Positions 1 through 64,000 of a stretch of 64,000 nucleotides of DNA are shown one piece after another (within the stretch, counting starts at the first letter, position 1; every line of letters starts with the position of its first letter). The DNA is taken from positions 224,001 to 288,000 of the forward strand of contig CAVYXA010000005.1 in the NCBI GenBank assembly GCA_963772365.1. The letters run 5' to 3'. A program made the translations under genes and the position numbers. The notes under the pieces were generated by a model. That model made no database searches. It saw only the letters and a program-made list of their open reading frames with translations, and was not told the DNA's origin. This stretch comes from an uncultured Verrucomicrobiae bacterium. Lineage in GTDB: Bacteria > Verrucomicrobiota > Verrucomicrobiia > Chthoniobacterales > UBA10450.

Positions 1-562
1 GCACAACCCACGCGATAAAACGCACCAGACCGTAACGCAGATCGACCCGATGACTCATCAACTCCAGATGCTGATTCATCACTCCGGCCGCCTGTTCCAC
101 TGACGAGCTGGACTGGAATTGGAGGACCGCGATGTTGATGAGCGAGGGAAGAAATCCATTTTCATGATCGAACGCACCGGCTACGCGCCGCCGAATTGGC
201 CCGAGATCCTGCGAAACGAGGACGGTCTGATCGTCCTCCGGCAAAAAATGCTGGCCCAGAAAGCCGTTCTCTCGCGTGGCAATGCGCCACCTCACAAAGA
301 TTTCGCCCAGCCCGATGAAAAACATGATGTGCATCAAATTTTGGATCGTGAACGGATAAAGGAAATGTTGCGACGGCTTGTCCAGCACGAGAACCGCTGC
401 GCGTCCGGAAAGAATCAGGCTGAGCAGCCCGATGAAGATCAGGCTGGCAACTGCCGCCAGAATGAGTGCGCTGGAGCGCTTTGGCTTTTCCCAGAGCGAA
501 CTCAATCCCGGACCGATCGTGGCCGAGGCCGTACTAAGATCGACAGGACGGGCATGATTCAT
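1..562 (-). CDS. MotA/TolQ/ExbB proton-channel family membrane protein (partial, runs off window start)
   Basis: Manual translation from ATG at 562: MNHARPVDL...hydrophobic segments...VDLRYGLVRFIAWVV, open to position 1. The end resembles the start of a MotA/ExbB domain. Not in the ORF track. Confidence 0.6.
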   Translation of the reverse strand, partial: MNHARPVDLSTASATIGPGLSSLWEKPKRSSALILAAVASLIFIGLLSLILSGRAAVLVLDKPSQHFLYPFTIQNLMHIMFFIGLGEIFVRWRIATRENGFLGQHFLPEDDQTVLVSQDLGPIRRRVAGAFDHENGFLPSLINIAVLQFQSSSSVEQAAGVMNQHLELMSHRVDLRYGLVRFIAWVV

Positions 563-752
563 GATCGCGCGCCGTCCGTAGAGTCATTGATCTGGCTTGG
601 GATTCTCACATCGTGGTCGCAACTCCCCGCTGGTTGCGAACATGATAGGCTAATAAAAATTCAGCTCGGCAGGCAAGTGATTCCTCAATCAGGCGCTGTG
701 TTTTACCAACGCGTTCCACCTTTACCACGAGCCGAGCGTTTTCCAAGCCGTG

Positions 753-1043
753 TCAGGCCACTCCCGCGCCCGGCTTATATCGGCTCTGCAAGATCGCGTC
801 GTGAATGTCGGGCACGTGAATTTTGCGCGCGTCGAAAGTGACGACCACGCGCTCCTCCTCACGATCGACAGTCACATCCTGAACGCCATTGAGCTTCATC
901 AGGATCGGGCGCAACCGACGCATGCACGTCTCGCAATCTTCGCCTTCGGTGGCGATCTCGATCTTCTCCAGAATGGCGTGATCGGCGCGCTCGCTGAAAA
1001 ACGGATCGGCCGGTTCGTGTTCGTTTGGTCGAGCAGGATCCAT
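753..1043 (-). CDS. Heavy-metal-associated (HMA) domain protein
   Basis: GEDCETC metal-binding motif followed by LNGVQDVTVD, typical of HMA/CopZ folds. Start placed at ATG 1043. Confidence 0.7.
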   Translation of the reverse strand: MDPARPNEHEPADPFFSERADHAILEKIEIATEGEDCETCMRRLRPILMKLNGVQDVTVDREEERVVVTFDARKIHVPDIHDAILQSRYKPGAGVA

Positions 1044-1050
1044 ATCAAAC

Positions 1051-1710
1051 TTATCTTTCGTGTGACGCTGGCTGAGCGGTTGTGTTGAGGGCAATTGGTT
1101 TCAAAACCCGCCAGACATTCTCCGCCAGCACCCGCTGGCCGTCCGCATTTGGATGGATGTGGTCCGGCAGATTCAACAAGGCGTTCCCTCCAACGTCTTT
1201 GAGCAGATACGGCACGAGAGCGGCGTGATTCTTTTCGGCAAGGTCAGGATACATTCGTCCGAACGCGCCGACGTAATCGTTGGCGGTGTAATTGGGAAGC
1301 TCCATCCCGCAAATCACAATGTGTACGTTCGGGTTACGCGCCTTCACCTTGTCGACGATCTCCTGAAGATTGTCTTCAATTTCGTCGATGGGGCGGCCGA
1401 GAAAAAAATCGTTGATACCCAATTCCAAAATAAAGATGTCGATCCTGTGTTTGAGATGGGGCGGTAAACGCAGCAACCCATCCGCGCTCGTCCCACCACT
1501 GGCGCTGGCGTTCGTCACTTCGTAATTCAAACCGGCAGCGCGCAGCTTGTCTGTAAGCAAGGCCGGATACGCCTGGCTCCGATCGAGACCAAAGCCAGCC
1601 GATAAACTGTCGCCGAAAATTAGGATACGCTTTGGGGCTCGCGCCGCGCTGAGCGCCAAAGTGGTTAAAAAGATAACGGAAGCGACTTTCGTGACACGCA
1701 CATCATTCAA
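1051..1710 (-). CDS. Arylesterase / GDSL (SGNH) lipase, TesA-like
   Basis: FGDSLSAG, ELGIND and DHIHPN motifs plus an N-terminal signal peptide. Confidence 0.9.
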   Translation of the reverse strand: MNDVRVTKVASVIFLTTLALSAARAPKRILIFGDSLSAGFGLDRSQAYPALLTDKLRAAGLNYEVTNASASGGTSADGLLRLPPHLKHRIDIFILELGINDFFLGRPIDEIEDNLQEIVDKVKARNPNVHIVICGMELPNYTANDYVGAFGRMYPDLAEKNHAALVPYLLKDVGGNALLNLPDHIHPNADGQRVLAENVWRVLKPIALNTTAQPASHER

Positions 1711-1788
1711 TCGACACGCAATTTCACGTTGGACGTTGCCCGCTGAGCGTTTAACCTTTTTTCCCTTTAACCCTTCAACGAATAGATT

Positions 1789-2790
1789 ATGGCAAACTTC
1801 GGCATCAACGGCTTCGGCCGCATCGGGCGCAACGTGTTGCGCGCCATGTCACAGAAACAAGTCGAGCGCGTCAGCGCCATCAACGATCTCACTGATACAC
1901 ATACTCTCGCGCATTTGCTTAAGTGGGATTCGGTCCACGGCAAGTTCGACGGCGAGATTGGCTACGATGACGAGAACATCGTCGTGCGCGGTCACAAGAT
2001 CCGGATTTTCAAGGAACGCGACCCGGCGAATCTTCCCTGGAAGAAACTCGATGTCGATGTTGTGCTGGAATCGACCGGCTTTTTCACCGCGCGCGACAAG
2101 GCCGAGCTGCACATCAGCAAAGGCGGCGCGAAACGGGTCTTAATCAGCGCACCGGCGAAAAATCCCGACGCCACGATTTGTATCGGAATCAATGACGACG
2201 TTTACGATCCGGCCAAGCACACCATTGTTTCAAACGCGAGCTGCACGACGAATTGTCTCGCGCCGTTGGCCAAAGTAATGCACGAAAAATTTGGCGTGGC
2301 TCACGGATTCATGAGCACGATCCACAGCTACACCAATGACCAGCGAATTCTCGATCTTCCACATGATGACTTGCGGCGTGCCCGGGCGGCTGCCATCAGC
2401 ATTATCCCATCAAGCACCGGCGCGGCCAAAGCGATCGGCGAAGTGATCCCCGCGCTGAAAGGGAAACTAAATGGCGGCGCGTTTCGTGTGCCGACACCGG
2501 ATGGTTCCGTCACGGACTTCAGTGCGCTCCTAGAGAAAGATGTCACCGTCGAAGCGATCAATGCTGCGTTCAAAGAAGCTGCAGCGGACAAGAAATACAA
2601 AGGCGTTCTCGAATTCAGCGACGAACCGCTGGTCTCGCAGGATATCGTGGGCAACCCGCACTCGTGCATCTTCGACAGCAAACTCACCATCACGCTCGGC
2701 AACCGGTTCGCCAAAATCGTCGGCTGGTACGATAACGAATGGGGCTACAGCAATCGGTGCGTCGAGATGTTGGAAATGCTGGCGAAGTAG
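1789..2790 (+). CDS. gap: Type I glyceraldehyde-3-phosphate dehydrogenase
   Basis: GINGFGRIGR, SNASCTTNCLAP, WYDNEWGY. Confidence 0.98.
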   Translation: MANFGINGFGRIGRNVLRAMSQKQVERVSAINDLTDTHTLAHLLKWDSVHGKFDGEIGYDDENIVVRGHKIRIFKERDPANLPWKKLDVDVVLESTGFFTARDKAELHISKGGAKRVLISAPAKNPDATICIGINDDVYDPAKHTIVSNASCTTNCLAPLAKVMHEKFGVAHGFMSTIHSYTNDQRILDLPHDDLRRARAAAISIIPSSTGAAKAIGEVIPALKGKLNGGAFRVPTPDGSVTDFSALLEKDVTVEAINAAFKEAAADKKYKGVLEFSDEPLVSQDIVGNPHSCIFDSKLTITLGNRFAKIVGWYDNEWGYSNRCVEMLEMLAK

Positions 2791-2792
2791 CA

Positions 2793-3259
2793 ATCTTGAT
2801 CATGCTCGTGCTCATGATCATGATCGAAGAATGAAGACATATTTCGATCACGAGAAGCTGGATGTTTATCAGGAGGCAATCGCCTTCTGCCGCTGGGTGG
2901 GTGAGTTCATCGGCGGCATCAATGCTAGGCTTGCGGCAAAAGACCAGCTCGATCGCGCTTCCACAAGCATTCCGCTTAATATCGCCGAAGGAAACGGCAA
3001 GCTTTCTAATGCTGATCGAGCACGATTTCTGGAAATAGGACGCGGCTCCGCTCTGGAGTGTGCCGCTTGTCTGGATGTCGTCGTCGCGCGCAGACTCGCT
3101 CAGCCCGATGATATTGTTGCCGCGAAAGAGCAGCTCGTCCGTATTGTAAATATGTTGATGGGGCTGTTGAAACGCTTTTCAGGCCGCGCCGAATTCTTGC
3201 GTGAAGATGAAGCACTTTATCACATCGATCATGATCAGGATCATGAGCATGATCATGAT
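2793..3259. repeat. 35-nt inverted repeat of hexamer units flanking a four-helix-bundle gene
   Basis: Left arm 2793-2827 ATCTTGATCATGCTCGTGCTCATGATCATGATCGA; right arm 3225-3259 TCGATCATGATCAGGATCATGAGCATGATCATGAT. 31/35 Watson-Crick complementary by manual alignment. Confidence 0.85.
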
Positions 3260-3271
3260 GGGACGAGATGA
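2831..3271 (+). CDS. Four helix bundle protein (23S rRNA IVS protein-like family)
   Basis: MKTYFDHEKLDVYQ...DQLDRASTSIPLNIAEG...GSALECAACLD. Start at ATG 2831. Confidence 0.9.
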   Translation: MKTYFDHEKLDVYQEAIAFCRWVGEFIGGINARLAAKDQLDRASTSIPLNIAEGNGKLSNADRARFLEIGRGSALECAACLDVVVARRLAQPDDIVAAKEQLVRIVNMLMGLLKRFSGRAEFLREDEALYHIDHDQDHEHDHDGTR

Positions 3272-4479
3272 GTAAACTCACCCTTCGCGATCTCAACGTG
3301 CGCGGGAAACGCGTGCTGGTGCGGGTTGATTTCAATGTTCCCACCGATGTTCACGGAGGGAAGTTTCGAATCACCGATGACACCAGAATTCGGGAGAGCT
3401 TGCCCACGATCAATTATCTTCGCGAGCACAAGGCCAAGACGATTTTGATGTCGCATTTTGGTCGGCCTAAAGGGAAACCGGTCGATAAATTTTCGCTGCG
3501 TTCAATAGGCGATCATTTGCATTCGCTCATTCATCATCCGGTGATTTTCAGCCACGACACGATCGGGAACGTGCCGAAGACAATCATCGAGTCGATGCAG
3601 GAAGGCGATGTCGCTTTGCTGGAAAATGTGCGGTTCCAGCCGGAGGAAGAAGCCAACGATCCGAAGTTTGCCGAAGCCCTGGCCAATTTGGGGGATCTTT
3701 ATGTGAATGATGCTTTTGGTACGGCGCATCGCGCTCATGCTTCGACGGCTGGCATTACGAAGTTCGTGAAGCAATCGGCGATGGGCCTGTTGATGGAAAA
3801 GGAGCTGAAATATCTGCGGGAAGAATTGACCAAACCAAAAAAACCATTCCTCGTGATCATGGGCGGCTCGAAAGTTTCCGATAAAATAGGTGTGCTCAAA
3901 GCCCTCATGGAAAAAGCTGACACCATCCTGATCGGGGGCGCGATGGCGAACACGTTTTTCAAAGCGCAGGGGATTCCGATCGGTGAAAGCCGGGTCGAGT
4001 CTGACAAAGTCAATCTCGCGAATGAAATTGTCGATCTTGCCAAAGAACGCGAAGTGAAATTTGTGTTGCCCGTCGATGTCGTCGAAGCGGAAGAAGTTCA
4101 ATCGGGTGCGTCCATGACGAACACGAGCCGGCTTTCGCCGGAACATGGCGTCCGCGACGGCTGGCACGCGGTCGATATCGGCACGGCGACAATCGCGTTG
4201 TATCAGGAAGAGATAGCCAAGGCGGAAACGATTTTGTGGAACGGTCCGCTGGGCGTTTTTGAAATTCCCGAATTCGCGGAAGGCACCATAGCAATCGCAG
4301 AAGCTCTCGCGCAATGCGGTGCTACCACGATCATCGGTGGTGGTGATTCAGTCACAGCAGTAAAGCAAGCAGGCTTGGCCGACAAAATGACGTTTATTTC
4401 GACCGGCGGCGGTGCGTCGCTTGAATTATTGGAAGGCAAGGAACTGCCTGGAGTCGCAGCATTATCGGATAAATCTTAG
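3268..4479 (+). CDS. pgk: Phosphoglycerate kinase
   Basis: VRVDFNVP, NDAFGTAHRAH, STGGGASLELLEG. Confidence 0.98.
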   Translation: MSKLTLRDLNVRGKRVLVRVDFNVPTDVHGGKFRITDDTRIRESLPTINYLREHKAKTILMSHFGRPKGKPVDKFSLRSIGDHLHSLIHHPVIFSHDTIGNVPKTIIESMQEGDVALLENVRFQPEEEANDPKFAEALANLGDLYVNDAFGTAHRAHASTAGITKFVKQSAMGLLMEKELKYLREELTKPKKPFLVIMGGSKVSDKIGVLKALMEKADTILIGGAMANTFFKAQGIPIGESRVESDKVNLANEIVDLAKEREVKFVLPVDVVEAEEVQSGASMTNTSRLSPEHGVRDGWHAVDIGTATIALYQEEIAKAETILWNGPLGVFEIPEFAEGTIAIAEALAQCGATTIIGGGDSVTAVKQAGLADKMTFISTGGGASLELLEGKELPGVAALSDKS

Positions 4480-4486
4480 GGCTTTC

Positions 4487-5251
4487 ATGAGAAAGAAAAT
4501 CATCGCGGCGAATTGGAAAATGAACAAAACGCAGGCCGAGGCCGAGCGTTTCATCGAGAGCTTCCTGATCGAGATCGGCGACAATCGTGATGCCGAGATC
4601 GTGATCATTCCGCCGTTCACGGCGATCGCGAAGGTGAATGAGGCGTTAGGCAAAGCGCAACACATCAAGGTAGGCGCGCAAAACATGCACTGGGAACCCC
4701 ACGGCGCATTCACCGGCGAGATCTCCGCTTCCATGCTGCGCGATTTGTTCGTGCGCTATGTCGTGCTCGGCCATAGCGAACGGCGGACCTTGTTTGGCGA
4801 AACCGATAAAATCGTAAACCGGAAAGCGCGAGCCGCACACGACTCGGCATTGCGCCCGATTGTGTGTGTCGGGGAAACACTTGAGCAGCGCGACAAGGGA
4901 AATGTGGATAAGATATTGTCGATCCAGCTCCGCGGAAGTCTGGCTGGTCTCGAGGCGAAACAATTACAGGAGACTGTGATTGCGTATGAGCCGGTCTGGG
5001 CGATCGGCACCGGTCGCAACGCTACGCCGGGTGAGGCTCAAGATGCACATGCCTTTATCCGACAGGTGATAGGCGAGATGTCCGATGGCGCGACGGCCGA
5101 CAGAATTCGGGTCCAGTACGGCGGAAGTGTGAAACCCGAAAATGCGCGCGAGCTGATGTCGCAACCGGACATCGATGGCGCGCTAGTTGGAGGGGCCAGT
5201 CTCGAACCGCGCAGCTTTGCCGAGATTGTAAAGGTAGCGAGCGAGCAATAG
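4487..5251 (+). CDS. tpiA: Triosephosphate isomerase
   Basis: AANWKMN, AYEPVWAIGTG, YGGSVKPEN, DGALVGGASL. Start at ATG 4487. Confidence 0.98.
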   Translation: MRKKIIAANWKMNKTQAEAERFIESFLIEIGDNRDAEIVIIPPFTAIAKVNEALGKAQHIKVGAQNMHWEPHGAFTGEISASMLRDLFVRYVVLGHSERRTLFGETDKIVNRKARAAHDSALRPIVCVGETLEQRDKGNVDKILSIQLRGSLAGLEAKQLQETVIAYEPVWAIGTGRNATPGEAQDAHAFIRQVIGEMSDGATADRIRVQYGGSVKPENARELMSQPDIDGALVGGASLEPRSFAEIVKVASEQ

Positions 5252-5332
5252 CGGATTCAACGGGCTGTTTTGTGGCCGACTTGCTCGTTGGTCTTGCAAT
5301 CTGTCCAATCCTATAAATCCTGTCTGGAGATC

Positions 5333-5792
5333 TCTTCCTCTTCCTCTCCCTCTTAATCTTGATCCGAACATTAATCTCTATGCCGTTCCATCACGAAAAG
5401 CTGACCGTCTATCGACGAGCGTTAGAATTCGCGACTTGGTCGCAAATTCTCATCGACTCATTAACTAAAACGACCTCGACCCGCGATCACTTGGAGCGTG
5501 CCGGCGACAGCATTGCGTTGAATATCGCCGAGGGAAACGGCAAATTCTCACAGACAGATCGGGCCCGTTTTTTCCAGATCGCACACGGCTCGGCTCTTGA
5601 GTCCGCAGGATGCCTTGATCTTCTGGTCGCGCGAGGCTGTTGTGAAGGCGATGCAATCGTGAAAGGCAAAGCGCTGCTGGAAGAAATCGTAAAGATGCTT
5701 TTTAAGATGCTTGATCAACTGGGCTGCAGGATCGCGAAAGATGCGCCCGGCTACGGGGAGGCAGCAGACGAAGAGGAAGCGGAAGAGGAAGA
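5333..5792. repeat. 22-nt inverted repeat of hexamer units flanking the second four-helix-bundle gene
   Basis: Left arm 5333-5354 TCTTCCTCTTCCTCTCCCTCTT; right arm 5771-5792 AAGAGGAAGCGGAAGAGGAAGA. 20/22 complementary. Confidence 0.8.
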
Positions 5793-5796
5793 TTGA
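5380..5796 (+). CDS. Four helix bundle protein, second paralogue
   Basis: MPFHHEKLTVY...HLERAGDSIALNIAEGNGK...GSALESAGCLD, clearly homologous to 2831..3271. Confidence 0.9.
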   Translation: MPFHHEKLTVYRRALEFATWSQILIDSLTKTTSTRDHLERAGDSIALNIAEGNGKFSQTDRARFFQIAHGSALESAGCLDLLVARGCCEGDAIVKGKALLEEIVKMLFKMLDQLGCRIAKDAPGYGEAADEEEAEEED

Positions 5797-5798
5797 TC

Positions 5799-6329
5799 AT
5801 GGCAATCACCGTTCCACGACCGAAGCTGAATTGGCGTGAGCGCCTTTATCTTCCGGCAATTTTTGCCGGCCTGGTGATCACCTTCAAACATTTCGTGAAC
5901 ATGCTGCTCGGTCGCACCAAGGTGACCATGCAATATCCGGAAGAGAAATGGGATTCGAATTTGCCCGATCACTATCGCGGTGCGCCCGCTCTGGTGAGAG
6001 ATGCCGATGGTCGGGTGCGCTGCGTCGCGTGTCAGCTTTGTGAATTCATCTGCCCACCGCGTGCGATCAAGATTGTCCCAGGCGAAATTCCATCGACCGA
6101 TCGGTTTGCCAAAGTCGAGAAACATCCCGAGGAATTCGATATCGACATGATCCGCTGCATCTTTTGCGGGATGTGCGAGGAGGTTTGTCCCGAGCAGGCG
6201 ATTTTTTTACGAAAAGATTACGCCATCACCGGTTTCACTCGCGAAGAGATGGTGTATCGAAAAGACAAGCTGATCGAGATCGGCGGAGTGATGCATGGCG
6301 TCGTTTTGAAATGGAATGAAAAGAAGTGA
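5799..6329 (+). CDS. nuoI: NADH-quinone oxidoreductase subunit I
   Basis: Two CxxCxxCxxxCP motifs and TMQYPEEK. Confidence 0.95.
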   Translation: MAITVPRPKLNWRERLYLPAIFAGLVITFKHFVNMLLGRTKVTMQYPEEKWDSNLPDHYRGAPALVRDADGRVRCVACQLCEFICPPRAIKIVPGEIPSTDRFAKVEKHPEEFDIDMIRCIFCGMCEEVCPEQAIFLRKDYAITGFTREEMVYRKDKLIEIGGVMHGVVLKWNEKK

Positions 6330-6330
6330 G

Positions 6331-6409
6331 GCCACAGCTTGACACAGATGTTCGCCGATTTTTCAGATTTCGATCTTACATCTGTGTTTGATCTGTGTTC
6401 ATCTGTGGC
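6331..6409. repeat. Empty inverted-repeat element (ACACAGATG-type 9-mer units) between nuoI and nuoJ
   Basis: GCCACAGCTTGACACAGATG ... CATCTGTGTTTGATCTGTGTTCATCTGTGGC. Confidence 0.8.
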
Positions 6410-6416
6410 TTGAAAA

Positions 6417-6920
6417 ATGTCTGCATTTCTTTTCTGGATATTCGCGATCATGATGCTGGTGTTCGGCGCGGCCGTGATCATCGTGCGCAATCCAGTGGCC
6501 AGCGCGCTGAATCTGGTGATGTCGTTCCTCGGGCTGGCAGCGCTTTTCATTTTGCTCGATGCTTACTTCATCGGCATCATCCAGGTCCTCGTTTATGCCG
6601 GAGCGGTGATGGTGCTGTTCCTTTTCATCATCATGCTTTTGAACCTGCGGGCCGAGGAAGCGCGACGAATCAACTGGCCGACCGGTATGGGGGCGATCGC
6701 GGTCGGTCAGCTTCTGATGTTCCAGATTTTTTTTGTCGTCGCGCATTTTAAAGCCGCCGCGCAACCATTTCCGCCGTTACCAACATCGACAATCGATGAC
6801 GTCCGAAACGTCGGCGCCTTGTTGTTCGCCAATTACAATCTGCCATTTCAGATCATTGGCGTGCTGGTGCTCGTCGCCACAATTGGCGTAGTTCTTCTGA
6901 GCAAGCGCGAAACGAAATAA
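6417..6920 (+). CDS. nuoJ: NADH-quinone oxidoreductase subunit J
   Basis: QVLVYAGAVMVLFLFIIMLL. Confidence 0.95.
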   Translation: MSAFLFWIFAIMMLVFGAAVIIVRNPVASALNLVMSFLGLAALFILLDAYFIGIIQVLVYAGAVMVLFLFIIMLLNLRAEEARRINWPTGMGAIAVGQLLMFQIFFVVAHFKAAAQPFPPLPTSTIDDVRNVGALLFANYNLPFQIIGVLVLVATIGVVLLSKRETK

Positions 6921-6933
6921 GATGAAACTTTTA

Positions 6934-7037
6934 GCCCGCGAATCACGCGAATGCGCGCGAATGAGAGAGATGCAAAAGCCCACTCTCAAGCTCAGCTCAT
7001 ATCTATTTCTTCGCGTCTATTCGCGTGATTCGCGGGC
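6934..7037. repeat. Empty inverted-repeat element (CGCGAAT units) between nuoJ and nuoK
   Basis: GCCCGCGAATCACGCGAAT... / ...ATTCGCGTGATTCGCGGGC, a perfect 19-bp terminal complement. Confidence 0.9.
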
Positions 7038-7049
7038 CGAAAGAATAGC

Positions 7050-7370
7050 ATGATTACACTCGGACAATACCTGATCGCCAGCGGAATTTTGTTCGCAATC
7101 GGATTTGCCGGAGTGATCCTGCGTCGAAATCTCATTGTCATTTTGATGTCGCTCGAATTGATGTTGAATGCGGCCAATCTCTCGCTGGTGGCGTTCTCCC
7201 GATTTCGTGTCGATCCAACTGGTATGCCGAATTACAACGCGCAGGTCTTCGTTTTTTTCATCATCACCGTGGCGGCGGCTGAAGTCGCCGTTGGCCTTGC
7301 CATCATCGTAGCTCTCTATCGCCTCCGCCAGACCACCGATGTAAAAGACATCAGCAGTTTGAAATTTTGA
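7050..7370 (+). CDS. nuoK: NADH-quinone oxidoreductase subunit K
   Basis: [22 protein letters not shown]. Confidence 0.95.
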
Positions 7371-7851
7371 GCCCGCGAATCACGCGAATCAAAGCGAATT
7401 ATGACGGAAATCATTCATAGGAAAGAAAGTTACGCGATTATCGGGGCCTGCTTTGAGGTCTACAATGATAAGGGCTGTGGGTTTCTCGAACCGGTTTATC
7501 AGGAATGTCTCGGCATCGAATTTGAATACCAGCGGGTACCAGCGATTCCTAAACCGTTCCTCACCCTCAATTACCGTGGACGTATTTTGACACAAACTTA
7601 CGTGCCGGATTTCGTTTGCTTCGAAAAAATTATCGTTGAACTGAAAGCGGTATCGGCCCTAATCGACGAGCACCGGGCTCAGCTCCTGAATTACCTGCAC
7701 GCCACCGGCTTCGAGCTAGGCCTATTAGTGAATTTTGGCCATTACCCGAAACTTGAACATGAACGCATTGCAAAGACTCGGTACATACCACCAAAATCCG
7801 ACTTTTCAGATGTGTCTTTGTAAATTCGCGTTAATTCGCGTGATTCGCGGG
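7371..7851. repeat. Filled inverted-repeat element (same CGCGAAT arms) enclosing the GxxExxY gene
   Basis: Left arm 7371-7400 GCCCGCGAATCACGCGAATCAAAGCGAATT; right arm 7823-7851 AATTCGCGTTAATTCGCGTGATTCGCGGG. Confidence 0.9.
7401..7823 (+). CDS. GxxExxY protein (PD-(D/E)XK-like nuclease superfamily)
   Basis: GFLEPVY signature, PDFVCFEKIIVELKA and QLLNYL...GLLVNFG. Confidence 0.92.
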   Translation: MTEIIHRKESYAIIGACFEVYNDKGCGFLEPVYQECLGIEFEYQRVPAIPKPFLTLNYRGRILTQTYVPDFVCFEKIIVELKAVSALIDEHRAQLLNYLHATGFELGLLVNFGHYPKLEHERIAKTRYIPPKSDFSDVSL

Positions 7852-7859
7852 TCAATCCA

Positions 7860-9656
7860 ATGAATTCAATCTTGCCATGGATCATTCTGCTCGCGCCGCT
7901 GGTATCCGCGGTGATGATCACCGTCTTTACACTTCGCTCGAGAAAATTGAGCAGTTTCATCTCGGTCGCGGCTGTGTTCGTGAGTTTTGTCTGCAGTTGT
8001 TTGCTGTTCGTTCGAGGAAATCTTCCCGCTGTCGAGCTGAACTGGATCGACATTAGCGGCGGCCTGAGTGTTCCGCTCGGATTCCTATTAGATCAATTGA
8101 GCAAAACAATGCTCGTTCTGGTGTCGGGCGTTGGTTTGATCATTCACATTTATTCGCTCGGCTACATGCGCGGCGATGATGGCAAATCCCGCTATTTCGC
8201 CGGTCTGTCGCTCTTCATGTTCGCGATGCTCGGGATCGTCCTTTCGAACAATTTCGTCATGCTCTTTATTTTTTGGGAGCTGGTCGGCTTTACCTCCTAT
8301 TTGTTGATTGGGCATTGGTTTGAGCGGAACGCAGCTGCGGACGCCGCGAAGAAGGCTTTCATCACGACCCGAATCGGCGACTTCGGATTCATGCTGGGCA
8401 TCCTCATGATTTGGATGCCGACGGGCTCCGTGGTTTTTTCCGAACTGGCCGAGCGGATGTCGATCCTGACAGATCATCCCGCCTATGTGACTGCTGCCGC
8501 GCTTTTGATCTTTTGCGGTGCAGTTGGGAAATCGGCCCAATTTCCGCTGCACGTGTGGTTGCCCGACGCCATGGAAGGTCCGACACCGGTTTCGGCGTTG
8601 ATCCACGCCGCGACGATGGTGGCAGCGGGAGTTTACATGCTGGCGCGCGTCGGGTTCATCATTCAAACCTCGCCAGCGGCTCTCGCGGTTATCGCATGGA
8701 TTGGCACCATCACCGCGCTCATGGCCGCGTTGATGGCGACGCAGCAGGACGATATCAAACGCATCCTGGCCTATTCTACTCTCTCGCAACTTGGTTACAT
8801 GGTGATGGCAATCGGGCTGACCTCGAGCAGCGCGGCCATGTTTCACCTTTTTACCCACGCATTTTTCAAAGCGCTGCTCTTTCTCGGCGCCGGTTCGATC
8901 ATCGTTGCGCTGCATCACGAACAAGACATTTGGGAAATGGGCGGCCTTGCGCGGAATTTGAAGTTAACGTTCGTCACCTTTTTGATCGGCGGACTTGCCC
9001 TCATGGGTTGCCCACCGTTCAGCGGATTTTTCAGTAAGGATGCAATCCTGGCGCTGGCCTACGAAAAAAACATGCCGATCTTCGTGCTCGGCCTCGGCAC
9101 GGCGTTTCTGACTGCCTTTTACGCGACGCGGATGTTGGTGGTCGTGTTCTTTGGCCATCCGCGCGGGCATGCTGCGCGGGTGAGCCGGGAGTCACCGCTT
9201 GTCATGACCCTTCCCCTGATTGCGCTCGCCGGGCTCGTGATTCTGAGCAGCATCGAATCTTTCAATCAACGATTTCTTCCGCTCCCGACCGAAAGCGGGG
9301 CGTCTCGAAATGTCCTGCTATTAGCCACCGGTGCATTGGTTTTCGGTGCAGGCCTGGCGATCTTGTTTTATCGTGGGCGCGCCACCGAGGCGGTGCACGT
9401 CAATCTTCTCCGGCGCCGTTTTTACATCGACGACTTTTATCAGTGGTTGATTCACTGGACGCAGGACCTGCTCGCGCGCGTTTCAGCTTTTTTTGATCGC
9501 TGGATTATCGACGCCCTAGCCGTGCGCGGCACCAGTGGCGGAACATGGGGAATCGGTGCCGTGCTTCGGCTCATTCAGGTCGGTAATCTCCAAGCCTATG
9601 CGTTCCTGCTCGGTCTCGGCGTCATTGCCCTGATCTATTTCGCGCTGTCGGGGTAA
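7860..9656 (+). CDS. nuoL: NADH-quinone oxidoreductase subunit L
   Basis: GKSAQFPLHVWLPDAMEGPTPVSALIHAATMV. Confidence 0.97.
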   Translation: MNSILPWIILLAPLVSAVMITVFTLRSRKLSSFISVAAVFVSFVCSCLLFVRGNLPAVELNWIDISGGLSVPLGFLLDQLSKTMLVLVSGVGLIIHIYSLGYMRGDDGKSRYFAGLSLFMFAMLGIVLSNNFVMLFIFWELVGFTSYLLIGHWFERNAAADAAKKAFITTRIGDFGFMLGILMIWMPTGSVVFSELAERMSILTDHPAYVTAAALLIFCGAVGKSAQFPLHVWLPDAMEGPTPVSALIHAATMVAAGVYMLARVGFIIQTSPAALAVIAWIGTITALMAALMATQQDDIKRILAYSTLSQLGYMVMAIGLTSSSAAMFHLFTHAFFKALLFLGAGSIIVALHHEQDIWEMGGLARNLKLTFVTFLIGGLALMGCPPFSGFFSKDAILALAYEKNMPIFVLGLGTAFLTAFYATRMLVVVFFGHPRGHAARVSRESPLVMTLPLIALAGLVILSSIESFNQRFLPLPTESGASRNVLLLATGALVFGAGLAILFYRGRATEAVHVNLLRRRFYIDDFYQWLIHWTQDLLARVSAFFDRWIIDALAVRGTSGGTWGIGAVLRLIQVGNLQAYAFLLGLGVIALIYFALSG

Positions 9657-9667
9657 ATACGTAAGCC

Positions 9668-11146
9668 ATGCTTTTGTTCATTATCTTCTGCCCGTTTGTG
9701 GCCGCCATTTTGATCATGGCTCGCGCGCCGGCGCGAAAGACAGCCCTGGCGGCTTCGGCGCTCACATTGATCGCCACATTATTCCTTTTTGTGACGTTCA
9801 ACAGATCGGCACCAGGTTTTGAGCACGTGACTTCATTCACAATCCTGTCCGATTGGCATTTGCGGTTCACCACGGGCATCGACGGCCTGAACGTGATCAT
9901 GATATTGCTCGCGGCCATTGTCACTGTAGCGGCTGTCTCCTTCACAAGTAAGATCGACAAGTTTGAGAACCAATTCTACGCCTGCCTTCTGTTCATATCA
10001 GGCGGGGTGATTGGCGCATTTGCATCGCTCGATCTCTTTTTCTTTTACGCCTTTCACGAGATCGCACTGATTCCCACTTTTTTACTGATCGGGATTTGGG
10101 GCAGCGGCAATCGCGTGGCAGCCGCGTGGAAGATCACGATCTATCTTGCGGTCGGAAGTTTCATTCTGCTCTTGGGATTGATCCTGCTTTACCAAAGTGT
10201 TCCAGCGGCAACCCGCAGCTTCGACATTCGCGAACTACAGGCCGCGATCGCCACGATGCAACTTCCGGCTAACGCGCAGCATCACGTCTATCTGCTACTT
10301 CTGACCGGTTTCGGCGTTCTCGTGTCGTTGTTTCCATTTCACAGCTGGGCGCCGGAAGCGTACGCCTCTGCGCCTCCGCCTGCCGCGATGTTGCACGCGG
10401 GCGTGCTGAAAAAATTCGGTCTCTACGGTTTGTTGCGGATCGCTCTTCCGCTGCTGCCAGAAGGCGCGCGACACTGGAACCAGGTGCTGATCATCTTCCT
10501 TCTCGGCAACATTATTTACATAGGCCTCGTTACGATCGCTCAGAAACGGCTCGATTGGATGCTCGGCTACTCCAGTGTCATGCACATGGGTTATATTTTT
10601 CTAGGAATTGCCGCCGCCAACACGGTGAGTACGACCGGCGCGGCAACTTTGATCTTCGCTCACGGACTTTCCATCGCGCTGCTTTTTGCCATCGCGGGAG
10701 AAATCCGGAAACGGACCGGCACACTCGTCCTCGATGATCTGGGTGGACTTGGCAAAGTGATGCCGCTCGCCGGGCTGGCGTTTGGTTTGGGTGCATTCGC
10801 TGCGATCGGTCTTCCCGGCTTTGCCAATTTTTCAGGCGAAATCATGATCTTCTTTGGGGCGTTTCGAAAAGGCTGGGAGATAGGCCGTTTTCATGTATTT
10901 CAAATCGCCACTGTGCTCGCGATTTGGGGTGTCGTAATTTCAGCGATTTACATGCTGCGCGCCTACCGCAAAGCATTCATGGGAACGCCGGAGGATGGGC
11001 GAAAGGCATTTGTTGATCTTAGGTCCGGGCTGCGCTGGGCGGTTGCCCTTCTGGTCGTTGCTTCACTCTGGATTGGATTTCACCCGCAATCATTCGTCAG
11101 GGTTCTCACTCCCACTTTCAACGCATATTTCGCCGCGAACCGATGA
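9668..11146 (+). CDS. nuoM: NADH-quinone oxidoreductase subunit M
   Basis: FPFHSWAPEAY, LKKFGLYG, YSSVMHMG; position in operon. Confidence 0.95.
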   Translation: MLLFIIFCPFVAAILIMARAPARKTALAASALTLIATLFLFVTFNRSAPGFEHVTSFTILSDWHLRFTTGIDGLNVIMILLAAIVTVAAVSFTSKIDKFENQFYACLLFISGGVIGAFASLDLFFFYAFHEIALIPTFLLIGIWGSGNRVAAAWKITIYLAVGSFILLLGLILLYQSVPAATRSFDIRELQAAIATMQLPANAQHHVYLLLLTGFGVLVSLFPFHSWAPEAYASAPPPAAMLHAGVLKKFGLYGLLRIALPLLPEGARHWNQVLIIFLLGNIIYIGLVTIAQKRLDWMLGYSSVMHMGYIFLGIAAANTVSTTGAATLIFAHGLSIALLFAIAGEIRKRTGTLVLDDLGGLGKVMPLAGLAFGLGAFAAIGLPGFANFSGEIMIFFGAFRKGWEIGRFHVFQIATVLAIWGVVISAIYMLRAYRKAFMGTPEDGRKAFVDLRSGLRWAVALLVVASLWIGFHPQSFVRVLTPTFNAYFAANR

Positions 11147-12570
11147 TCGCGATTACGGCGCCAATGCTGGAGATCTTCGTGCTCGTATTGGGCATGGGCA
11201 TGCTGATGTTGGAAGCGTTCACTACGAAGATCGACAAACGTTTTCTGGCCTACGCTGGAATTGCTGGTCTCGCGATTGTGTTGATCATCAGTTTCTTTTT
11301 GGCTCCGGCTCCTTCGCCGGAGCACGCGACCGGGTTTTGGAATTTTTACACGGCCGACGCGTTGTCGATCTTCTTTAAACGTTTCGCGCTACTCACCACA
11401 ATTCTGGTGTTGATCATGATGATTGATTACGCGCCGGTGGTTCACGAGTCGTTTCCAGGCCCGGGCCAGTCAGGTCTGGGCGAATTTTTTGCCGTCCCGA
11501 TCTTCACCTGCGCCGGGCTCATGTATCTTGTCTCGGCAATCGACTTCATTTTCATCTTCGTCGCGCTCGAGCTCGTGACGATTTCCTTTTACGTGCTGGT
11601 CAGTTTCACGAGAAAGAATCCGGTGACGCTGGAGGCTGGGGTGAAATATCTTGTCCTGAGCGCGCTTTCGACAGCCTTTCTTGTTTATGGAATCACCTGG
11701 CTGTTTGGCGTAACCGGCCAAACGAATTTGCATCGCATTTCGGTGGCGCTCAGCAACGGTTCCGTCGAGCGCGAACCTGCGCTGTTTGGAATGGTGCTCG
11801 TGTTGGTTGCTGTCGGTTTCAAGATTGCCGCGGTTCCATTTCAGATCTGGGTGCCGGATGTTTATCAGGGCGCGCCGACACCGGTAACTGCATTTCTCTC
11901 AGTCGGATCAAAGGCCGCCGGGTTCGTCGTTTTGCTTCGTGTATTGCAGCCGTTCCTAATGTTGCCGCAAATCCATCGCCTGATCGTTTTGATTGCGCTG
12001 CTCACGTTGATCTACGGCAATCTCTCTGCGCTGCCGCAACGCAATTTAAAGCGATTGCTGGCATATTCGAGCATTGCTCATGCTGGCTATCTGCTAATGG
12101 GGGTGGCCTCGTTCGACGGCCGGGCAGTGTCGTTCTACTTGGTGGCTTATATGACGATGACGCTATTGAGTTTTGCCGTTTTGATCATTGTCGCCCAACA
12201 AACCGGCGAAGAGATCGCCGATTTCGATGGATTAGCCGCGCGTTCGCCATTCCTCGCTTTTGCGATGTTGATAGGAATGATTTCGCTGGCGGGTGTTCCT
12301 TTCACCGGCGGATTTCTCGGAAAATTTTTCATCTTCTATGCAGCGCTCGCGCAGGGGCAGATTGCGCTTGTTGTTGTCGGTGTCATCGCCGTGGGCTGCG
12401 GATTTTATTATTATTTGAAAGTAATCCGCGCGATGTATTGGCAGCCGGCGGCGAAGATCGACAAAATTTCCGTGAGCAATCTTTCTCGGGTCGCCATCAT
12501 CGGCTTGATTATCGCAACGATTTGGCTGGGTGTATTCCCGCAGCCAATTCTGGACGCGTTAAGGCGCTGA
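11143..12570 (+). CDS. nuoN: NADH-quinone oxidoreductase subunit N
   Basis: FKIAAVPFQIWVPDVYQGAPTP, KRLLAYSSIAHAGY. Confidence 0.97.
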   Translation: MIAITAPMLEIFVLVLGMGMLMLEAFTTKIDKRFLAYAGIAGLAIVLIISFFLAPAPSPEHATGFWNFYTADALSIFFKRFALLTTILVLIMMIDYAPVVHESFPGPGQSGLGEFFAVPIFTCAGLMYLVSAIDFIFIFVALELVTISFYVLVSFTRKNPVTLEAGVKYLVLSALSTAFLVYGITWLFGVTGQTNLHRISVALSNGSVEREPALFGMVLVLVAVGFKIAAVPFQIWVPDVYQGAPTPVTAFLSVGSKAAGFVVLLRVLQPFLMLPQIHRLIVLIALLTLIYGNLSALPQRNLKRLLAYSSIAHAGYLLMGVASFDGRAVSFYLVAYMTMTLLSFAVLIIVAQQTGEEIADFDGLAARSPFLAFAMLIGMISLAGVPFTGGFLGKFFIFYAALAQGQIALVVVGVIAVGCGFYYYLKVIRAMYWQPAAKIDKISVSNLSRVAIIGLIIATIWLGVFPQPILDALRR

Positions 12571-12573
12571 AGA

Positions 12574-12640
12574 GTTAAAAAGTTAAAAGGTTACAACGTT
12601 ACAAAGGAGATTTCCCTTTTTAGCTTTGTAGCCTTTTAAC
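12574..12640. repeat. Empty inverted repeat of 8-mer units after nuoN; possible terminator between convergent genes
   Basis: GTTAAAAGGTTACAACGTTACAAAGG / CCTTTTTAGCTTTGTAGCCTTTTAAC, with 2 G-U pairs and 2 mismatches. Confidence 0.75.
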
Positions 12641-12656
12641 GAATCACTTGGCGACG

Positions 12657-13268
12657 CTAGTCGCTCAATTCGACGTTCCAATACGCGAGATCGACAAAGT
12701 GTCTCCAGCTTTCGTGCTGCGGTGCTTGGAATGTAATCTGCACGAACGGCCGCCACTTCGGCCGCTTTGGTTTGCGGATTAAAGTCATTTGCACTTCGCG
12801 CGCGAGCCGATTGCCCTTGCGAGTATTACAGGGAATACAGGAGCAGACTACGTTCTCCCAATTCGTCGTTCCGCCGCGGTCGCGCGGAATGACATGATCG
12901 AGATTCAAATCGTTGCGATCAAAAATCTGGCCGCAGTACTGACAGGTGTTCTTGTCGCGCTCGAACACATTATGCCGGGTAAACTTCACTTCCTTCTTCG
13001 GCAACCGATCGAAAAACAACAGCACAATCACCCGCGGGATCCGGATCTTGAACGAAATCGTCGTGACCAGCTCGTGGTCCGGGGCATTCGCAGAAAAATC
13101 GCGCCAGCTCTCGAAGTCATGGGTAAGAAAATTGTCCGTTTCGTCCGAGGAAACGACATGTGCGTGCCCCGCATAAACCAGAGAAAAAGCGCGTCGGGCA
13201 GAACAGATATTGACCGCCTGCCAGAGACGGTTCAGCACCAAAACCTGACTGTTTAACGAGGATTGCAA
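12657..13268 (-). CDS. HNH endonuclease (McrA-like)
   Basis: VLVLN N-terminus and RDKNTCQYCG...LDHVIPRDRGG...WENVVCSCIPCNTRK. TTG start is inferred. Confidence 0.9.
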   Translation of the reverse strand: MQSSLNSQVLVLNRLWQAVNICSARRAFSLVYAGHAHVVSSDETDNFLTHDFESWRDFSANAPDHELVTTISFKIRIPRVIVLLFFDRLPKKEVKFTRHNVFERDKNTCQYCGQIFDRNDLNLDHVIPRDRGGTTNWENVVCSCIPCNTRKGNRLAREVQMTLIRKPKRPKWRPFVQITFQAPQHESWRHFVDLAYWNVELSD

Positions 13269-13437
13269 ATATCGCCCTCCAGCCGCTTTGTTCCCGCCAA
13301 CCGCGAGCAATTCGCGGAAATCGGCGCGAAACTATCACCCGCGTTTTTCCTTGTCAACGAAGCCAAAACGGACAAGGCCAGATTATTATCCTGGCGCGAT
13401 GCTAGTTCAGACAACAAACGAACCAGCGCATAAGAAT

Positions 13438-13641
13438 ATGGGAGGACAAGGTTCAACCGGGAATGTGATCGCCGCACTATGCAGTTTCTTCATCCCCGGT
13501 CTCGGGCAATTACTGCAAGGCCGGTTGCTTATGGCCGGGATTCAGTTTTGCCTCGCTGCAGTGCTCTGGTTTGTCTTGCTCGGTTGGGTGATCCACATCT
13601 GGTCAATCCTCGACGCGGCGCTGTTCAAGCCGCGGGGTTAA
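13438..13641 (+). CDS. Small membrane protein
   Basis: AALCSFFIPGLGQLLQGR followed by hydrophobic helices. Confidence 0.7.
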   Translation: MGGQGSTGNVIAALCSFFIPGLGQLLQGRLLMAGIQFCLAAVLWFVLLGWVIHIWSILDAALFKPRG

Positions 13642-13645
13642 ACCG

Positions 13646-15857
13646 CTAGTGGCGGTTACCGAGCTTTTTCTGTGTGCCAAATCCCGTCGCAGGAGAAACC
13701 GACCCAATTTGCGATTTGATAATAGCCGTATCCGACACGTTGATCGTACCGTTGGCAGTCACGTCCGATCGAAAATTGTTCGCGTTTACCTCCTGGCCGA
13801 TGCGCATGTTCGTCTGGCTGACGTCGTATTCAATTACGAATCCATTTGCGTCGATGTCCCCCAGCAGAATGCGCATTGGAATGTCGACATCATTTGTAGT
13901 ACCGGCGTCATGCACTCCCGCTAATCTCACCACGATTTCCTGCGCGTTCGCTACGCCAGTCAGATTTATTGTCATCTCTGAACCTGTCAGTATGGCATCG
14001 GTCACATTTCCGATGCCGCTGATTACGCTTGCAGAATTGGCCGTGACGGATGATGCGAAGTTCAAGACGATTTGATGATCGCCATTCGCGCCACCGGTTC
14101 GACACTCGATTCCTGGAGTACCGGTGAGCGGAAGATCGACATCGAACGTACCGGCTTGACCGTGGATCTTGCGCGAGATGGTTGAGAGCGGGGAAAGAAT
14201 CCCTGCGGTACTCAAAGGCACCTTTGTCCGCGGCACCGCTGCGTAAGAAATAACGCTGATCGCGCATCGGCGCGTTCGGATCACCGGAGTCAATCGCAGG
14301 ACTCTGCGACAGTAAAGCGATCGTCTGCGTCGGCCCGCCGTTGTCCTGCAACCCAGCCGGATCAAGCATCGGATCGGTGTTGATTTGGTCTCCTGTGAAA
14401 TTCAAAAACCCGCCGCCATCATCGCTACTTAGATTGTAGCCGCTTGAACTAATTGTTCCGTTCGAGTTGTATAAGTTTTCGCCGGACGTCCCATTGTTCA
14501 GAATTGTATTGCGCACGGACAATGTCGGATAAGCATTGGTTCCAAATACGAAAATCCCGCCGCCATGGATCGGGGCTGAGTTTTCGCTCAAACTGCAATT
14601 CGCTACTGTCAGTGTGGAGTTTGTGGTGGCAAAGGATCGACAATAGATGGCGCCGCCGCCGTCCACATCAGGATCTACTAGCCCGTTATTGTACGTAGCA
14701 TTGCGAAAAAACGAGCTATTGCTAATCACCGTCGGTAAGAACGTTGATGGGGTGACAAAAATACCTGCCCCATCAAGCGCCGAGTTATCGTTGAACGTGC
14801 TGTTTGTTACGGTTAAGCCGGCCAACCCATGCACATATCCGCAGCATTCGGCGCTGTAGATCGCACCACCAAGGTTTGCCGAATTATTTGCAAAAGTCGT
14901 ATCGAAAGCGTTCACGACAGCATGTGCAACTGGATCGGTAATGCCGTTGCGGTAGCTGTAGTTGTAAACGGCACCTCCATCGCCAGAGGCTGAATTATTG
15001 GTGAGATTGCAGTTTCTCAATGTCAGCACGGAGTCGTATTCATCGGAGGCAACGTTATTGGCTACTGCTCCCCCGTCGGACATTGATGTGTTTCTATCAA
15101 ATCTCGAATTCACGATTGACATCGTGCCACCAACACCATTCGCCACAGCTCCACCAACACCGCTATTTTCGATGAAATCGCAATCAGTCAGCGCTGCATA
15201 GTAATGCGTATTATTGATGGCTCCGCCAAGACCAGCGGAATTATTGTGGAAAGTGCAGCCGACGATTGTCAGGTCTGCGGCGCGGCTGTCGATCGCGCCA
15301 CCACTGCTACCGTAACCACCCGCGATATTGCTGCTGAAATTGCTATCCGTGCCCATTACTGTCCCGAAGGTCGAATAAATGCCGCCGCCATGTTTGGCCT
15401 GGTTATTGGCGATCACACAGTCATTGAGTCGCAGGACGCCATCTGAATTATAAATGGCTCCGCCGAACGACTCCGCGTCAAGAGGTAACCCGCCGTTAGC
15501 CACGGTCAGTTCAAACAACGAGACCCGAGTAGAATAATCGAGATATAAGATGCGAAACAGCCGCACCTCATTGCCCGAAGCGCGTTGAATCGTCGCGCCA
15601 TTCCCGCGAATTGTAAGCGCATGGTAATCGTCGCCGAGAATTCGCGGCAAACCGTTCTCCTCATCATCTACGGCGACCAGAGTGTAGGTTCCGTTCTTTG
15701 CGAGTTCGATTGTGTCGTCTTCGGCGTTTGTGTTGCTCACGTTGATAGCATTTTTGAGCGCATCCACGTCTCCATCTGGGATGATGAAAACGGCACCGCT
15801 GCTTGCGCGAACGAAGAGAATTGCAGCGATGGCTAGAGAAAGAACTAGCGGCTTCAC
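13646..15857 (-). CDS. Secreted beta-helix (GGAI / Pmp-like repeat) protein with choice-of-anchor-Q-like segment and dockerin-like tail; one frameshift near 14207
   Basis: Signal peptide, repeated NxAxxGGAIY, LQDNGGPTQTIAL...GAFEY. Removing one base joins it to the SRKIHG...GDIDANG tail ORF. Confidence 0.8.
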
Positions 15858-15994
15858 GATCTTGAGTTTCGGGTTCCAAATCTACCAGATTGCCTGCTGA
15901 TTCCACAAAAACATTTTGTTCGTAATGAACCGGCGGCAGTCAAATTTCTAGGCGCGCTTGCCTTCGGTGGAAAAGCAGCTTAGAAAAAGCGTCC

Positions 15995-16678
15995 GTGATT
16001 GAGTATATCCAGAAGGGCGGGTTGCTGATGTGGCCGATTCTGGTCTGCAGCATCATTTCCATTGCTGTGTTTGCAGAGCGGCTTTTCTATTTGCACCGCG
16101 CGACCATTCATGTCGGCGAGTTTTTGAAAGGATTGTCGAACCTGATTCAGCGGCGGAACTTTGCCGAAGCATTGCATGAATCGGCTGGCACGCCCGGGCC
16201 GGTGGCGAGAGTGATTCACGCAGCGATCATTCGGCACGATTCGCCGCGGGCGGAATTACGCGATATCGTGCAGGAAGCTGGCCAACTTGAAGTTCCGAAA
16301 TTGGAACGGTTCCTCGGAGTGCTGGCGACGATTGCTTTTCTGGCGCCTTTGCTTGGATTGCTCGGGACAGTTGCCGGCATGATCGACGCCTTCGGAACAA
16401 TCACGTCCAGCGGCGGCTATGTAACGGTGACCGAACTTTCGCGCGGCATTTATAAGAGCTTGTTGACAACTGCCGCCGGTCTCGTCGTGGCAACACCAAC
16501 CCTGGTTGCCTATAGTTATCTCTCCTCGCGAGTGACATCGATGATGCACGATATGGAGCGCGCCGGGATCGAGATCGTCCACATGCTGACGGAAAGCAAA
16601 CCGCTGGGCGGAATCATCAGTTTTCAGCACCCGAGCGAAAAAGCCGCGCGCGAACGTGAAGCGCGGCAGGATCGTTAG
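15995..16678 (+). CDS. exbB: MotA/TolQ/ExbB proton channel protein
   Basis: APLLGLLGTVAGMI, LLTTAAGLVVA. Confidence 0.88.
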   Translation: MIEYIQKGGLLMWPILVCSIISIAVFAERLFYLHRATIHVGEFLKGLSNLIQRRNFAEALHESAGTPGPVARVIHAAIIRHDSPRAELRDIVQEAGQLEVPKLERFLGVLATIAFLAPLLGLLGTVAGMIDAFGTITSSGGYVTVTELSRGIYKSLLTTAAGLVVATPTLVAYSYLSSRVTSMMHDMERAGIEIVHMLTESKPLGGIISFQHPSEKAAREREARQDR

Positions 16679-16701
16679 AGCGACATCACACCAACGCGCG
16701 C

Positions 16702-17112
16702 ATGAAGCTTAGTCGGACGAAGGAATATCACTTCGGCTGGCTTGTGGTGTTACCGCTGCTGGACATCGTCTTTCTGCTCGTTTTTTTTGTGCTGCTCAGC
16801 TCCCATTTCATTCTGCAGCCGGGCATTTCGGTCTCAATGCCGTTCTCGCGATTTAGCCTCGGTCCGCAGGTAGATCAGCAAATCATCAGCATCACCGGCG
16901 GTTCGGCACCTGTGATTTATTTCCGCGACCAAAAAGTAAAGCTCGAGCAACTCGGGCCGATGCTGGACAGCGCAAAACGCCAGGGACGATCGATCGTTAT
17001 TAAGGCCGACCGGTTTACTCCTTATCAAGTTGTGATGGAAGTGACGAACACGGCATTGGAACACGGAATCACTTCTGTTTCCCTGGCTGCGACTCCGGCC
17101 ACATCGCGATGA
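16702..17112 (+). CDS. exbD: ExbD/TolR family protein
   Basis: PLLDIVFLLVFF, IKAD; follows exbB. Confidence 0.85.
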   Translation: MKLSRTKEYHFGWLVVLPLLDIVFLLVFFVLLSSHFILQPGISVSMPFSRFSLGPQVDQQIISITGGSAPVIYFRDQKVKLEQLGPMLDSAKRQGRSIVIKADRFTPYQVVMEVTNTALEHGITSVSLAATPATSR

Positions 17113-17223
17113 ATGTTGCACTTTTTCGGATGATCTGCTCGAAGGGAAAGCTGGCAGCTTCCCCTGCACCGCCTCTTTGGCAATGAACGCGATAGCTTCG
17201 GCAGATCCAACGCTTTTATTTGA

Positions 17224-17976
17224 ATGGGAAACTCCGCGCCGCGGGTAGCTGCTCTCGCGTTTTTTGTAATCGCATCTCTTCTCGGCCATGCTGTTTGTTT
17301 CTATCTCTTCCAGATCATCTATCCGCCTACGGTTGCACTTCTCCCGCCGCCGGCCCGGGTAACCTTAATCACCTCGGATTCCGAGGAAGGTCGTACTCTC
17401 TTGCGCTGGATCGAAGCAGAGGATCCCGCGCTTGCTTTTACGACGTTGCGCTCTCCTGAAAACAAACTGCGCTCATTGCCGAAGATTGCTCATATCCCGT
17501 CCTACACGACCAATGAGCTAATCCTGAAACAACCGCCGCCTTTGACTGTCGATCGTCGCCCCCCGAGTTCTCAACCCCCGGGACGAGTTCCCAGTCTGGA
17601 GCGGCCGGTTCTGCCGAATCCAGAGAAGATCCCGACTAGCGTATCCTTTTCCGAGGAATTCACTTCGTTAGGCACTCCGGCTTTTGTCGCGCCAAAGTTT
17701 GCCGCATCATCCAACGAGCCGCCGCAAAATGTCCCGTTCAGGGTTGCGGTTTCGCCCGCTGGCGAAATTCGATATTGTTTCCCGCTTGGCTCCTCCGGCG
17801 ATTCGGCCCTGGATCAACAAGCGCACGATTTTATCATGCTCACGCGTTTCCCCGGGGCCGACAAATCGCAAACGCGAGATGAGAAGCTGACTTGGGGCGT
17901 CGCCACGGTGAACTGGGGCAACGATGTCGCGCTGCCAGGCCAAACCGGTTCCGTTAAAACAAAATCTCCCAATTAG
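17224..17976 (+). CDS. TonB-like protein
   Basis: N-terminal TM helix with His, Pro-rich linker and C-terminal SSGDSALDQQA; follows exbBD. Confidence 0.6.
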   Translation: MGNSAPRVAALAFFVIASLLGHAVCFYLFQIIYPPTVALLPPPARVTLITSDSEEGRTLLRWIEAEDPALAFTTLRSPENKLRSLPKIAHIPSYTTNELILKQPPPLTVDRRPPSSQPPGRVPSLERPVLPNPEKIPTSVSFSEEFTSLGTPAFVAPKFAASSNEPPQNVPFRVAVSPAGEIRYCFPLGSSGDSALDQQAHDFIMLTRFPGADKSQTRDEKLTWGVATVNWGNDVALPGQTGSVKTKSPN

Positions 17977-17981
17977 GTGCC

Positions 17982-18221
17982 GTGATCCGAGTCAGTCTCA
18001 CCGCGCTGGTCACGATTTATTTGCTGCTTTTTCTTGCGGCGGTATTTCTCTTCTGGATAGTGGGAGAATGGAATCGCCGCCGGCGCGAGCGACGAGCATT
18101 ACGCTACAGGCTGCGCTGTGTGATTTGTGCGTTCGAATTTGAAGATCGAACCGACGCATTGCTTCCGCGGTGTCCGCGCTGCGGGAGTTTAAACGAGCGA
18201 TTCAAACTGGAACGAATTTAA
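17982..18221 (+). CDS. Small membrane-anchored zinc-ribbon protein
   Basis: TM helix, then CVIC...CPRC. Confidence 0.65.
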   Translation: MIRVSLTALVTIYLLLFLAAVFLFWIVGEWNRRRRERRALRYRLRCVICAFEFEDRTDALLPRCPRCGSLNERFKLERI

Positions 18222-18223
18222 GT

Positions 18224-19402
18224 ATGGGAATGTGGATAGGCCGGAACCGAAAAGCCCGCGTCACCTACGGGTTCGACGAGGTCGCGCTCGTGCCTGGCCG
18301 TGTGACAATTAACCCTAACGAGGTGGACACGACTTTTCGTTTGCCGCGAAAGAATGCCGAACCGCTCGGGTTGAAAATTCCGGTCCTGGCGAGTGCCATG
18401 GATGGAGTTGTCGATGTTCGGTTCGCGGTGGCCATGAGCAAGCTCGGTGGTCTGGCTGTGTTGAATCTCGAAGGAATACAAACCCGCTACAAAAATCCGC
18501 AGGAAGTTCTGCAAAAAGTAGTCGAGGCGGACAAATCGGAAGTCACTTCGCTCCTGCAGAAAATTTATCAGGAACCGATTCAAGAAAATCTCATTGCGGC
18601 GCGGGTCCGACAAATTAAAGATGGCGGAGCAGTAGCGGCGGTGAGTTCCATCCCGCAGCGGGCGGCGGAATTTGGTCAGATTGCGCAAGAGGCCGGCGCG
18701 GATGTTTTCGTCGTCCAAAGCACTGTTTCCACTGTGCGCCACATTTCATCGGAGTACAAATCGCTCGACTTGGAAAAATTTTGCCGGGAAATGCGCATTC
18801 CGGTCATTGTCGGGAACACGGTCGGCTATGATGTGACGTTTGAAATCATGGAATGCGGCCCGGCCGCGGTGCTGATCGGTGTGGGACCCGGCGCGGCGTG
18901 CACTTCCCGCGGCGTGCTCGGACTCGGTGTCCCGCAGGTCACTGCTACGGTAGATTGCGCGGCGGCGCGCGACGCTTATTTCAAGAAGACCGCGCGTTAT
19001 GTTCCGATCATCACCGATGGCGGAATGAGCCGGGGCGGCGATGTCTGCAAAGCGCTGGCTTGCGGCTCGGATGCAGTAATGATCGGCAGCGCCTTTGCCA
19101 GAGCGCAAGAAGCACCCGGATGCGGCTATCATTGGGGAATGGCCACGCCGCATGCCAATCTGCCGCGTGGGACACGCATCAAAGTCGGAACTACCGGCCC
19201 ATTAAAACAGATTCTTTTCGGACCGGCAGAAGTTGATGATGGCAGCCAAAATCTCGTCGGCGCGATTACGACCTGCATGGGAAATGTAGGCGCGCGAAAT
19301 CTGGCTGAGTTCCAGCAAACCGAAGTCATCATCGCGCCTTCGATCCGGACCGAAGGCAAGCTTTTCCAGACCGTGCAAAGCGTTGGGATGGGGACAAGCT
19401 GA
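18224..19402 (+). CDS. GuaB3-family IMP dehydrogenase-related protein
   Basis: YGFDEVALVPG, GVGPGAACTSR, DGGM, HWGMATPH; no CBS domains. Confidence 0.9.
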   Translation: MGMWIGRNRKARVTYGFDEVALVPGRVTINPNEVDTTFRLPRKNAEPLGLKIPVLASAMDGVVDVRFAVAMSKLGGLAVLNLEGIQTRYKNPQEVLQKVVEADKSEVTSLLQKIYQEPIQENLIAARVRQIKDGGAVAAVSSIPQRAAEFGQIAQEAGADVFVVQSTVSTVRHISSEYKSLDLEKFCREMRIPVIVGNTVGYDVTFEIMECGPAAVLIGVGPGAACTSRGVLGLGVPQVTATVDCAAARDAYFKKTARYVPIITDGGMSRGGDVCKALACGSDAVMIGSAFARAQEAPGCGYHWGMATPHANLPRGTRIKVGTTGPLKQILFGPAEVDDGSQNLVGAITTCMGNVGARNLAEFQQTEVIIAPSIRTEGKLFQTVQSVGMGTS

Positions 19403-19407
19403 AGCCC

Positions 19408-19521
19408 ATTTAGCGATTTTAGCGATCTGAAGATTTAGAGATTCGCTCTTGATCTCGCCTTAAATCGCTAAACCATTAAATCGCCTGATCTTTAAATCAC
19501 CAAATCGCTAAACTGCTAAAT
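19408..19521. repeat. Empty inverted-repeat element of 8-mer units (ATTTAGCG / AAATCGCT) between guaB3 and fabF
   Basis: ATTTAGCGATTTTAGCGATCTGAAGATTTAGAGAT pairs imperfectly with ATCTTTAAATCACCAAATCGCTAAACTGCTAAAT, with extra units in between. Confidence 0.8.
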
Positions 19522-20770
19522 GAACAACGATCGCAGAGTCGTCATTACCGGAATGGGCGTGATTACGCCAGTCGGCAATGATTTGGAGACGTTTTGGTCG
19601 AACTTAAAGAATGGGATCAGCGGCATTCGCCGGATCGAAGCGTTCGATACGACAGCGTACGATTGCCGGATTGGCGGCGAAGTGCGCGGATTTGATCCAA
19701 AACCATTTTTCAAGAATCCAAAAGATGTCCGGCGCACTGATCGATTCGCGCAGTTCGGATTGGCGGCGGCCAAAAAGGCACTGGAGGACGGCGGTCTTGA
19801 TGTGGAAAAAACAAGACGCGACCGCTTTGGCGTGATTGTCAGCAGCGGCATCGGCGGTCTGCGGACATTACAGGATCAGTACGCGATCTTGTTAGCGAAA
19901 GGTCCGTCCCGAACTTCGCCGTTCACCATTCCGATGCTGATCAGCAACATGGCGAGCGGAATGATCTCGATGGAATTCGGTCTGCAAGGTCCAAATCTTT
20001 GCATCGTCACGGCCTGTGCTACGTCCGCTAACGCAATCGGCGAGTCGTGGCGCATGATTAAATTCGGAGACGCTGACCTGTTTCTCGCGGGGGGTTCCGA
20101 GGCTTCCATCGTGCCCATCGGCCTGGCCGGATTTTCCGCAATGAAAGCGCTCAGCACTCGCAATGACGAGCCGGAGCGCGCCTCGCGTCCGTTCGATCGC
20201 GATCGAGATGGATTCGTTATGGGCGAAGGCGCAGGCGTGGTGATTGTCGAAGAACTGGAACATGCCAAGGCACGTGGAGCGAAGATCTATTGTGAGCTGG
20301 CCGGCTATGGATTAAGCGCAGATGCCTACCACATGACTGCCCCGCCGCCCGATGGGGAAGGGGCGGCAAGGGCGATGCGACTGGCATTGGAGCATGCGCG
20401 AATAGCGCCTGAGCAGGTCGATTATATTAACGCACATGCCACCTCCACGGACATTGGCGACGTTTGCGAAACCCGCGCGATCAAAACAGTCTTCGGCGAC
20501 CATGCGCACAAGGTTTCAATTAGCGCAACGAAATCGATGACAGGTCATTTGTTAGGCGGCGCCGGTGCCGTGGAAATGGCTGCGTGCGCCCTCAGCATTC
20601 GTGATTCGGTGGTCCCGCCGACGATTAATCTCGAGCATCCCGACGAATTGTGTGACCTCAACTATACGCCAATGGTCGCCCGGGAAAAAAGGGTCCGCGT
20701 TGTGTTAAATAATGCGTTTGGTTTTGGCGGGCACAATGCCACTCTGGTGGCAAAAGCTTTCGAAGGCTGA
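19520..20770 (+). CDS. fabF: Beta-ketoacyl-ACP synthase II
   Basis: TACATS, NAHATST, TKSMTGHLLG, FGFGGHN. Confidence 0.97.
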   Translation: MNNDRRVVITGMGVITPVGNDLETFWSNLKNGISGIRRIEAFDTTAYDCRIGGEVRGFDPKPFFKNPKDVRRTDRFAQFGLAAAKKALEDGGLDVEKTRRDRFGVIVSSGIGGLRTLQDQYAILLAKGPSRTSPFTIPMLISNMASGMISMEFGLQGPNLCIVTACATSANAIGESWRMIKFGDADLFLAGGSEASIVPIGLAGFSAMKALSTRNDEPERASRPFDRDRDGFVMGEGAGVVIVEELEHAKARGAKIYCELAGYGLSADAYHMTAPPPDGEGAARAMRLALEHARIAPEQVDYINAHATSTDIGDVCETRAIKTVFGDHAHKVSISATKSMTGHLLGGAGAVEMAACALSIRDSVVPPTINLEHPDELCDLNYTPMVAREKRVRVVLNNAFGFGGHNATLVAKAFEG

Positions 20771-20987
20771 TTTCCAGAGCATCAATCTGCGTCGGATTCC
20801 AACTTCAAGAAGCTGCTCGGTTTCAAAAAAAGATTGACTTTTTACCGCGGCTACAAATAACCTGCCAGTCCGTGCCGCCTTTCATGCGGCTTGCCGAGAC
20901 TTCTGGCGAAAAAGGCATTTTTGCCGCGTCCCGCAAGAGCAGAAAGGGCCGAGCATCGACAACTAAATCCGCAGTTAACTACATCCC

Positions 20988-23900
20988 ATGAAAAGAAAAT
21001 CCACGTCCCAATCCGCATTTTTTAATGCACGCATCTTGGTCGGCTCACTTCTTTGCCTAACCGGCATCTTTGTGGCGATCGGCGTGTATTCCGCTCAACC
21101 CAGAACCCAGACACGCGGTCCAGCGCCAGCTGTTGCTGCCGCGCCAGATGTCGTCCAAATGATCGGCCCGGTTCGTCTGAACCAGGACCTGCGCTATTTG
21201 CCGTTCGTTGCGCCGAAGCCGGAATTTGAAGAGCAAGCCCTGACCCGGTACCCGCATGGACGCGGGACAGGAGCTCGCACCCAGGAGTACCCACACGTCC
21301 AGGCATTGATCGACAACGCTCTGCGTCCGGAACCGAACATGCCGGCGCCGTTGCTCACATTTGACGGCATTGCGAGGGTAAACAGCGGATGTAATTGCGC
21401 CCCGCCTGATACCAACGGCGACGTTGGCCCTAACCATTACATTCAGGCTGTGAACGTTGCGTTTAAAATTTTCGACAAGAGCGGCAACACCCTGGCGGGC
21501 CCAACGACATATAATTCATTCTTTGCGAGTCTGACGGGCACCCCGTGCGCGAACGCGAATGATGGAGATCCGTTTGTCTTCTACGATCATCAGGCCAATC
21601 GTTGGGTGATTAGCGACTTTGCGTTTCCGTCGTTCCCGGGCAGTTCATTCTACCAGTGTATTGGTGTGTCGCAGACTGGCGACCCTGTTGCAGGGGGCTG
21701 GTATCTTTATGCCATTCAGATCGATCCCGCTAATCCCAATCTATTAGGTGATTATCCGAAGTTCGCTATGTGGAACGACGGCGGCACGCAGAACGCCTAT
21801 TTCTTCACCGTCAATTTATTTGCCAACCCCACCACGTTTAACGGCGTGCGCGCGTTTGCGCTCAACCGGACATCGATGCTTACGGGCGGCCCCGCCAATG
21901 CCATCGCTTTTACGATTCCTTTGGCCAGCTTAGGCGATACCTATAGCCTGGTCGCGGCGAATTTCCGCACTGGGAACGCACCGCCCGCGGGAAGAGACGA
22001 AATGCTTCTGGCCGTCGATAGTCCGGGCACTGAAAACGTCAGTTTGACTCAGGTCAAAGGTTGGAAGTTCCATGTCGATTTTGCTATTCCCGGAAATTCG
22101 ACACTCGGCGTGGGCGCGAACCATACTCCGAATGCGGTGATCAGCGTCAACCCGTTCGTGGACGCGTTCACCAATGCAGCTGGGTTTGCGATTGTGCCAC
22201 AGACGGGAACGGCCACGAAGTTGGACACGCTTGGCGACAAGATCATGACCCCGCTCGTTTATCAGAATATCGGCGGAACCGAATCGCTCTGGGCGGATCA
22301 GACGATCCTGCCGAATTTCCCGAACGGTCCAACCGCCGTTCGCTGGTATCAGTTCATTGTCACCGGCGGCACTTTTCCTGCCAGCGCTGCGCAGCAGCAA
22401 GATTGGACCAATGGCAACGACGGGGTATGGCGTTTCATGCCGAGCATAGCTGCGGATCAAAGCGGCAACGTGGCGATCGGGTACTCTGCCTCCAGCAGTA
22501 CCCTGAATCCAGGGATGCGATATGCCGGGCGGCTAGCTGGCGATCCAGCCAACAATCTCGGCCAGGGCGAAGCGACCATGTTTACCGGAGCCGGGAGCCA
22601 GACTTCCCCGACTCGCTGGGGCGATTACAGCATGACGACTGTCGATTCATCTGATGGGATCAGTTTCTGGCACACTAACGAATACTATGCCACGAACAGC
22701 AGCTTCAATTGGTCCACGCGCGTGGGCAAATTCCAATTCCCAGCGGGCGGGCCGTGCAATCTGGCGTGGCAGGCTGCGGCCAACATGCCGCTCGATTTCT
22801 ATGGTGGTTCCACAGCATCGAACGGCACATACGCATACGTGGCCGGTGGCTATTCCTTCAGCAGCGGTCAGAGCTTGAACTCGCTCTATCGTTATGACCC
22901 GGGTGCGAACACGTGGACAGCGCTCCCATCATATGCCGGCGCCGGGTTTATTGAGGGTTTGGCCGTCTATTATCCGACGACGAATAGAATTTATGTCTTC
23001 GGCGGTGAAGACGCGGTCAGCGGTACTAACTATAATAACACCCGTATCTTCGACATCGCGTCAGGTACGTGGCTCGCCGACGGCGCACCGATGCCGGATG
23101 TACACAGCTTCATGGCTGGCGGCTATATTCCTGCCGATGGCAAGATCTACGTCTTGAGCGGTTACAACACCGGCGACGTCACTAGTGCCCAGCCAAACAC
23201 ATGGCGATACGACCCGGTGGCGAACACCTGGACCGATCTCACCGGCACAGTGGCATATCCGCATCCAGCGGGTGGCATGGCCTTCGGCGTGATTAATAAT
23301 CATATTTATACAGCCGGTGGGCGCGACGCTGCTAATACGGTTATCAATCTTACCTACGACTTCAACCCCACTGCACTTACTTACACGCAAAAGGCGAACG
23401 AGCCCGGCACGAACAACAACGTGCCTGGAAGTGGCGTGGCGATGAACTTGTTATTCGCATTTGGCGGTGGCAATCCATTTGTCGCGCCGGGAGCGCCTTC
23501 GACAAACGCTGCATTTGGCAGACCGGAAGTGAAGGCCGGGAAGATCGAGATTCCTTCGACGACCAACAGTACAGTTGGCCTATAATCCAACGGCGGATGC
23601 CTGGCTTCCCGGGCCCAACATGACATCCATCCGGTCATTCCCAGGCGGCACGAACATCGGTAACAAGCTACTCGCGGCTGGCGGCTACAACGGATCGACC
23701 ACAGTAGCGAGCGCTGAGACGCTCAACGTTACCTGCACGCCCACTCCGACTCCGACACCGTGTCCCGGCTACACCGTCACACAGATCGGTGGAAGTATCG
23801 TGCCCGGAACGACTGACACGGGCAATCACGGTGATGACCAGACGACGGTTGTTGCTCTGCCATTCAGCTACACGCTTTACGATCAGTCGTTCAACAGCAT

Positions 23901-24859
23901 CACAGTCTCCTCGAACGGAAATGCTCAGTTTACGACTGCGGACGCGGCGTTTTCAAACGTGTGCTTACCTTGGGGCAGCCATGACTACACGGTCTTCCCA
24001 TATTGGGATGACCAGCGCACGGATACGGCAGGCTCGGGCATCTTCACGTCGGTATCGGGAACTGCACCCAATCGTATTTTCAACATCGAATGGCGCGCGA
24101 CTTACTTCAGCGGTGCCGGCAGTGCCAACTACGAGCTACGGCTGTATGAGGGGCAGACTCGCTTCGACGTGATCTACGGTACTGTGGATCAGGGGACGGC
24201 CAGCGCGACAGGCGGAGTACAAGAAGGATGACGTGAGCTATACACAATACTTCTGCAACGGCACAGGCGGTATGTCGACCGGTGGCCAAAGCTATACGCT
24301 ACCACCATGCGCCCCAACAGTAAGTAGCGCCGTTTCGCGCAAAACACACACTGGCGTAGGGCCGTTTGACATCAACCTGCCGCTGACCGGCAACCCCGGG
24401 ATTGAAGATCGGTGTATGGCGTGCGGCGTGGGCGCCAGTAACGACTACACAATCGTGGTCACCTTCACCGGCAACGTTGCCGTGACCGGCAGTCCGCAGG
24501 CTGAAGTGATATCGGGGACGGGCTGTGTGGGTAGCGGTGGTACTTGCATGGTTGGCAATAATGTCACCGTGAGCGGGGCGGTAGTAACCATCCCGTTGAC
24601 CAATGTTACGGACAACCAGACGATCATGGTGCGGCTCAATGGAGTAAACTCGGCCGCGGACGTACCTGCCGCGGATGTCGTCATTCCGATGAGAATACGT
24701 GTGGGTGACACGACTGGGGACGGCAACGTTAACTCCTCTGATATCGCGCAGACCAAGAGCCGTATCAGTGGGTCGGTTAATGCGACGACGTTCCGCTCCG
24801 ATGTGAATGCCAACGGCGCGATCAACTCGAGCGATGTCAGCGTCATCAAATCGCACTAA
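20988..24859 (+). CDS. Large secreted protein with kelch-like repeats and dockerin-like tail; two frameshifts near 23575 and 24222
   Basis: Three consecutive ORFs are joined by single-base corrections. PPDTNGDVGP, RWGDY and kelch GG...YDP...W repeats; the C-terminus matches the intact paralogue 25740..29156. Confidence 0.82.
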
Positions 24860-24877
24860 GTCAGAGTGAAGTTTGGG

Positions 24878-24936
24878 TGTGCCCCGGCGGGAACTACCGC
24901 CGGGGCACATTGCTTTTGTCGATGTGCCCATCGACA
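24878..24936 (+). terminator. GC-rich hairpin with TTGCTTTT tail and a second small hairpin
   Basis: TGTGCCCCGGCGG-GAACTA-CCGCCGGGGCACA, then TGTCGATG/CATCGACA. Confidence 0.7.
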
Positions 24937-24990
24937 GATGGACCTGCAAGTGCCGAGTCGCGCAGTCTCATCAACGTGATATGATGTTGC

Positions 24991-25467
24991 GTGACCAATG
25001 AGAAAATCAGGATGTTTTGCGCGGCATCGATGATGATCTTACTTGGTGGCATGTCCGCGCTTGCCTCTTCGCAATCGGAGTCGCCCAGTTTGGTGGGTAC
25101 TTGGAAAATCGAGATGACCTTTTCAGAAACTGGCGGCGCAGGTCTTCCACTTCCGAAGACACTGCGCTTTCAAGCGCAAGAAAATGGAACAGGTTCTTTC
25201 CAAGTACTCGATCCCAAAGCGCATTTCTGGGGAGCGGACAAATTATCAGAAGCAAAATGGAGCCGAGGCGAAGGAGATGTCATGACGTTTTCCGGCGCAA
25301 TTGAATTTCCGCTGGGCAATGTCGGGCGCGAAGCGGGAAACTTCTTGTTTAAGGGAAAATTTCAAACGCCGGACGTGATTACGGGTGACGCGGAATTCTC
25401 TCCGCTCGTCGGAGATCGTCCGTCGAGACACGGCACGTTCAAAGCGGTTCGCGCCGGCGCGAAGTGA
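24991..25467 (+). CDS. Hypothetical secreted protein
   Basis: Signal-like N-terminus, SLVGTWKI; fills the gap between two genes. Confidence 0.65.
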   Translation: MTNEKIRMFCAASMMILLGGMSALASSQSESPSLVGTWKIEMTFSETGGAGLPLPKTLRFQAQENGTGSFQVLDPKAHFWGADKLSEAKWSRGEGDVMTFSGAIEFPLGNVGREAGNFLFKGKFQTPDVITGDAEFSPLVGDRPSRHGTFKAVRAGAK

Positions 25468-25739
25468 CTTGGGGCACACCGCTCGTACTCCAAATCTCTG
25501 CAACTGCGCGGCAAAATAGTAACGAAACTGTTACCGCGCGGCGTCGTTTGCACTCTCATTTGGTTCTCTTGTCGGTTGCCTCGACCTACGCGACAAAGAA
25601 TTTTTGGGGAGCCGAATCGACACGATGGAAAAAGCGCCAGGGAAATATCATCAAAACAGAAAAATTTGATTGACGCATGCGGGGCGTTTCATCTAGAACA
25701 ATGCGTCTCACTCAAACTCTATCCACATCATAACCAATC

Positions 25740-28700
25740 ATGAAAAGAAAATCCGCCTCGCAATTTGCGTTTTTTAATCTGCGTGTCCTCATTGGACTAT
25801 GCATTATCTTCGTCGCCGCCTTCGTGGCGCTGGCCAGTCTTGGGGTCTTCTCCGCAACCGCCGGCAACATAGTCCAAGCGCTGGGCAAGCATAAGATCAT
25901 TACCCAATCCGATAACCCGCTTGTGCCCATCGGGTTTGACTGCGCCACCATCCATCAGAAGGGAATCGACAAGCAGGAAAACTTTCGGGCTGGAGCCATC
26001 ATGATGGCTTGCGGTGAATCGCCGAATGTCGGAACCACTGCTACTTCGACCCTGGGTCCGGTCGGCCGTTTTATAGAAAAAATATTGAGACCGATTGCGC
26101 CGTCTCCTCAGGCCTATGGCGCAGCTGATGTCGATGTTGTCACTGGCACCGAGACGTCTCCCCACGTCATTCAGTCGGAATCATATACTGCCGCGAACCC
26201 GGATAATCCTAATCAGGTAGTCGTCGCCTACAATGACTCACGCTGCGCCGCGAGCAGCAACTTCTCCGCCCTGTCGGTTTCTACTGACGGCGGCACCACC
26301 TTTACCCGCGTTACGAACGGCAGCGGTTGCAGCCCCTTTGCCGGTACCTCTGGTGATCCTGTCGCTCTTTACAACAAGCCGAGCGGCACCTGGTTCACAA
26401 TTTGGATCGACGGCGCCTGCGGCGGCGGCGGTATGGGCGGGTACAAGTCCAGCACCCCAGACAATCCAAATGGCTGGACCCATTTCTGCGCGCACAGCGG
26501 CAGTGGGGATGACCGAGAGTCTGGCTGGGCTGACAATAACCCGTCTTCTCCATTCTATGGGCGGATGTACATGTCCTGGAATGATTTCAACATCGGCAGC
26601 GGTGCTCTAGAGGTCACCTATTCCAGTGATAACGGTGCCACATGGCACAGCCCGATCGTAGTGAGCAACACGGCCACGTTCATCCGCGATACTCAGATTA
26701 CCGGCGACCTGTCAGGCAATGGTACCATTTACATCGCAGGTATGGATGAAGGCGGCGGTGGATTCCCCCATAACGACATCAACAAAATGTACAAATCGAC
26801 GGACGGTGGTAATACCTGGACGAATACCTACACCGGCCCCGCATTCCCGGGACCGGGCGTGACAGCTTCGGGCTATTTCGCCTGCATGTTTAATGATAGC
26901 GGTGCATTTTGGCGGCATGAAGGCTGGGGTGAGCCTGCCGCGTTCAATAACGTCGTTTCGTTGGTCTATTCCCAACACGGAACCGGCGCTGATGCGGGCG
27001 ATGTTTATTACATTCGTTCGTCGGATGGCGGCGTGACCTTCGGCGCGCCATTTAAGTTGAACAGCGATTCAACGACCCGCCCGCAATGGCAGGCTAACAT
27101 TTCGGTGAGCCCGAGTGGCACGCTCCTGGCAACTTGGTATGACGGTCGCGAGTTCGCGAGCTGCCTTAAAGGCAACGCCGCGACTCCGTGTTACAGAATG
27201 TGGTCGCGTAAATCCAACGACAATGGATTGACCTGGCAGCCTGATATGGCGTTATCGGACGCATCTAGTCCCGAACCTGGACAATCCGATGGTAATATTC
27301 AGCCGACCTATGCCGGCGATTACGACTACGGCTCGGCGATCACCCTTAAACATACGACCTCCTGGACAGACGGGCGCGTGGCGATCGGGGGCGCATCTCA
27401 GCAGGACGTCTTCACCGATAGAGAATTGGTTGGTTTTGCGGTGACTACGAGTGTTCCCGCGTGCGACAGTCTCGTCAACACTCAGCTGACTGACTTTGAT
27501 ATCAATCTGAGCGATGCGGTTGATCCTGCGACCGTTCAGGCGAGCGATTTCACGGTGAACGGAATTCCAGCGAACTCGTTTACGTTGATGAACGGCAACA
27601 CGCTGATCCGGTTCCACTTCAACAGCTCGCCGGTAGTTTTGGGTTCCAACGCGATGCATATTGCCGCGGGTGCGTTTCTCCGCATTTCTGACGGCATGCC
27701 GAACTTCGAGTTCTCGTGCTCGTTCTGTTATGCCGCGACAGCGCTACAGATCACTTCGACGAACCCGCCTGTTGGTGGCACCTTCACACCGCCGGCCCCG
27801 GGAAATTACACGTTTGACGTGAACTTCAATCAGGCCGTTGATCCAGCATCAGTGCAAACGACTGATCTGATGGTAAGCGGCAACAGTGGTCCGAGCGTGA
27901 CGGCTGTCAGCTTGATCAACGGAAACATGACCGTTCGGTTCACGTTGCACATGAACTTCGGCGGGACGCTCGACGCGAGCATTGGAGCTGGGTCGATCAC
28001 TGCGAATGGATGCAATGCTAATGCGGCCTTCTCCGGCACTTATAACGTCGCGGGTTGCCCGCCTCAGGATCACTACACGATCAGCCAAATCGGCGGCAGT
28101 ATCGTCCCGGGCACAACCGACATCGGCAATCACATTGACGATGGGGTGACGACCGTTGCACTGCCGTTCGCATACACATTGTATGGGCAGGTATATAACG
28201 CGGTGAACCTGTCATCGAACGGGAATGCCCAATTCACAACCACAGACTCGGCGTTCTCAAACGTGTGCTTGCCGTGGGCCAGCCACAACTACGCGATCTT
28301 CCCATACTGGGATGACCTGCGCACGGATACCGCTGGATCCGGCATCTTCACGTCGGTGTCGGGTAGTGCACCAAATCGTATCTTCAATATCGAATGGCGA
28401 GCCACCTACTTCAGCGGTGGCGGCAGCACTAATCACGAGTTGCGGCTCTATGAAGGCCAGGCTCGCTTCGATGTGATTTACGGCACAGTGTCGCAGGGCA
28501 ACGCCAGCGCCACAGCGGGCGTGCAGAAAGACACTGTCTTTGATCAGTACTTCTGCAACGGCTCGGGTGCGGCGGCCACTGGCGGGCAAAGCTACATCCT
28601 GCAAAGCTGCGAGGCGACCACTGTGCTAGGTGCCGTTTCGCGTAAGACGCATACCGGTGCGGGCGACTTCGACATTAACCTGCCGCTGACCGGCACACCG

Positions 28701-29156
28701 GGAATCGAATGCCGCAAGAACTCGGCGACGAATGATTACACGATGGTCGTGACCTTCGCCGGCAACGTGGCTGTCACCGGTAGTCCACAGGCGCAAGTGA
28801 CATCGGGCACGGGCTGTGTGGGTAGTGGTGGTACTTGCATGGGTGGCAATAATGTCACCGTTAGCGGCGCAATCGTGACGATTCCTCTGACGAATATTGC
28901 CGATGATCAAACGATCATGGTCCAACTCAATGGGGTGAACGCGGCTGCAGATCAGCCTGCGGTGAACGTCGTGATTCCGATGACCATCATTGTGGCTGAT
29001 ACGAACGGCAGCGGCAACGTCAGCTCGGCAGACATCGCCCAAACCAAGGGCCGCATCGGCCAAGCGGTCACCAGCGCAAACTTCCGCTCGGACGTGAATG
29101 CGAGCGGCGGGATCAACTCGACCGACGTAACAATCATCAAACAGAACCTGCCTTAA
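25740..29156 (+). CDS. Large secreted protein: BNR/Asp-box propeller, Ig-like domains, dockerin-like tail
   Basis: Repeated SxDGGxTW/F Asp-boxes, VDPASVQxxD Ig-like repeats and paired DxNxxGxV/IxxxD motifs. Confidence 0.85.
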   Translation: MKRKSASQFAFFNLRVLIGLCIIFVAAFVALASLGVFSATAGNIVQALGKHKIITQSDNPLVPIGFDCATIHQKGIDKQENFRAGAIMMACGESPNVGTTATSTLGPVGRFIEKILRPIAPSPQAYGAADVDVVTGTETSPHVIQSESYTAANPDNPNQVVVAYNDSRCAASSNFSALSVSTDGGTTFTRVTNGSGCSPFAGTSGDPVALYNKPSGTWFTIWIDGACGGGGMGGYKSSTPDNPNGWTHFCAHSGSGDDRESGWADNNPSSPFYGRMYMSWNDFNIGSGALEVTYSSDNGATWHSPIVVSNTATFIRDTQITGDLSGNGTIYIAGMDEGGGGFPHNDINKMYKSTDGGNTWTNTYTGPAFPGPGVTASGYFACMFNDSGAFWRHEGWGEPAAFNNVVSLVYSQHGTGADAGDVYYIRSSDGGVTFGAPFKLNSDSTTRPQWQANISVSPSGTLLATWYDGREFASCLKGNAATPCYRMWSRKSNDNGLTWQPDMALSDASSPEPGQSDGNIQPTYAGDYDYGSAITLKHTTSWTDGRVAIGGASQQDVFTDRELVGFAVTTSVPACDSLVNTQLTDFDINLSDAVDPATVQASDFTVNGIPANSFTLMNGNTLIRFHFNSSPVVLGSNAMHIAAGAFLRISDGMPNFEFSCSFCYAATALQITSTNPPVGGTFTPPAPGNYTFDVNFNQAVDPASVQTTDLMVSGNSGPSVTAVSLINGNMTVRFTLHMNFGGTLDASIGAGSITANGCNANAAFSGTYNVAGCPPQDHYTISQIGGSIVPGTTDIGNHIDDGVTTVALPFAYTLYGQVYNAVNLSSNGNAQFTTTDSAFSNVCLPWASHNYAIFPYWDDLRTDTAGSGIFTSVSGSAPNRIFNIEWRATYFSGGGSTNHELRLYEGQARFDVIYGTVSQGNASATAGVQKDTVFDQYFCNGSGAAATGGQSYILQSCEATTVLGAVSRKTHTGAGDFDINLPLTGTPGIECRKNSATNDYTMVVTFAGNVAVTGSPQAQVTSGTGCVGSGGTCMGGNNVTVSGAIVTIPLTNIADDQTIMVQLNGVNAAADQPAVNVVIPMTIIVADTNGSGNVSSADIAQTKGRIGQAVTSANFRSDVNASGGINSTDVTIIKQNLP

Positions 29157-29185
29157 CCGGGCAGGAACAAAGAAGAAAGTATTGC

Positions 29186-29446
29186 GTGCGCCCCGGCCAG
29201 TCGCCGGGGCGCACTGCTTTTGTCGATCTTGCCTATCAGCGATCCGTTGCAGAATGGGCTGGTCCCCTGTCGAATCGACAACGATGACCAACTGGCTTAT
29301 CTGCCCCTATTCAGAATCGACAGAAAGCACTCTTGTGCGCGCCGGGGCAAAGCTGTGATCGCCAGATCCTTGCGCGCCAAAAAGATTGACATTTTCGCAT
29401 GCCCACCGGGCGGACCTACCGCCGGGGCACATTGCTTTCTGTCGAT
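29186..29446. repeat. Cluster of copies of the 24878 hairpin/terminator motif
   Basis: GTGCGCCCCGGC..GCCGGGGCGCACTGCTTTTGTCGAT (29186), inverted fragment ATCGACAGAAAGCA (29316), CTACCGCCGGGGCACATTGCTTTCTGTCGAT (to 29446). Confidence 0.7.
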
Positions 29447-29447
29447 C

Positions 29448-29915
29448 CTATGGATCCACAAAGGCGGGAGTCGTAAGGATATCGGCGGCCGTAAACTGGG
29501 GAACTCTCACATTTTCGTGCAGCGTCTTCATGAGCGCGCCGACTTTTTGCGCAGTTTGTCCAGAATAAAAGCGAACCAACCCCAGCGTGGTCCGTGAGCT
29601 AAAAACGGTAATCATGATTGTCTCGTCATCGACAGAGTTCATGAACATATGATTGCCGTTGCCTTGATGAAAAAGTGCAGTGAACTCAACCTCGCCGATT
29701 CGGCGAGCCAGCTCGCGAGTGGCCGCAAAAGCGCCGGCAGCCAGCGCTGCCATTATCGTGACATCGGTCGCGTTTACATCTCCGAACTGCGAGATCACAT
29801 TTCCACCACGATCGATCACGATCGTTAGTCGCGCTTCGGCTTTCTGCAAAAAATCGCCCAGCAGACTGTCCAGCGTGGCGACGTCTTCGATGGTCAGGAC
29901 GGGAATTGAGTTCAT
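29448..29915 (-). CDS. mglB: Roadblock/LC7 protein, MglB-like
   Basis: ALAAGAFAATRELARRIGE...FHQG...TTLGLVR; adjacent to mglA. Confidence 0.88.
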   Translation of the reverse strand: MNSIPVLTIEDVATLDSLLGDFLQKAEARLTIVIDRGGNVISQFGDVNATDVTIMAALAAGAFAATRELARRIGEVEFTALFHQGNGNHMFMNSVDDETIMITVFSSRTTLGLVRFYSGQTAQKVGALMKTLHENVRVPQFTAADILTTPAFVDP

Positions 29916-30586
29916 GCCGGAGTGCGTTCTTGTTTGGTAACCGAAGGCGGCTCCATCGGGATGGCCACCGCGGGCGGCGGCGTGTTCGGCAGCTCGTTTT
30001 GCTTGCTGAATTTGTGAAGGAGAATTTGCGAAACAGCGTTGAGCGCTGCGAAAACGTTCTGACCGGTGCTCGAGATCACTTCGAAGCTTTGTAAACGCTT
30101 TTTCCGATTATTGAGCGTGTACTCAAGATAGTTAACCGGCGCGATATTCGGCAGATCGCGCTTGTTGTACTCCAATACCAATGGCACGTCGTCGATCGAC
30201 ACGTTTTGAAGCGCGAGATTGTCGGCCAGATTCTTGAAGCTCTCGACGTTCTCCTCCATTTTTTCCCATTGCGAATCGGCCACGAATACAATCCCATCGG
30301 TGCTGCGCAAAACGAGTTGACGGGTGGCGTTGTAGATGACCTGACCGGGGACAGTGTAGAGTTGGAACTTCGTAACGAACCCTTTGATCACTACAGCGTT
30401 TAGCGGCAGAAAATCGAAGAACAGAGTCCGATCGGCTGCAGTGGCCAGAGAGACGAGTTCGCCACGATTTTTTGGACTGATCCGTTGATGGATATAGCCG
30501 AGATTCGTTGTCTTGCCGCACAAGGCTGGGCCGTAATAAACGATCTTAAACTGGATCTCGCGGCTGGCGTAATTAATGATCGACAT
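29912..30586 (-). CDS. mglA: MglA-family small GTPase
   Basis: KIVYYGPALCGKTTN, DRTLFFDF, YTVPGQV, NKRD. Confidence 0.93.
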   Translation of the reverse strand: MSIINYASREIQFKIVYYGPALCGKTTNLGYIHQRISPKNRGELVSLATAADRTLFFDFLPLNAVVIKGFVTKFQLYTVPGQVIYNATRQLVLRSTDGIVFVADSQWEKMEENVESFKNLADNLALQNVSIDDVPLVLEYNKRDLPNIAPVNYLEYTLNNRKKRLQSFEVISSTGQNVFAALNAVSQILLHKFSKQNELPNTPPPAVAIPMEPPSVTKQERTPA

Positions 30587-32803
30587 GAGAAAGCTCCGCT
30601 TGCGCATAGGTCTGTGAAAGTTCCTGCGTTAATTGGGAAAGTTGGGCGCGTGTTTCGCGGGTGAGATCTTCGCCATTCAAATGAAGCGCAGTAAGGCAGA
30701 TGTTGCCGTGCCGGAAAAACGTGAGGGCCTGATCTGCGCAATGCAGCGTCATGGCCATAAGTTGACCGAGGTTGCTGTCACTTACGTAAATGTCGATCCT
30801 CCCCAAGAGCGAGCCGACGACTGCGCTGATACCTTCGGTGGCAAGCTCGGCCCCGATATCGCCGGCCAGTCCTAATCCATCGGCAAAATTGATCGTGCAT
30901 CCGGCAACTCCGGGCAGCTCTCTTGCTTTGGCGGCAGCTTTTTTTGCATTCAGTTGTGCCGACTCGGATTGGCCTTCATCGGCATTGGCCTGAATCGGCC
31001 GCGGCGGACTGGTCTTCAATTTTTTTTCCGCTTTGGGCGTTGGCGCCTCAGGACTCTTCGTTTCGATCACGCTTTTTTGCTTGGAAGGTTTCTCTTGTGC
31101 CGTGATTGCCGTTTCTTCTACTGCCTTGGCCATGGCATTGAAGCGTTTGGCGTCTTCATCGGCTTGGATCGAAAATGGCGTACTAAATTTCTCTTTGAGC
31201 AGCAGCTCTTCCTGGTCGTCGCGCATTCGCAGGGCCGTTGACGGCAAACGTTTTACGATCTCCTGCAACGGTAAGGCCACGGCAGTCTCGTTAGGATCGA
31301 TGAGAAAAAGATCGCGATGAAGCTCTGGAATGGCGCGTTGAAAAACCTTTGGGGGAATCATCACTCGCCCGCTCGCCAGCTGCGGCTCGATCAATTTCAG
31401 CGGAAACGCAATCCGGACATCTTCCGGCACAAGCATGGGGCTGCCGTTCAATTGAAATGCGGGCACCTGACTCAGAACCATCTGAAGCGGGAGGACGATC
31501 TTTGGTTCGTCCTCACTTGCGCTCTTTGAACTTTGTTTACTGAAGACAGGCTCGGGGATCTCCAATGGTTCGACAGAGTCTGGCAGTTCTTTCGGTTCGA
31601 CGCCTGGGACCAGAGTAAGCTTCGGGCGAATATCGTGGCTGGGAGCATTGAATTTGAATGGAGCGCGTGCAGGCGATGGGGGTACACCCGGAGACGGGCT
31701 GGAAGTGCTGACTTCGGACTCGATTTTCTCTGATTCTACTTCTGTCTCTTTGCCGGTCTGCACCTCCGCAGTAACTGGAGGCAATTCTGTTCCTTTGGGA
31801 CTTGTCGATGCTGAAATATCGGGAATAGTTGGAACGGGCGCTCCGCTTGAGGCTGGAACTCTCTCAGAGGCGGAGGCACCCGTTCCGTTCGGTGGAAGGT
31901 GGAATGGAATTTTTTTCCGGGCTGGAGTTCGCCTAACCTGATTTTCAGTTCCTTTCCTCGAAGAGGCTGGCGGCGCGGCAGATTCGATAGTCGAACTCAG
32001 CATCTCCAAATCGCGCAATGGTATCTTTGGCCGGGGTGCGGCTACGACTTGGCGACTGGTTCCGGCTCGGCATCGGCAATGGTCTTGGCTGTAGCCGGTT
32101 CTATCTTGACCGGAGGGAGCTGCGACGTTCGCAGGGCTTCCATCTCTGTTCCGAACCGTTTCGTGTCTTCTAATGTGACTTTTAGAAAAGGAGTCTCCAG
32201 TTGCGGCACATCGGCATCATGTTCCTGGTCGGGCCGAACCTGTAGCCGGTTGAATTCCTCAAGCACTTTGCCGAAGGGCAATGGTATTGGGGTGTGATCG
32301 TCCGGCTGAATGGCAGTTGAGAAAATTTCCGGGGCCTGTTGATAGATACTGGTCAAAGAAACAGTTGGCTTTCCGTTCGCCATTCCTCTCTCGAGATCCG
32401 ACGCCTTAAGGATAATGGCCCGATTCGAGTCGAAGGCATCAGCAGGTTTTATCGATTCGTTGGGCAGGCCGTCGATGATTTCTGAGAGCTGCAAAGAGAT
32501 TGTGCGTTCCGCGACCGGATCGGCGGTGATCACTTTTATCGGCTGGGTTTTTGGCGTCGGATCATTAGGAACAGCCAACGATGGCATTGCCACAGATTTG
32601 CTAACTGAGCCGGCTGCAGCCTGAAAAGGATCGACCTGCGCGCGCGCGCGTGCCGCGTTTGGCATTACCGTTTTGCTCAGACGTTGGTCGTTTGGTTTTT
32701 GAACAGGGATAACGGGAGCGGAGGGCGGCGGGGCTTTGGCTGCGACCAGGTCCAGCAATCGCGTCTTTGCTTTTGCGATAAGATCGACAATCGGAATGGT
32801 CAT
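30573..32803 (-). CDS. Hypothetical protein with a duplicated domain, low-complexity linkers and a C-terminal roadblock-like domain; one frameshift near 32048
   Basis: Adding one A (GCCAAGTC to GCCAAAGTC on the minus strand) fuses ORFs 32042..32803 and 30573..32018. The C-terminus LPGVAGCTINFADGLGLAG resembles a roadblock domain. Confidence 0.65.
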
Positions 32804-32806
32804 CGC

Positions 32807-34525
32807 TTAATGGTCCTCCGCCGTTACTCGCCAGACTTCTTCCAGCGTTGTGATTCCATCGAGGGCCTTTTCAATACCCACCATCCGCAGCGTTTTCATT
32901 CCTTCGGTCATCGCCTGATTTTTGATCACCGCTGCCGATGCGCGCTTGATGACGAGCCGCCGGATTGTCTCGGTCACTGGTAAAGCTTCAATGATCGCTA
33001 CGCGACCCAGATACCCGCGTCCTTTGCAACGATCACATCCGGTCCCATGATAGAAAACCGTGCCTTCTCGATCCTGCAGACCGAGTTTTTCGAGAAATTC
33101 CGGCTCGGGAATAACTTCGTCCTGGCAATTGCTGCAAATCCGTCGAATCAGACGTTGAGCGCAGGCCATCAGGATCGAGCTGGAGATCAGGAATGGCTCG
33201 ATTCCCATATCGTCCAGACGAGTGATGGCGCCGGCCGCATCGTTCGTATGCAGCGTGCTTAATACCTGGTGCCCGGTAAGTGCCGCCTTTACTGCGATAT
33301 CGGCTGTCTCGTTGTCACGAATCTCGCCGACCATCACAATGTCGGGGTCCTGCCGGAGGATCGAGCGTAAGGCAGAGGAAAAATCGAGCCCGATATCGCT
33401 ACGCACCGCCACCTGGTTTACTCCCATCAGCTCGTACTCAATCGGATCTTCGACAGTAACGATGTTGTATTCGGGATTATTTAATTCATGCAGGACGGAA
33501 TACAGCGTCGTGGTTTTTCCGGAGCCAGTCGGACCCGTCACCAGAATCATGCCGTGTGGCGCATCGATTGCCTTGCGGAATTTATCCAGAGTATCTTGAT
33601 CCATGCCAAGTTGATCAATCCCCCCGGTCAGAGAACTCTTATCGAGAATACGAATAACAATTTTCTCACCGTGAGCGGTGGGCAGAATGGAAATACGCAA
33701 GTCAACGTCCTTACCCATCACGCGAATGCGGAACCGGCCGTCTTGGGGAAGCCGACGCTCAGCAATGTTGAGTCCTGCGAGAATCTTGATGCGTGAAGTG
33801 ATCGCTAATTGCAACGCTTTCGGCGGCGATTCTGCTGCCACCAGTTCGCCATCGATGCGGTAGCGTAACTTGAGCGATGTATGAAAAGGCTCGATGTGAA
33901 TATCCGAAGCCTTTTCCTTCACCGCCTGGGCCAAAATCAGATTGACGATTTTGATGACCGGCGCGTCTTCGCTGTCGGATGCCAGACGATCGAGGTCTAT
34001 CTCTTCGCGTTTCGCAGCCTGGACCTCGACATCGCTGGCCTGAACCGCTTCCTCAGAGACCTGTTTGAGCACCTGGCTCATGTTCGCGCCGCCGTGAATG
34101 CCACTCAGCGTTTCCACGACCGCTTTTTCCGTGGCGATCATGGGGACGATTTCGAGCTGGACCCGCCGCTTTAAGTCATCGACGGCCAGGACGTTGGTCG
34201 GATCGGCCATGGCTACGAACAGCTTTCCGTTCAATCGGGCAATCGGTACGAGCTTATTGGCCTTGGCCATGTCGCGCGGCACGAGCGCCATGATTTCTTC
34301 CGGGACACGTACCTTGGTCAAATTTATTGCTGGCGTGTTCAGGCATCGACCCATGCTGAAGGCCATGTCCTGTTCGGTGACGAATTGCCGTTGGGTCAAA
34401 ATCTTCAGCAGCCGTCCACCTTCGGTCTTCTGAATGTCCACCGCTTCCCGTAACTGGTTAGGCAGAAGCAAACCGTCCTCGATCAGGACGTCGGCAATGC
34501 GTTCTCCGAAGGATTTGCTTTTCAT
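32807..34525 (-). CDS. pilB: PilB/GspE-family secretion ATPase
   Basis: ASDIHIEP, GPTGSGKTTT, LRQDPDIVMVGEIRD, tetracysteine motif and MshEN-like N-terminus. Confidence 0.88.
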   Translation of the reverse strand: MKSKSFGERIADVLIEDGLLLPNQLREAVDIQKTEGGRLLKILTQRQFVTEQDMAFSMGRCLNTPAINLTKVRVPEEIMALVPRDMAKANKLVPIARLNGKLFVAMADPTNVLAVDDLKRRVQLEIVPMIATEKAVVETLSGIHGGANMSQVLKQVSEEAVQASDVEVQAAKREEIDLDRLASDSEDAPVIKIVNLILAQAVKEKASDIHIEPFHTSLKLRYRIDGELVAAESPPKALQLAITSRIKILAGLNIAERRLPQDGRFRIRVMGKDVDLRISILPTAHGEKIVIRILDKSSLTGGIDQLGMDQDTLDKFRKAIDAPHGMILVTGPTGSGKTTTLYSVLHELNNPEYNIVTVEDPIEYELMGVNQVAVRSDIGLDFSSALRSILRQDPDIVMVGEIRDNETADIAVKAALTGHQVLSTLHTNDAAGAITRLDDMGIEPFLISSSILMACAQRLIRRICSNCQDEVIPEPEFLEKLGLQDREGTVFYHGTGCDRCKGRGYLGRVAIIEALPVTETIRRLVIKRASAAVIKNQAMTEGMKTLRMVGIEKALDGITTLEEVWRVTAEDH

Positions 34526-35409
34526 GATACTCGCGCGTCGAGCCGGTAAATGGATTGCAATGCCTTCGCGAGCGCTGTGGGACGGGCCAGATACCACGCG
34601 ACGCTATAATCGACCGATTGCTGGACAGCATCACGCCCGGCGGCATCAAACGGATTGCAACAGGCCACCATCATTGTGCGACTGACCAGATCGAATGGAA
34701 CGAATCGGCGGCCAAGGGTCAGATTTTCCGGCAACATCGGTGCGATCTGCCGGTCCACATCATAGTACTCTAATGGAACGTAGGCGAATTTGGTCCGATC
34801 AATCAAAGCGGAGAGGACCTTGTCCACTTTATCTACGTTCGTTTTGCAGAGATGCTCCAACAGAGAGGCGGCAACAGCCTGGCCGCTCAGAGCTTTGTTG
34901 ACCTGTTCTACTTCGGCCAGCGCAGGCTTTACCTCTTCTTCGGGAAACAGTTGCTGAACGATCAGGAATTTGGCCAGTTGGTCCGTCCCGCGTTCATGTA
35001 GATTGGTTACCTTGCCGACATGTGCGCCCCTAATGTCGATCAATGCACCCTGATGGGTTTCATCGGTTCCATTGCCGCCCTCGCCTTTCACAATGGCCGC
35101 GCCTGTGGCTTGCAAGCGCGTCTCGATTTCTCCCAGCATCGCCAGAATGTCCGGAGCATTTGGTTCCTTGACCAAAACGACCTCGCATTCCTGCATCGCC
35201 AGCGTATAGGAACCCGCATTGAAATATGCTTCGGCCAATCGCCGCGATGTCCGCAAAGAATCCGCGTCTCTACCGAGTTTGCGATAGGCTTCCTTCAGAA
35301 TTTCCAGCGATTGATAGTCGTCGGGCTGTGTTTGAGTGATGGTCTCAAACATCTCGATCGTCTGGACGATCTGGCTATGTTCTTGTTCGGACAGGGTGTG
35401 TTCCAGCAC
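34522..35409 (-). CDS. TPR-like protein with a C-terminal GspE/PilB N-domain-like region
   Basis: Helical N-terminus; C-terminal MLPENLTLGRRFVPFD...MVACCNPFD resembles the PilB N-domain (AMADPTN). Confidence 0.65.
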   Translation of the reverse strand: MLEHTLSEQEHSQIVQTIEMFETITQTQPDDYQSLEILKEAYRKLGRDADSLRTSRRLAEAYFNAGSYTLAMQECEVVLVKEPNAPDILAMLGEIETRLQATGAAIVKGEGGNGTDETHQGALIDIRGAHVGKVTNLHERGTDQLAKFLIVQQLFPEEEVKPALAEVEQVNKALSGQAVAASLLEHLCKTNVDKVDKVLSALIDRTKFAYVPLEYYDVDRQIAPMLPENLTLGRRFVPFDLVSRTMMVACCNPFDAAGRDAVQQSVDYSVAWYLARPTALAKALQSIYRLDARVS

Positions 35410-35525
35410 GCCGCGCTGTAAAAGCTAGAAATATGCCCCTGCATGCCAGTCGACCCGAAATTCGCTCCCAAACTGCGATTTCTAATTTCCAGCGGGCACT
35501 AAATCGGCCCTCCGAAAGCGACGCT

Positions 35526-35963
35526 TTATTCCTCGACGATCTCGTCCGGTAGTTCGTTTGACGATGTCGATCTTCGCGGGAAATGCGCTGCCAGCACATT
35601 TCCGATTCCCACGATTGCGTTGATAAGGGCGTCCGTGAATTTCTCGGCTTTGAACCCGTCGCGCATATTGTCCGCGACCTCCCGCCAGAAAGGTTCGCCG
35701 CATTTCTCGTGAATTGCCCGGTCGCCTACAACTGCAAACTTACGCGCCCGCGGCACAACGAAAACTAGTACTGCGTTGCGCTCTCGTGTCTTGTGCATAC
35801 CGAGGCGGTGAAACCGCTGCTCGGCCACCGGCAGAGGATCGACATCCAATTTACCCCGCTGAACGAACACCCGAATCTGGCCGGAACTTTTTGATTCGGC
35901 CTCCCGAATTGCCGCAACAATTCGGTCATGCTCGAGCTTACTCAAAAATTCCTTCGTTCGCAT
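35526..35963 (-). CDS. TPM domain protein
   Basis: AIREAESKSSGQIRV...TRERNAVL...NELPD. Confidence 0.85.
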   Translation of the reverse strand: MRTKEFLSKLEHDRIVAAIREAESKSSGQIRVFVQRGKLDVDPLPVAEQRFHRLGMHKTRERNAVLVFVVPRARKFAVVGDRAIHEKCGEPFWREVADNMRDGFKAEKFTDALINAIVGIGNVLAAHFPRRSTSSNELPDEIVEE

Positions 35964-35967
35964 TTCG

Positions 35968-36744
35968 TCACCATCCTGAGCCCGCTCCGCCTCCGCCGAA
36001 ACTACCGCCGCCCCCACTAAACCCGCTAAAACCACCACCACCGCCCCCGGATGACCAACCGCCGCGACCCATCGGCACGAAGATAGGTCCACCTCTGCGG
36101 GAAGAATAACCATAGCCGCCGAAGCGACGCATGATTCTCGAAACGAAAATCAGCACAAATACGAACGCGACAAAAAAGATTAGGCCGCCCGATCCTTTGG
36201 CGTTTCCACGGCGTTCTTGAACTGTTTTGCCGCTTCCCTTGTACTCGCCTCGAATTGCTTTCAGAATTGAATCAATTCCTGCACCTAGCCCAGCTTCATA
36301 GTTGCCCGCCCGAAACTCCGGTTTGATTCGGTATTCGGTAATGTCGAAAGCGGTGATGTCCGGTAGTGCACCTTCCAAACCGTAGCCGACTTGGATGAAC
36401 ATTTTTCGGTCCTGAATGAAAATGAAGAGCACAACGCCATTGCGCCGCGCTTTCTGGCCAACTCCCCATGTCTGGGCCACGCGTCGCGTGTAATCTGCGA
36501 TATCGGAATCGCTCTGCATTTTCGGATAAATCGCGACCACGACCTGAGTAGACGTCTCTCGCTCAAACTGGGCGAGTCGTTCGTTAAAACGCAGCGCCGC
36601 AGATTGGCTTACGACCCCCGCGTAGTCGTTGAAATAACGTTCCGGCTTCGGCGGGATGACTTGCGTCGCCTGAACAGTAATCGCACAGAACGCGAGCGCG
36701 CTGAAGAGAGCTACATCGCGCACCCGAGGTGCAATCGCACTCAC
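35968..36744 (-). CDS. TPM domain protein with Gly-rich tail
   Basis: IQVGYGLEGALPD, GGGSFGGGGAGSGW. Confidence 0.9.
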   Translation of the reverse strand: MSAIAPRVRDVALFSALAFCAITVQATQVIPPKPERYFNDYAGVVSQSAALRFNERLAQFERETSTQVVVAIYPKMQSDSDIADYTRRVAQTWGVGQKARRNGVVLFIFIQDRKMFIQVGYGLEGALPDITAFDITEYRIKPEFRAGNYEAGLGAGIDSILKAIRGEYKGSGKTVQERRGNAKGSGGLIFFVAFVFVLIFVSRIMRRFGGYGYSSRRGGPIFVPMGRGGWSSGGGGGGFSGFSGGGGSFGGGGAGSGW

Positions 36745-37389
36745 GGCGTCGCAGTTGCGGCCGGCGCGGGCGAGCCAAAATTGAAATTCACAGCAGGCGC
36801 TTTCTCAGCTCCAGGCTGGGCTGCGAAAAATGGCCGCTGCGAAAAGCCAAACATTCCCGCGATCATGTTCGTCGGGAAGGTGCGCACGGCCACATTATAA
36901 TTCTGAACCGCGCGGTTGAAGTTGTTTCGCTCCACGGAAATCCGATTCTCCTGTACCTTCCAGCTGCGCCTGCAATTCTTCAAAATTTCGAGTGGCTCGC
37001 AATTGCGGATAATTCTCCGCCACTACCAAAAGCCGGGACAAAGCATTCGTCAGTTGGCCCTGAGCTGCTTGAAACTGTTGCAATTGCGCCGCATCCGTTG
37101 GTGCCTTGTTTGGATCGAGCTGAACACGGCCGACACTGGCACGGGCGTTGGTCACTTCCGTTAAGGTCGATTTTTCAAAATTAGCCGCACCCGCCACCGT
37201 GCTAACCAGATTTGGAATCAGGTCTGCACGCCGTTGATAAACAGTCTGGACCTGGGCCCATTGCGTATCGACAGCCTGCTGTAGACCGACGAGCCGATTA
37301 TAAGTGCCCCAGAAAAAAAGGGCGATGATGAGCCCCACAACAAGCAAGATCACGATCAGTCCACCACATCCGATGGCAAATTTATTCAT
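36741..37389 (-). CDS. lemA: LemA family protein; one frameshift near 36951
   Basis: YQRRADLIPNLV, ENYPQL; one extra G interrupts EGTENRISVER. Confidence 0.9.
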
Positions 37390-37424
37390 AAGATCGACAA
37401 CGGTTCAGGAAAGATTCGGCGAAG

Positions 37425-38453
37425 TCAATGGGAACGAGGCCTACCCAGCACTAGTCGGAGAAAGTGCGCATCAGAAAACTTGGCGTTTTGTCCCTGGCGC
37501 ACGATGATTGCCTGCATCGACGGAATGACAAAAAGCCGCTGATAACCCGAGCCGACCCCAACGACCATGTCCGGCGGGGAAATCCTGCTGAAACAGGTGC
37601 CGATCCAATGTGCACGCTCCCACGGCAGATCGAGCTCCTTTTCCATGTCGATCTCGCGCGCATGCGGAGCTTGCCGATTCAACCAAAAGGTCAGGCCATA
37701 AGAGGGATTTGCGCTCGACCCGGCAAACGCCTCGCGTAACAACGATTCCGGAAGAATTTGTTTCCCATGATAAGTCCCATGCCCAAGGATCAGCTCACCT
37801 AATCGGGCCCATTCCCGCGCACTTAGTTCGAACCCACTGGCCAGCAGAGGAACGCCTTTCGCATCCTTTTTCAAATCGAGCCGGCCCAGATCCAATGGAC
37901 CGGTGACATTCTGTTCGAGATAGGATGAAAGTGTGCGTCCGTTCAATCGTCGGCGAAGTACTTCCGCCAGAATCTGGAAATGACTCGGTCCATAGATGAA
38001 ACGAGCGCCTGGCGTCGCCAGCGTCGGCAGCCGTATCGCAAGCGCATCACGATCATGAATCGAGCCCCGGTGAAGAAACGAAGCCGCCTCGATTCCATCG
38101 GTCTGGTTCAGCAACTGCCGAATCGTGATTTGCGATTTGAGCGGGTCGTCTTTCCAATTTGTGATCGTATTGGCGACACGATCATCCAACCGAATCAGGC
38201 CATCCCGCACGGCGCAGAGCGCCGCGATTCCCCAAAAGTTTTTCGTTCCGCTGAAAATCGGCCAGCGCCCGTTTCGCGTTCCGCCATTGGTGTAGCGCTC
38301 GAAAATCACGCGCCCCTTTTGCATCACCAGAAACGAAATGCCGCGCGTCTTTTCAACGTATTTTGCCGCTCGCGCGCAACTGGCTGTGCGGATTTCGCCC
38401 AGCGCCGTAGTCGATGTTACAAGTGTGATCGCGATAAAAAATCGAAAGAGCAC
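37425..38453 (-). CDS. Serine hydrolase, beta-lactamase class C-like
   Basis: FSGTK (SxxK), ITIRQLLNQTDG, PGARFIY. Confidence 0.85.
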   Translation of the reverse strand: MLFRFFIAITLVTSTTALGEIRTASCARAAKYVEKTRGISFLVMQKGRVIFERYTNGGTRNGRWPIFSGTKNFWGIAALCAVRDGLIRLDDRVANTITNWKDDPLKSQITIRQLLNQTDGIEAASFLHRGSIHDRDALAIRLPTLATPGARFIYGPSHFQILAEVLRRRLNGRTLSSYLEQNVTGPLDLGRLDLKKDAKGVPLLASGFELSAREWARLGELILGHGTYHGKQILPESLLREAFAGSSANPSYGLTFWLNRQAPHAREIDMEKELDLPWERAHWIGTCFSRISPPDMVVGVGSGYQRLFVIPSMQAIIVRQGQNAKFSDAHFLRLVLGRPRSH

Positions 38454-38540
38454 GTTTCACAGATACTCACTGCTATCGAACACACAATCGCGCTTCCGTC
38501 CTTGGCGGAGCCTGCAGTAGTGGAGTAAATTTTAGCTTCG

Positions 38541-39227
38541 GTGACTCCGCTCGAGGAACGTATCGGTTACAAATTTCGCAATCCGCTTTTACTAGCGGAG
38601 GCGCTTACTCATCCGAGCCTCGGCCACGAAACCCAGCGTTATCATTTCGATAATCAGCGCCTGGAATTTCTCGGTGATGCGGTGCTCCAACTCGTGGTCA
38701 CGGAGTATCTCTTTCAACACTTCAGCGCGGAAGCGGAAGGTCGTCTCACCAAACTGCGTTCGCGCCTCGTTTCGCGCAATACACTAAAGGAGCATGCCGC
38801 TGCCCTCGACCTGGGAAGTCATCTCCTCCTGGGCCGTGGCGAAGAAGCCAGTGGCGGCCGGAAACGAGCATCGACATTGGCCGATGCATTCGAAGCATTG
38901 ATCGGCGCGATTTATCTGGATAGCGACCTGGAAACGGCAAAGAAATTCATCCTCGACCAGGCTCGCGCAGACCTCGAGCAAATCGCGGAAGAACCCGTCG
39001 ATATCAATCCCAAAGGGCATTTACAGGAATTACTACAAAGCATCTCGCCGCGCAGTCCGGAGTATCAAGTCGTTTCCCAAAGCGGGCCCGAGCATGAAAA
39101 GACGTTCGTCGTCAAAGTCGTGTGGGAGGGAATCGAGTTGGGTCAGGGCAGCGGAAGGAGTAAGAAACAAGCGGAGACTGCGGCGGCGATCGAGGCGATG
39201 GATTTGAGACGCTGGGAGAAAAGATAA
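38541..39227 (+). CDS. rnc: Ribonuclease III
   Basis: NQRLEFLGDAVL, ADAFEALIGA and a dsRBD. Confidence 0.97.
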   Translation: MTPLEERIGYKFRNPLLLAEALTHPSLGHETQRYHFDNQRLEFLGDAVLQLVVTEYLFQHFSAEAEGRLTKLRSRLVSRNTLKEHAAALDLGSHLLLGRGEEASGGRKRASTLADAFEALIGAIYLDSDLETAKKFILDQARADLEQIAEEPVDINPKGHLQELLQSISPRSPEYQVVSQSGPEHEKTFVVKVVWEGIELGQGSGRSKKQAETAAAIEAMDLRRWEKR

Positions 39228-39274
39228 CGCGGCAGCGGATACCCTTTGTCCGGCACGCCAGGGACTTTGCTGAT

Positions 39275-40093
39275 TCAGAGGTGTTTCAGTGCTTGAAGCG
39301 TTTTACCCGAACGAGATTCCCAGCGAAAATGGCGCGCGATTGCTAATGTCACAAATTTTTTTGCACGGGCGATTGCTTGCTCGAGGGTAAAGTCCGACGC
39401 GAGGCCAGCTGTAATTGCGGCGGAATATGTGCAGCCTGTTCCGTGCGTGGCCACGCCTGGGATGAATGGTCTGGCAAATTCGATCAATTTGCCATGGGTA
39501 TAGAGCACATCGATCGCCCGTTTTCCCGGAAAATGGCCGCCTTTAAGCAGGATCGACACCCGATATTTTCTGGCCAGGTCTTGCGCAGCCTTTTTCATCG
39601 ATTCTCGATCTTCAATTTTCCTGCCGAGCAATCGTGCCGCTTCATCGAGGTTTGGAGTGATCAGCGTTGCTCGAGGAAACAATTTCTTCTCATAAATCTT
39701 TATCGCTGCCGGCCGAAGAAGCGGGTCGCCGCTGGTGGCAATCATCACTGGATCGATCACCAGCGGAATATGTGGAAGATCGACAATCGCTTCAGCCACG
39801 GCCTGGACAATTTCTGCTGAGCACAGCAATCCGGTCTTGATGGCCGCGATCGGGAAACTTTTTGCCAACACTCGGATCTGGTCACGAACAAGTTCGGCCT
39901 TCACCGACCCGATCCGCGAGACTTTCCCGGGGATTTCCGCGACTACGCAGGTAATAGCAGTCAGGCCATACACGCCCAGCGCGGTGAATGTTTTCAGATC
40001 GGCTTGAATACCAGCGCCGGCGCTACTGTCCGATCCGGCGATGGTGAGTGCGACAGGCGGGATATTGTGAGTCCCACGAGACGAATGGGACAT
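39275..40093 (-). CDS. thiD: Hydroxymethylpyrimidine/phosphomethylpyrimidine kinase (start uncertain)
   Basis: IAGSDSSAGAGIQADLKT, THGTGCT. Confidence 0.93.
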   Translation of the reverse strand: MSHSSRGTHNIPPVALTIAGSDSSAGAGIQADLKTFTALGVYGLTAITCVVAEIPGKVSRIGSVKAELVRDQIRVLAKSFPIAAIKTGLLCSAEIVQAVAEAIVDLPHIPLVIDPVMIATSGDPLLRPAAIKIYEKKLFPRATLITPNLDEAARLLGRKIEDRESMKKAAQDLARKYRVSILLKGGHFPGKRAIDVLYTHGKLIEFARPFIPGVATHGTGCTYSAAITAGLASDFTLEQAIARAKKFVTLAIARHFRWESRSGKTLQALKHL

Positions 40094-40110
40094 ATGCGAT
40101 AATGGTCGAG

Positions 40111-40344
40111 CTAGGCGCCGTCGTTACCGATGGCTTCGACGGGACATCCTTCCATGGCTTCCTTGCAAAGCGCTTCTTCCTCTGGGCTTTCCGGCTGCTT
40201 GTAAACGAAAGAATGCCCGCCATCGTCGTTGCGTTTGAAATTCGCAGGGGCAGTCTCGCGGCATAAATCGCAATCGATGCATTGATCATCGACGTAGAAC
40301 TTCCCCGCTACATTTTCGGCGTATTTATTTGCAGCATCAGCCAT
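40111..40344 (-). CDS. Ferredoxin
   Basis: CIDCDLC...CPVEAIG. Confidence 0.9.
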   Translation of the reverse strand: MADAANKYAENVAGKFYVDDQCIDCDLCRETAPANFKRNDDGGHSFVYKQPESPEEEALCKEAMEGCPVEAIGNDGA

Positions 40345-40472
40345 CGTGAAATTGGCTAAAAATTGGAGTGTGAAGCTTAGGAGAAAAAGCCTGCGGCGCA
40401 ATCAATTTCGGCGTTGACGAGTTTCAACGCAACCGGCAGAGAGAACCTGAACGAATCAACTCCGAGCACGTC

Positions 40473-40715
40473 ATGAAGAAGGAAGCCGTCAAAACCATTC
40501 GCGCCTTTGCCGTTGAACTCGTGGTTTACGCTGTCTTTGTCGTTGTCTATTTCTTTCTGGTTCTCCACTTGTTGGGCGGCTGGCTTCACCGAATCGAAGC
40601 TGCCCATCGGAATACGTATGCAGTCGTTGCCATTCTGCTCATTATCGGTCAGGCGGTGGCGCTGGAGATTATCACTACATTCTTGCTACGATTGCTGCGC
40701 GGTCGCTCGGAATAA
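40473..40715 (+). CDS. Small membrane protein
   Basis: Two TM helices; first gene of an apparent operon. Confidence 0.6.
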   Translation: MKKEAVKTIRAFAVELVVYAVFVVVYFFLVLHLLGGWLHRIEAAHRNTYAVVAILLIIGQAVALEIITTFLLRLLRGRSE

Positions 40716-40718
40716 GCC

Positions 40719-41624
40719 ATGTTTTTCCCAATCTCCGGCGCACACATCAGTCCGACCTATTTGATCGTGGTCGGATTCATCATCGGAATTTTGGGCGGCT
40801 TCTTTGGCGTGGGCGGAAGCTTTATCGCGGGACCGGCTCTGCGTCTGGCGGGATTGGATTGGAATTACGCGATCGGAACCGACCTTGCACACATTGTCGG
40901 GAAATCGGTGGTCGCGGCGAAACGGCATCGCGCCTTAGGGAATGTCGATCTAAAGCTGGGCTTGATTATGGCCATCGGGACCATCGCGGGAGCCGAAGGT
41001 GGGGCACAGTTGATTCAATTATTAAAGCGCGCTGGCAACATCAACTTGGTCGTGAGCATCGTTTCAATCGTCGTTTACGTGAGCATTTCGGCATTCATGG
41101 TCTGGGAGAGCAAAAAGACCCTGAAATCACAAGAGGGTAAACGCGCCAAGGCCCGGCAAGATCATTCCGCTATTAAACACATGAGCGATGCCGTGCAGCG
41201 TTTGAAAATCTCTCCGATGATTTCGCTTCCTGCTTCGGGCATTAAATCAATTTCGCTCTGGGTCATTTTGGTTGTTTCATTCATCGGCGGCTTGTTCAGC
41301 GGATTTCTCGGTGGAGGTGCAGGTTATATCCGGATGCCATCGATGGTTTATGTTCTCGGGATTCCTACGCATTTAGCTGTAGGCACGGATCTTTTTGAGA
41401 TCGTGATCTCGGCCAGCTACGGGACATTCAGTCACGCGATCAAAGGTAATGTGGACATTCTAATTGCCCTTGTGATGCACACCGGGGCGGCGATTGGCGC
41501 GCAAATGGGAGCGATCGCTACTCAATATTTTGCCGGTCCTAAAATCCGACTGGCCTTTGTACCGCTGCCCTTATTTGGCGCGGCCATTGTCATTTACACT
41601 TTGATGAGCGGCCACAAATTGTAA
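40719..41624 (+). CDS. TauE/SafE (TSUP) family transporter
   Basis: GFFGVGG and AIGTDL/AVGTDL repeats. Confidence 0.88.
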   Translation: MFFPISGAHISPTYLIVVGFIIGILGGFFGVGGSFIAGPALRLAGLDWNYAIGTDLAHIVGKSVVAAKRHRALGNVDLKLGLIMAIGTIAGAEGGAQLIQLLKRAGNINLVVSIVSIVVYVSISAFMVWESKKTLKSQEGKRAKARQDHSAIKHMSDAVQRLKISPMISLPASGIKSISLWVILVVSFIGGLFSGFLGGGAGYIRMPSMVYVLGIPTHLAVGTDLFEIVISASYGTFSHAIKGNVDILIALVMHTGAAIGAQMGAIATQYFAGPKIRLAFVPLPLFGAAIVIYTLMSGHKL

Positions 41625-41630
41625 TCACCC

Positions 41631-42515
41631 ATGAACATCTTGATATGCAGCGATGGAGGTTCCGCCGCCCAAGGCGCCATCCGGCTCGGCGAATCGCTGG
41701 CTGCATCACTTAATGCGCAAGTCACGCTTCTCGGCATCGCTGAAAATCCGGATGAGGAAATCCCGCTACGCAAAAAACTTGAGAAAGAGGAACAAGTATT
41801 GCGCGGTCAAGGGATAGGAGTTCACCTCGTCGTTGAATCGGGCGAGCCGGTCCATCAGATTGTCGATCAAACAACGAAGGCGAAGTTCGATCTAGTGATG
41901 GTGGGCGCGCGCTGGATCGGAATGGATGGGCAATACTGGCGCTCGGCGAAGATGTATGACGTGATCAAATCGATTACTCCGCCGGTTCTTGTTGCAATGG
42001 GGGAACCAGGCAGGTTGAGCAGGTTTCTGCTTTGTACCGGCGGTAAGGAATTCATCGAGCAGGCTGTGCAACTCACAGGGAAACTTGCCGCTGCTGTGCG
42101 CGCTTCGGTCACACTCCTTCATGTCATGGCCGAGCCGCCCGCCATGTACGCCGATCTTGTCAATCTGGAGGAGGATGTCGATCAACTCCTCGCTTCAAAA
42201 TCAGAACTCGGAATCAATTTGCACCAGCAGAAGAAAGAACTCGAGCGTCTCGGCGTGTCTGCGGAGGTGCGTCTCCGGCACGGCATCGTAACGGATCAGA
42301 TCTTTGAAGAAGCGCGAGCTGGCGAATATGATCTGATAGTAACGGGAACGTCCCACGTGCGCGGTCTTCTCGGCCATTACATTATGGGCGATCTGACTCG
42401 TACGATTCTCAATCGGGCCAATTGCAGCGTGCTGGTGGCGCGCGCGGGAAAAATCAGAAGCGGCCGCAGTTTCGGCGCCGCGCTGAAACGCCTCTTCACC
42501 GGCGAAAGCAAATAG
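41631..42515 (+). CDS. Universal stress protein with tandem USP domains
   Basis: ILICSDG...DLVMVG; DLIVTG...SVLV. Confidence 0.88.
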   Translation: MNILICSDGGSAAQGAIRLGESLAASLNAQVTLLGIAENPDEEIPLRKKLEKEEQVLRGQGIGVHLVVESGEPVHQIVDQTTKAKFDLVMVGARWIGMDGQYWRSAKMYDVIKSITPPVLVAMGEPGRLSRFLLCTGGKEFIEQAVQLTGKLAAAVRASVTLLHVMAEPPAMYADLVNLEEDVDQLLASKSELGINLHQQKKELERLGVSAEVRLRHGIVTDQIFEEARAGEYDLIVTGTSHVRGLLGHYIMGDLTRTILNRANCSVLVARAGKIRSGRSFGAALKRLFTGESK

Positions 42516-42573
42516 CGCGGCGCTCAATGGGCGACGGGTTGCAGCAGCAATCACAGGCGCTATTCTGCGAAGC

Positions 42574-43101
42574 ATGACCACTGAACCCCTCTCGCTGCAT
42601 CGACAATTCCTTAGCGTAATTTTCCCTCTGCTTTTCCTCGCTTTGGTAGGAGTGACTGGATGCCAAAAAAAAGGGGGCGGCAGCGCTAGCACAATGGGTG
42701 ATTACGTCAACGGAACACCATTGCCCGAGCGTCGAGAAGGCACGTCGTTTTACGGAGGGAATGTGGAACGAGGACAACTTCAGGCGATTTATTTCGATTT
42801 CGATAGCCAGGTAGTGCGCGCTTCAGAAACAGGAAAGATTCAGGCGGTTGCCGATTTCATGAAGCAAAATTCGTCAGATATCATCATCGCGGGATTTACC
42901 GATGAGCGCGGGACGGAGGAATACAATCGTGCCTTGGGCGACCGCCGGGCTGGCGCTGTGCGCGAAGCCCTGATTTCGCAAGGTGTGGATGGCAGCCGAA
43001 TTCAAACCGTGAGCTTCGGATTGGAAATGCCGGCCGACCCCGGACACAACGAAGCCGCCTGGGCAAAAAATCGGCGAGTCGAAATTGGAGTGATTCGTTA
43101 G
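42574..43101 (+). CDS. OmpA/Pal family lipoprotein
   Basis: Lipobox VTGC, DERGTEEYNRALGDRRA, KNRRVE. Confidence 0.9.
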   Translation: MTTEPLSLHRQFLSVIFPLLFLALVGVTGCQKKGGGSASTMGDYVNGTPLPERREGTSFYGGNVERGQLQAIYFDFDSQVVRASETGKIQAVADFMKQNSSDIIIAGFTDERGTEEYNRALGDRRAGAVREALISQGVDGSRIQTVSFGLEMPADPGHNEAAWAKNRRVEIGVIR

Positions 43102-43175
43102 GTTGCAAATCTACCGCACGTCGCCGCGGAGGCTCTTGTATCAAGCTTCTGCTGGTGTAACTTCCTGGCTCGCGC

Positions 43176-43248
<73 letters not shown>

Positions 43249-43291
43249 TACTTCTACGATGTCGATCCTGCGCAGGTAGAATCAACTCAAT

Positions 43292-43378
43292 GGAAGGGTG
43301 GCTGAGTCCGGTTTAAGGCACTCGACTCGAAATCGAGCGTGGGGAAACCCACCGTGGGTTCGAATCCCACCCCTTCCG
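43292..43378 (+). tRNA. tRNA-Ser(CGA)
   Basis: Acceptor GGAAGGG/CCCTTCC, anticodon arm CTCGA-CTCGAAA-TCGAG, long variable arm. Confidence 0.95.
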
Positions 43379-43383
43379 CGGTT

Positions 43384-44862
43384 TCACCGCGGCAACGGCT
43401 GCTCCATGTTTGCTAATGCGTAGGCTGCGACTGCCACAACGGCAGAATTTTCCGCCAGTTCTCGCGGTACAACTTTGTCCAGGGTGTCCGCAGCGCTGTG
43501 GTGATAGTTAAAATAGAAACGACTGTCTTGAATCGGACTGAATGCCGGTACTCCGGCTTTTTCCATCGGCTCGATATCGGCGCCACAATGTTCGACCAAT
43601 TGGAGCATCCGAGCTCCGGATTTTCGTAGAATCTCCGCCACGGGTGCTAGCATCGTCTTGATTTTGGCGTTGCCTTTAATGTTCAAGCCGATCGGGTGGC
43701 CGGCGCCAAGATCCGTTTCTATCGCCGCGAAATGGTTTTGCCACTCCTTCTCGTGATCCTTCGCGTAAGTTTTCGAACCAGCCAATCCGTTTTCTTCGTT
43801 CATCCACGCAATCACACGAATCGTGCGCTTCGGTTTCAGATGCAGTTTGTGAATCAGGTTAGCGGTTTCCATTGATACCGCTACGCCTGCAGCATCGTCG
43901 ATGGCGCCCGTTCCCAAATCCCAGGAATCTAAATGTCCCGAGACGACCACAATTTGTTCGGGATGTTCGCTGCCTTTGATATCGCCGATTACATTTGCGC
44001 TTTCCACATCAGGTAACGTCTCGGGCGTCAGAATCAGTTTCATTTTGACAGATGCTTGCCGGACAAGATCGACAATCAAATCCGCATCTTCTGCGGTCAC
44101 GGCGGCGGCTGGAATTTTCGGCGCATCATCCGCATATTTGGTCTGGCCAGTGTGTGGCAGCCGATAATCCGCGCCACCGACAGAACGGATCAAACAAGCC
44201 ACCGCGCCTTTCCGCGCTGCCGCACTTGGACCATCGCTGCGGTAAACCACCGCGTCGCCATACGCCTCGCCGCCGCGGCCTTCGGCGGCCATTTGTTTGT
44301 CGAACGGGTAATTAAACAGCACGATCTTGCCGGCGGTCTGCTCGCGGGGGAGCGCTTTGAGCTCGTTAAAGTTGTTTACGGCAATTACTTCGGCTGTGAT
44401 TCCGTCGGCTGGCGTTGCGACGCTTCCGCCGAGGGCGCATAGGACAATTTTTTGAGTGGTGTTCGCAGCCATGCCCGGAAACTGCGTCAAAGCAGCGGTC
44501 TCTTCTCCGCGGGTCCAATGCGGCACGGCCACTTTTTCAAGGTGGACATCGCAGCCAATCGCCTTCAACTCACCCGCCACATACTCGACCGCGCGTGCCG
44601 CTTGCGCCGACCCGCTCAAGCGAGGGCCGATATTGTTCGTCAAATGCGCGACGTGCCGATACGCGTAATCGCTGTCCGAGGCGGCTTCATGCAGTCGCTT
44701 TAGCTCGGATAACGTTTCGAAAGAAAACGAGGCCTGTGTGGCACTCGGAGACGGCGACTGAGTCACTTTTGACTCCACCGCCGGCTTCTGAGCTTCCGTT
44801 TGGAACACGGCCAGTACGAGAGCAAAAGCGACGAATCCACCGAAAAATCGACCTTGCCTCAT
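43384..44862 (-). CDS. M28 family peptidase (carboxypeptidase Q-like)
   Basis: GHLDSWD, GAIDDAAG, NEENG, YHHSAAD. Confidence 0.9.
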   Translation of the reverse strand: MRQGRFFGGFVAFALVLAVFQTEAQKPAVESKVTQSPSPSATQASFSFETLSELKRLHEAASDSDYAYRHVAHLTNNIGPRLSGSAQAARAVEYVAGELKAIGCDVHLEKVAVPHWTRGEETAALTQFPGMAANTTQKIVLCALGGSVATPADGITAEVIAVNNFNELKALPREQTAGKIVLFNYPFDKQMAAEGRGGEAYGDAVVYRSDGPSAAARKGAVACLIRSVGGADYRLPHTGQTKYADDAPKIPAAAVTAEDADLIVDLVRQASVKMKLILTPETLPDVESANVIGDIKGSEHPEQIVVVSGHLDSWDLGTGAIDDAAGVAVSMETANLIHKLHLKPKRTIRVIAWMNEENGLAGSKTYAKDHEKEWQNHFAAIETDLGAGHPIGLNIKGNAKIKTMLAPVAEILRKSGARMLQLVEHCGADIEPMEKAGVPAFSPIQDSRFYFNYHHSAADTLDKVVPRELAENSAVVAVAAYALANMEQPLPR

Positions 44863-45076
44863 GCGCAAAGAATTACACGTAAATTCAACTGGTCCAAAAG
44901 CCAAACGCATCCGAGGCGATCCGGGGAGTGCAAAGGTGTCACGAACAGCTGGCGAAACTCCGCGCAAAAAGAAGAACCCCGGAATCTGAATAAATCGGCG
45001 AGAAGAATTGTTTGAGAAATATCTTGTCTTTTTTCAGCCAATTTGCCAAGCTCGGGGACAAATCGAATTCAAATTT

Positions 45077-45670
45077 ATGAGCGTTTCTCACCGTCTTCTT
45101 GCCTTGCTGTTCGGAGCTCTTTTGGCAATGACCGCTTTTTCCGAGGCGAATGCAGCTCTGATTGATGGCTCCGCTTCCTTTTTCGGCAGTGCATCGGCCT
45201 CGGGACCGAGTGGCGGTGGTTCGACAACTGTCTTTTTCAATTCCGGTTGGGTTTTCCTGAGCGGCACTGGAACGTATTCCGGTATTCCACAAACGCCTGC
45301 TACTTTTGCGTCTTCATTCAGCTTCACCGGTGATGGCACAGGCGTGGTTTTGAGCGCACCAGTCAGCCCTCTCTGGGCCTTCTCGTTCAGCGGGAACAAT
45401 TATTCCTTCAATCTTCAGAGTCTCAGCAACGGACATACTGAAAGCGGTGCAATGTCCTTTACGGGTGCGGGAACCCTGTTCGCCACTGGATTTGACCCAA
45501 CACCTGCAACCTTCAGCTTGAGCGGAACCGGAACGAATTTCTCTTACACGCTCTCGTTCGTAACGAACACTGCTGTTCCAGAACCGAGTTCAATCGCGCT
45601 TGCTGGTTTCGGTCTCGCTCTGTGTGGGGCCGTCGCTCGCTTTCGCTCCCGCAAGCGGAACGTTCGATAG
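45077..45670 (+). CDS. PEP-CTERM sorting domain protein
   Basis: Signal peptide; C-terminal VPEPSS, TM helix and RFRSRKR. Confidence 0.9.
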   Translation: MSVSHRLLALLFGALLAMTAFSEANAALIDGSASFFGSASASGPSGGGSTTVFFNSGWVFLSGTGTYSGIPQTPATFASSFSFTGDGTGVVLSAPVSPLWAFSFSGNNYSFNLQSLSNGHTESGAMSFTGAGTLFATGFDPTPATFSLSGTGTNFSYTLSFVTNTAVPEPSSIALAGFGLALCGAVARFRSRKRNVR

Positions 45671-45937
45671 TCTCGAGTCTTTCCCGGTAGATTCGACGGA
45701 CGCGAAGGACATTTCTGTAAATCTCTTCTTGCGAAGCCTGCGGAATGATGTTCATTCCAAGCTCCGTCGCGAGTTTTTGAAAATCTGCCGTTGGTCCCTG
45801 GGTCTTCGTCGCTTGACGTAAGACCGCACTCGCCAGGGGAAACCCGGCGTGAAAGGAACTTCGATTTAAGAATTTCGATCCAACCGGCCGCATCCAGCCT
45901 TCGGTATTGATCGAATATCGACAATCGAAAATAAATT

Positions 45938-46981
45938 ATGCCAGTTCGTTACGGTCGCTTTGAGATGCCGAAAACCCTCGTCAAAGACGAGGAGACAGCC
46001 ACAGATACATACGCAAAATTTACCGCTGAGCCATTCGAGGCCGGTTACGGACACACGGTCGGCAATTCACTCCGGCGCGTGTTGCTGTCATCGCTGGAAG
46101 GCGCAGCCATTACCGCGGTCAAAATCACCGGGGCTCAGCACGAGTTCGCCACTTTGCCGGGGGTCGTCGAGGATGTCACCGACATCGTTTTGAACCTTAA
46201 AAAGGTGAAATTTAAAGCTGACGATCACGAGACTCGAAAAATCTCTCTGAACGTAAACAAGGAAGGTGAGGTGACTGCCGGAGAAATTCAGACTGTGCAG
46301 GGTTATGAAGTCCTCAATCCCAAGCAGCTAATTTGTACGCTCGACAAAAAGCATAAATTCGACGCCGAGCTGGAAGTCCGAGTTGGACGCGGCTTTGCCA
46401 CCGGCGAGGAAAACAAGCGCGCCGATCAGCCGATCGGTCTCATTCCCATCGATTCAATTTTTTCGCCAGTTACTCGCGTGAAGTACGCGGTGGAAAACAC
46501 TCGAGTCGGGCAACGTACCGATTATGACAAGCTGATTCTCGAAGTCTGGACTGATGGACGATTGACTCCGGATGACGCGCTGCTTCAGGCTTCGGCGATT
46601 CTGCGCCACCACCTCGACGTTTTCGTAAATTACAACGAAGAGGTGATCGAATTCGATCAGACGCCGGCTGGAGTGAGCGAAGAAAACATGAAGCTTAAGA
46701 AGCTGCTCAACATGAGCGTCAACGAGATCGAGCTGAGTGTCCGGGCGGCGAATTGTTTGAACAACGCCAACATCACAACCGTAGGCCAGCTTGCCCAGAA
46801 AACCGAGGGTGAAATGCTCAAGTATCGGAATTTCGGGAAAAAATCGCTCAACGAAATCAAAGACAAATTGCAGCAGCTCGGCTTGAATTTAGGCATGAAG
46901 TTTGAGCCAGGACTAATCGATCTGCCGACTGGTTTGCCGCCCGTTGAGGCGAGCGGGAATGGTGCTTCTAACAATCAGTAA
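45938..46981 (+). CDS. rpoA: RNA polymerase alpha subunit
   Basis: [32 protein letters not shown]. Confidence 0.98.
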
Positions 46982-47004
46982 ACGAGGAAACTGTTCCGCT
47001 ATCT

Positions 47005-47578
47005 ATGAGACATCAGAAGAGAACGATTAAGCTGGGTCGTACCGCCGAGCATCGCAAGGCGCTCCTGGCAAACCAGGTTTGCAGTCTCATCGAGCATCAG
47101 CGGATAAAAACGACACTGGCCAAGGCCAAGGCTGTACAGTCCATTGGCGGAGAAAATGGTAACTCTTGGTAAAAGCGGATCGCTCCATGCCCGCCGAACC
47201 GCGCTCGCCACGCTACGGCATAAAGATGTGGTCAGAAAGTTATTCGAAGATATCGCCCAAAGATCGACTGAACGAAATGGGGGTTATACCCGCATTATCA
47301 GACTCGGTCGACGCAAGAGCGACTCGGCGCCGATGGCGTTCATCGAATGGGTCGATGTGGCCGCAGTCAGGGAAGAAAAACCTGCTGAGGAAAAGGCAGC
47401 GACGAAGCGGAAAGAAAAATCGAAGTCCGAGCCGAACCCTGAAGCAAAACAGGAAGAGGTTAAACTGGAAACAGCGAAGGAAGAAAAACCGGTCGAGCCA
47501 ACTCCCGAAATTTCTTTCGAAGAGCCGAAGCCTAAGAAACGACGTTGGTTTGGTCGGAAATCGAGCGAAGAAAAATAG
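47005..47578 (+). CDS. rplQ: 50S ribosomal protein L17 with charged C-terminal extension; one frameshift near 47138
   Basis: MRHQK...IKTTLAKAK, then [10 protein letters not shown]...GGYTRII in another frame. Confidence 0.93.
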
Positions 47579-47581
47579 CTC

Positions 47582-48019
47582 CTACCGCAAAGGAACCAAA
47601 CGCCAGGTCAGTTTTCCCTCGGGAATTTCGAGCCAGGCCACGCTTGGGGCGGCGCCGCGATTTGGCCGGGTGACGCATCCGGGATTCAAGAACACGACGT
47701 CCCCCCGTTTTTCATTTCGCGGCACATGAGTGTGGCCGTGCAAAAGAACATCGACATCGTCTGGCGGGCGTTCCGGCGGGATATGTTGGAGGCGGAATTT
47801 TTTTCTGCCGCGGGTAAGATCGACAACTAAGGGCCAGTCGAAGTTGGTGTCACAATTGCCGCGAACCACTGTTACGGTCGGACCAATGGATCGCAGTTCG
47901 TCCAAAATCCATTCCGCGCAGACGTCGCCCAGGTGCCAGATCTCATTCGCCTCCGCAGCCAAATCCAGAATTTTTTTGGGCAGCTTGTTATGCGTATCAG
48001 CGAGAACGAAAATCTTCAT
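47582..48019 (-). CDS. YfcE-like metallophosphoesterase
   Basis: ADTH, HLGD, RGNCD, HGHTH, NPG. Confidence 0.9.
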   Translation of the reverse strand: MKIFVLADTHNKLPKKILDLAAEANEIWHLGDVCAEWILDELRSIGPTVTVVRGNCDTNFDWPLVVDLTRGRKKFRLQHIPPERPPDDVDVLLHGHTHVPRNEKRGDVVFLNPGCVTRPNRGAAPSVAWLEIPEGKLTWRLVPLR

Positions 48020-48104
48020 CCAGCGCTCCATTTCTCTTGGAATGCCAAGCAGGAAAAACGTCTTAACTCTTTGCGCGTTGTTGTTCTCACCGTAATCTCA
48101 GTTC

Positions 48105-49322
48105 GTGTCATTTAACAATTTCGAACTTTCAGCGGACGTCGTGCGGGGCGTGCAGGCCATGGGATTCACCGAGCCGACGCCGATTCAGCTTCGCGCCTTC
48201 CCAATTATCCTGGCGGGGAAAGATCTCATTGGCACCGCCCAGACTGGGACGGGAAAGACTGCTGCATTTGCTTTGCCGATTCTGACGTTACTGGCACATC
48301 ATGGAAAATTTCGCTGCCTCGTTCTGGAACCGACCCGCGAGCTGGCAGCGCAGGTGGAAACAGCCTTCCGTGATTATGGCCGGTTTACCGATCTGCGTGT
48401 CTCAGTTGTGCACGGCGGCGTTGGCTACGGAAAGCAGCGGGAAGAACTCAAGCGTGGTGTCGATGTTCTGGCGGCTACGCCCGGGCGATTGCTCGATCAT
48501 CTTGAGCAAGGAACGCTTCATTTTCGCGACATAAACATTCTTGTGCTGGATGAGGTGGATCGGATGCTCGATATGGGATTTCTGCCGGACGTGCGCCGGA
48601 TCGTGGACAAAATGTCAACGGACCGTCAAACATTGCTTTTCTCAGCGACATTGCCGCCGGAAATCGAACGCTTAGCCGCGTGGGTGCTGCGCGATCCGGA
48701 AGTAGTGGAGATCGGAGCGCGCCGTTCGCCGGCCGAGACCGTCACACATGCTGTCTATCCGGTAGCGGCAGAACAGAAGTTCGATTTGCTCATGGCTCTG
48801 CTCGAGCGAACAAACTTCGACAGCGTGCTAATTTTCTGCCGGACCAAACAGAACGCCGATCGCGTTGCGCATCAATTGAAAGAGGGACGACATTCCGTCG
48901 CCGTTTTGCATTCTAATCGGACGCAACGGGAACGGATCGAAGCGCTGGAAGGTTTCAAGAGCGGCAAATACGAAGTGATGGTGGCGACCGATATCGCCTC
49001 GCGCGGGCTGGATATCGCCGGAGTAAGTCATGTGATCAATTACGATGTGCCCGAGCACCCGGAGGATTACGTGCACCGAATCGGTCGGACCGGCCGGGCT
49101 CAAAATGTTGGCGACGCGTTCACGTTAATGAACGGCGAAGAAGTTGCCGCCTTGCAGGCGATCGAACATTTCATCGGCCAAAAAATTCCGCGCCTGAAGT
49201 TGGAAAACTTTCCTTATCTTTACACGGTTCTCTTTGAGCCTGAATCGGCTAAATCAGCCAGGCGCGGCATCGGCGGAGGAAGAACTCATCGCGGCTACTC
49301 GTTTGGCCGGAGACGCAGATGA
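48105..49322 (+). CDS. DEAD-box RNA helicase (RhlE-like; DEVD variant)
   Basis: AQTGTGKT, PTRELA, LDEVD, SAT, HRIGRTGR. Confidence 0.93.
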   Translation: MSFNNFELSADVVRGVQAMGFTEPTPIQLRAFPIILAGKDLIGTAQTGTGKTAAFALPILTLLAHHGKFRCLVLEPTRELAAQVETAFRDYGRFTDLRVSVVHGGVGYGKQREELKRGVDVLAATPGRLLDHLEQGTLHFRDINILVLDEVDRMLDMGFLPDVRRIVDKMSTDRQTLLFSATLPPEIERLAAWVLRDPEVVEIGARRSPAETVTHAVYPVAAEQKFDLLMALLERTNFDSVLIFCRTKQNADRVAHQLKEGRHSVAVLHSNRTQRERIEALEGFKSGKYEVMVATDIASRGLDIAGVSHVINYDVPEHPEDYVHRIGRTGRAQNVGDAFTLMNGEEVAALQAIEHFIGQKIPRLKLENFPYLYTVLFEPESAKSARRGIGGGRTHRGYSFGRRRR

Positions 49323-49378
49323 ATTCGAATCGAGAGCTTGCGTTAGAGTTTGCTCGCGACATCGGCTAGTATCCGTTC

Positions 49379-49597
49379 ATGGCTGAAGTAACAATCGAGA
49401 CAATCAAGAATGGTCCTTACATTGTGAAGGGCGAAGTGGAATTGATCGACGCAGACGGCAATAAATTTCCGGTGGAAAAGCGGATGGCGCTGTGCCGGTG
49501 TGGCGCCTCCACTGAAAAACCGTTTTGTGACGGAACACACTCCAAAATTGGTTTTCAAGCGGCGGAGCGAGCCGTTCCGGAATCGGCCGAGAGCTAG
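49379..49597 (+). CDS. CDGSH iron-sulfur domain protein
   Basis: LCRCGASTEKPFCDGTH. Confidence 0.92.
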   Translation: MAEVTIETIKNGPYIVKGEVELIDADGNKFPVEKRMALCRCGASTEKPFCDGTHSKIGFQAAERAVPESAES

Positions 49598-49605
49598 AGG
49601 ATCGT

Positions 49606-49834
49606 GTGAGCGTTCTTGGTTCAATTGGCAACACGCCAATCTAGAGCTGCGCAAAATCGTGCTGGCAAAATCCGCGCGCGTGTTGGTGAAACTTGAATCG
49701 GCAAATCCGATTGGCAGCATGAAGCCTTACGCATCGCGGAGCAGCTTGAATCGAACTCAACCGTTGCGACCTTGATTGTGGATTCCGGCCTGCGTTATCT
49801 CAGCACGGAATTGTATGGACCAATTCAAAATTGA
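49606..49834 (+). pseudogene. Internally deleted cysteine synthase (CysK/CysM-like) remnant
   Basis: IGNTP...VKLESANPIGSMK is joined directly to ALRIAEQL...VDSGLRYLSTELY. Confidence 0.75.
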
Positions 49835-49895
49835 TTGGCGAAAATGCCGAATAAAGTATTGAACAAAGCCCGATCCCATACGCTCTGAAATCCTT

Positions 49896-52037
49896 ATGAA
49901 AACAAACCGTTTATTTTTTCTGTTTGCAGCAATCACTGCGATTTCATCGCCTCTTTTGTTAGGGGTAGGACCACAGACTGCCCAGACTGCCAAGAAGCCG
50001 GTCACGAACGAGTATCATGGAGTCAAGATCGAAGATGACTATCAATGGCTCGAGAACGACAACGACCCCAAGGTCAAGACCTGGTCGAATGCGCAAAACA
50101 AGCGCGCCCGCGCTTATCTGGATAAGCTGCCGGGCCGGGAGAAGATCGAGAAGCAATTAACTGAATGGTATGACAAGACTTCTCCGAGTTATTTCGGGAT
50201 CGTGTCCCGGCCAGGGAAATTATTTGCCCTGAAATTCCAGCCGCCCAAGCAACAGCCTTTGCTGATCACCCTCGGCTCGGCGGAAGACCTGAAATCGGAA
50301 AAGACGGTTCTCGATCCGAACGTGCTCGACAAGAAAGGCTCTACCACAATCGATTGGTTTGTACCGTCGCTTGATGGAAAATATGTGGCCGTTTCTCTTT
50401 CTAAAGGCGGTAGCGAAGAAGGTACACTGCACATTTACGAAACTGCGACAGGGAAAGCCCTGCCGGATACCATTTCCCGTGTGCAATATCCCACGGCCGG
50501 CGGAAGCGCCGCGTGGAATGCCGATGACACAGGCCTTTACTACACACGTTTCCCGCGCAAAGGCGAGCGTCCCGATGCCGATCTGAATTTCTATCAGCAA
50601 ATTAATTTTCATAAACTCGGCACACTGGACAGCAAGGATGCTTACGCGATCGGAAAAGAGTTTCCGCGGATTGCCGAGATCCAGCTCGCAGCTTCGCGCG
50701 ATGGGAAATACATTCTCGCGACGGTGGCAAATGGTGATGGCGGAGATTTTGCCCATTATTTACTCGGGCCGGATGGAACCTGGAAGCAGGTCACACAGTT
50801 CAGCGATCAGGTTAAGCTGGCGAGACTCGGTCGCGATAATTTCATTTACCTGCTTTCGCGTGCGGATGCTCCGCGTGGGAAAATTTTGCGGCTGCCGCTC
50901 GAAACGCCGGAGCTGACGAAAGCGACGATGATCGTTCCAGCCGGTGAAGCTGTGATTCAGCAAATCGAGCCGACTGCAGACGCACTTTACGTTATCGATC
51001 TTTTAGGCGGACCATCACAGATCCGGCGGCTCGATCTCGATGGTAAAAATGAAAATGTGATTCCGATTCCCAAGATTTCGGCAGTGTCGGAGATGGAATC
51101 TTTGGAAGATAATTCGTTGCTTTTCCGTGACACCAGCTACACCGAACCGCCAGCGTGGTATCATTTGGCTCCGGGTAAAACGGAGCCGGTGAAGACGGCT
51201 CTGGTCAATACGTCGCCGGTTTCCTTCGATGACATCGAAGTCTCACGCGAGTTTGCCACGTCGAAGGATGGGACAAAGATCCCTTTGAATGTCGTTCGGA
51301 AAAAAGGGACCAAGCTCAACGGCAGCAATCCGACACTACTTTACGGCTACGGCGGTTATGGCATCAGCATGCAACCGAATTTCGATTTCACCCGTCGACT
51401 CTGGTTTGATCGCGGCGGAGTATACGTAGTGGCGAATATTCGTGGTGGCGGTGAATTCGGTGAAGAATGGCACAAGGCCGGCAATCTCACCAAAAAACAA
51501 AACGTTTTTGATGACTTCGCCTCTGCGGCCGAGTATTTGATCAAGGAAAAATGGACGCGCTCGGACAAGCTAGCCATGCTCGGTGGAAGTAATGGCGGAC
51601 TGCTCATGGGAGCAATGATCGCGCAGCATCCGGATTTGATGCACGTGGTTGTCTCGTACGTTGGAATTTATGACATGCTGCGGGTCGAGCTTGCGCCCAA
51701 TGGCGAATTCAACGTGACCGAGTTCGGCACCGTAAAAAATCCCGACCAATTCAAGGCTCTTTACACCTACTCGCCATATCACCACGTCACGGACGGAACG
51801 AACTATCCCTCAATCCTGATGATGACGGGTGCGAACGATGGACGGGTTGCGCCCTATCACTCTCGCAAAATGGTGGCGCGCCTCGATGCAGCCAACAAAT
51901 CGAGTAATCCCATCCTGCTCCGAACCAGCTCGAGTTCCGGACACGGAATCGGGACGGCGCTGAGCGAGCGAATCAAACAGCTGTCCGATATGTATTCCTT
52001 TCTATTCGCCCAGCTCGGGATGGCGAAAACAGAATAG
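49896..52037 (+). CDS. Prolyl oligopeptidase (S9A)
   Basis: GGSNGGLL, NDGRV, SGHG. Confidence 0.95.
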   Translation: MKTNRLFFLFAAITAISSPLLLGVGPQTAQTAKKPVTNEYHGVKIEDDYQWLENDNDPKVKTWSNAQNKRARAYLDKLPGREKIEKQLTEWYDKTSPSYFGIVSRPGKLFALKFQPPKQQPLLITLGSAEDLKSEKTVLDPNVLDKKGSTTIDWFVPSLDGKYVAVSLSKGGSEEGTLHIYETATGKALPDTISRVQYPTAGGSAAWNADDTGLYYTRFPRKGERPDADLNFYQQINFHKLGTLDSKDAYAIGKEFPRIAEIQLAASRDGKYILATVANGDGGDFAHYLLGPDGTWKQVTQFSDQVKLARLGRDNFIYLLSRADAPRGKILRLPLETPELTKATMIVPAGEAVIQQIEPTADALYVIDLLGGPSQIRRLDLDGKNENVIPIPKISAVSEMESLEDNSLLFRDTSYTEPPAWYHLAPGKTEPVKTALVNTSPVSFDDIEVSREFATSKDGTKIPLNVVRKKGTKLNGSNPTLLYGYGGYGISMQPNFDFTRRLWFDRGGVYVVANIRGGGEFGEEWHKAGNLTKKQNVFDDFASAAEYLIKEKWTRSDKLAMLGGSNGGLLMGAMIAQHPDLMHVVVSYVGIYDMLRVELAPNGEFNVTEFGTVKNPDQFKALYTYSPYHHVTDGTNYPSILMMTGANDGRVAPYHSRKMVARLDAANKSSNPILLRTSSSSGHGIGTALSERIKQLSDMYSFLFAQLGMAKTE

Positions 52038-52076
52038 GATCTATTTAGCCGGAGGCTTAAGTTTCTCAGCAAGACC

Positions 52077-53156
52077 GTGGATCGCGATTTGTTTCTTAAT
52101 ATCGCTGATTATGCCCCCGCGGCACGGCGGAAGTTACGGAAAGACGTCTTCGATTACTACGATGGCGGCGCGCTGGATGAAATCACGCTTCGCGCGAATG
52201 CCGCCGGTTGGGAAAAACTGAAGCTGTTTTATCACGTCCTGGCTAGCGTCGGTGCGCGCGACATGCACACGACCGTTCTCGGTCAACGCATCTCGATGCC
52301 GATCGGCGTCGCACCGACGGCATTTCACAAACTGGCTTGCCTAGATGGAGAGATTGCGACGGCTCGTGCAGCCAAAGCGGCTGAAACTGTCTGCGTTCTC
52401 AGCTCGTTATCGAACACGGCAATGGAAGCGGTGTTTGCCGAGGCGGGAAGCCCGCGATGGTTCCAGCTTTATGTTTATAAAGATCGCGAGATCACGCTCG
52501 ATCTCATCAAACGCGCGGAAGCGGCCGGCGCCGAAGCGATCGTCTTGACTGTCGATGCTCCGGGGTTGGGCACAAGAGAGCGAGATTCCCGCAACAATTT
52601 CTCACTGCCGCCGGATCTCATTCTTGAAAACCTCGCTGCGTCGGGCAAAGGAAAGTTTCCCGAAGTTGCAGGATCGGCGCTTGCTGCCTACGTGAGAACA
52701 AACTTCAAAGCGGACCTCGGCTTTAACGATCTTGATTGGCTCTGTCATGTCACTCGTTTGCCGGTTGTAGTGAAGGGTGTTTGCCGCGGCGATGATGCAA
52801 GGCGCATAGCGGAACATGGAGCGAAGGCAATCGTCGTTTCCAACCATGGTGGTCGCCAGCTCGACACCGCGCCTGCAACATGCGAGACGCTGCCGCACGT
52901 TGTCGATGCTGCGGGGGATCTCTGCGAGATCTATGTCGATGGTGGAATCCAGCGCGGAAGCGACGTCCTCAAAGCTATTGCGCTCGGAGCGCGCGCCGTT
53001 TTTGTCGGTCGTGCGATCCTCTGGGGATTATGCGCTGACGGAGAAAAAGGCGCATTGCGCGTATTGGAAATTCTCCGCCGCGAGCTCGACGAAGCGATGT
53101 TGCTTTGCGGTTGTTCAAACCTTGGCGACATCAACCGTTCGCTGCTGAGCTCTTAA
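52077..53156 (+). CDS. FMN-dependent alpha-hydroxy acid oxidase/dehydrogenase
   Basis: SNHGGRQLD, DGGIQRGSD. Confidence 0.93.
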   Translation: MDRDLFLNIADYAPAARRKLRKDVFDYYDGGALDEITLRANAAGWEKLKLFYHVLASVGARDMHTTVLGQRISMPIGVAPTAFHKLACLDGEIATARAAKAAETVCVLSSLSNTAMEAVFAEAGSPRWFQLYVYKDREITLDLIKRAEAAGAEAIVLTVDAPGLGTRERDSRNNFSLPPDLILENLAASGKGKFPEVAGSALAAYVRTNFKADLGFNDLDWLCHVTRLPVVVKGVCRGDDARRIAEHGAKAIVVSNHGGRQLDTAPATCETLPHVVDAAGDLCEIYVDGGIQRGSDVLKAIALGARAVFVGRAILWGLCADGEKGALRVLEILRRELDEAMLLCGCSNLGDINRSLLSS

Positions 53157-53177
53157 CTTATCTAAATCCCGCGGAGT

Positions 53178-54575
53178 TTACGCTTGAGTCTGGCTAACCG
53201 AGGTCTCGCTCAGTTTCTTGAAATGGAGCTGATTGACCCGCCGACCGTCCGTTTGTGAAACGGTAACGGTGTAATTGTCGATCTTAACCTGCTCGCCTTG
53301 TCGGGGAAGATGACCAAGTAAATGGGTAACGTAGCCGCCAATGGTGCTGACATCGGCGCTTTCCAGGTCGAGACCAGTGGCGTCGTTCAACTCGTATAGT
53401 CCTAACGCGCCAGCAACGGCAAACTCGTTCTCATTGATCGTCCGGAACTCTTCCTTTTCCATATCGAACTCGTCCTGGATATCGCCGACCAGTTCCTCAA
53501 GCACGTTTTCCAATGTGACCATGCCAACCGTGCCGCCGAATTCATCCACCACCATCGCCAGATGAGCGTGCTTGCCCAGGAACAATTTGAGCAATTTTTC
53601 CAGCGGCATCATCTCGGGCACCGGGATCAGTTCACGTTTAATTCTTAATAGATCCGGCTGCGGGTCTCGCACCATCGGCAGGAGTTCCTTTATGTGAATA
53701 AGACCAACCGTGTTATCGAGATTTTCGCGGCAAAGCGGAAACCGGGTGTGCCGAGAGGTGATCGCCTTTTTCAAATTCGTTTCGAAGCCCTCCTCGAGAT
53801 CGAGATAAACGATCTCGCCTCGTGGTGTCATGATATCGCGCACCACGCGGTCACGCAGATCGAGCACATTGAAAACCAGCTCGCGTCCGAGCGAGGAAAC
53901 TTCTTTCGATTGCTCACTTTGCTGCAGAATTAGGCGCAGTTCTTCCTCGCTGTGCGCCAACTCGGTCGCGTCGACGGGCTGGAGCCGAAGCACTTTCTGC
54001 AGCAGAAAATTGGACGATTTGTGCAGAAGCCAGATAACCGGGCTGAAGACGGATGTAGAATGCGCCCAGCGGACGCATCAATCGCATGGAAACAGGCAGC
54101 GGATTTGCGATTGCGATGTATTTGGGAGCGAGTTCTCCAAAGACAATGTGCAGGAAATGTGATGCCAGCGAAAGCCAATGCAACTGAAACAGACGTGACG
54201 AACGCATGCGAGGTAATTTCGATCATTGCAAATGCCGGTTCCAAAATCGACGCCAGACACTGCTCTCCCACCCAGCCCAAACCCAGACTAGCCAGCGTCA
54301 CACCGAGCTGGGTGGCGGAGAGGTAACTATCGAGATGGGAGCGAACATGTTTAACGAAACGGGCCCGCAGGTCTCCTTCCTCCATCAAGCGCGTCCAGCT
54401 GGCTCGTGCGAACTTTGACGATCGCGAATTCGCATGCCACAAAGAAAGCGTTCAGCCCCACCAGCGCAGCGATTGCCAGCAGTTTTCCGATCAAGACCAT
54501 TGGCGGATCCCAATTTCGTTGAATCGCGTCACCGAACGGCGTCGCGGCCAAAAGCAATAGGAAAGCGATGTTCAT
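53178..54575 (-). CDS. Hemolysin/CNNM family protein (DUF21-CBS-CorC); several frameshifts
   Basis: [30 protein letters not shown] spread across frames. Confidence 0.85.
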
Positions 54576-54618
54576 TCAGCGGACGCCGGTGCGGCATCCG
54601 AAAATCCCAGGCCAAACT

Positions 54619-54889
54619 TTACCAGCTGGATTTGGTTACGCCAGGGATGAGCCCTTGCGAAGCGAGCTCGCGAAAAGTGAGCCGCGAGATTTTGAAGCGG
54701 CGGATAAAAGCCCGCCGGCGGCCAGTCACTTCGCATCGATTCACCACCCGTGTAGGGCTGGCGTCCCGCGGCAATTGCGCGAGGCCGGCGTAATCCTTTT
54801 TCGCTTTCAGCTCTGCGCGCAAAGCGGCGTATTTCTTGACTGTCGCCGCGTTTGCGTTCGTTGCGATTAATCCAGGAGGTTTTGGCCAT
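54619..54889 (-). CDS. rpsN: 30S ribosomal protein S14 (zinc-free C- form); one frameshift near 54849
   Basis: MAKTSWI...[19 protein letters not shown]...FRELA...IPGVTKSSW. Confidence 0.93.
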
Positions 54890-55042
54890 AGTGGAACGCC
54901 GAATGTAGCGGCGAAAGCCGAAATTTGCAACCCTGTCATTCCCTCAGGTGCGAAGTCCCCTTCCGTCCGGGACGCTCGCCCGGGAAATGATGGCTTCTCC
55001 GCGCCGAGCCATTTAGCAGTATCGCTCGGTTAGCTTACCGGA

Positions 55043-55815
55043 ATGACCATCGAGACTCTCCGCCAGGTGCCGCTGTTTGAATCGTTGGATGACGAAACTG
55101 CCAGCGAGCTGTGCGATCTGCTAGAGACGCGCGACTGCGATGCGCACAAGATCCTGTTCCGGGCCGGGAGATGAAGGCAACGCCATGTATCTGATCGAGC
55201 ACGGAAGGGTGCGAATCACCGTTCAGGCCCCGATGGTCGGGAATTAACCTTAACCGAGCTTGGACCGGGGCGATTTCTTTGGGGAGATGGCGGTGCTCGA
55301 CGGGAAACCCCGATCGGCCAACGCCACGACCATCGAGCACTCGCGCCTGGCCATTCTTTCCCGAGAGCATTTGCTTTCCTTTGTTCAACGCAATCCACGC
55401 GTTCGTTCTCGAAATGATTACCGCAATGGCAAATCGTCTGCGCCGCACGGACGAACTGTTGCGTCATACCGCCACGCGTAATGTCAATGTGGAGGAAGCC
55501 GCGCATTTGACCCTGGCCGATCGAGCGGCGGATCTCATCGCCGAGTTTGGCGGTAGTTGGAAATTCATCATCTCGGCGGTGATATTTTTCAATTTCTGGG
55601 TCGCTGCTCAACAGCTGGATCCTGGTAACTTGGGAAACGGGGCTTTCGATACTTATCCCTTTCTCCTGCTTAGCACCGGACTCAACATGATCGCTGCCCT
55701 GCAGGCGCCGATCATCATGATGTCGCAAAACCGGCAGTCCCACAAAGATCGGCTGCGTGCCGATCTCGATTATCAGGTCAATTTGAAGAACGAACTGCGC
55801 TCACGGAAATTTTAA
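55043..55815 (+). CDS. cNMP-binding domain plus DUF1003 protein; multiple frameshifts, true end uncertain
   Basis: LRQVPLF, GDFFGEMA...PRSA, FGGSW, YPFLLL, QAPIIMMSQNRQ. Confidence 0.8.
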
Positions 55816-55948
55816 GACGCTTGAAAAGACTTGAGGACGATTATCTCGGATTCAAGAGAGGAGAAGGAGACGGTTTCCCTGCAACGACAATCGCAGAAAC
55901 CGGCGGCATAAGAGCGCTATAGGGAAGCTGACAGCTTCCGCACAAAGT

Positions 55949-57055
55949 CTATTGCCGGGCTAGGCGTCGAAACAAAAACACGCCGAGAACGACAAAGAGC
56001 ACGTTTGGAAACCAAACCAGCAATTCCGGATGCACTTTTGGAATGGACCGCAGAGTATCCCCGAGGATCACAAACAGAAAGTAAGTGATCGCCACGATCA
56101 ATCCCATGGCGAAACCGATCGACGTCTCCCGCCGATGCGCCGTCACGCCCAGGGGCACGCCGATGATCGTGAAGGCGAGACAGGCGAATGGAAATGAGAA
56201 GCGCTTGTTGATTTCGGTGCGGCTGGCGCTGCGTTCGCGTTTGCTCCCCGTCTTCAGCTGCTCGAGCAATTGTTCAATCGACAAGGCGGAGCGGCTGGGC
56301 CGCTTTTTCTGGCGTTCATAAAGTTCCTCCAGGCTGATCGGCAGGGTTCCTTCCTTCATACTGATGCCGTCGCGGATTTTCCGAAGGTCTAACGGCGCGT
56401 TTTCGTCCCGCTGTTGATAACGTGCATTGTAGAGATGCATGAGGATGCGCTGGTTTTTCAGGTCAGCTTCCAACCGGCCGGTGCGGGCGTACGTGACTCG
56501 CATCGGAAGGGCATCATCGTTCATCTCGAACACAATGATATTTTCCAGCTCGTTCCCGTCCTTTTTTCCGACGTAAATTTTTCGCCCCGGGAACTGATCG
56601 ATTACCTGATCGCTGCCGAAAAGAGCCATCGGATTGCGAGTAGCCAAATCGTAAATGGTGCTCCGCAGTTTCTCCTGAGCCGCCGGAGCGGCCTCTACAT
56701 TGAGCCAGAGACAGATTCCGGTGCAAATCAAACCAATCGCGGCCAGCGGAAAACAAATTCGAGTGATGCTCACGCCATTGCAGCGCAATGCCACCAGCTC
56801 GTTGTCCGCCGAAAGTCTCCCGAACACGAGCAGGATCGCAGTCAGTAGTCCCCACGGAATGGTAAAGATCAGCGAGAACGGCAGAATATAAGCGACAAAG
56901 CTGAGCAGATATTCCACCGGAACATCGTGATTCACCAATAACGGCAGCAGTTTGCGAAAAATGTTGCCCACAACAAGCACAAGACTGAGCACGGCAATAG
57001 CGAAGAGCACGTTGACGACTAATTCGCGACTGATGAACCGGTCGATCAGCTTCAT
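55949..57055 (-). CDS. LptF/LptG family permease
   Basis: FGRLSADNELVAL, IGVPLG, WFPN. Confidence 0.9.
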   Translation of the reverse strand: MKLIDRFISRELVVNVLFAIAVLSLVLVVGNIFRKLLPLLVNHDVPVEYLLSFVAYILPFSLIFTIPWGLLTAILLVFGRLSADNELVALRCNGVSITRICFPLAAIGLICTGICLWLNVEAAPAAQEKLRSTIYDLATRNPMALFGSDQVIDQFPGRKIYVGKKDGNELENIIVFEMNDDALPMRVTYARTGRLEADLKNQRILMHLYNARYQQRDENAPLDLRKIRDGISMKEGTLPISLEELYERQKKRPSRSALSIEQLLEQLKTGSKRERSASRTEINKRFSFPFACLAFTIIGVPLGVTAHRRETSIGFAMGLIVAITYFLFVILGDTLRSIPKVHPELLVWFPNVLFVVLGVFLFRRLARQ

Positions 57056-57097
57056 TTCTATACTGTTCTCCGTCGCGGTTTGAGTTGGAGAAGACCG

Positions 57098-57583
57098 CTA
57101 TTCTTCGCCGTCGTAATAATCCACAGGCTCGGAGCGAATGAGTCGGCGTTCGGGAGAGTAAACGATCCATTTTTTACTGTCCGGCTGGTAACAGGACTCG
57201 TTGATCGGGTTGTCGGCCACTACATACAAAACAAGGTCCCGATCCGATTGTGCTGGATTGCTAATCTGATGAGGTTCTCCCGGCTTAAAAAGAAACGCAT
57301 CGCCGCTGTCGATCTCGGTCGTGCCATCCTGATGGCGGACAACTCCTTTTCCCGAGATCACATGATAGAACTCCCATTGCGCGCCATGGGAATGATACGT
57401 GTAAGGGCTTTTCCCGGGCGGGATCCGGAGGATCTCGACGTCAAACGGGTGCCGTTCCACGAGATCGGTCGAAGATGGTTTTCTTCCCAGCGCTTCGGAA
57501 ACTTCCTTGCCAAAGCCAGCAAATTTTCCTTTCGGGGAAGTCCAGGAGATCTCAGTGATATTGTTGGTGTTTACCTTCAGCAT
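57098..57583 (-). CDS. Cupin domain protein
   Basis: YHSH...EFYHVISG...EPHQ. Confidence 0.88.
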   Translation of the reverse strand: MLKVNTNNITEISWTSPKGKFAGFGKEVSEALGRKPSSTDLVERHPFDVEILRIPPGKSPYTYHSHGAQWEFYHVISGKGVVRHQDGTTEIDSGDAFLFKPGEPHQISNPAQSDRDLVLYVVADNPINESCYQPDSKKWIVYSPERRLIRSEPVDYYDGEE

Positions 57584-57594
57584 CAGTCCCGCGT

Positions 57595-57993
57595 TCACCG
57601 GATGCCACTGTCACACTGCCAGTTTACATCGGTCATTTTGCCGGCCACCACATCCACTTCAAACGGACCAAATTTGCCAATGCTGTGTTTCGTGCCCGCC
57701 AGCGAGATCGTGTAATGGCCGGGCGGTAGCGAGACTTGAAATCGGCCATCGGCGTCGGTGGTAAACGTAGTGACTTCTCCCTGCTGGTTGTTCACGGCCC
57801 AGGTCGTGTTCGGTAGCGGCTTCAAATCTGCTTCGCCGACATGGCTCGGCCCGGGCTGGGCAGGCGTGACGGAAATTGTTCCTTTTATTCCAGCGCCGGA
57901 GTCGGTTGCGGCTGGAGTATCAGCATTTGAAAAACTTGGGATAGCCATTGCGATGAACATCAAGATCGACGGGAATAAATGCGTCGGCTTCAT
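57595..57993 (-). CDS. Secreted carboxypeptidase-regulatory-like (transthyretin-fold) protein
   Basis: Signal peptide; TDADGRFQVSLPPGHYT. Confidence 0.7.
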   Translation of the reverse strand: MKPTHLFPSILMFIAMAIPSFSNADTPAATDSGAGIKGTISVTPAQPGPSHVGEADLKPLPNTTWAVNNQQGEVTTFTTDADGRFQVSLPPGHYTISLAGTKHSIGKFGPFEVDVVAGKMTDVNWQCDSGIR

Positions 57994-58147
57994 GAATGGC
58001 AATCGCTCAATCGCGCGCCGATTGCAACCCAATGGCCGAGACGATCCAGGCGACGATACAAATAATTGTGAGCGTTCCGATAAATTTGCTCTGCTTCACA
58101 ACAGTCAGTTTTGCGCGATAACGTTACATCCTGAATGGACGAAACCG

Positions 58148-58630
58148 ATGTCTGAGAGCTCAAAATCTGCCAGGAGTCGCGTCAGTGCTGGTTTACTGAT
58201 GTTCCGTCGTAAGATCGACAATCTCGAAGTGTTGCTGGTTCATCCGGGCGGTCCCTTCTGGACGAATAAGGACGAAGGCGCATGGAGCATTCCCAAGGGC
58301 GAAGCTGGCCCCGATGAAGATCTGTTGCAGCGCGCTCAAATCGAATTCGAAGAAGAGCTCGGGTTTCGAGCGAAGGGGAATTGGATTCCGCTTGGTTCAA
58401 TCAAGCAGCGAGGCGGCAAGACCGTTCATGCGTGGGCAGTGGAAGCCGATTTGCCTGAGTCATTCGAGCTGAAATCAAATTCCTTTGAACTCGAATGGCC
58501 GCCCCGCTCTGGAACATTCAAGAATTTTCCCGAAATTGATCGCGCGGAATTTTTCCCGGAAGAAATTGCCCGCCGCAAAATTAATCCCGCTCAGATTGCC
58601 TTCCTCGAACGGCTTGGCGCCATCCTTTAG
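58148..58630 (+). CDS. NUDIX hydrolase
   Basis: VHPGGP, WSIPKG...EFEEELG, FPEIDR. Confidence 0.88.
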   Translation: MSESSKSARSRVSAGLLMFRRKIDNLEVLLVHPGGPFWTNKDEGAWSIPKGEAGPDEDLLQRAQIEFEEELGFRAKGNWIPLGSIKQRGGKTVHAWAVEADLPESFELKSNSFELEWPPRSGTFKNFPEIDRAEFFPEEIARRKINPAQIAFLERLGAIL

Positions 58631-58640
58631 TTCAAAGCGC

Positions 58641-58739
58641 TGTCATTCTGATCCCGCAGCCGCTGGAGAAGAATCTCACATCATTGCTCAGTTAGGTTTT
58701 GCGAATGCACGGAGATGTTTCGCTTCGCTCAACATGACA
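58641..58739. repeat. REP-like palindromic element with TGTCAT...ATGACA ends
   Basis: TGTCATTCTGA...GAAGAATCTC ... GAGATGTTTCGCTTCGCTCAACATGACA, between convergent genes. Confidence 0.7.
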
Positions 58740-58760
58740 ACTGTATTAACGAGATGGTCT

Positions 58761-59864
58761 CTACTTCTTTACTCCGCGTTTCGTCGTGAGATAAACCGCA
58801 AAACTCCCAAGCCAATGCCCGCCCTCATAATGTTCGCCGGTAACGGCGGAGAAACCGGCGCGGCGATGCGCCTCGGCGGCTGTTTGTAGCGCGGGCAGAC
58901 GAGGATCGTCTTTTGGCAGGCCGGAGATGATTCCCTCAAGCATCCATGCACGACTGAGATTCAGCCCATCGAGATGGGCCAGCTTCGGGTCGCTCGGATC
59001 TGTCGATGCTACGACGGAAAGCCAGTCGGACTTGGATGTCGATCCTACGACCGGAATTTGCGGGAGAAATTCCTTTAACCAACCAGCGAACTCCGTTTTT
59101 GTTAAAATGCGACGCATCACATCGGCTTCGCCCAGGCACGGCGAAAGGAAATCTTCGCCCGAAGGTTCGTAGTTCAGCGGACAATTCTTGTCGGCTAGAA
59201 AAAACCTTTTCGCCGAATCAATTGCCAGCTTGGCGAACGATTGATCTCCTTTGCCGCGCGCATAATCGAGAATCAATCCAAGTGCGAACGCGGTCTGATC
59301 GTGTTCGCCGATTCGCACCGGCTCCGATAATTTCGGCAACCATGCGCTCAATCGTTCCACCGCCGCGTCTTCCAGTGGTTTGAGATTGGCCAGCATTTCG
59401 CCCGCGTCGGGGTCGTCCCATTCGCGAAGTTCGGCGCACAATTGCAATAACCAGGCCAGCCCATATGGGCGCTCAAAACTCGCGCGGCCCTGACCGCGAA
59501 TATAGTCCGCTTCCTTTTTTAAATTCTCCGCAGTGAGACTTTCCTTTAGCGCTTCACGAGCTGCCTTTGCAAATGAAGCATTGGGAAAGGTTCGCAAAAG
59601 CCGGGCGAGCAGCCAATGCCCGTGCACTGACGAATGCCAATCGAAGCAGCCGTAGAACGCCGGAGTGAGTTTGCGCGGCGGCGCGACATCCGCGTCGCTG
59701 TTGAGGACATGTGCGATCTTATTCGGATACTCCTTGTGGACGCAGGCAAGCGCGAGATTCGCAAAGCGCTCCGCCGCTTTGGCATCAAAGGCTGGTGATT
59801 CTGTTTCGGCGGCAAGCTCAATCAGTGGGACGAAGGCGAGTACAATGCCGAGATATTTTATCAT
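58761..59864 (-). CDS. DUF2891 family protein
   Basis: FYGCFDWHSSVHGHW, HLDGLNLSRAW, YEGGHWLGSFA. Confidence 0.88.
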   Translation of the reverse strand: MIKYLGIVLAFVPLIELAAETESPAFDAKAAERFANLALACVHKEYPNKIAHVLNSDADVAPPRKLTPAFYGCFDWHSSVHGHWLLARLLRTFPNASFAKAAREALKESLTAENLKKEADYIRGQGRASFERPYGLAWLLQLCAELREWDDPDAGEMLANLKPLEDAAVERLSAWLPKLSEPVRIGEHDQTAFALGLILDYARGKGDQSFAKLAIDSAKRFFLADKNCPLNYEPSGEDFLSPCLGEADVMRRILTKTEFAGWLKEFLPQIPVVGSTSKSDWLSVVASTDPSDPKLAHLDGLNLSRAWMLEGIISGLPKDDPRLPALQTAAEAHRRAGFSAVTGEHYEGGHWLGSFAVYLTTKRGVKK

Positions 59865-59877
59865 TCCCAATCAATGT

Positions 59878-62800
59878 CTATTTCGCGCCACCCACGAGTT
59901 TTTCCGCCGCAGCGACATCACCCTCCAGCTTTTTCTCGCCGTCCTTCGCCTGTTGATCGAGTTGCCGAAACACTTCATAATGCGCCGCTGTCGGTCGGAC
60001 GTAAGACAAATCGATATCCGCGGCGAGGTAGGCGAGATGGTCCCGTAATCTCGTGGGATGAAGCAGGTCGCCCTCGCTCGATTTCATCGCCATCTGAGCG
60101 ACACTGTCGATGTCTCGATTGAGAGTGGCTACAGTGTTGGCTGCTTGCGCATCGGTCACGCTCTTGGCGGCGACGGCCTTCTCCAGTTTCTCGCGGGTAG
60201 CCAGCGCTGCGTTAACAGCTTTATCGAGCGTGTCGAGGTCGGCATGAATCTTTAGATCCAAATCCAAACGGGCCTGCAGATCCTGTTGTGTCGCATGAAG
60301 GCGCGGGTCGAGAGCGATCGTGAGCTTTTGTTGCATTTTTTGGCCGTCGTAATTGAGCGTGACCGTGTAGGTGCCGGGTACAACTACAGGACCTTCCACG
60401 GAATCCTCCAGTCCGCCGGCAGCGATGGGAGCGTGGTAACCGGTAATCTCTGTCGCGTAGGGATAGCGCAAGTCCCACTGGAGATGGTTCATTCCCGGCT
60501 CGACCGCGGCTAGCTTTGCTTCCTTTTCCTGGATCTTCAGGTCGGTGCTGATCTCAGTCTTGGCTTCTTCAGCGGCGTTCTCGAGATGCCGGCTCGCCTG
60601 CGGCTCGCTTGCCTTTGCTTTTTCTTTTTTCTCTTCTTCGGTGGCGAGATGCAGTGGGATGCTGCGAACCACTTTTCCGTGGGCATCGCTGAACTCCAGC
60701 GTCGCCGACGTTTTCCCGTCGTAGTTCTGGGGCATGTGGAAGAAAACGGTCGCGCCAAACGGCGGATTGTAACCGGCATTCGGTGGACGTCTCCAAGCCG
60801 GATCCGGCAGGCCATAGGCATGCGTGAGCCAGGCTTGTTCTGGAGCGAACAGGAAACTGCCATCGGATTGGACGCTCGGATTTTTCGTCAATTGCTCGAG
60901 AAACGTGAGATTACCGAGCACCCAAAATGCACGCCCATGCGTGGCCGCCGCGATCTCGCCCTGCCGCGTGTTTACCTGGAGATCGCGCACTTGAGCGACA
61001 GGAAGATTTAGCGTGAGCGGCTGCCAGTGGTCTCCTCCGTCCAGACTGAAATAGACCGTGCTGCGAGTACCGACGAACAAGAGCTTCGACTCGTTAGGGT
61101 CCTGCCGGAGATCGAAGACAAACTCATCATCGGGCAAGCCATTCGTGATCGCGGTCCAATGCTGTCCCAAGTCCGTCGTCTTGAAAATGTACGGCTTAAA
61201 GTCGTCCAGCATGTAACGGCGGGCCGTCAGAAACGCTGTGTTCTTGTCGGTGTGCGATGGCTCAATGCAACTGATCCAGGCGTGGTCTGGGAGTCCCGGC
61301 GGCGTTATCTTCTTCCAGTTCTTTCCGCCATCGGTGCTGACGTGCGCCAGGCCGTCGTCGGATCCGGTCCAAAGTAGATTGCCGTCAAGCGGAGAAATCG
61401 CGAGGGCCGAGACCAAAGGATAAATTTCGGCGCCGGACTGATCGAGATCGATCGGTCCGCCACTTGGTTTTTGTTTTTCAGGCTCGTTCCGGGTGAGATC
61501 GGGAGAAATTTGTTTCCACGTCGCGCCGTAGTCGTCGCTTCTGAATATGTACTGTGCCGCAGTAAACAGTTGCTTCGGGCTCGCCGGCGAAAACAGAATG
61601 GGATGCGTCCAGCCAAATCGATTCTTCAGCTCCCCGGATGATGAGCCTTCGTTATAATGCGGCCACGGACTCACGCTGCGATACTCGTCAGTGCGCTGAT
61701 CGTGCTTCACGAAAATGCTGTAATAGCCGCTCCCGTAGGTAATGTCCGGATCGCGCGGTTGCGGCACGGTGTAAGTGCTTTCGCCGTATGCGACTTCGTG
61801 CCAGGAGGAGAGCGGGATCAACCCTCCCGCATACGCGCTCGGTCCTTCGAACGAACCTTCATCCTGTTGTGCCCCATAAATGTGATACGGAAACTGATCG
61901 TCGATGTTGACGTGGTAAAACTGGCCGGTCGGCTGGTTGTGCTCGGTGCTCCATGTTTTGCCGCCGTCGATCGAAACCGTGGCGCCGCCGTCATTCCCTT
62001 CGAGCAAGATGTTTGTATCGTCCGGATTGATCCAGATCACGTGATTGTCGCCGTGCGGCGTTTTCAATTTAGTAAACGTCTTCGCGCCATCATGGGAAAC
62101 AAACAAAGCATCCACCTCCGGCGCATATACGGTGTTCGGGTCCTTGGGATCGGCGAAGATCGTCATGTAATAAAAAGCGCGTTGCCGCAGTTTCATGTCG
62201 TCGTTCACACGTTTCCACGTCCCGCCTCCGTCCTCGGAACGGAAAACCCCGCCTTCTTTTGCCTGAATGATCGCGTAAACTATGTCCGGTTTGCTGGCGG
62301 CGATCGAGACTCCCATGCGGCCGAGGGTTCCTTCTGGTAAACCCGGATTATGCGAGATGTTAGTCCAATGCGCGCCGCCATCGGTCGTCTTGTAAATGGC
62401 GCTCCCCGGGCCCCCGCTGGTTAGTCCCCACGGTTTCCGCTCGGCCTCCCACATTGTTGCATACAGCAGATCCGAATGATTCGGATCCATCACCAGGCAA
62501 ATGGCGCCGGTCTTGTCGTCCACGAACAACACTTTGTTCCACGACCTGCCGCCATCAGTGGATTTGAAAATGCCGCGGTTCGGATCAGGCGCGAACACAT
62601 GGCCCATTGACGCGACGTAAACAATATTCGGGTCCTTGGGATCGACCAAAATTGCGCTGATTGAATGCGCGTCGCGCAAACCGATAGGCTGCCACGTTTT
62701 GCCGGCGTCCGTTGACTTTAAAAGCCCATCGCCAGGAATCACATTCGCGCGGATGTCGGCCTCGCCCGTGCCGACATAAAGAATATCCGGATTGGATGAT

Positions 62801-63126
62801 GCCACTGCCACCGCGCCGATACTCGAGCTTGGTCCCGGCAACTTGCCGTCGGTGATGTTTTCCCATTCGACACCATCGTCCGTGCTGCGCCAAACGCCGC
62901 CGCCCACCGTACCGGCATAAAAAAGATTGTTGTTACCAGGGACGCCGGTCACCGTCACCACTCGACCGCCGATATAGGGGCCGACGCAACGCCATTTGAG
63001 TTTCGACATCAGTGCCTGGGCTGCTAATGGCTTCGCTGGCTGAGCTGTGACAACTGCGCCGAGGAGCGCCGCGATGGCAAAAATAAAAAGCGCACGAATG
63101 TTTACCAAGCCTAAAACATTTTCCAT
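59878..63126 (-). CDS. BNR/Asp-box repeat (VPS10/sortilin-like) glycosyl hydrolase-like protein
   Basis: Many SxDGGxTW repeats, GGRV, THGR and a signal peptide. Confidence 0.85.
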   Translation of the reverse strand: MENVLGLVNIRALFIFAIAALLGAVVTAQPAKPLAAQALMSKLKWRCVGPYIGGRVVTVTGVPGNNNLFYAGTVGGGVWRSTDDGVEWENITDGKLPGPSSSIGAVAVASSNPDILYVGTGEADIRANVIPGDGLLKSTDAGKTWQPIGLRDAHSISAILVDPKDPNIVYVASMGHVFAPDPNRGIFKSTDGGRSWNKVLFVDDKTGAICLVMDPNHSDLLYATMWEAERKPWGLTSGGPGSAIYKTTDGGAHWTNISHNPGLPEGTLGRMGVSIAASKPDIVYAIIQAKEGGVFRSEDGGGTWKRVNDDMKLRQRAFYYMTIFADPKDPNTVYAPEVDALFVSHDGAKTFTKLKTPHGDNHVIWINPDDTNILLEGNDGGATVSIDGGKTWSTEHNQPTGQFYHVNIDDQFPYHIYGAQQDEGSFEGPSAYAGGLIPLSSWHEVAYGESTYTVPQPRDPDITYGSGYYSIFVKHDQRTDEYRSVSPWPHYNEGSSSGELKNRFGWTHPILFSPASPKQLFTAAQYIFRSDDYGATWKQISPDLTRNEPEKQKPSGGPIDLDQSGAEIYPLVSALAISPLDGNLLWTGSDDGLAHVSTDGGKNWKKITPPGLPDHAWISCIEPSHTDKNTAFLTARRYMLDDFKPYIFKTTDLGQHWTAITNGLPDDEFVFDLRQDPNESKLLFVGTRSTVYFSLDGGDHWQPLTLNLPVAQVRDLQVNTRQGEIAAATHGRAFWVLGNLTFLEQLTKNPSVQSDGSFLFAPEQAWLTHAYGLPDPAWRRPPNAGYNPPFGATVFFHMPQNYDGKTSATLEFSDAHGKVVRSIPLHLATEEEKKEKAKASEPQASRHLENAAEEAKTEISTDLKIQEKEAKLAAVEPGMNHLQWDLRYPYATEITGYHAPIAAGGLEDSVEGPVVVPGTYTVTLNYDGQKMQQKLTIALDPRLHATQQDLQARLDLDLKIHADLDTLDKAVNAALATREKLEKAVAAKSVTDAQAANTVATLNRDIDSVAQMAMKSSEGDLLHPTRLRDHLAYLAADIDLSYVRPTAAHYEVFRQLDQQAKDGEKKLEGDVAAAEKLVGGAK

Positions 63127-63393
63127 AGTTCAATTCTCCGGTGAATTTCTAAGTCTCTACCTTTCTCTAAATATACGCATATGAGACGGTGCGAAAGTGC
63201 GACCAATTCGTCGGTGAGACGCGATCTCCCGGCGTGTTGGCACCACAATTGGCAGCCTGTGGCTGGGTAGATTTGCCATCGTCTTCGGAGAAGCCGATCC
63301 ACCACGACTGTCTTCGGAGAACGCTCGCGGTAGCATCCGCCTTATGATTTTGCCGGTGGAAACGCTCCCAAATTCTGTTACTGTTTTCTTCCC

Positions 63394-64000
63394 GTGAGTG
63401 AACGTTCTTCTACCGTTGCAGGAAGCTCCGACCGAGCCGATCTCCGCCCCGAAAATATCCAGGACGCCGTGATCCGCCTGGCCGGCAATTCCCAGGATGG
63501 AATTCAAACTGCCGGCGCGTTTTTAGCCCGTCTCGCCGGCCGCAGCGATCAGGATGTCATGACGTACATGACAATCCCAGCCACGATTTCGGGCGGACCG
63601 TCGATCTTCCAGGTCCGGATTGGTTCCGGCGAAGTGTTATCTGCCGGTGATGAAGCCGATTTCCTGGTCGCATTTTATCAGCACAGCTATCAGGACCACG
63701 TCAATTTCCTCAAGGAAGGCGGCGTCCTTCTTTACGACTCCGATAACGTCCAGCCGAACCTCGACGATAAACGTTACGTTTACGTCGGAGTGCCGATTAC
63801 CGGCCTGACAGTGGAAGCGCTCGGCGGCACGGCCAGGGACAAGGGAAAAAACATTTTCGTGCTCGGATTGATCTGCAAAATATTCAGTCTCGATGTCGAG
63901 AAACTTGAGCGGCTCATCACCGAGAAATTTTCCGGCAAAGACAAGAGCATCGCGAACACGGCGCTGATGGCGTTCCATGCCGGATATGCTTACCCGGTCG
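63394..64000 (+). CDS. 2-oxoacid:acceptor oxidoreductase subunit alpha (partial, runs off window end)
   Basis: Manual translation from GTG 63394: VIRLAGNSQDGIQ...IPATISGGPSIFQVR...KNIFVLG, open to the window end. Confidence 0.85.
   Translation, partial: MSERSSTVAGSSDRADLRPENIQDAVIRLAGNSQDGIQTAGAFLARLAGRSDQDVMTYMTIPATISGGPSIFQVRIGSGEVLSAGDEADFLVAFYQHSYQDHVNFLKEGGVLLYDSDNVQPNLDDKRYVYVGVPITGLTVEALGGTARDKGKNIFVLGLICKIFSLDVEKLERLITEKFSGKDKSIANTALMAFHAGYAYPV

Follow-up and report, generated by a model that had tools for sequence, protein, structure and literature searches.

The closest described counterparts of the elements considered here are the intervening sequences (IVSs) of 23S rRNA, which are defined in part by their removal from the transcript through RNase III with no ligation afterwards. 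As described in PMC4990558, ORF-bearing IVSs occur in Coxiella burnetii (helix 45) and Leptospira, and their stem is cut by RNase III; the element described there has 428 nt and a terminal stem of 28 bp, with tandem heptamers just upstream of the ATG of a PF05635-family ORF read in the sense of the transcript. According to the same account, IVSs have been known for more than 35 years, and their origin and function are still not agreed upon. The Correia repeat enclosed elements (CREE/NEMIS) of Neisseria are described in PMC2649163 as bound by RNase III and either cleaved or protected, with changes in adjacent expression. As for the encoded proteins, the PF05635/TIGR02436 family includes the Avd-like fold of a DGR accessory protein (PMC10053308), and PF13366 was given as "function unknown" in a 2012 superfamily survey (PMC3424549); these families, like TIGR04256, which goes with PF13366, are defined for proteins and are not descriptions of cassettes. 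A literature search for the operon-junction cassette type described below found no paper on it.

In the window, that is, the whole 64,000-nt stretch analyzed, the ORF-bearing stem cassette type known from rRNA IVSs is wedged between operon genes. Five stems begin 0-13 nt past a stop codon and finish 6-12 nt ahead of the next ATG, with one exception on the left side given below. Three of them hold a co-oriented small gene (two of the four-helix-bundle family PF05635, one of the GxxExxY family PF13366), and two are remnants without a gene. The likeness to the 23S IVS, in the features given in PMC4990558, extends to the size of about 430-490 nt (here the whole cassette of arm, ORF, and arm totals about 470-490 nt), the complementary terminal arms with a stem of about 28-35 bp, the short tandem repeats directly ahead of the ATG (heptamers in the IVS), the sense-oriented PF05635/S23p four-helix-bundle ORF (cassettes 1 and 2, on the + strand as is the operon), and the decay-prone ORF in a stem that persists. 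The long terminal stem and the sense S23p/PF05635 ORF following tandem repeats are thus present, whereas the location in 23S rRNA is not: the elements lie between protein-coding cistrons rather than in an rRNA helix (helix 9, 25, or 45), one of the three cassettes has a GxxExxY PD-(D/E)XK gene, and the product of cleavage would be a split mRNA rather than a split rRNA. No insert is present in the 23S rRNA of the genome itself, whose single detected gene measures 2874 nt for model positions 1-2925. With CREE/NEMIS, as portrayed in PMC2649163, the elements share the small size, the bounding inverted repeats, and the position beside or between genes; however, the Neisseria elements are ORF-less, exist as numerous near-identical copies sharing a conserved core, and can create promoters, whereas here the arms are mostly locus-specific, the copy number is low, and the loop is filled by an ORF. 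A Correia-type or other MITE, defined by many near-identical copies with one terminal consensus, was therefore rejected, and, unlike in a DGR, no reverse transcriptase or variable repeat is found near the cassettes.

All features located below are on the + strand. The left arm of cassette 1 (2793..2827, GATCAT-type hexamer units) starts 2 nt past the stop codon of the gap gene (2788-2790) and pairs with the right arm (3225..3259), which finishes 8 nt ahead of the pgk ATG at 3268; the 35-nt arms are 89% complementary. The enclosed ORF (2831..3271) encodes a four-helix-bundle protein of 146 aa (PF05635, 6.1e-22; TIGR02436, 2.2e-20) that matches XCC0516, a pentameric four-helix-bundle protein of solved structure (PDB 2GSC, 1.6e-8). 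Its His/Asp-rich C-terminal tail is encoded by the right arm, and its stop codon, TGA, shares bases with the pgk ATG (ATGA at 3268). Cassette 2 is similarly built, with pyrimidine CTCTTC-type units in the left arm (5333..5359), a right arm (5766..5792) finishing 6 nt ahead of the nuoI ATG at 5799, and 27-nt arms of 85% complementarity; its ORF (5380..5796) for a four-helix-bundle protein of 138 aa (PF05635, 3.1e-19; also TIGR02436) has a Glu-rich tail encoded by the right arm and stops 2 nt ahead of the nuoI ATG. The two proteins score 78.3 and 69.6 bits with PF05635 (cut-off 33.8) and 72.9 and 64.0 bits with TIGR02436 (cut-off 24), which places them in the family. In cassette 3, the left arm (7372..7400, CGCGAAT-type units) starts 1 nt past the nuoK stop codon, which ends at 7370 (the first arm base may also be set at 7371), and the right arm (7823..7851) finishes 8 nt ahead of the nuoL ATG at 7860; the arms, of 29 nt, are 93% complementary. 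The ORF (7401..7823), encoding a 140-aa GxxExxY protein of the PD-(D/E)XK family, occupies the loop exactly, beginning on the base that follows the left arm and ending on the first one of the right arm, and belongs to its family by both models (PF13366, 1.4e-37, 129 bits against a cut-off of 22; TIGR04256, 5.4e-37, 126.7 against 35).

The stem-loops without a gene fill their spacers. One, with CACAGATG-type units and a fold of -30.1 kcal/mol, lies between nuoI and nuoJ (6330..6410), 0 nt past the nuoI stop codon, which ends at 6329 (helix from 6330/6331), and 6 nt ahead of the nuoJ ATG (right end 6409/6410, ATG 6417); it falls under the threshold of the gapless scan. The other, between nuoJ and nuoK (6928..7043; arms of 34 nt, 85% complementary; fold of -62.4 kcal/mol), follows the nuoJ stop codon ending at 6920 (arm core from 6934) and closes at 7037-7043 before the nuoK ATG at 7050. 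Its arm type is that of cassette 3, and it is probably what a deletion has left of a GxxExxY cassette: N-terminal pieces of GxxExxY survive here in relatives L005 and L010. Two further elements are a stem without a gene (19408..19519, TTTAGCGA-type units) between a guaB3-like gene, whose stop codon ends at 19402 (repeat arm from about 19408), and fabF, and an operon-end hairpin (12582..12640, GTTAAAA/GTTACAA-type units) 11 nt past the nuoN stop codon. On rechecking the sequence, the distances of 0-13 nt on the left and 6-12 nt on the right given in the initial annotation were borne out, and so were the overlap on the fabF side, where the repeat units reach right to the ATG at 19520, and the exception on the tpiA side, where 81 nt separate the stop codon at 5251 from the arm at 5333. 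The inserts are indeed enclosed by the arms in such a way that a closed helix would place stop and start codons 1-30 nt apart.

Comparison with published relatives identifies empty sites. The nuoJ-nuoK spacer of 22/27 relatives measures -1 to 6 nt, and that of four others is filled with 136-325 nt; for nuoK-nuoL, 19/27 have -6 to 16 nt and eight are filled, six of which have a GxxExxY gene. Between nuoH and nuoI, 0-9 nt are found in 7/17 relatives and stems of at least five arm types, as judged by eye, in 9/17. Within this genome, nuoL and nuoM are 11 nt apart, and nuoM and nuoN overlap by 4 nt. Decay is visible as well: the spacers of L005 and L010 contain fragments of the GxxExxY N-terminus between intact arms, and the nuoI-nuoJ remnants in L004 and L015 have one arm. 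Since this gene order next to nuoI is kept in 0/18 relatives, tpiA-nuoI is not an ancestral junction, and neither it nor gap-pgk offers an empty site for examination. Insertion into native gaps as short as these (-6 to 16 nt) brings the stems close to the codons; this closeness is mainly an outcome of element location, and selection on the stem is not needed to account for it.

We consider it likely that these stems represent the inverted arms at the ends of IVS-like cassettes that have no promoter and are inserted in the sense orientation between operon stop and start codons, the gene-less stems being internally deleted remnants. The basis is the observed anatomy, the empty sites in relatives, the kept pairing, the co-orientation with the operon, and the spread over many phyla. 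In such a cassette, short tandem units would make up the left arm, a small gene, either four-helix-bundle or GxxExxY nuclease-like, would fill the loop, and a complementary right arm would close it. Because the gap that cassettes occupy, from a stop codon to the start codon that follows, measures only a few bases, their arms necessarily abut both codons.

A whole-genome inverted-repeat scan gave 169 raw matches against one in the locally shuffled genome. Of the stems whose arms are made of tandem units, 13/24 have co-directional neighboring genes no more than 30 nt away on either side, as against 15/100 for other inverted repeats, genes outside the window having been called by a simple caller whose start codons may be wrong by several codons. 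Such short spacers make up 1.4% of the possible non-coding insertion points (6034/439154), and the placement of arms relative to codons therefore exceeds chance. Inserts and operon also share their orientation: all 12 gene-bearing stems of the genome are on the same strand as the abutting gene. A second census was keyed on the protein family rather than on the repeat, with arms scored by gapped local alignment relative to 100 shuffles. At p<=0.01, 17/18 loci of this genome have arms, as do, in the phylum, 25/28 GxxExxY and 24/29 four-helix-bundle loci. Among GxxExxY relatives from about nine phyla, 71 of the 78 analyzable loci (80 kept) have the same layout at this threshold.

The window arms of 27-35 nt are 85-93% complementary, with folds of -30 to -62 kcal/mol. 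For seven orthologous cassettes of the cassette 3 type, the terminal helix comprises 29 pairs with 91.5% of cells paired, compared to 30-46% in slid controls. Ten of the 29 pairs are altered on both sides, a level reached in 0/500 shuffles, a control that overstates independence as the seven sequences represent two or three clades. Pairing is thus maintained through compensatory changes. These changes are mostly transversion swaps (A-U to U-A, G-C to C-G), which could come from DNA-level copying of one arm off the other. The initial annotation had seen sense-strand mismatches compatible with G-U pairs, and had expected its RNA reading to fail if G-U pairs had no strand bias. Such mismatches do exist, but no bias was found: there are 17 G:T and 23 A:C mismatches (in the 35/50 stems scorable without gaps), and the folds of 44 stems contain 110 G-U pairs in the sense and 145 in the antisense direction. 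With no sense-strand excess, these data do not demonstrate selection on the sense RNA and fit a DNA-level origin of the pairing equally well.

Under the cassette reading, the arms would pair in the polycistronic transcript into a helix of 20-45 bp. RNase III, encoded in the window by rnc (38550..39200; TIGR02191, 6.7e-74; G000:C5:262550-263200), would cut this helix, an event shown for the rRNA IVS in the description of PMC4990558 and which we infer here. The cut would free the cassette RNA and split the operon mRNA. For as long as the helix is intact, it would hide the regions where the cassette gene and its downstream neighbor start. It is also possible that the cassette's own protein recognizes the arms as DNA or RNA sites. 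The initial annotation, partly supported overall, had offered either a loop-out of the insert or a processing site, and the latter is the better-founded half, because the design is homologous to the rRNA intervening sequences that PMC4990558 describes as cut by RNase III.

It is possible, if somewhat unlikely, that the arms act only as DNA, as inverted repeats which bound a small mobile element and are read by the cassette protein or by a host enzyme, with the RNA helix as a functionless by-product. The missing G-U asymmetry fits this alternative, and so does the link between arm design and gene family, which holds across phyla: C[AG]C.[AG]A-type units and a CC[AG]C terminus are common to GxxExxY arms, while four-helix-bundle arms are G-rich heptamers (period 7 in 14 of 16 periodic arms). 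Moreover, the base that ends the unit varies with residue 22 of the GxxExxY protein (T with N in 14/15, A with K in 41/49, G with R in 9/14; the window protein, of cassette 3, has N22), an association which the phylogenetic control, with just one independent pair on supported branches, left unconfirmed. One arm type may also be found at differing junctions across genomes, and differing types at one junction. On the other hand, the orientation is strictly in the sense of host transcription (gaps in the phylum and cross-phylum censuses being measured on the same strand), which a DNA-only element would need just for expression of its gene, and the gene-less remnants retain both orientation and pairing. 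In addition, the low copy number (12 + 6 loci in the genome) and mostly locus-specific arms, with any arm type common to at most two or three loci of this genome, are unlike those of active MITE families, and reading by eye gave no clear target-site duplication at the window junctions; in L013 and L010, the sequence just beyond the right arm is a diverged copy of the ~20 nt that end nuoK.

A broader version of the cassette reading, which we put forward tentatively and regard as doubtful, is that these elements form a large cross-phylum class of mobile cassettes homing specifically to operon stop-start junctions. The small protein would read the arm units of its own element, the transcript helix would make insertion nearly cost-free through RNase III excision or stop-to-start passage of ribosomes, and the 23S IVSs would be the subset that landed in rRNA. 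If so, the elements would correspond, in bacteria, to an unspliced "mRNA intervening sequence".

That the closed helix loops out the insert as its selected function, the ribosome restarting at the downstream ATG across the helix base so that coupling is kept and insertion is nearly harmless, seems unlikely to us. Stable stems are known to loop out RNA so that flanking translation signals cooperate, as with the hairpins that join split translation signals in phage T4 genes 38 and 25 and with ribosome shunting over a stem in cauliflower mosaic virus; those stems loop out tens of bases in one leader, whereas here the looped-out part would be a whole gene of ~400 nt between two cistrons. The 14 tight junctions of the genome have summed gaps of 1-30 nt, the ordinary intercistronic range, the native junctions are of the coupled type (0-16 nt or overlapping), well-paired arms outlast deletion of the enclosed gene, and compensatory change conserves the helix. 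However, insertion into tiny spacers already accounts for the geometry, the G-U strand bias is absent, and helices of 20-45 bp and -30 to -60 kcal/mol reaching to 0-12 nt from the ATG would bury the downstream start. Furthermore, the ORFs of cassettes 1 and 2 run through the right arm and end on or beside the host ATG, which implies relay coupling with the stem open, not closed; a cassette ORF bridging the gap would offer such a relay route. The one-armed nuoI-nuoJ remnants show that loss of pairing is tolerated.

Finally, host regulatory hairpins evolved in place (terminators, attenuators, or mRNA-stabilizing structures), with the small genes as unrelated passengers, are highly improbable: the stems are located in transcribed spacers, and two at operon ends (12582-12640 and C3:774519) may protect 3' ends, but the stems have no following T-run, the same junctions are empty in most relatives, arms and gene travel jointly across phyla, and arm types at one junction differ among species of the same genus. 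An intrinsic terminator (G+C-rich stem, small loop, T-run) was rejected, as the terminator search of 2600-8000 gave seven sites with 6.8 expected, that is, no enrichment, and no arm among them.

If the rRNA IVSs are the rRNA-resident minority of a larger operon-junction family, their natural history becomes explicable. PF05635 and PF13366 are, to our knowledge, very common families without a known function, and the cassettes would give both a testable role, namely action on their own repeat arms. The cassettes would also be a natural experiment on the structure tolerated at a translationally coupled junction, and recognizing them would account for many "hypothetical" small genes and odd hairpins in essential operons of uncultured soil bacteria.

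Long inverted repeats occur in five spacers of the gap-to-nuoN stretch within the first 12.6 kb of the window, three of them enclosing a small gene and two forming a stem-loop only. The host genes, all on the plus strand, are gap (1789-2790), pgk (3268-4479), tpiA (4487-5251), and nuoI, J, K, L, M, and N (5799-12570). Cassettes 1 and 2, located between gap and pgk and between tpiA and nuoI, carry co-oriented genes of the four-helix-bundle 23S-rRNA-IVS (intervening sequence) family (2831-3271, PF05635 6.1e-22, and 5380-5796, PF05635 3.1e-19, respectively; both TIGR02436), and cassette 3, between nuoK and nuoL, carries a co-oriented gene of the GxxExxY PD-(D/E)XK family (7401-7823, PF13366 1.4e-37, TIGR04256). 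The stem-loops without a gene lie in the nuoI-nuoJ (6330-6410) and nuoJ-nuoK (6928-7043) spacers; a further gene-less stem follows nuoN (12582-12640) and another precedes fabF (about 19408-19519). The stem after nuoN is built of GTTAAAA-type units, and in this genome a hairpin with such units also lies between nuoJ and nuoK of the second complex I operon (contig C3, 378841-378907).

The initial annotation placed these arms directly against the stop and start codons of the host genes, and all its coordinates hold on the sequence. The distance from the upstream stop to the left arm is 0-13 nt, and that from the right arm to the next ATG is 6-12 nt; at fabF the repeat reaches the ATG itself, and the tpiA side, 81 nt from the stop, is the exception. 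This placement is more than chance. A genome-wide scan yielded 169 raw inverted repeats with a score of at least 16, compared to one in the locally shuffled genome, and merging of the raw matches left 124. Among the 24 repeats with tandem-unit arms, 13 are located between co-directional genes and have no gap above 30 nt on either side, and in 22 at least one of the gaps is this short, the starts of genes beyond the window being those of a purpose-made caller and possibly wrong by a few codons; insertion points within co-directional spacers of 0-30 nt make up only 1.4% of those in non-coding DNA. For the remaining repeats, which belong to REP/MITE-like families, the corresponding numbers are 15/100 and 55/100. 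These include high-copy hairpin families with a common sequence (for instance, at C1:402447, C1:1233032, C1:836049, C1:1429537, and C1:1726122), and 13 of the 100 lie inside called genes. One tandem-unit stem (contig C4, 153862-153930) is situated between two divergent start codons, 5 and 15 nt away, which is at odds with siting at operon junctions unless one of the gene calls is wrong.

For comparison, the nuo junctions of 27 relatives with published genomes, from the same family and order, were examined; the two loci that come from unpublished genomes are not part of any count. The nuoJ-nuoK junction is empty in 22 of these 27 (-1 to 6 nt), filled with 136-325 nt in four, and 28 nt long in one more. 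The nuoK-nuoL junction is empty (-6 to 16 nt) in 19 and filled in eight, six of which have a GxxExxY gene between arms. Further, nuoH-nuoI, as read by eye, is empty (0-9 nt) in 7/17 relatives and contains stems of at least five arm types in 9/17, and a nuoI-nuoJ stem of -19.8 kcal/mol or better was found in 14 of 26, with units that vary by lineage, even between both species of the window's genus. In the window genome, the nuoL-nuoM (11 nt) and nuoM-nuoN (4-nt overlap) junctions are still empty. Since an element entering a junction of a few bases has no other room, its arms abut both codons. Thus the insertion site accounts for the closeness to stop and start, and selection on the stem is not needed to explain it. 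In two loci from other genomes (L013 and L010), the final ~20 nt of nuoK recur in diverged form, as read by eye, past the right arm of the nuoK-nuoL cassette; this copy is possibly a long target duplication or a retained nuoL start region. At one junction, the window genome has a broken GxxExxY cassette (C1:1337120-1337591) where the sister species (L172:2249-2408) shows a four-helix-bundle remnant, and these different cassettes at the same position point to fast cassette replacement.

In none of 18 relatives was gap-pgk-tpiA detected beside nuoI, with about 6 kb flanking nuoI examined and nuoI itself found in 17. The sister species has nuoH immediately upstream of nuoI, and the upstream flanks of other relatives end in conserved coding sequence. 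In the window genome the complex I operon is split, with the genes through nuoH on contig C1 (1335137-1340392) and nuoI-nuoN following gap-pgk-tpiA on contig C5, either because the genes were genuinely rearranged or because the assembly was joined at a repeat. On its left, cassette 2 thus borders a join that is specific to the lineage, or possibly one made in assembly, and on its right the ancestral contact with nuoI is kept. As the tpiA-nuoI order is absent in relatives and the right side is ancestral, the distance of 81 nt fits the insertion-site explanation.

The stems without a gene are remnants of cassettes. In two relatives (L005 and L010), recognizable N-terminal pieces of a GxxExxY gene remain between intact arms at nuoJ-nuoK, and in the window the nuoJ-nuoK stem and the nuoK-nuoL cassette have the same arm type. 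The association of arms with the two gene families was assessed in a census, with loci chosen for their protein family and not for a repeat, and arms scored by gapped local alignment against 100 shuffles; RNA duplexfold was discarded for this purpose, as it over-extended the pairing. Searches by tblastn with the three window proteins caught only part of the paralogs, and family searches gave 12 PF05635 and six GxxExxY loci in the window genome. Arms were significant (p<=0.01) in 17 of these 18, with both gaps of at most 30 nt in 12 of the 17. Across the phylum, significant arms flank 25/28 GxxExxY loci (both gaps within this limit in 14 of the 25) and 24/29 four-helix-bundle loci (13 of the 24).

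In a scan with each species represented by one genome, 588 relatives of the window's GxxExxY subfamily were identified. Among the best 80 of these loci, 78 were analyzable, 71 had significant arms, and 37 of the 71 had both gaps of at most 30 nt; the query was a six-sequence subfamily alignment, a broad 24-sequence alignment having no conserved stretch, so this result applies to one GxxExxY subfamily. According to the record titles, the best 80 come from Verrucomicrobiota, Planctomycetota, Acidobacteriota, Nitrospirota, Kiritimatiellota, Lentisphaerota, Armatimonadota, Desulfobacterota, and Eisenbacteria, the closest being from Chthoniobacterales and Candidatus Udaeobacter. Arm design goes with the gene family: arms of four-helix-bundle genes are rich in G on their sense side (G 0.36, C 0.14) and heptameric in 14 of 16 periodic cases, and GxxExxY arms have periods of 8-9 nt, units of the C[AG]C.[AG]A type, and a CC[AG]C terminus. 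On one contig labeled Nitrospirota (L095), the GxxExxY gene is 79% identical to that of the window and has nearly the same CGCGAAT-type arms, a likeness due to either horizontal transfer or mis-binning of the contig. Three loci of Planctomycetota and Kiritimatiellota (L122, L138, and L157) contain the right-arm type in the left flank and the left-arm type in the right flank, as if the cassettes stood in tandem arrays.

Of the systems known, the rRNA IVSs and the Correia elements come closest. The rRNA IVS and the window elements have a common design but not a common site. The 23S gene of the window genome is without an insert, and location in rRNA, the one defining feature of an IVS, is lacking in the window elements. 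In one account, Correia elements of Neisseria have inverted repeats at their ends and are cotranscribed, and RNase III binds or cuts them (PMC2649163); as characterized there, they lack a gene, and their copies are numerous and uniform, unlike the gene-bearing cassettes considered here. A survey of the nuclease superfamily, where it lists PF13366, enters the family as of unknown function (PMC3424549). We found no description of IVS-type cassettes in mRNA spacers in the freely accessible literature.

The interpretation given in the initial annotation finds partial support, as the helix proposed there to join stop and start is real and conserved. In seven orthologous nuoK-nuoL cassettes, the terminal helix of 29 pairs is 91.5% paired, with 10 pairs altered on both sides, few of them independent because the cassettes form two or three clades; none of 500 shuffles matched it, and slid controls were 30-46% paired with 0-2 two-sided changes. 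The terminal helix is thus shown to be maintained, and in the window genome the strand of gene-bearing stems is that of the abutted gene in 12/12 cases. The stem may act by processing, as DNA only, or by coupling. In the operon transcript, the arms are predicted to pair on the sense strand into a helix of 20-45 bp (-30 to -74 kcal/mol). A long helix of this kind is a standard substrate of RNase III, and the enzyme of the same genome (38550-39200) would be expected to cut it, setting the cassette RNA free and splitting the operon mRNA. A scan for terminators and promoters (window 2600-8000) detected nothing at the stems.

It is also conceivable, though rather doubtful, that the arms matter only at the DNA level. 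Several mismatches are G-U-compatible on the sense strand, as stated in the initial annotation, but G-U pairs are not enriched there, which counts against an RNA-specific reading. Of 50 stems folded, 44 had a sense-strand energy below -20 kcal/mol, and in these there are 110 G-U pairs on the sense strand versus 145 on the antisense strand; mean stabilities are -47.0 versus -48.1 kcal/mol, with 21 stems more stable as sense and 23 as antisense (Wilcoxon p = 0.27). Mismatches, scorable by a gapless finder in 35/50 stems, are G:T in 17 and A:C in 23 cases (p = 0.43). The impression of a bias probably came from the window stems, as the sense strand is slightly more stable in four of five. A further hint comes from an association between the base that ends the arm unit and residue 22 in the GxxExxY protein: in 79 loci, T occurs with N in 14/15, A with K in 41/49, and G with R in 9/14 cases, although on a quick tree (eight changes of base state, seven of residue state) supported branches hold one independent pair only. 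The window protein has N22 (codon 7464-7466) and units ending in T. The association may mean that the cassette GxxExxY protein also reads its own arms.

Finally, the proposal that a closed helix loops out the insert, so that the ribosome passes from stop to start, is unlikely, as a helix coming as close as 0-12 nt to the host ATG would hide the start region downstream, one-armed remnants exist in other genomes (L004 and L015), and the reading frames of cassettes 1 and 2 run through the right arm, the former to overlap the host start (ATGA at 3268) and the latter to stop 2 nt ahead of it. Such endings suggest instead a translation relay with the stem open.

Follow-up and report, generated by a model that had tools for sequence, protein, structure and literature searches.

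Hairpin-armed elements at operon junctions of a soil Verrucomicrobium as probable, variously decayed copies of small-gene cassettes resembling rRNA intervening sequences

The window, a 64-kb stretch of DNA from a soil Verrucomicrobium, carries complementary arms built of tandem 6–10 nt words at all seven junctions studied (Table 1). The flanking genes are annotated as Gap, Pgk, TpiA, NuoI–N, GuaB3 and FabF. Such arms were described in the original prediction and are recovered by Tandem Repeats Finder, by an inverted-repeat search and in RNA folds. Among the best 25 of 37 inverted pairs in the whole 64 kb, the element arms correspond to pairs I1, I2, I4, I7, I8 and I10 (length 22–35 nt, complementarity 84–93%), and pairs I3, I5 and I6 arise from cross-pairing or alternative pairing of the same arms. 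The nuoI/J hairpin, which is gapped, is absent from these best 25 of 37. In minimum-energy RNA folds the terminal arms pair in all seven elements, with 24–44 pairs between the first and last 70 nt and z-scores of −1.3 to −10.2 against dinucleotide shuffles.

Table 1. Elements at the seven junctions and the RNase III gene of the window
Element	Type and junction	Position (strand)	Arms	Words	Enclosed gene (profile matches)	Tandem Repeats Finder arrays	Inverted pair (length, complementarity)	Fold (terminal pairs; z)
E1	Filled cassette, gap/pgk	2793–3259 (+)	2793–2827 / 3225–3259	hexamer	four-helix bundle, 2831–3271 (TIGR02436 2e-20, PF05635 6e-22)	2793–2825 / 3227–3259	I1 (35 nt, 89%)	40; −3.0
E2	Filled cassette, tpiA/nuoI	5333–5796 (+)	5333–5359 / 5766–5792	CTCTTC/GAAGAG	four-helix bundle, 5380–5796 (TIGR02436 1e-17, PF05635 3e-19)	5332–5354 / 5766–5792	I7 (27 nt, 85%)	27; −1.3
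E3	Empty hairpin, nuoI/J	6330–6410 (+)		CACAGAT-type		6379–6407		26; −3.8
E4	Empty hairpin, nuoJ/K	6928–7043 (+)				6937–6963 / 7010–7034	I2 (34 nt, 85%)	44; −10.2
E5	Filled cassette, nuoK/L	7372–7851 (+)	7372–7400 / 7823–7851	CGCGAAT, three per arm	GxxExxY / PD-(D/E)XK, 7401–7823 (TIGR04256 5e-37, PF13366 1e-37)	7374–7399 / 7823–7849	I4 (29 nt, 93%)	
E6	Empty hairpin, after nuoN	12582–12640 (+)		GTTAAAA-type, 8 nt		12573–12607	I8	z −6.9
E7	Empty hairpin, guaB3/fabF	19409–19512 (+)		TTTAGCGAT		19409–19426	I10	z −4.2
rnc	RNase III gene	38550–39200						

Three elements each enclose a co-oriented gene and four are empty, as had been predicted, and profile matches assign two of the genes to four-helix-bundle (FHB) proteins and one to GxxExxY (GX) proteins. 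In the gap/pgk cassette, for which orthologues were found in four relatives, the stop codon of the enclosed gene overlaps the pgk start codon (3268) and the reading frame extends through the 3′ arm, which encodes a His/Asp-rich tail. The 3′ arm of the tpiA/nuoI cassette is also within the reading frame, where it encodes a Glu-rich tail, and nuoI starts at 5799. At nuoK/L, the cassette runs from 1 nt past the nuoK stop codon (5′ arm) to 8 nt ahead of the nuoL start (3′ arm); its arms have a 19-nt run in common with those of the empty nuoJ/K hairpin. The words of the nuoI/J hairpin are similar to GX cassette arms of relatives (score 14.0 versus a library 99th percentile of 10), the hairpin after nuoN is built of the words that make up the arms in an FHB cassette of the genus-mate G001 (18.0 versus 7.5), and the guaB3/fabF hairpin weakly resembles GX-type arms in inverted orientation (13.5 versus 8.5). 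The HNH gene adjoining the nuoN hairpin belongs to the host, being conserved and present in a single copy.

Arms of this kind accompany the two gene families in general. In the same genome, the flank inverted-repeat score is at least 13 for 9 of 12 FHB genes and for 6 of 6 GX genes, compared with a mean of 8.05, a 99th percentile of 12 and a maximum of 19 at 400 random positions; a chance origin of the arms around the cargo genes is excluded. When 37 relatives are included and the cut-off is set at 13.0, the 99th percentile for 300 random sites, arms flank 39/46 GX and 42/52 FHB genes, far above the random controls, as the prediction had anticipated for cargo genes elsewhere; clear arms are missing at 7/46 and 10/52, respectively. 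The median element spans in this set are 462 nt (GX) and 469 nt (FHB). The upstream stop codon precedes the arm by a median of 3 nt, with a co-oriented upstream reading frame in 68/81 cases, and the next start codon follows the arm by a median of 8 nt (73/81).

Arm words and cargo also vary together. The word period is 7 nt in 32 of 39 FHB arms and 8–10 nt in 19 of 20 GX arms, and arm-word similarity follows cargo similarity (Mantel r of 0.69 for GX and 0.48 for FHB; 0 of 1000 permutations as high). The proposal that the unit type tracks the cargo thus holds in general form, but not in its particulars. A rule linking hexamers to FHB genes was rejected, with hexamers found only in the gap/pgk FHB lineage and the tpiA/nuoI copy, and the hexamer cassettes of the window are a special case in that their 3′ arm is translated; CGCGAAT is not family-wide and is one among many words within a single GX clade. 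In one GX clade of 79 loci from many phyla, 68 loci score at least 15 and the arms can be aligned; only 11 of the 79 exceed the 99th percentile of a mismatched-pair control, which separates poorly because the arms are common to many loci. An arm pair and its cargo are passed on and transferred together as a single unit, across phyla, although some placements across phyla may stem from erroneous binning, since nearly all genomes in the sample are metagenome bins. Within a genome, arm words are common to only 1 of 27 GX and 1 of 50 FHB pairs and each cassette otherwise has its own word, so that these pairs give no sign of recent bursts.

In relatives, the orthologous junction may lack an element or hold one that is filled, internally deleted or empty, and the invariance that had been named beforehand as refuting was not found. 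Among published genomes, nuoK/L is occupied in 9/28 and nuoJ/K in 5/28; gap/pgk is filled in 5/13 genomes, and in 2/13 there are hairpins of other words. Many relatives keep the operon with junctions of 2–12 nt that lack a hairpin, and the host tree requires at least 3–4 changes of junction state. The nuoK/L cargos fall into two clades with separate support, representing different cassette lineages at one junction, and the cargo of the genus-mate G001 at this site differs from that of the genome studied here. Cassettes have been gained, lost and replaced at identical junctions among relatives; no transposition event was caught among the genomes compared. At nuoJ/K, the states form a decay series from an internally deleted GX gene (G011) through a stub (G009) to an empty hairpin (G022). 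Cassettes decay through internal deletion into gene-less hairpins, with E4 the end state of this series, and the predicted family with cargo-bearing and empty forms is supported. By eye, the spacer of cassette-free relatives is retained once at nuoK/L, 3′ of the cassette, without a target-site duplication. No transposase lies within the seven elements, nor do the cassettes include any known transposase family, in line with the prediction that neither a transposase nor an obvious target duplication is present. Because cargo divergence roughly equals that of the Nuo proteins, many of the copies may be long resident and maintained by vertical inheritance.

These features recall the ORF-bearing intervening sequences (IVS) of 23S rRNA genes in Coxiella burnetii and Leptospira (PMC4990558). 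Both kinds of element measure about 430–470 nt, with terminal inverted repeats that pair into a 20–35 bp stem around one small PF05635 (S23p) ORF; the Coxiella burnetii helix 45 IVS, for example, is 428–444 nt long with a stem of 28 bp, and its ORF belongs to the PF05635 family. A sporadic distribution, suspected horizontal transfer and the lack of a transposase are also common to both. The filled elements of the window have arms of 27–35 nt that are 85–93% complementary and span 460–480 nt; two of the three (E1 and E2) carry S23p/PF05635 cargo, and E5 carries PF13366. New relative to the rRNA IVS are the location in mRNA operons, the word arms that change in concert and a second cargo family of the same design, the GX (PD-(D/E)XK) nuclease. 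IVS lie in an rRNA helix (9, 25 or 45), whereas all seven elements lie between protein genes, and the organism’s own 23S rRNA gene has no insert (2874 nt versus a 2925-position model). The cargo here is under purifying selection, whereas the Coxiella ORF is reported in PMC4990558 to be decaying, and excision by RNase III has been demonstrated for the IVS but is only inferred for the cassettes.

We consider it probable that the elements are copies, variously decayed, of rRNA-IVS-like small-gene cassettes residing within mRNA operons. Such a cassette measures about 460–470 bp and consists of two inverted arms, each of about three element-specific tandem words, around one small gene for either an FHB protein (PF05635) or a PD-(D/E)XK nuclease (GxxExxY, PF13366). 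It fills the space from the stop of one operon gene to the start of the next in the same orientation, and would probably be promoterless and read through from the operon. By analogy with the rRNA IVS, host RNase III may cut the long stem of the transcript, which would free the flanking cistrons and so make the insertion tolerable.

Across the aligned arms, 93.7% of cells are paired. Double-changed cells number 152, compared with 48±6 in shuffles that ignore relatedness and at most 24 in slid controls. The three words of an arm change in concert, and the three copies agree in 32, 27, 42 and 39 of 44 elements (shuffle means of 10.9–31.4, relatedness again ignored). Complementarity, kept by double changes, and word sameness are thus actively renewed while synonymous sites saturate. 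G:U-type mispairs are not in excess over A:C-type mispairs in either count (44 versus 61 and 57 versus 68), and about 19 wobble cells stand against 74 unpaired ones. This missing wobble excess argues against selection on a sense RNA stem and points to upkeep at the DNA level. Renewal could proceed by copying one arm from the other, through template switching or hairpin-primed synthesis, together with slippage; alternatively, the words may be recognised by the cargo protein.

The nature of the GX cargo also fits a process at the DNA level. In GX proteins, E30, D70, E80 and K82 show no variation across 45 sequences, and the predicted structure (pLDDT 90) is nearest to DNA nucleases of the Cas4 and lambda-exonuclease type, bearing out the expected PD-(D/E)XK-like nature. 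The FHB protein lacks a catalytic motif. With dS saturated and dN at 0.09–0.30, both cargos are under strong purifying selection, which, over a long time, would be equally compatible with a gene useful to the host and with a selfish one. If we had to guess at the means of movement, it would be an action of the GX nuclease on the hairpin or cruciform termini of the cassette that encodes it. A more far-reaching and tentative possibility is that the elements belong to an undescribed, widespread class of mobile cassette in which a non-transposase cargo, either a minimal Cas4-like PD-(D/E)XK nuclease or an Avd-like four-helix bundle, recognises the word arms and moves or renews them via hairpin or cruciform DNA. 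If so, this class would be the source of rRNA intervening sequences and also of the excess of 7–9 nt tandem repeats between bacterial genes, long without an explanation. A literature search found no description of hairpin-armed small-gene cassettes in operon gaps.

It is rather unlikely that the elements are primarily, as the original prediction proposed, intervening elements of operon mRNAs, with selection preserving the RNA pairing because it allows RNase III to cut out or separate the cargo RNA. The match in size, stem and cargo family to RNase III-excised IVS, the pairing of the arms in the folds of all seven elements, the presence of rnc, the strong covariation of the arms, and their position, abutting stop and start codons with the 3′ arm covering the ribosome-binding region of the next gene, would all agree with this explanation. 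Yet wobble pairs are not preferred, and RNA pairing needs no likeness among the three words of an arm, a likeness that is nevertheless kept.

Free-standing homing endonuclease genes, likewise small genes for nucleases that are gained and lost at fixed sites, offer an improbable alternative, in which GX would cut the cassette-free junction and be copied in by repair, the arms being incidental. Presence and absence at exactly the same junction, re-colonisation by two cargo clades, the invariant catalytic residues and the purifying selection on the cargo are in keeping with homing, and in CPR rRNA genes, insertions bearing such genes have ORF-less versions scattered over the host tree, with 23S_rRNA_IVP ORFs found in both 16S and 23S insertions, according to PMC11270868. 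However, an intact nuclease site is confined to GX, and half of the cargo is non-nuclease: FHB cassettes have an identical architecture. A single cargo clade occupies many unrelated junctions across phyla, and the word-repeat arms are both preserved alongside the cargo and renewed, for which homing has no requirement.

Least probable is an origin as host regulatory hairpins (mRNA stabilisers, attenuators or REP-like sequences) in whose loops genes lodged later: a strict genome scan for word-periodic pairs found more with loops below 200 nt (17, at least 2 of which are not such elements) than with longer loops (11, at least 3 of which are not), and nuoI/J holds a word hairpin in 14/26 published relatives and a gene in none, but the nuoJ/K series runs from gene to hairpin, the words of the window’s empty hairpins match filled-cassette arms elsewhere, arms and cargo move jointly across phyla, and many relatives have the same operon without any hairpin.

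MITEs, REP and Correia-type elements are likewise short inverted repeats in operon spacers that are co-transcribed and have gene-less copies. Unlike in these, no end sequence is common to the copies here, each lineage having its own word, and the target-site duplication of MITEs and terminal-inverted-repeat transposons is not seen at nuoK/L. As to an autonomous partner, the only genes in full copies are those for FHB or GX proteins. REP/BIME systems with RAYT consist of many copies of one 20–40 nt palindrome, in contrast to the individual words of the cassettes; the nine Y1_Tnp (RAYT-like) matches in the genome adjoin ordinary high-copy REP families that are distinct from the cassette arms.

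Also similar to the cassette arms are the intergenic heptamers GGGAATC in Xanthomonas and GGGGA(C/T)T in Nostoc (PMC4692102) and TAACTGA in Beggiatoaceae, cyanobacteria and Bacteroidetes (PMC4679880). Both papers report tandem 7-nt units, preferably in few copies, between aligned ORFs and within about 50 bp of starts or stops, and PMC4692102 reports 70–75 convergent (inverted) pairs in Xanthomonas. Quadruplex-forming heptamers are G-rich (GGGNATC; Rehm 2015), whereas the window words checked, for example GATCAT, CTCTTC, CGCGAAT, CACAGAT and GTTAAAA, contain no G runs. Where the heptamers are discussed in the searched text of the two papers, they are treated as quadruplex or regulatory sequences; no link to enclosed FHB genes was found in that text of either paper, nor one to GxxExxY genes in that of PMC4679880. 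One GGGAATC array listed in PMC4692102 overlaps the start of XCC0516, which is the FHB protein of PDB 2gsc, and the FHB protein of the window matches 2gsc at 1.6e-8.

The seven junctions at which the original prediction placed repeat-armed elements (E1–E7) were recovered by both Tandem Repeats Finder and an inverted-repeat scan; no other short-range inverted repeat in the 64 kb is as strong. The source assembly comprises 3.35 Mb in 6 contigs. The gene order is gap, E1, pgk-tpiA, E2, nuoI, E3, nuoJ, E4, nuoK, E5, nuoL-nuoM-nuoN, E6, with guaB3, E7 and fabF further along. Each element has two arms, inverted repeats built of tandem short words, which either stand alone as a hairpin or enclose a small gene to form a cassette; the cargo is a four-helix-bundle (FHB) or a GxxExxY (GX) gene. 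Both ends of every whole element base-pair in RNA folds. The 3′ arms of E1 and E2 lie in-frame within the ORF and are translated as a His/Asp-rich or Glu-rich tail, and E1 orthologues at gap/pgk in four relatives (G010, G005, G004, G009) likewise translate their 3′ arm. Window positions 1–22000 gave no Rfam matches at E ≤1.

Elements and associated loci, with coordinates in the window or on contig C1 of the same genome (G000)
Feature	Location	Strand	Description
E1, E2			cargo: FHB gene; TIGR02436 / PF05635, “23S rRNA-intervening sequence protein”
E5			cargo: GX gene; TIGR04256 / PF13366
E3, E4, E6, E7			gene-less hairpins; loops 7–50 nt
gap-pgk-tpiA followed by nuoI–N	window 1789-12570		
Protein with HNH domain	window 12657-13310	-	217 aa; IscB/Cas9-type (NF040563, 7e-15, below cut-off); convergent with nuoN
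RNase III gene (rnc)	window 38550-39200	+	single in genome; TIGR02191, 6.7e-74
nuoF, GX pseudogene, nuoG (L224)	G000:C1:1334000-1340500		separate contig from nuoI–N
FHB gene (L220)	G000:C1:1420430-1420768		between two co-oriented N6 DNA methylase (hsdM-like) fragments
REP-like repeat	G000:C1:402447-402519		high-copy palindromic family
REP-like repeat	G000:C1:1187375-1187477		high-copy palindromic family

We scored each of the genome’s 12 FHB and 6 GX genes (one GX gene is frameshifted) by the best inverted repeat between its upstream and downstream flanks. As predicted, cargo genes across the genome are flanked by arms: 9 of 12 FHB and 6 of 6 GX genes score at least 13, against a mean of 8.05 and a 99th percentile of 12 at 400 random positions. 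When relatives’ genes are added, the cut-off is 13.0, the 99th percentile for 300 random sites; 39 of 46 GX and 42 of 52 FHB genes score above it, and 7 and 10 do not. The relatives’ FHB set consists of the first 40 of 150 matches listed, and the GX set of 40 genes from the head of a ranked list (about 50 candidates) among 110 matches; three unpublished genomes were left out of both, and matches with internal stops out of the GX set.

An alignment search for GX, with one genome per species, confirmed 586 relatives. The best 80 of these share 57–84% protein identity and come from Verrucomicrobiota, Planctomycetota, Acidobacteriota, Kiritimatiellota, Lentisphaerota, Armatimonadota, Thermodesulfobacteriota, Calditrichota and other phyla. 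Arms scoring at least 15 occur in the flanks of 68 of 79 usable loci and are variants of one three-word pattern. Because the arms are thus homologous between loci, a control pairing the upstream flank of one locus with the downstream flank of another was inflated (median 9.5 versus 20.5 observed; control 99th percentile 26.1); this poor null was replaced by random-position controls. In one relative (G030), three GX genes (L154, L155, L162) have much longer composite arms of 49–76 nt, scoring 41–58, in which word arrays sit inside longer inverted repeats.

Arms and cargo are one unit. Arm similarity grows with cargo identity (Mantel r: GX 0.69, FHB 0.48; none of 1000 permutations reached these values), a result obtained within the order, to which orthologous loci contribute; the link disappears below about 55% identity. 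The proposal that word type tracks cargo family stands, in another form. Among arms with clear periodicity, words are 7 nt in 32 of 39 FHB arms (8 nt in 5, 6 nt in 1 and 12 nt in 1) and 8–10 nt in 19 of 20 GX arms. The hexamer proposed for four-helix-bundle cargo fails as a rule and holds for a single FHB lineage, that of E1 at gap/pgk, and for the tpiA/nuoI copy. At gap/pgk the words shift in step on both sides, from ATCATG/CATGAT here to CTCGTG/CACGAG or CTCCTG/CAGGAG in relatives.

The junctions proved not to be invariant: occupancy differs among relatives at nuoI/J, nuoJ/K, nuoK/L, gap/pgk and pgk/tpiA (counts exclude G003, G008 and G014). The same junctions are filled, stubbed or empty, which bears out the suggestion of a family with filled and empty forms. 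Of 28 genomes compared at nuoK/L, 19 have a spacer of 2–19 nt and 2 have another repeat; a GX cassette is intact in 6 and frameshifted in 1. On a NuoJ–N tree of 21 genomes this occupancy needs 4 changes, at least 3 of them forced by well-supported branches. The cargo at nuoK/L forms two separately supported clades, one with our genome and G011, the other with G001, G022, G017 and G021; our genome and its genus-mate G001 therefore hold different lineages at the same spot.

At nuoJ/K, 22 of 28 genomes are tight (≤9 nt) and G032 has a 31-nt spacer. The GX gene carries an internal deletion in G011 and is reduced to its first 11 codons and last few in G009; an empty hairpin stands in G022 and in our genome, and a hairpin of another word in G001. 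These states are a decay series, in which the arms remain complementary through double changes. Word hairpins of six types (by eye) occupy nuoI/J in 14 of 26 genomes, none of which carries a gene there. Of 13 genomes compared at gap/pgk, 5 are filled with the FHB orthologue, 3 have other inserts, 3 are tight and 2, including G001, have word hairpins of other types. The pgk/tpiA junction is tight here and carries GX-type word hairpins in G011, G015, G012 and G004. For the words of the window’s four empty hairpins, matching arms exist in filled cassettes elsewhere; the match is strong for E3, E4 and E6 and weaker for E7. At two relatives’ loci (L244 in G006, L247 in G009) the match to pgk, and in G009 also to tpiA, is broken into two or three pieces lying in different frames, owing to frameshifts or to errors in the assembly of those bins.

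Other cassettes of the genome lie at macAB-like, sdhA/sdhB, metK/ahcY, cdsA/dxr, nuoF/nuoG, dxs and polysaccharide operon sites, almost always co-oriented with their operons. Over 81 cassettes, the median distance is 3 nt between the upstream stop and the cassette and 8 nt between the cassette and the next start. Central-metabolism and respiratory operons have been repeatedly colonised at exact stop/start junctions. At L220, HsdM_N and the start of N6_Mtase lie on one side of the FHB gene and the later part of N6_Mtase on the other, so the cassette appears to split a gene. At the nuoF/G junction of relatives (L031, L034–L048), 8 genomes carry a GX gene, G022 carries an FHB gene and G001 an FHB stub of 33 codons; in the GX clade at this junction the 5′ arm words are translated as a conserved N-terminus, MNQESRK. 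In our genome, nuoG at L224 is followed by an unannotated 353-aa ORF, probably nuoH. In all 20 relatives examined, gap, pgk and tpiA are absent within about 5 kb upstream of nuoI, and 8 of the 20 have a GX match about 3 kb upstream, read as their nuoF/G junction. Either the genome was rearranged here, with cassette E2 at the new tpiA/nuoI joint, or assembly created the join.

We aligned 44 whole GX cassettes, that of the window and 43 of the 79 loci, picked by a score of at least 16, an arm adjoining the gene and the same orientation. Across the 27 arm pairs, pairing is kept in 93.7% of cells, versus 81.3% in shuffles. Double changes occur in 17 of the 27 and amount to 152 cells, against 48±6 in shuffles and at most 24 in slid controls. 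The three words of an arm also vary together, with the same letter at four variable positions in 32, 27, 42 and 39 of the 44 elements (shuffle means 10.9, 17.5, 31.4 and 17.9). Sets uniform in the minority letter number 13, 4, 4 and 9, far above shuffles; the shuffles ignore relatedness, yet cargo clades that are separate show the minority words again. In 22 of 25 orthologue pairs the cargo has reached saturation at synonymous sites (dN 0.09–0.30), so that dN/dS is computable for only 3 of 25 and the roughly 90% complementarity of the non-coding arms cannot be explained by descent alone.

Selection on a sense-RNA stem should allow G:U but not A:C. No such wobble preference was found at non-Watson–Crick positions, either at 68 loci (G:T 44, A:C 61, others 120) or in 81 cassettes (G:T 57, A:C 68, others 130); the 44-cassette alignment has about 19 wobble versus 74 unpaired cells. 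The RNA-centred mechanism of the original prediction is not supported by this one test, since G:T is not favoured over A:C in arm mispairs. The pattern fits maintenance at the DNA level, or a protein that recognises the words; arm upkeep looks DNA-based.

The elements form a class of IVS-like operon cassettes, IVS being the intervening sequence of 23S rRNA. According to PMC4990558, the Coxiella IVS spans 428–444 nt, carries an S23p ORF, pairs at its ends in a stem of 28 bp and is cut out by RNase III; the paper leaves its origin unexplained, states one hypothesis in which the ORF served mobility, and describes the origin and mobility of rRNA intervening sequences as open since about 1990. The cassettes resemble this IVS in all but location and the demonstrated excision, which is a feature of the IVS. 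No insert was found in the genome’s own 23S gene; rnc is present. Neither of the large families PF05635 and PF13366 has a known function: 23S_rRNA_IVP is called “functionally uncharacterized” in PMC11270868, and PDDEXK_3 is listed as “Unknown”, with multiple transfers (PMC3424549).

In Xanthomonas, Rehm et al. (PMC4692102) report arrays of the heptamer GGGAATC that lie between aligned ORFs, 70–75 as convergent pairs. In their supplementary table, searched for one locus tag only, one array overlaps the start of XCC0516, which is the FHB gene of PDB entry 2gsc; the portion of the main text searched yielded no mention of the enclosed gene family. The TAACTGA repeats of MacGregor are similar to these arrays (PMC4679880). 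We found no published description of operon-borne cassettes in the literature searched, subscription journals being largely beyond reach. Our data link IVS-type elements to the two protein families and to the heptamer repeats published from intergenic regions, and in annotation many “intergenic tandem repeats” and small “hypothetical” operon genes could bear one element label.

The PD-(D/E)XK set of GX (E30, D70, E80, K82) is kept in 45 sequences. Its AlphaFold model (pLDDT 90) lies nearest to Cas4 (SSO0001), restriction-endonuclease-like proteins and lambda exonuclease in Foldseek, matches that are weak (best E 2.6e-4, TMq 0.49) and give the fold class only. A resolvase-specific reading was dropped, as a Holliday-junction resolvase appeared only at rank 45 (E 0.11). 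By sequence, GX had no match in the PDB, and the FHB protein matched 2gsc (XCC0516) at 1.6e-8. PADLOC and PHROGs gave no match for the three cargo proteins, and Protein Atlas no usable match outside PF13366.

Two candidate helpers were rejected. The HNH gene beside E6 is single-copy, 79–89% identical and in the same convergent position in 15 of 20 relatives’ loci searched; it is a conserved host gene rather than a mobility gene. RAYT-like Y1 transposases, considered as helpers in trans, are located beside other repeat families. Several ordinary high-copy palindromic REP-like families, each with conserved sequence, fill many spacers genome-wide, with 9 Y1_Tnp (RAYT-like) matches beside some, and three relatives have one such repeat at a junction compared here, G004 at nuoK/L and both G015 and G002 at gap/pgk.

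Follow-up and report, generated by a model that had tools for sequence, protein, structure and literature searches.

Two arm-bounded elements in the nuoJ–nuoL region

The locus lies in a 64,000-nt stretch of DNA from an uncultured Verrucomicrobiae bacterium (the window) and comprises two short elements interleaved with the nuo genes nuoJ (6417-6920), nuoK (7050-7370, + strand; PF00420, E 2.5e-30) and nuoL (7860-9656). One sits between nuoJ and nuoK and the other between nuoK and nuoL, both outside any 23S rRNA gene. The nuoK/L element is an intact cassette with a left arm (7371-7399, + strand), a GxxExxY gene encoding 140 aa (7401-7823, + strand), and a right arm (7824-7852, + strand). The left arm begins one base after the nuoK stop codon, and the nuoL start codon is 7 nt past the end of the right arm. 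The gene is in sense with the nuo operon, and the arrays on its two sides are inverted relative to each other. Each arm is an array of three 7-bp boxes (CGCGAAT) at intervals of 9-10 bp, of which the third is less perfect. In the cassette, the left-arm boxes are at 7374-7380, 7383-7389, and 7393-7399 (AGCGAAT), and their reverse-complement counterparts are at 7824-7830, 7834-7840, and 7843-7849.

The nuoJ/K element, separated from the cassette by the host gene nuoK, has the same ends. Its left arm (6934-6962, + strand) carries boxes at 6937-6943, 6946-6952, and 6956-6962, and its right arm (7009-7037, + strand) carries reverse-complement boxes at 7009-7015 (CTTCGCG), 7019-7025, and 7028-7034. 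Because the third, less perfect box lengthens each arm, the loop between them (6963-7008, + strand) is only about 46 nt. The outer 19 nt of the left arms, GCCCGCGAATCACGCGAAT, occur on the + strand at 6934-6952 and 7371-7389, and their reverse complement occurs exactly at 7019-7037 and with one mismatch (the last base) at 7834-7852. An earlier note on this DNA had described identical arms around a spacer of about 50 nt at nuoJ/K and around the GxxExxY gene, and the four copies, in two inverted pairs, confirm that description. Within the window, four matches at no more than three mismatches compare with 0.06 expected, a number reached in 0/100 shuffles. At no more than one mismatch, the same four sites are the only ones in the whole 3.35-Mb genome. 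The exact nuoK/L-type arm is confined to the intact cassette and the adjacent gene-less element. A high-copy REP-like family was rejected for this exact arm because its copies number four and are all local.

The roughly 10 nt that precede each left arm are similar as well (TGAAAyTTTkA); at nuoK/L this stretch is the 3′ end of nuoK, and the genome G011 has ATGAAG. The likeness of the nuoJ/K left flank to the nuoK 3′ end is possibly a trace of the original copy event and is too short to weigh.

At the RNA level, the nuoJ/K hairpin has a predicted energy of -62.4 kcal/mol (z -7.97), and the nuoK/L arms close a predicted 505-nt fold (z -3.6). With such stable predicted stems, the arms may conceivably also act in RNA. 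A search of window positions 1-12000 against Rfam at E<=1 returned no match. It had also been proposed that the outermost arms could pair and loop out nuoK. This pairing is energetically feasible in silico (-307.8 vs -310.7 kcal/mol), and nothing suggests that it is used. A designed nuoK loop-out switch was rejected, as it is 2.9 kcal/mol worse than local pairing in the 945-nt fold and has no conservation argument, since most relatives lack the nuoJ/K element.

Occupancy of the two junctions among relatives

The two junctions occur in filled, relic, and unoccupied states at orthologous sites in related genomes, with clean boundaries. The nuoK/L gap is at most about 20 nt in 20/29 genomes (by match coordinates). 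The nuoJ/K junction is compact in all relatives except four with an insert (L002, L005, L010, and L011), and measures about 31 nt in L026. Eight nuoJ/K or nuoK/L spacers of 3-12 nt in relatives are truly unoccupied junctions, and the inserts are bounded exactly by the arm ends. No consistent target-site duplication was seen by eye between filled and unoccupied nuoK/L and nuoJ/K junctions in 12 genomes. In a nuoJKL tree, all seven nuoK/L-filled genomes fall within one 10-genome clade (SH-aLRT 99), and at least three changes are required for nuoK/L occupancy and at least three for nuoJ/K. This clean-edged presence and absence at orthologous sites indicates, as far as sequence comparison goes, that the whole unit is gained or lost.

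The nuoJ/K element is a relic

The nuoJ/K element had been taken for an empty copy of the same unit. This is incorrect, as it differs from the unoccupied junctions and is, by comparison with its counterparts, evidently the gene-less, internally deleted relic of a second, older GxxExxY cassette. Counterparts are found in G009, G011, G022, and L092, which share with this genome the position, the arms, and the right flank (..AAAA.TAG.ATG). The nuoJ/K spacers form a series of 328 nt (G011), 174 nt (G009), 139 nt (G022), 132 nt (this genome), and 120 nt (L092). The longest, in G011, holds a truncated and frameshifted GxxExxY reading frame. This deletion series of orthologous relics supports the idea that the arms define a unit that loses its cargo. 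In this genome, the loop gives weak local alignments to both ends of the nuoK/L GxxExxY gene and is a putative leftover of the 5′ leader and start together with the 3′ end of the lost gene. The relic interior resembles the nuoJ/K relics of relatives rather than the start region of the nuoK/L gene.

The boxes have a different history. Five of the six boxes of the relic carry T at base 7 in this genome only, among the five relics compared. The other four relics have A-type boxes, and the G011 relic still encodes Lys22. Since the boxes are T-type here and A-type in the orthologous relics, the arms of this relic appear to have been rewritten. Thus, the nuoJ/K copy is apparently old, not fresh, and only its boxes look recently rewritten.

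Box arrays and gene-less hairpins

Arm enrichment near GxxExxY genes extends well beyond this locus. In a sample of 170 homologous loci from more than 10 phyla, box arms surround most genes, with the consensus C-R-C-G-R-A-W, and CACGAAA is 27-fold enriched in arms. Roseimaritima sediminicola JC651, Nitrosomonas halophila Nm1, and Methylomicrobium sp. wino1 are among the cultured carriers. Among the 88 scorable loci of set 1, a triple-box model at >=15 bits is matched by both arms of 54, by a single arm of 22, and by no arm of 11; 23/654 control segments reach 15 bits. Extra box arrays lie within 300 nt at 58/170 loci. At 10/170 loci the gene stands between two complete hairpins, not inside one. 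In this genome, each of the six GxxExxY loci is flanked by inverted arms of its own, built of tandem units, and five of the six have an ORF on either side that runs in the same direction and lies no more than 23 nt away. The insertion sites vary from locus to locus. Genes for PF05635 four-helix-bundle proteins in this genome have the same arm architecture with unrelated units; this shared layout means that the design may be partly independent of the nuclease.

At other places in the genome, gene-less hairpins show the same box types as the resident paralogs. Double boxes of the six resident types occur 5, 4, 6, 0, 12, and 6 times outside their own cassettes, compared with seven double boxes in all for 12 non-resident 7-mers, four of which (CACAGAT) are in fact a resident arm type. 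By type, gene-less hairpins comprise the nuoJ/K relic (nuoK/L type), two for paralog p1, about nine for p4, and three for p5. Copies per type therefore range from 0 to ~9, far below REP families. By eye, no relationship is apparent among the loops of the nine p4-type hairpins, which argues that these hairpins are not recent copies of each other. The suggestion that the unit spreads locally is supported. Another GxxExxY cassette of this genome is likewise accompanied by a matching gene-less hairpin, at a distance of one gene, and the extra arrays near many homologous loci point in the same direction, but the nuoJ/K copy itself is not a fresh one.

The GxxExxY protein

GxxExxY/PDDEXK_3 proteins form a large family, often with many copies per genome. 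In the relevant entry of one survey, the family is given as 'Unknown' (PMC3424549). The 140-aa protein of the nuoK/L cassette belongs to it, scoring 129 bits against PF13366 (PDDEXK_3; E 1.4e-37, cut-off 22) and 126.7 bits against TIGR04256 (E 5.4e-37, cut-off 35). PF13366 is its only Pfam match. The residues G27, E30, Y33, D70, E80, and K82 are intact and are invariant in A1. Among 80 proteins, D70 and K82 never vary, and conservation of E80 is >=90%. The predicted model (pLDDT 90.8) has a PD-(D/E)XK fold, and its best PDB folds are Cas4 SSO0001, lambda exonuclease, and 3ijm, with Cas4 (4ic1) as the best Foldseek match (E 2e-4, TM 0.51). Foldseek yielded the generic PD-(D/E)XK fold alone and no functional neighbour. 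A PDB sequence search with the family profile gave nothing significant, the best match being T7 endonuclease I (E 0.12). We infer a catalytic step for this nuclease, whose targets may be the boxes.

Residue–base covariation

The earlier note proposed that the protein may recognise its own arms. Replicated covariation between protein residues and box bases, together with gene-less hairpins of resident rather than non-resident box types, supports this proposal. In set 1 (71 loci), residue 22 (N22 here, codon 7464-7466) covaries with box base 7 (MI 0.59; 95% limit of the shuffled maximum 0.37), and residue 10 (S10 here, codon 7428-7430) covaries with base 5 (MI 0.44; limit 0.29). Set 2 consists of independent metagenome loci, of which 71/80 are usable. 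Here, Asn22 goes with T in 25/25 and Lys, Arg, or Thr22 with A in 46/46, with no exception among the 71. The residue-22 column holds all of the entropy of base 7 (0.936), and the next column holds 0.466. For base 5, the two highest-ranking columns are I14 and S10. In the pooled loci (n=142), Asn22 is found with T 41 times and with A once (41/42 Asn-T), Lys/Arg22 with A 91 times and with T three times (91/94 Lys/Arg-A), and Thr10 with G5 in 17/17.

Because gene and arms are linked and co-inherited, this covariation may partly reflect shared descent. The A/T switch at base 7 recurs in eight box backgrounds. An AU test rejects a monophyletic Asn22 group (p 0.039), a modest value for a group that was defined with the tree already in view. 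Resolution of the protein tree is poor (8/68 inner branches well supported), and an independent-pairs test on well-supported branches has two and one pairs only, hence no power. The rule fails in distant paralogs, as p2 of this genome combines Arg22 with T boxes.

Overall, the pattern suggests that one face of the N-terminal helix reads the boxes, with residue 22 facing base 7 and residues 10 and 14 facing base 5. The boxes are most likely the recognition sites of the cassette's own protein. At base 4 and the inner linker, likeness is 0.65 between arms of one locus vs 0.55 between loci, and wobble-compatible arm mismatches number 31 (+ strand) vs 35 (- strand) of 130. Positions that do not covary with the protein are thus uncompensated between arms, so that the boxes look more like protein sites than like an RNA stem. 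We infer that the protein physically binds them, as DNA or as RNA. If residues 22 and 10 set bases 7 and 5, one substitution (N22K or S10T) should be enough to shift specificity predictably.

Relation to known systems

A search of the literature by titles and abstract openings found no description of arms around GxxExxY/PF13366 or PF05635 genes. The closest analogy is with REPIN-RAYT systems, which are marked by clade-specific repeat variants, inverted flanking repeats, dispersed doublets, tens to hundreds of copies, and mostly vertical inheritance. RAYT genes usually lie between two complete hairpins. Like these systems, the locus pairs a small nuclease-type gene with inverted cognate short repeats, and gene-less hairpin doublets are found elsewhere in the genome. 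Protein types covary with box sequence in two sets, inheritance is mostly vertical, and the RAYT setting between two complete hairpins is seen at 10 of the 170 GxxExxY loci. However, the cargo is a 140-aa PD-(D/E)XK protein (PF13366) and not an IS200/IS605-type HUH tyrosine transposase, each arm is an array of three 7-bp boxes and not one REP palindrome, the copies per type (0 to ~9) fall short of tens to hundreds, and the GxxExxY gene lies in sense inside operons. The comparison with REP/RAYT drawn earlier therefore stands as an analogy but not as membership.

Terminal inverted site arrays, internally deleted derivatives that keep their ends, and orthologous presence and absence also recall MITEs and TIR transposons with subterminal transposase-binding repeats. 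Unlike these, the elements here encode no transposase of the DDE or another known type, show no consistent target-site duplication in the 12 genomes, and lack near-identical copy sets; the exact arm is found at two adjacent elements only, and the p4-type loops are unrelated by eye. Free-standing homing endonuclease genes likewise are small, selfish, patchily distributed nuclease genes wedged between conserved genes, with possible conversion of neighbouring sequence. In contrast to them, the recognised sequence here is apparently on the element's own arms rather than on an empty allele, and insertion sites vary.

Alternative explanations

The strongest competitor, which we consider unlikely, is an RNA cassette comparable to the intervening sequences (IVS) of 23S rRNA. 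The arms would act as a stem in the polycistronic nuo transcript and be cleaved by a host enzyme such as RNase III, the cassette would be excised or the nuoK stop and nuoL start rejoined, and the protein would not read the arms or would bind them only as RNA. The Coxiella burnetii 23S rRNA IVS is described as a 428-nt sequence excised by RNase III, with terminal inverted repeats and a small ORF in reductive evolution (PMC4990558). The cassettes resemble this description in size (~430-500 nt), inverted ends, ORF-in-loop layout, and sense orientation in a highly expressed transcript. They also abut stop and start codons of operon genes, their predicted stems are strong at both junctions, and the PF05635 'IVS protein' genes of this genome share the arm design. 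However, the host is the nuo operon and not rRNA, and the cargo is PF13366 and not S23p/PF05635. Pairing is uncompensated at the free positions (base 4 and the inner linker), and G-U pairs are not favoured among the mismatches of the transcribed strand. The box sequence itself, beyond pairing, is conserved as a motif across more than 10 phyla and covaries with the protein, which points to protein recognition. The lack of an Rfam match in positions 1-12000 and the genes between two complete hairpins at 10/170 loci also count against this reading.

Two further alternatives are less probable still. The boxes could be autoregulatory operators of a DNA-binding protein that lost, or never used, nuclease activity on them, and the gene-less hairpins would then be inert decay products kept by chance or by a host use such as transcript stabilisation, a known role of REP elements. 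Three phased boxes per side are typical of cooperative repressor binding, and the covariation speaks of recognition rather than cutting. We nevertheless hold this to be quite improbable, given the catalytic D/E/K triad conserved in 80 proteins and the gain or loss of whole units with clean edges at orthologous sites. Inert debris would also not be expected to keep its boxes intact while loops are unrelated, as in the gene-less hairpins, or to be re-specified after gene loss, as in the nuoJ/K relic. Hardly credible is a recent local duplication without function, in which the nuoJ/K hairpin would be a fresh partial copy of the nuoK/L cassette made by replication slippage or recombination, its arm identity reflecting youth. 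The outer arms are 19/19 and 18/19 identical and the short left flanks are alike, but the element is orthologous to the relics in G009, G011, G022, and L092 by right flank and position, and its interior is like theirs and not like the nuoK/L gene start. Only its boxes are nuoK/L-like.

Proposed explanation and implications

On comparative evidence, we favour, as somewhat better than an even prospect, the reading that the box arrays seen as four arm copies form the ends of two adjacent cassettes of one family, a REPIN/RAYT-like or MITE-like selfish combination of nuclease and sites. The nuoK/L cassette is intact, and the nuoJ/K element is what was left after internal deletions took out its gene. 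The relics of relatives keep the Lys22-type box (A7), whereas the relic here carries the apparent Asn22 specificity (T7) of its neighbour. Its arms appear to have been rewritten, most simply by gene conversion from arms 330 bp away, and would now be sites for the neighbouring Asn22 protein. The system as a whole would work in the manner of a nuclease or transposase that is accompanied by inverted sites of its own and by non-autonomous hairpins derived from it. It would be inherited mostly vertically, with occasional gain, clean loss, or exchange, and would decay by internal deletion while the arms persist.

More tentatively, and with the odds somewhat against it, GxxExxY proteins may be a widespread group (>10 phyla) of miniature sequence-specific nucleases with a one-helix read-out (Asn22-T7, Lys/Arg22-A7, and Thr10-G5). 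They would act on their own 7-bp box arrays and maintain, rewrite, and occasionally move hairpins in trans, forming a new class distinct from RAYT, DDE, and homing systems. If this is true, the relic beside nuoK shows the state reached once a hairpin has been re-specified to another master protein. The locus and its relatives offer a natural decay series (full gene, truncated gene, and bare hairpin) together with the apparent re-specification of orphaned hairpins. Should the boxes indeed be acted on by the nuclease, small repeats would be kept alive inside essential operons in an undescribed way, and the boxes would also form a compact set of recognition modules.

Arms and genes at the nuoJ/K/L locus

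A 19-nt word, GCCCGCGAATCACGCGAAT, occurs on the forward strand at 6934–6952 and 7371–7389, and a sequence search of the window places its reverse complement at 7019–7037 (exact) and 7834–7852 (one mismatch). By chance, 0.06 matches are expected; four were reached in 0 of 100 shuffles, and no other match with at most one mismatch occurs in the whole 3.35-Mb genome (six contigs). These copies form two inverted pairs, bearing out the earlier note's claim that identical arms surround the nuoJ/nuoK (J/K) spacer and the GxxExxY gene. The J/K pair lies between nuoJ (6417–6920) and nuoK (7050–7370). The nuoK/nuoL (K/L) pair, to the left of nuoL (7860–9656), encloses a GxxExxY ORF of 140 aa (7401–7823; PF13366 PDDEXK_3, E 1.4e-37; TIGR04256, E 5.4e-37), forming a cassette of arm, gene, and inverted arm. 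A single arm comprises three CGCGAAT boxes, 9 and 10 nt apart, the innermost being imperfect. The two left arms are preceded by some 10 nt of similar sequence (TGAAAyTTTkA; within 6921–6933 and 7358–7370), which at K/L belongs to the 3′ end of nuoK. The likeness, too short to weigh, may be a trace of a copy or conversion event.

Box conservation and residue-to-base covariation

Set 1 comprised 80 homologous loci (53–77% identity) found by scanning a single genome for each species, covering Verrucomicrobiota, Planctomycetota, Acidobacteriota, Armatimonadota, Bacteroidota, several proteobacterial classes, others, and one archaeal MAG. Nearly all 80 have inverted arms of three units like CACGAAA, CGCGAAT, or CACGGAA, and CACGAAA is 27-fold enriched at arm positions relative to control flanks. 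The position matrix converged to C-[A/G]-C-[G>a,t,c]-[A>g]-A-[A>t], with spacings of 9, then 9 or 10. At ≥15 bits, 88 scorable loci have both arms (54), one arm (22), or neither (11), versus 23 hits in 654 control segments. Between arms, coupling is strong at bases 2, 5, and 7 and in the outer flank (0.87–0.93 within a locus vs. 0.5–0.75 between loci) and slight at base 4 (0.65 vs. 0.55) and in the inner linker. Core mismatches are G-U-compatible in 31/130 cases on the transcribed strand and 35/130 on the other. Because coupling is confined in this way and the mismatches lack G-U bias, selection acts on the motif that both arms carry. Comparing the two arms within and between loci showed nothing to suggest that compensatory changes maintain an RNA helix.

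The boxes covary with the protein. Across the 71 set 1 loci with both protein and box units, base 7 has its highest mutual information with the residue-22 column (0.59; 95% limit of the maximum under shuffling, 0.37; Asn at this locus), and base 5 with the residue-10 column (0.44 vs. a limit of 0.29; Ser at this locus). The protein tree is poorly resolved, and a formal independent-pairs test lacked power; five sister contrasts with support ≥80 nevertheless agree, and an AU test rejects monophyly of the 17 Asn22 proteins (p 0.039). Both hypotheses were then fixed before replication on an independent sample, set 2, of 80 metagenome loci seeded from another family member (71 usable). Here, Asn22 accompanies T in 25/25 loci and Lys/Arg/Thr22 accompanies A in 46/46, while Thr10 occurs with G in 6/6 and Ser/Cys/Ala10 with A in 60 and with G in 2. 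The residue-22 column accounts for all the entropy of base 7 (0.936 bits; second-best column, 0.466), and I14 and S10 are the best two columns for base 5. Pooled counts (n = 142) are N-T 41, N-A 1, K/R-A 91, and K/R-T 3, with Thr10-G in 17/17. The A/T switch occurs in eight box backgrounds (CACGAA-, CGCGAA-, CACGGA-, CGCAGA-, CACAGA-, CGCGGA-, CGCTAA-, and TACGAA-). On these sequences, the read-out rule is a property of this GxxExxY subfamily; among distant paralogous cassettes in the genome of this window, p4 has Gln22 with T, and p2 has Arg22 with T, against the rule.

The predicted fold is a generic PD-(D/E)XK nuclease; its closest matches are Cas4 SSO0001, lambda exonuclease, and 3ijm. Across 80 proteins, D70 and K82 never vary and E80 hardly does. 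A confident model (pLDDT 90.8) puts residues 10, 14, and 22 on its N-terminal helix (7–24), and helical periodicity would place them on one face.

Occupancy and decay at the two nuo sites

Of 41 related genomes, 40 yielded nuoK, and 30 loci entered the comparison. Among the 29 with both flanks, K/L holds an orthologous GxxExxY gene (66–77% identity) in seven (G000, the genome of this window, and G001, G011, G009 [frameshifted], G022, G017, and G021), and nuoK and nuoL matches lie at most ~20 nt apart in 20. J/K is occupied in only five of the compared genomes, all also K/L-filled, by inserts of 328 nt (G011), 174 (G009), 158 (G001, with different arms), 139 (G022), and 132 (G000); a public collection supplied a sixth (L092, 120 nt). 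Comparison with unoccupied sites sets the insert boundaries at the outer arm ends, as in G010 (unoccupied, tttTAGTGATCCGatg) and G000 (filled, tttTGA[arm..arm]CAATCCAatg). No consistent target duplication was seen between filled and unoccupied junctions at nuoJ/K and nuoK/L. In the nuoJKL tree, every K/L-filled genome falls within one ten-genome clade (SH-aLRT 99) that also takes in three cassette-free genomes, with minimum changes of three for K/L and three for J/K. Among the cassette-free rows, G008 comes from an unpublished genome on which none of the claims depend. Judged by its closest named relatives, G000 belongs to the Chthoniobacterales.

The spacers hold other arrangements as well. 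Two K/L loci carry GC-rich palindromes of a different kind without GxxExxY boxes (L016 from G005, 259 nt; L024 from G004, 159 nt). In G017 (L013), an extra left arm and short loop after the GxxExxY stop, before the right arm, make a small hairpin nested in the cassette. In other Chthoniobacterales MAGs, GxxExxY cassettes also occupy the nuoL/nuoM spacer (L051, L071), and one contig (L043 and L051) has both K/L and L/M filled.

In the G011 J/K insert, a GxxExxY gene is still readable despite a frameshift and the deletion of its central part, and the G009 insert retains the first 11 and last 16 codons. Five aligned J/K relics have common arms, position, and right flank. Because these same-site relics form a deletion series, the G000 J/K element is, by sequence comparison, an old, gutted cassette. 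This excludes both an unoccupied site and a fresh copy. Thus, where the earlier note saw "empty" and filled copies of one element, the shared arms and cargo loss stand, but the "empty" copy is a gene-less relic.

The relics of G011, G009, G022, and L092 have boxes with A at base 7 (CACGAAA), and the G011 remnant still encodes Lys22. Only G000 among the relics compared has T-ending boxes (5/6), and its K/L protein has Ser10 and Asn22 with CGCGAAT boxes, matching the prediction of the read-out rule. The outer 19 nt of its J/K element equal the K/L arms, including a linker base that is not the same in the K/L arms of G000 as in those of G011; its leader (GAGAGAGATGC) is like the G022 relic and unlike the start region of the K/L gene. 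In the simplest account, sequence from the Asn22-type arms, which lie 330 bp away, overwrote the arms of an old Lys22-type relic and gave it T-type boxes.

Cassettes and gene-less hairpins across the genome

G000 has six PF13366 loci, one of them frameshifted, and twelve loci of the PF05635 four-helix bundle ("23S rRNA IVS protein"). Own inverted arms of 22–57 nt surround 6/6 of the former and most of the latter, built of at least three tandem 7–9-nt units that change from locus to locus; elements mostly span 430–500 bp. Five of six PF13366 and 4 of 12 PF05635 cassettes are placed in sense with a same-strand ORF on each side (≥100 aa, both gaps ≤25 nt), and several more have such a close ORF on one side only. 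Two PF05635 (Avd-like) genes lie just upstream in the same gene string (2793–3259 and 5329–5798), each in sense inside own inverted arms with CTCATGATC-like and CTCTTCC-like units; their layout is that of GxxExxY cassettes, and the units are unrelated. Arms are partly translated in the relatives' K/L cassettes L002, L011, L013, and L018 and in G000 paralogs L031, L032, and L035. CGCCAAA-type cassettes have the ATG within the inner left box (MTPKK...), and boxes encode N- or C-terminal residues in other paralogs. Many members end in [DE]-x-[VI]-[SY]-L directly before the right arm.

Outside their own cassettes, the six resident box types yield 5, 4, 6, 0, 12, and 6 double boxes in G000, versus 7 altogether for twelve non-resident types, 4 of which are CACAGAT, itself the outer box in a resident type of arm. 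Inspected by eye, p4-type units (CACGGAT) form about nine arm-loop-arm hairpins dispersed through the genome, whose arms are conserved and whose loops are unrelated; p1 and p5 cassette types have two and three gene-less hairpins. One p5 hairpin (C1:154897–155030) lies 1.18 Mb from the frameshifted cassette (C1:1337120–1337591), with common CAGGAAAG units and outer ends. A CACGGAT-type hairpin (C5, ~172960–173035) and the p4 cassette (174724–175190) flank one host ORF (173029–174720), which is the arrangement around nuoK. In other organisms, 87 of 170 loci have the plain arm-gene-arm layout, 58 have further box arrays within 300 nt, and in 10 the gene is flanked by a complete hairpin at either end. 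Given the p4 pair and the arrays near 58 loci, adjacent filled and gene-less copies are, at the sequence level, a recurrent feature of GxxExxY cassettes.

At 19409–19520, the window holds a gene-less inverted array of ATCGCTAAA units. Its CGCTAAA fits the box model (A-type), the matching cassette is absent from G000, and the array may be an orphan relic. REP-like palindromes of several unrelated families (e.g., TGTAGCGGCGGTCTATGACCGTCGC, TGTCATTCTGAGCGAAGCGAAGAATCTC, and CTGTAGGGGAAGCTGACAGCTTCCCC) occur in many copies genome-wide.

Proposed mechanism and alternatives

The conserved putative nuclease and the box arrays at its ends show recognition-like coupling in sequence. Non-autonomous hairpins match resident proteins, gain or loss at orthologous sites is clean, and decay proceeds by internal deletion. 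The GxxExxY protein would bind the boxes, probably as an oligomer because the three boxes lie about one turn apart, and nuclease activity at or near them would underlie cassette gain, loss, or conversion. REPIN/RAYT and TIR elements work by nuclease activity at or near their own end sites; the proposed working is like theirs, although the GxxExxY system is a member of neither. The earlier suggestion that the protein recognizes its own arms, by analogy to REP/RAYT, gains support from the covariation in two sets and from the hairpins of resident types.

The main rival is an IVS-like role in which the arms act as an RNA stem. The in-sense, stop-to-start placement of cassettes and the very stable predicted stems favor it, but it leaves motif conservation, uncompensated positions, and covariation unexplained. 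An RNA stem and protein read-out are compatible, as the protein might read boxes in RNA. The alternative pairing that loops out nuoK, also put forward earlier, is energetically close in predicted folds, 2.9 kcal/mol worse than local pairing, but comparative support is absent.

No description of the arms of GxxExxY cassettes was found in the literature searched, and PDDEXK_3 appears as "Unknown" in a superfamily survey (PMC3424549). What the nuoJ/K/L locus adds is a relic series, the re-specification of arms, and a test of the read-out rule on an independent sample.
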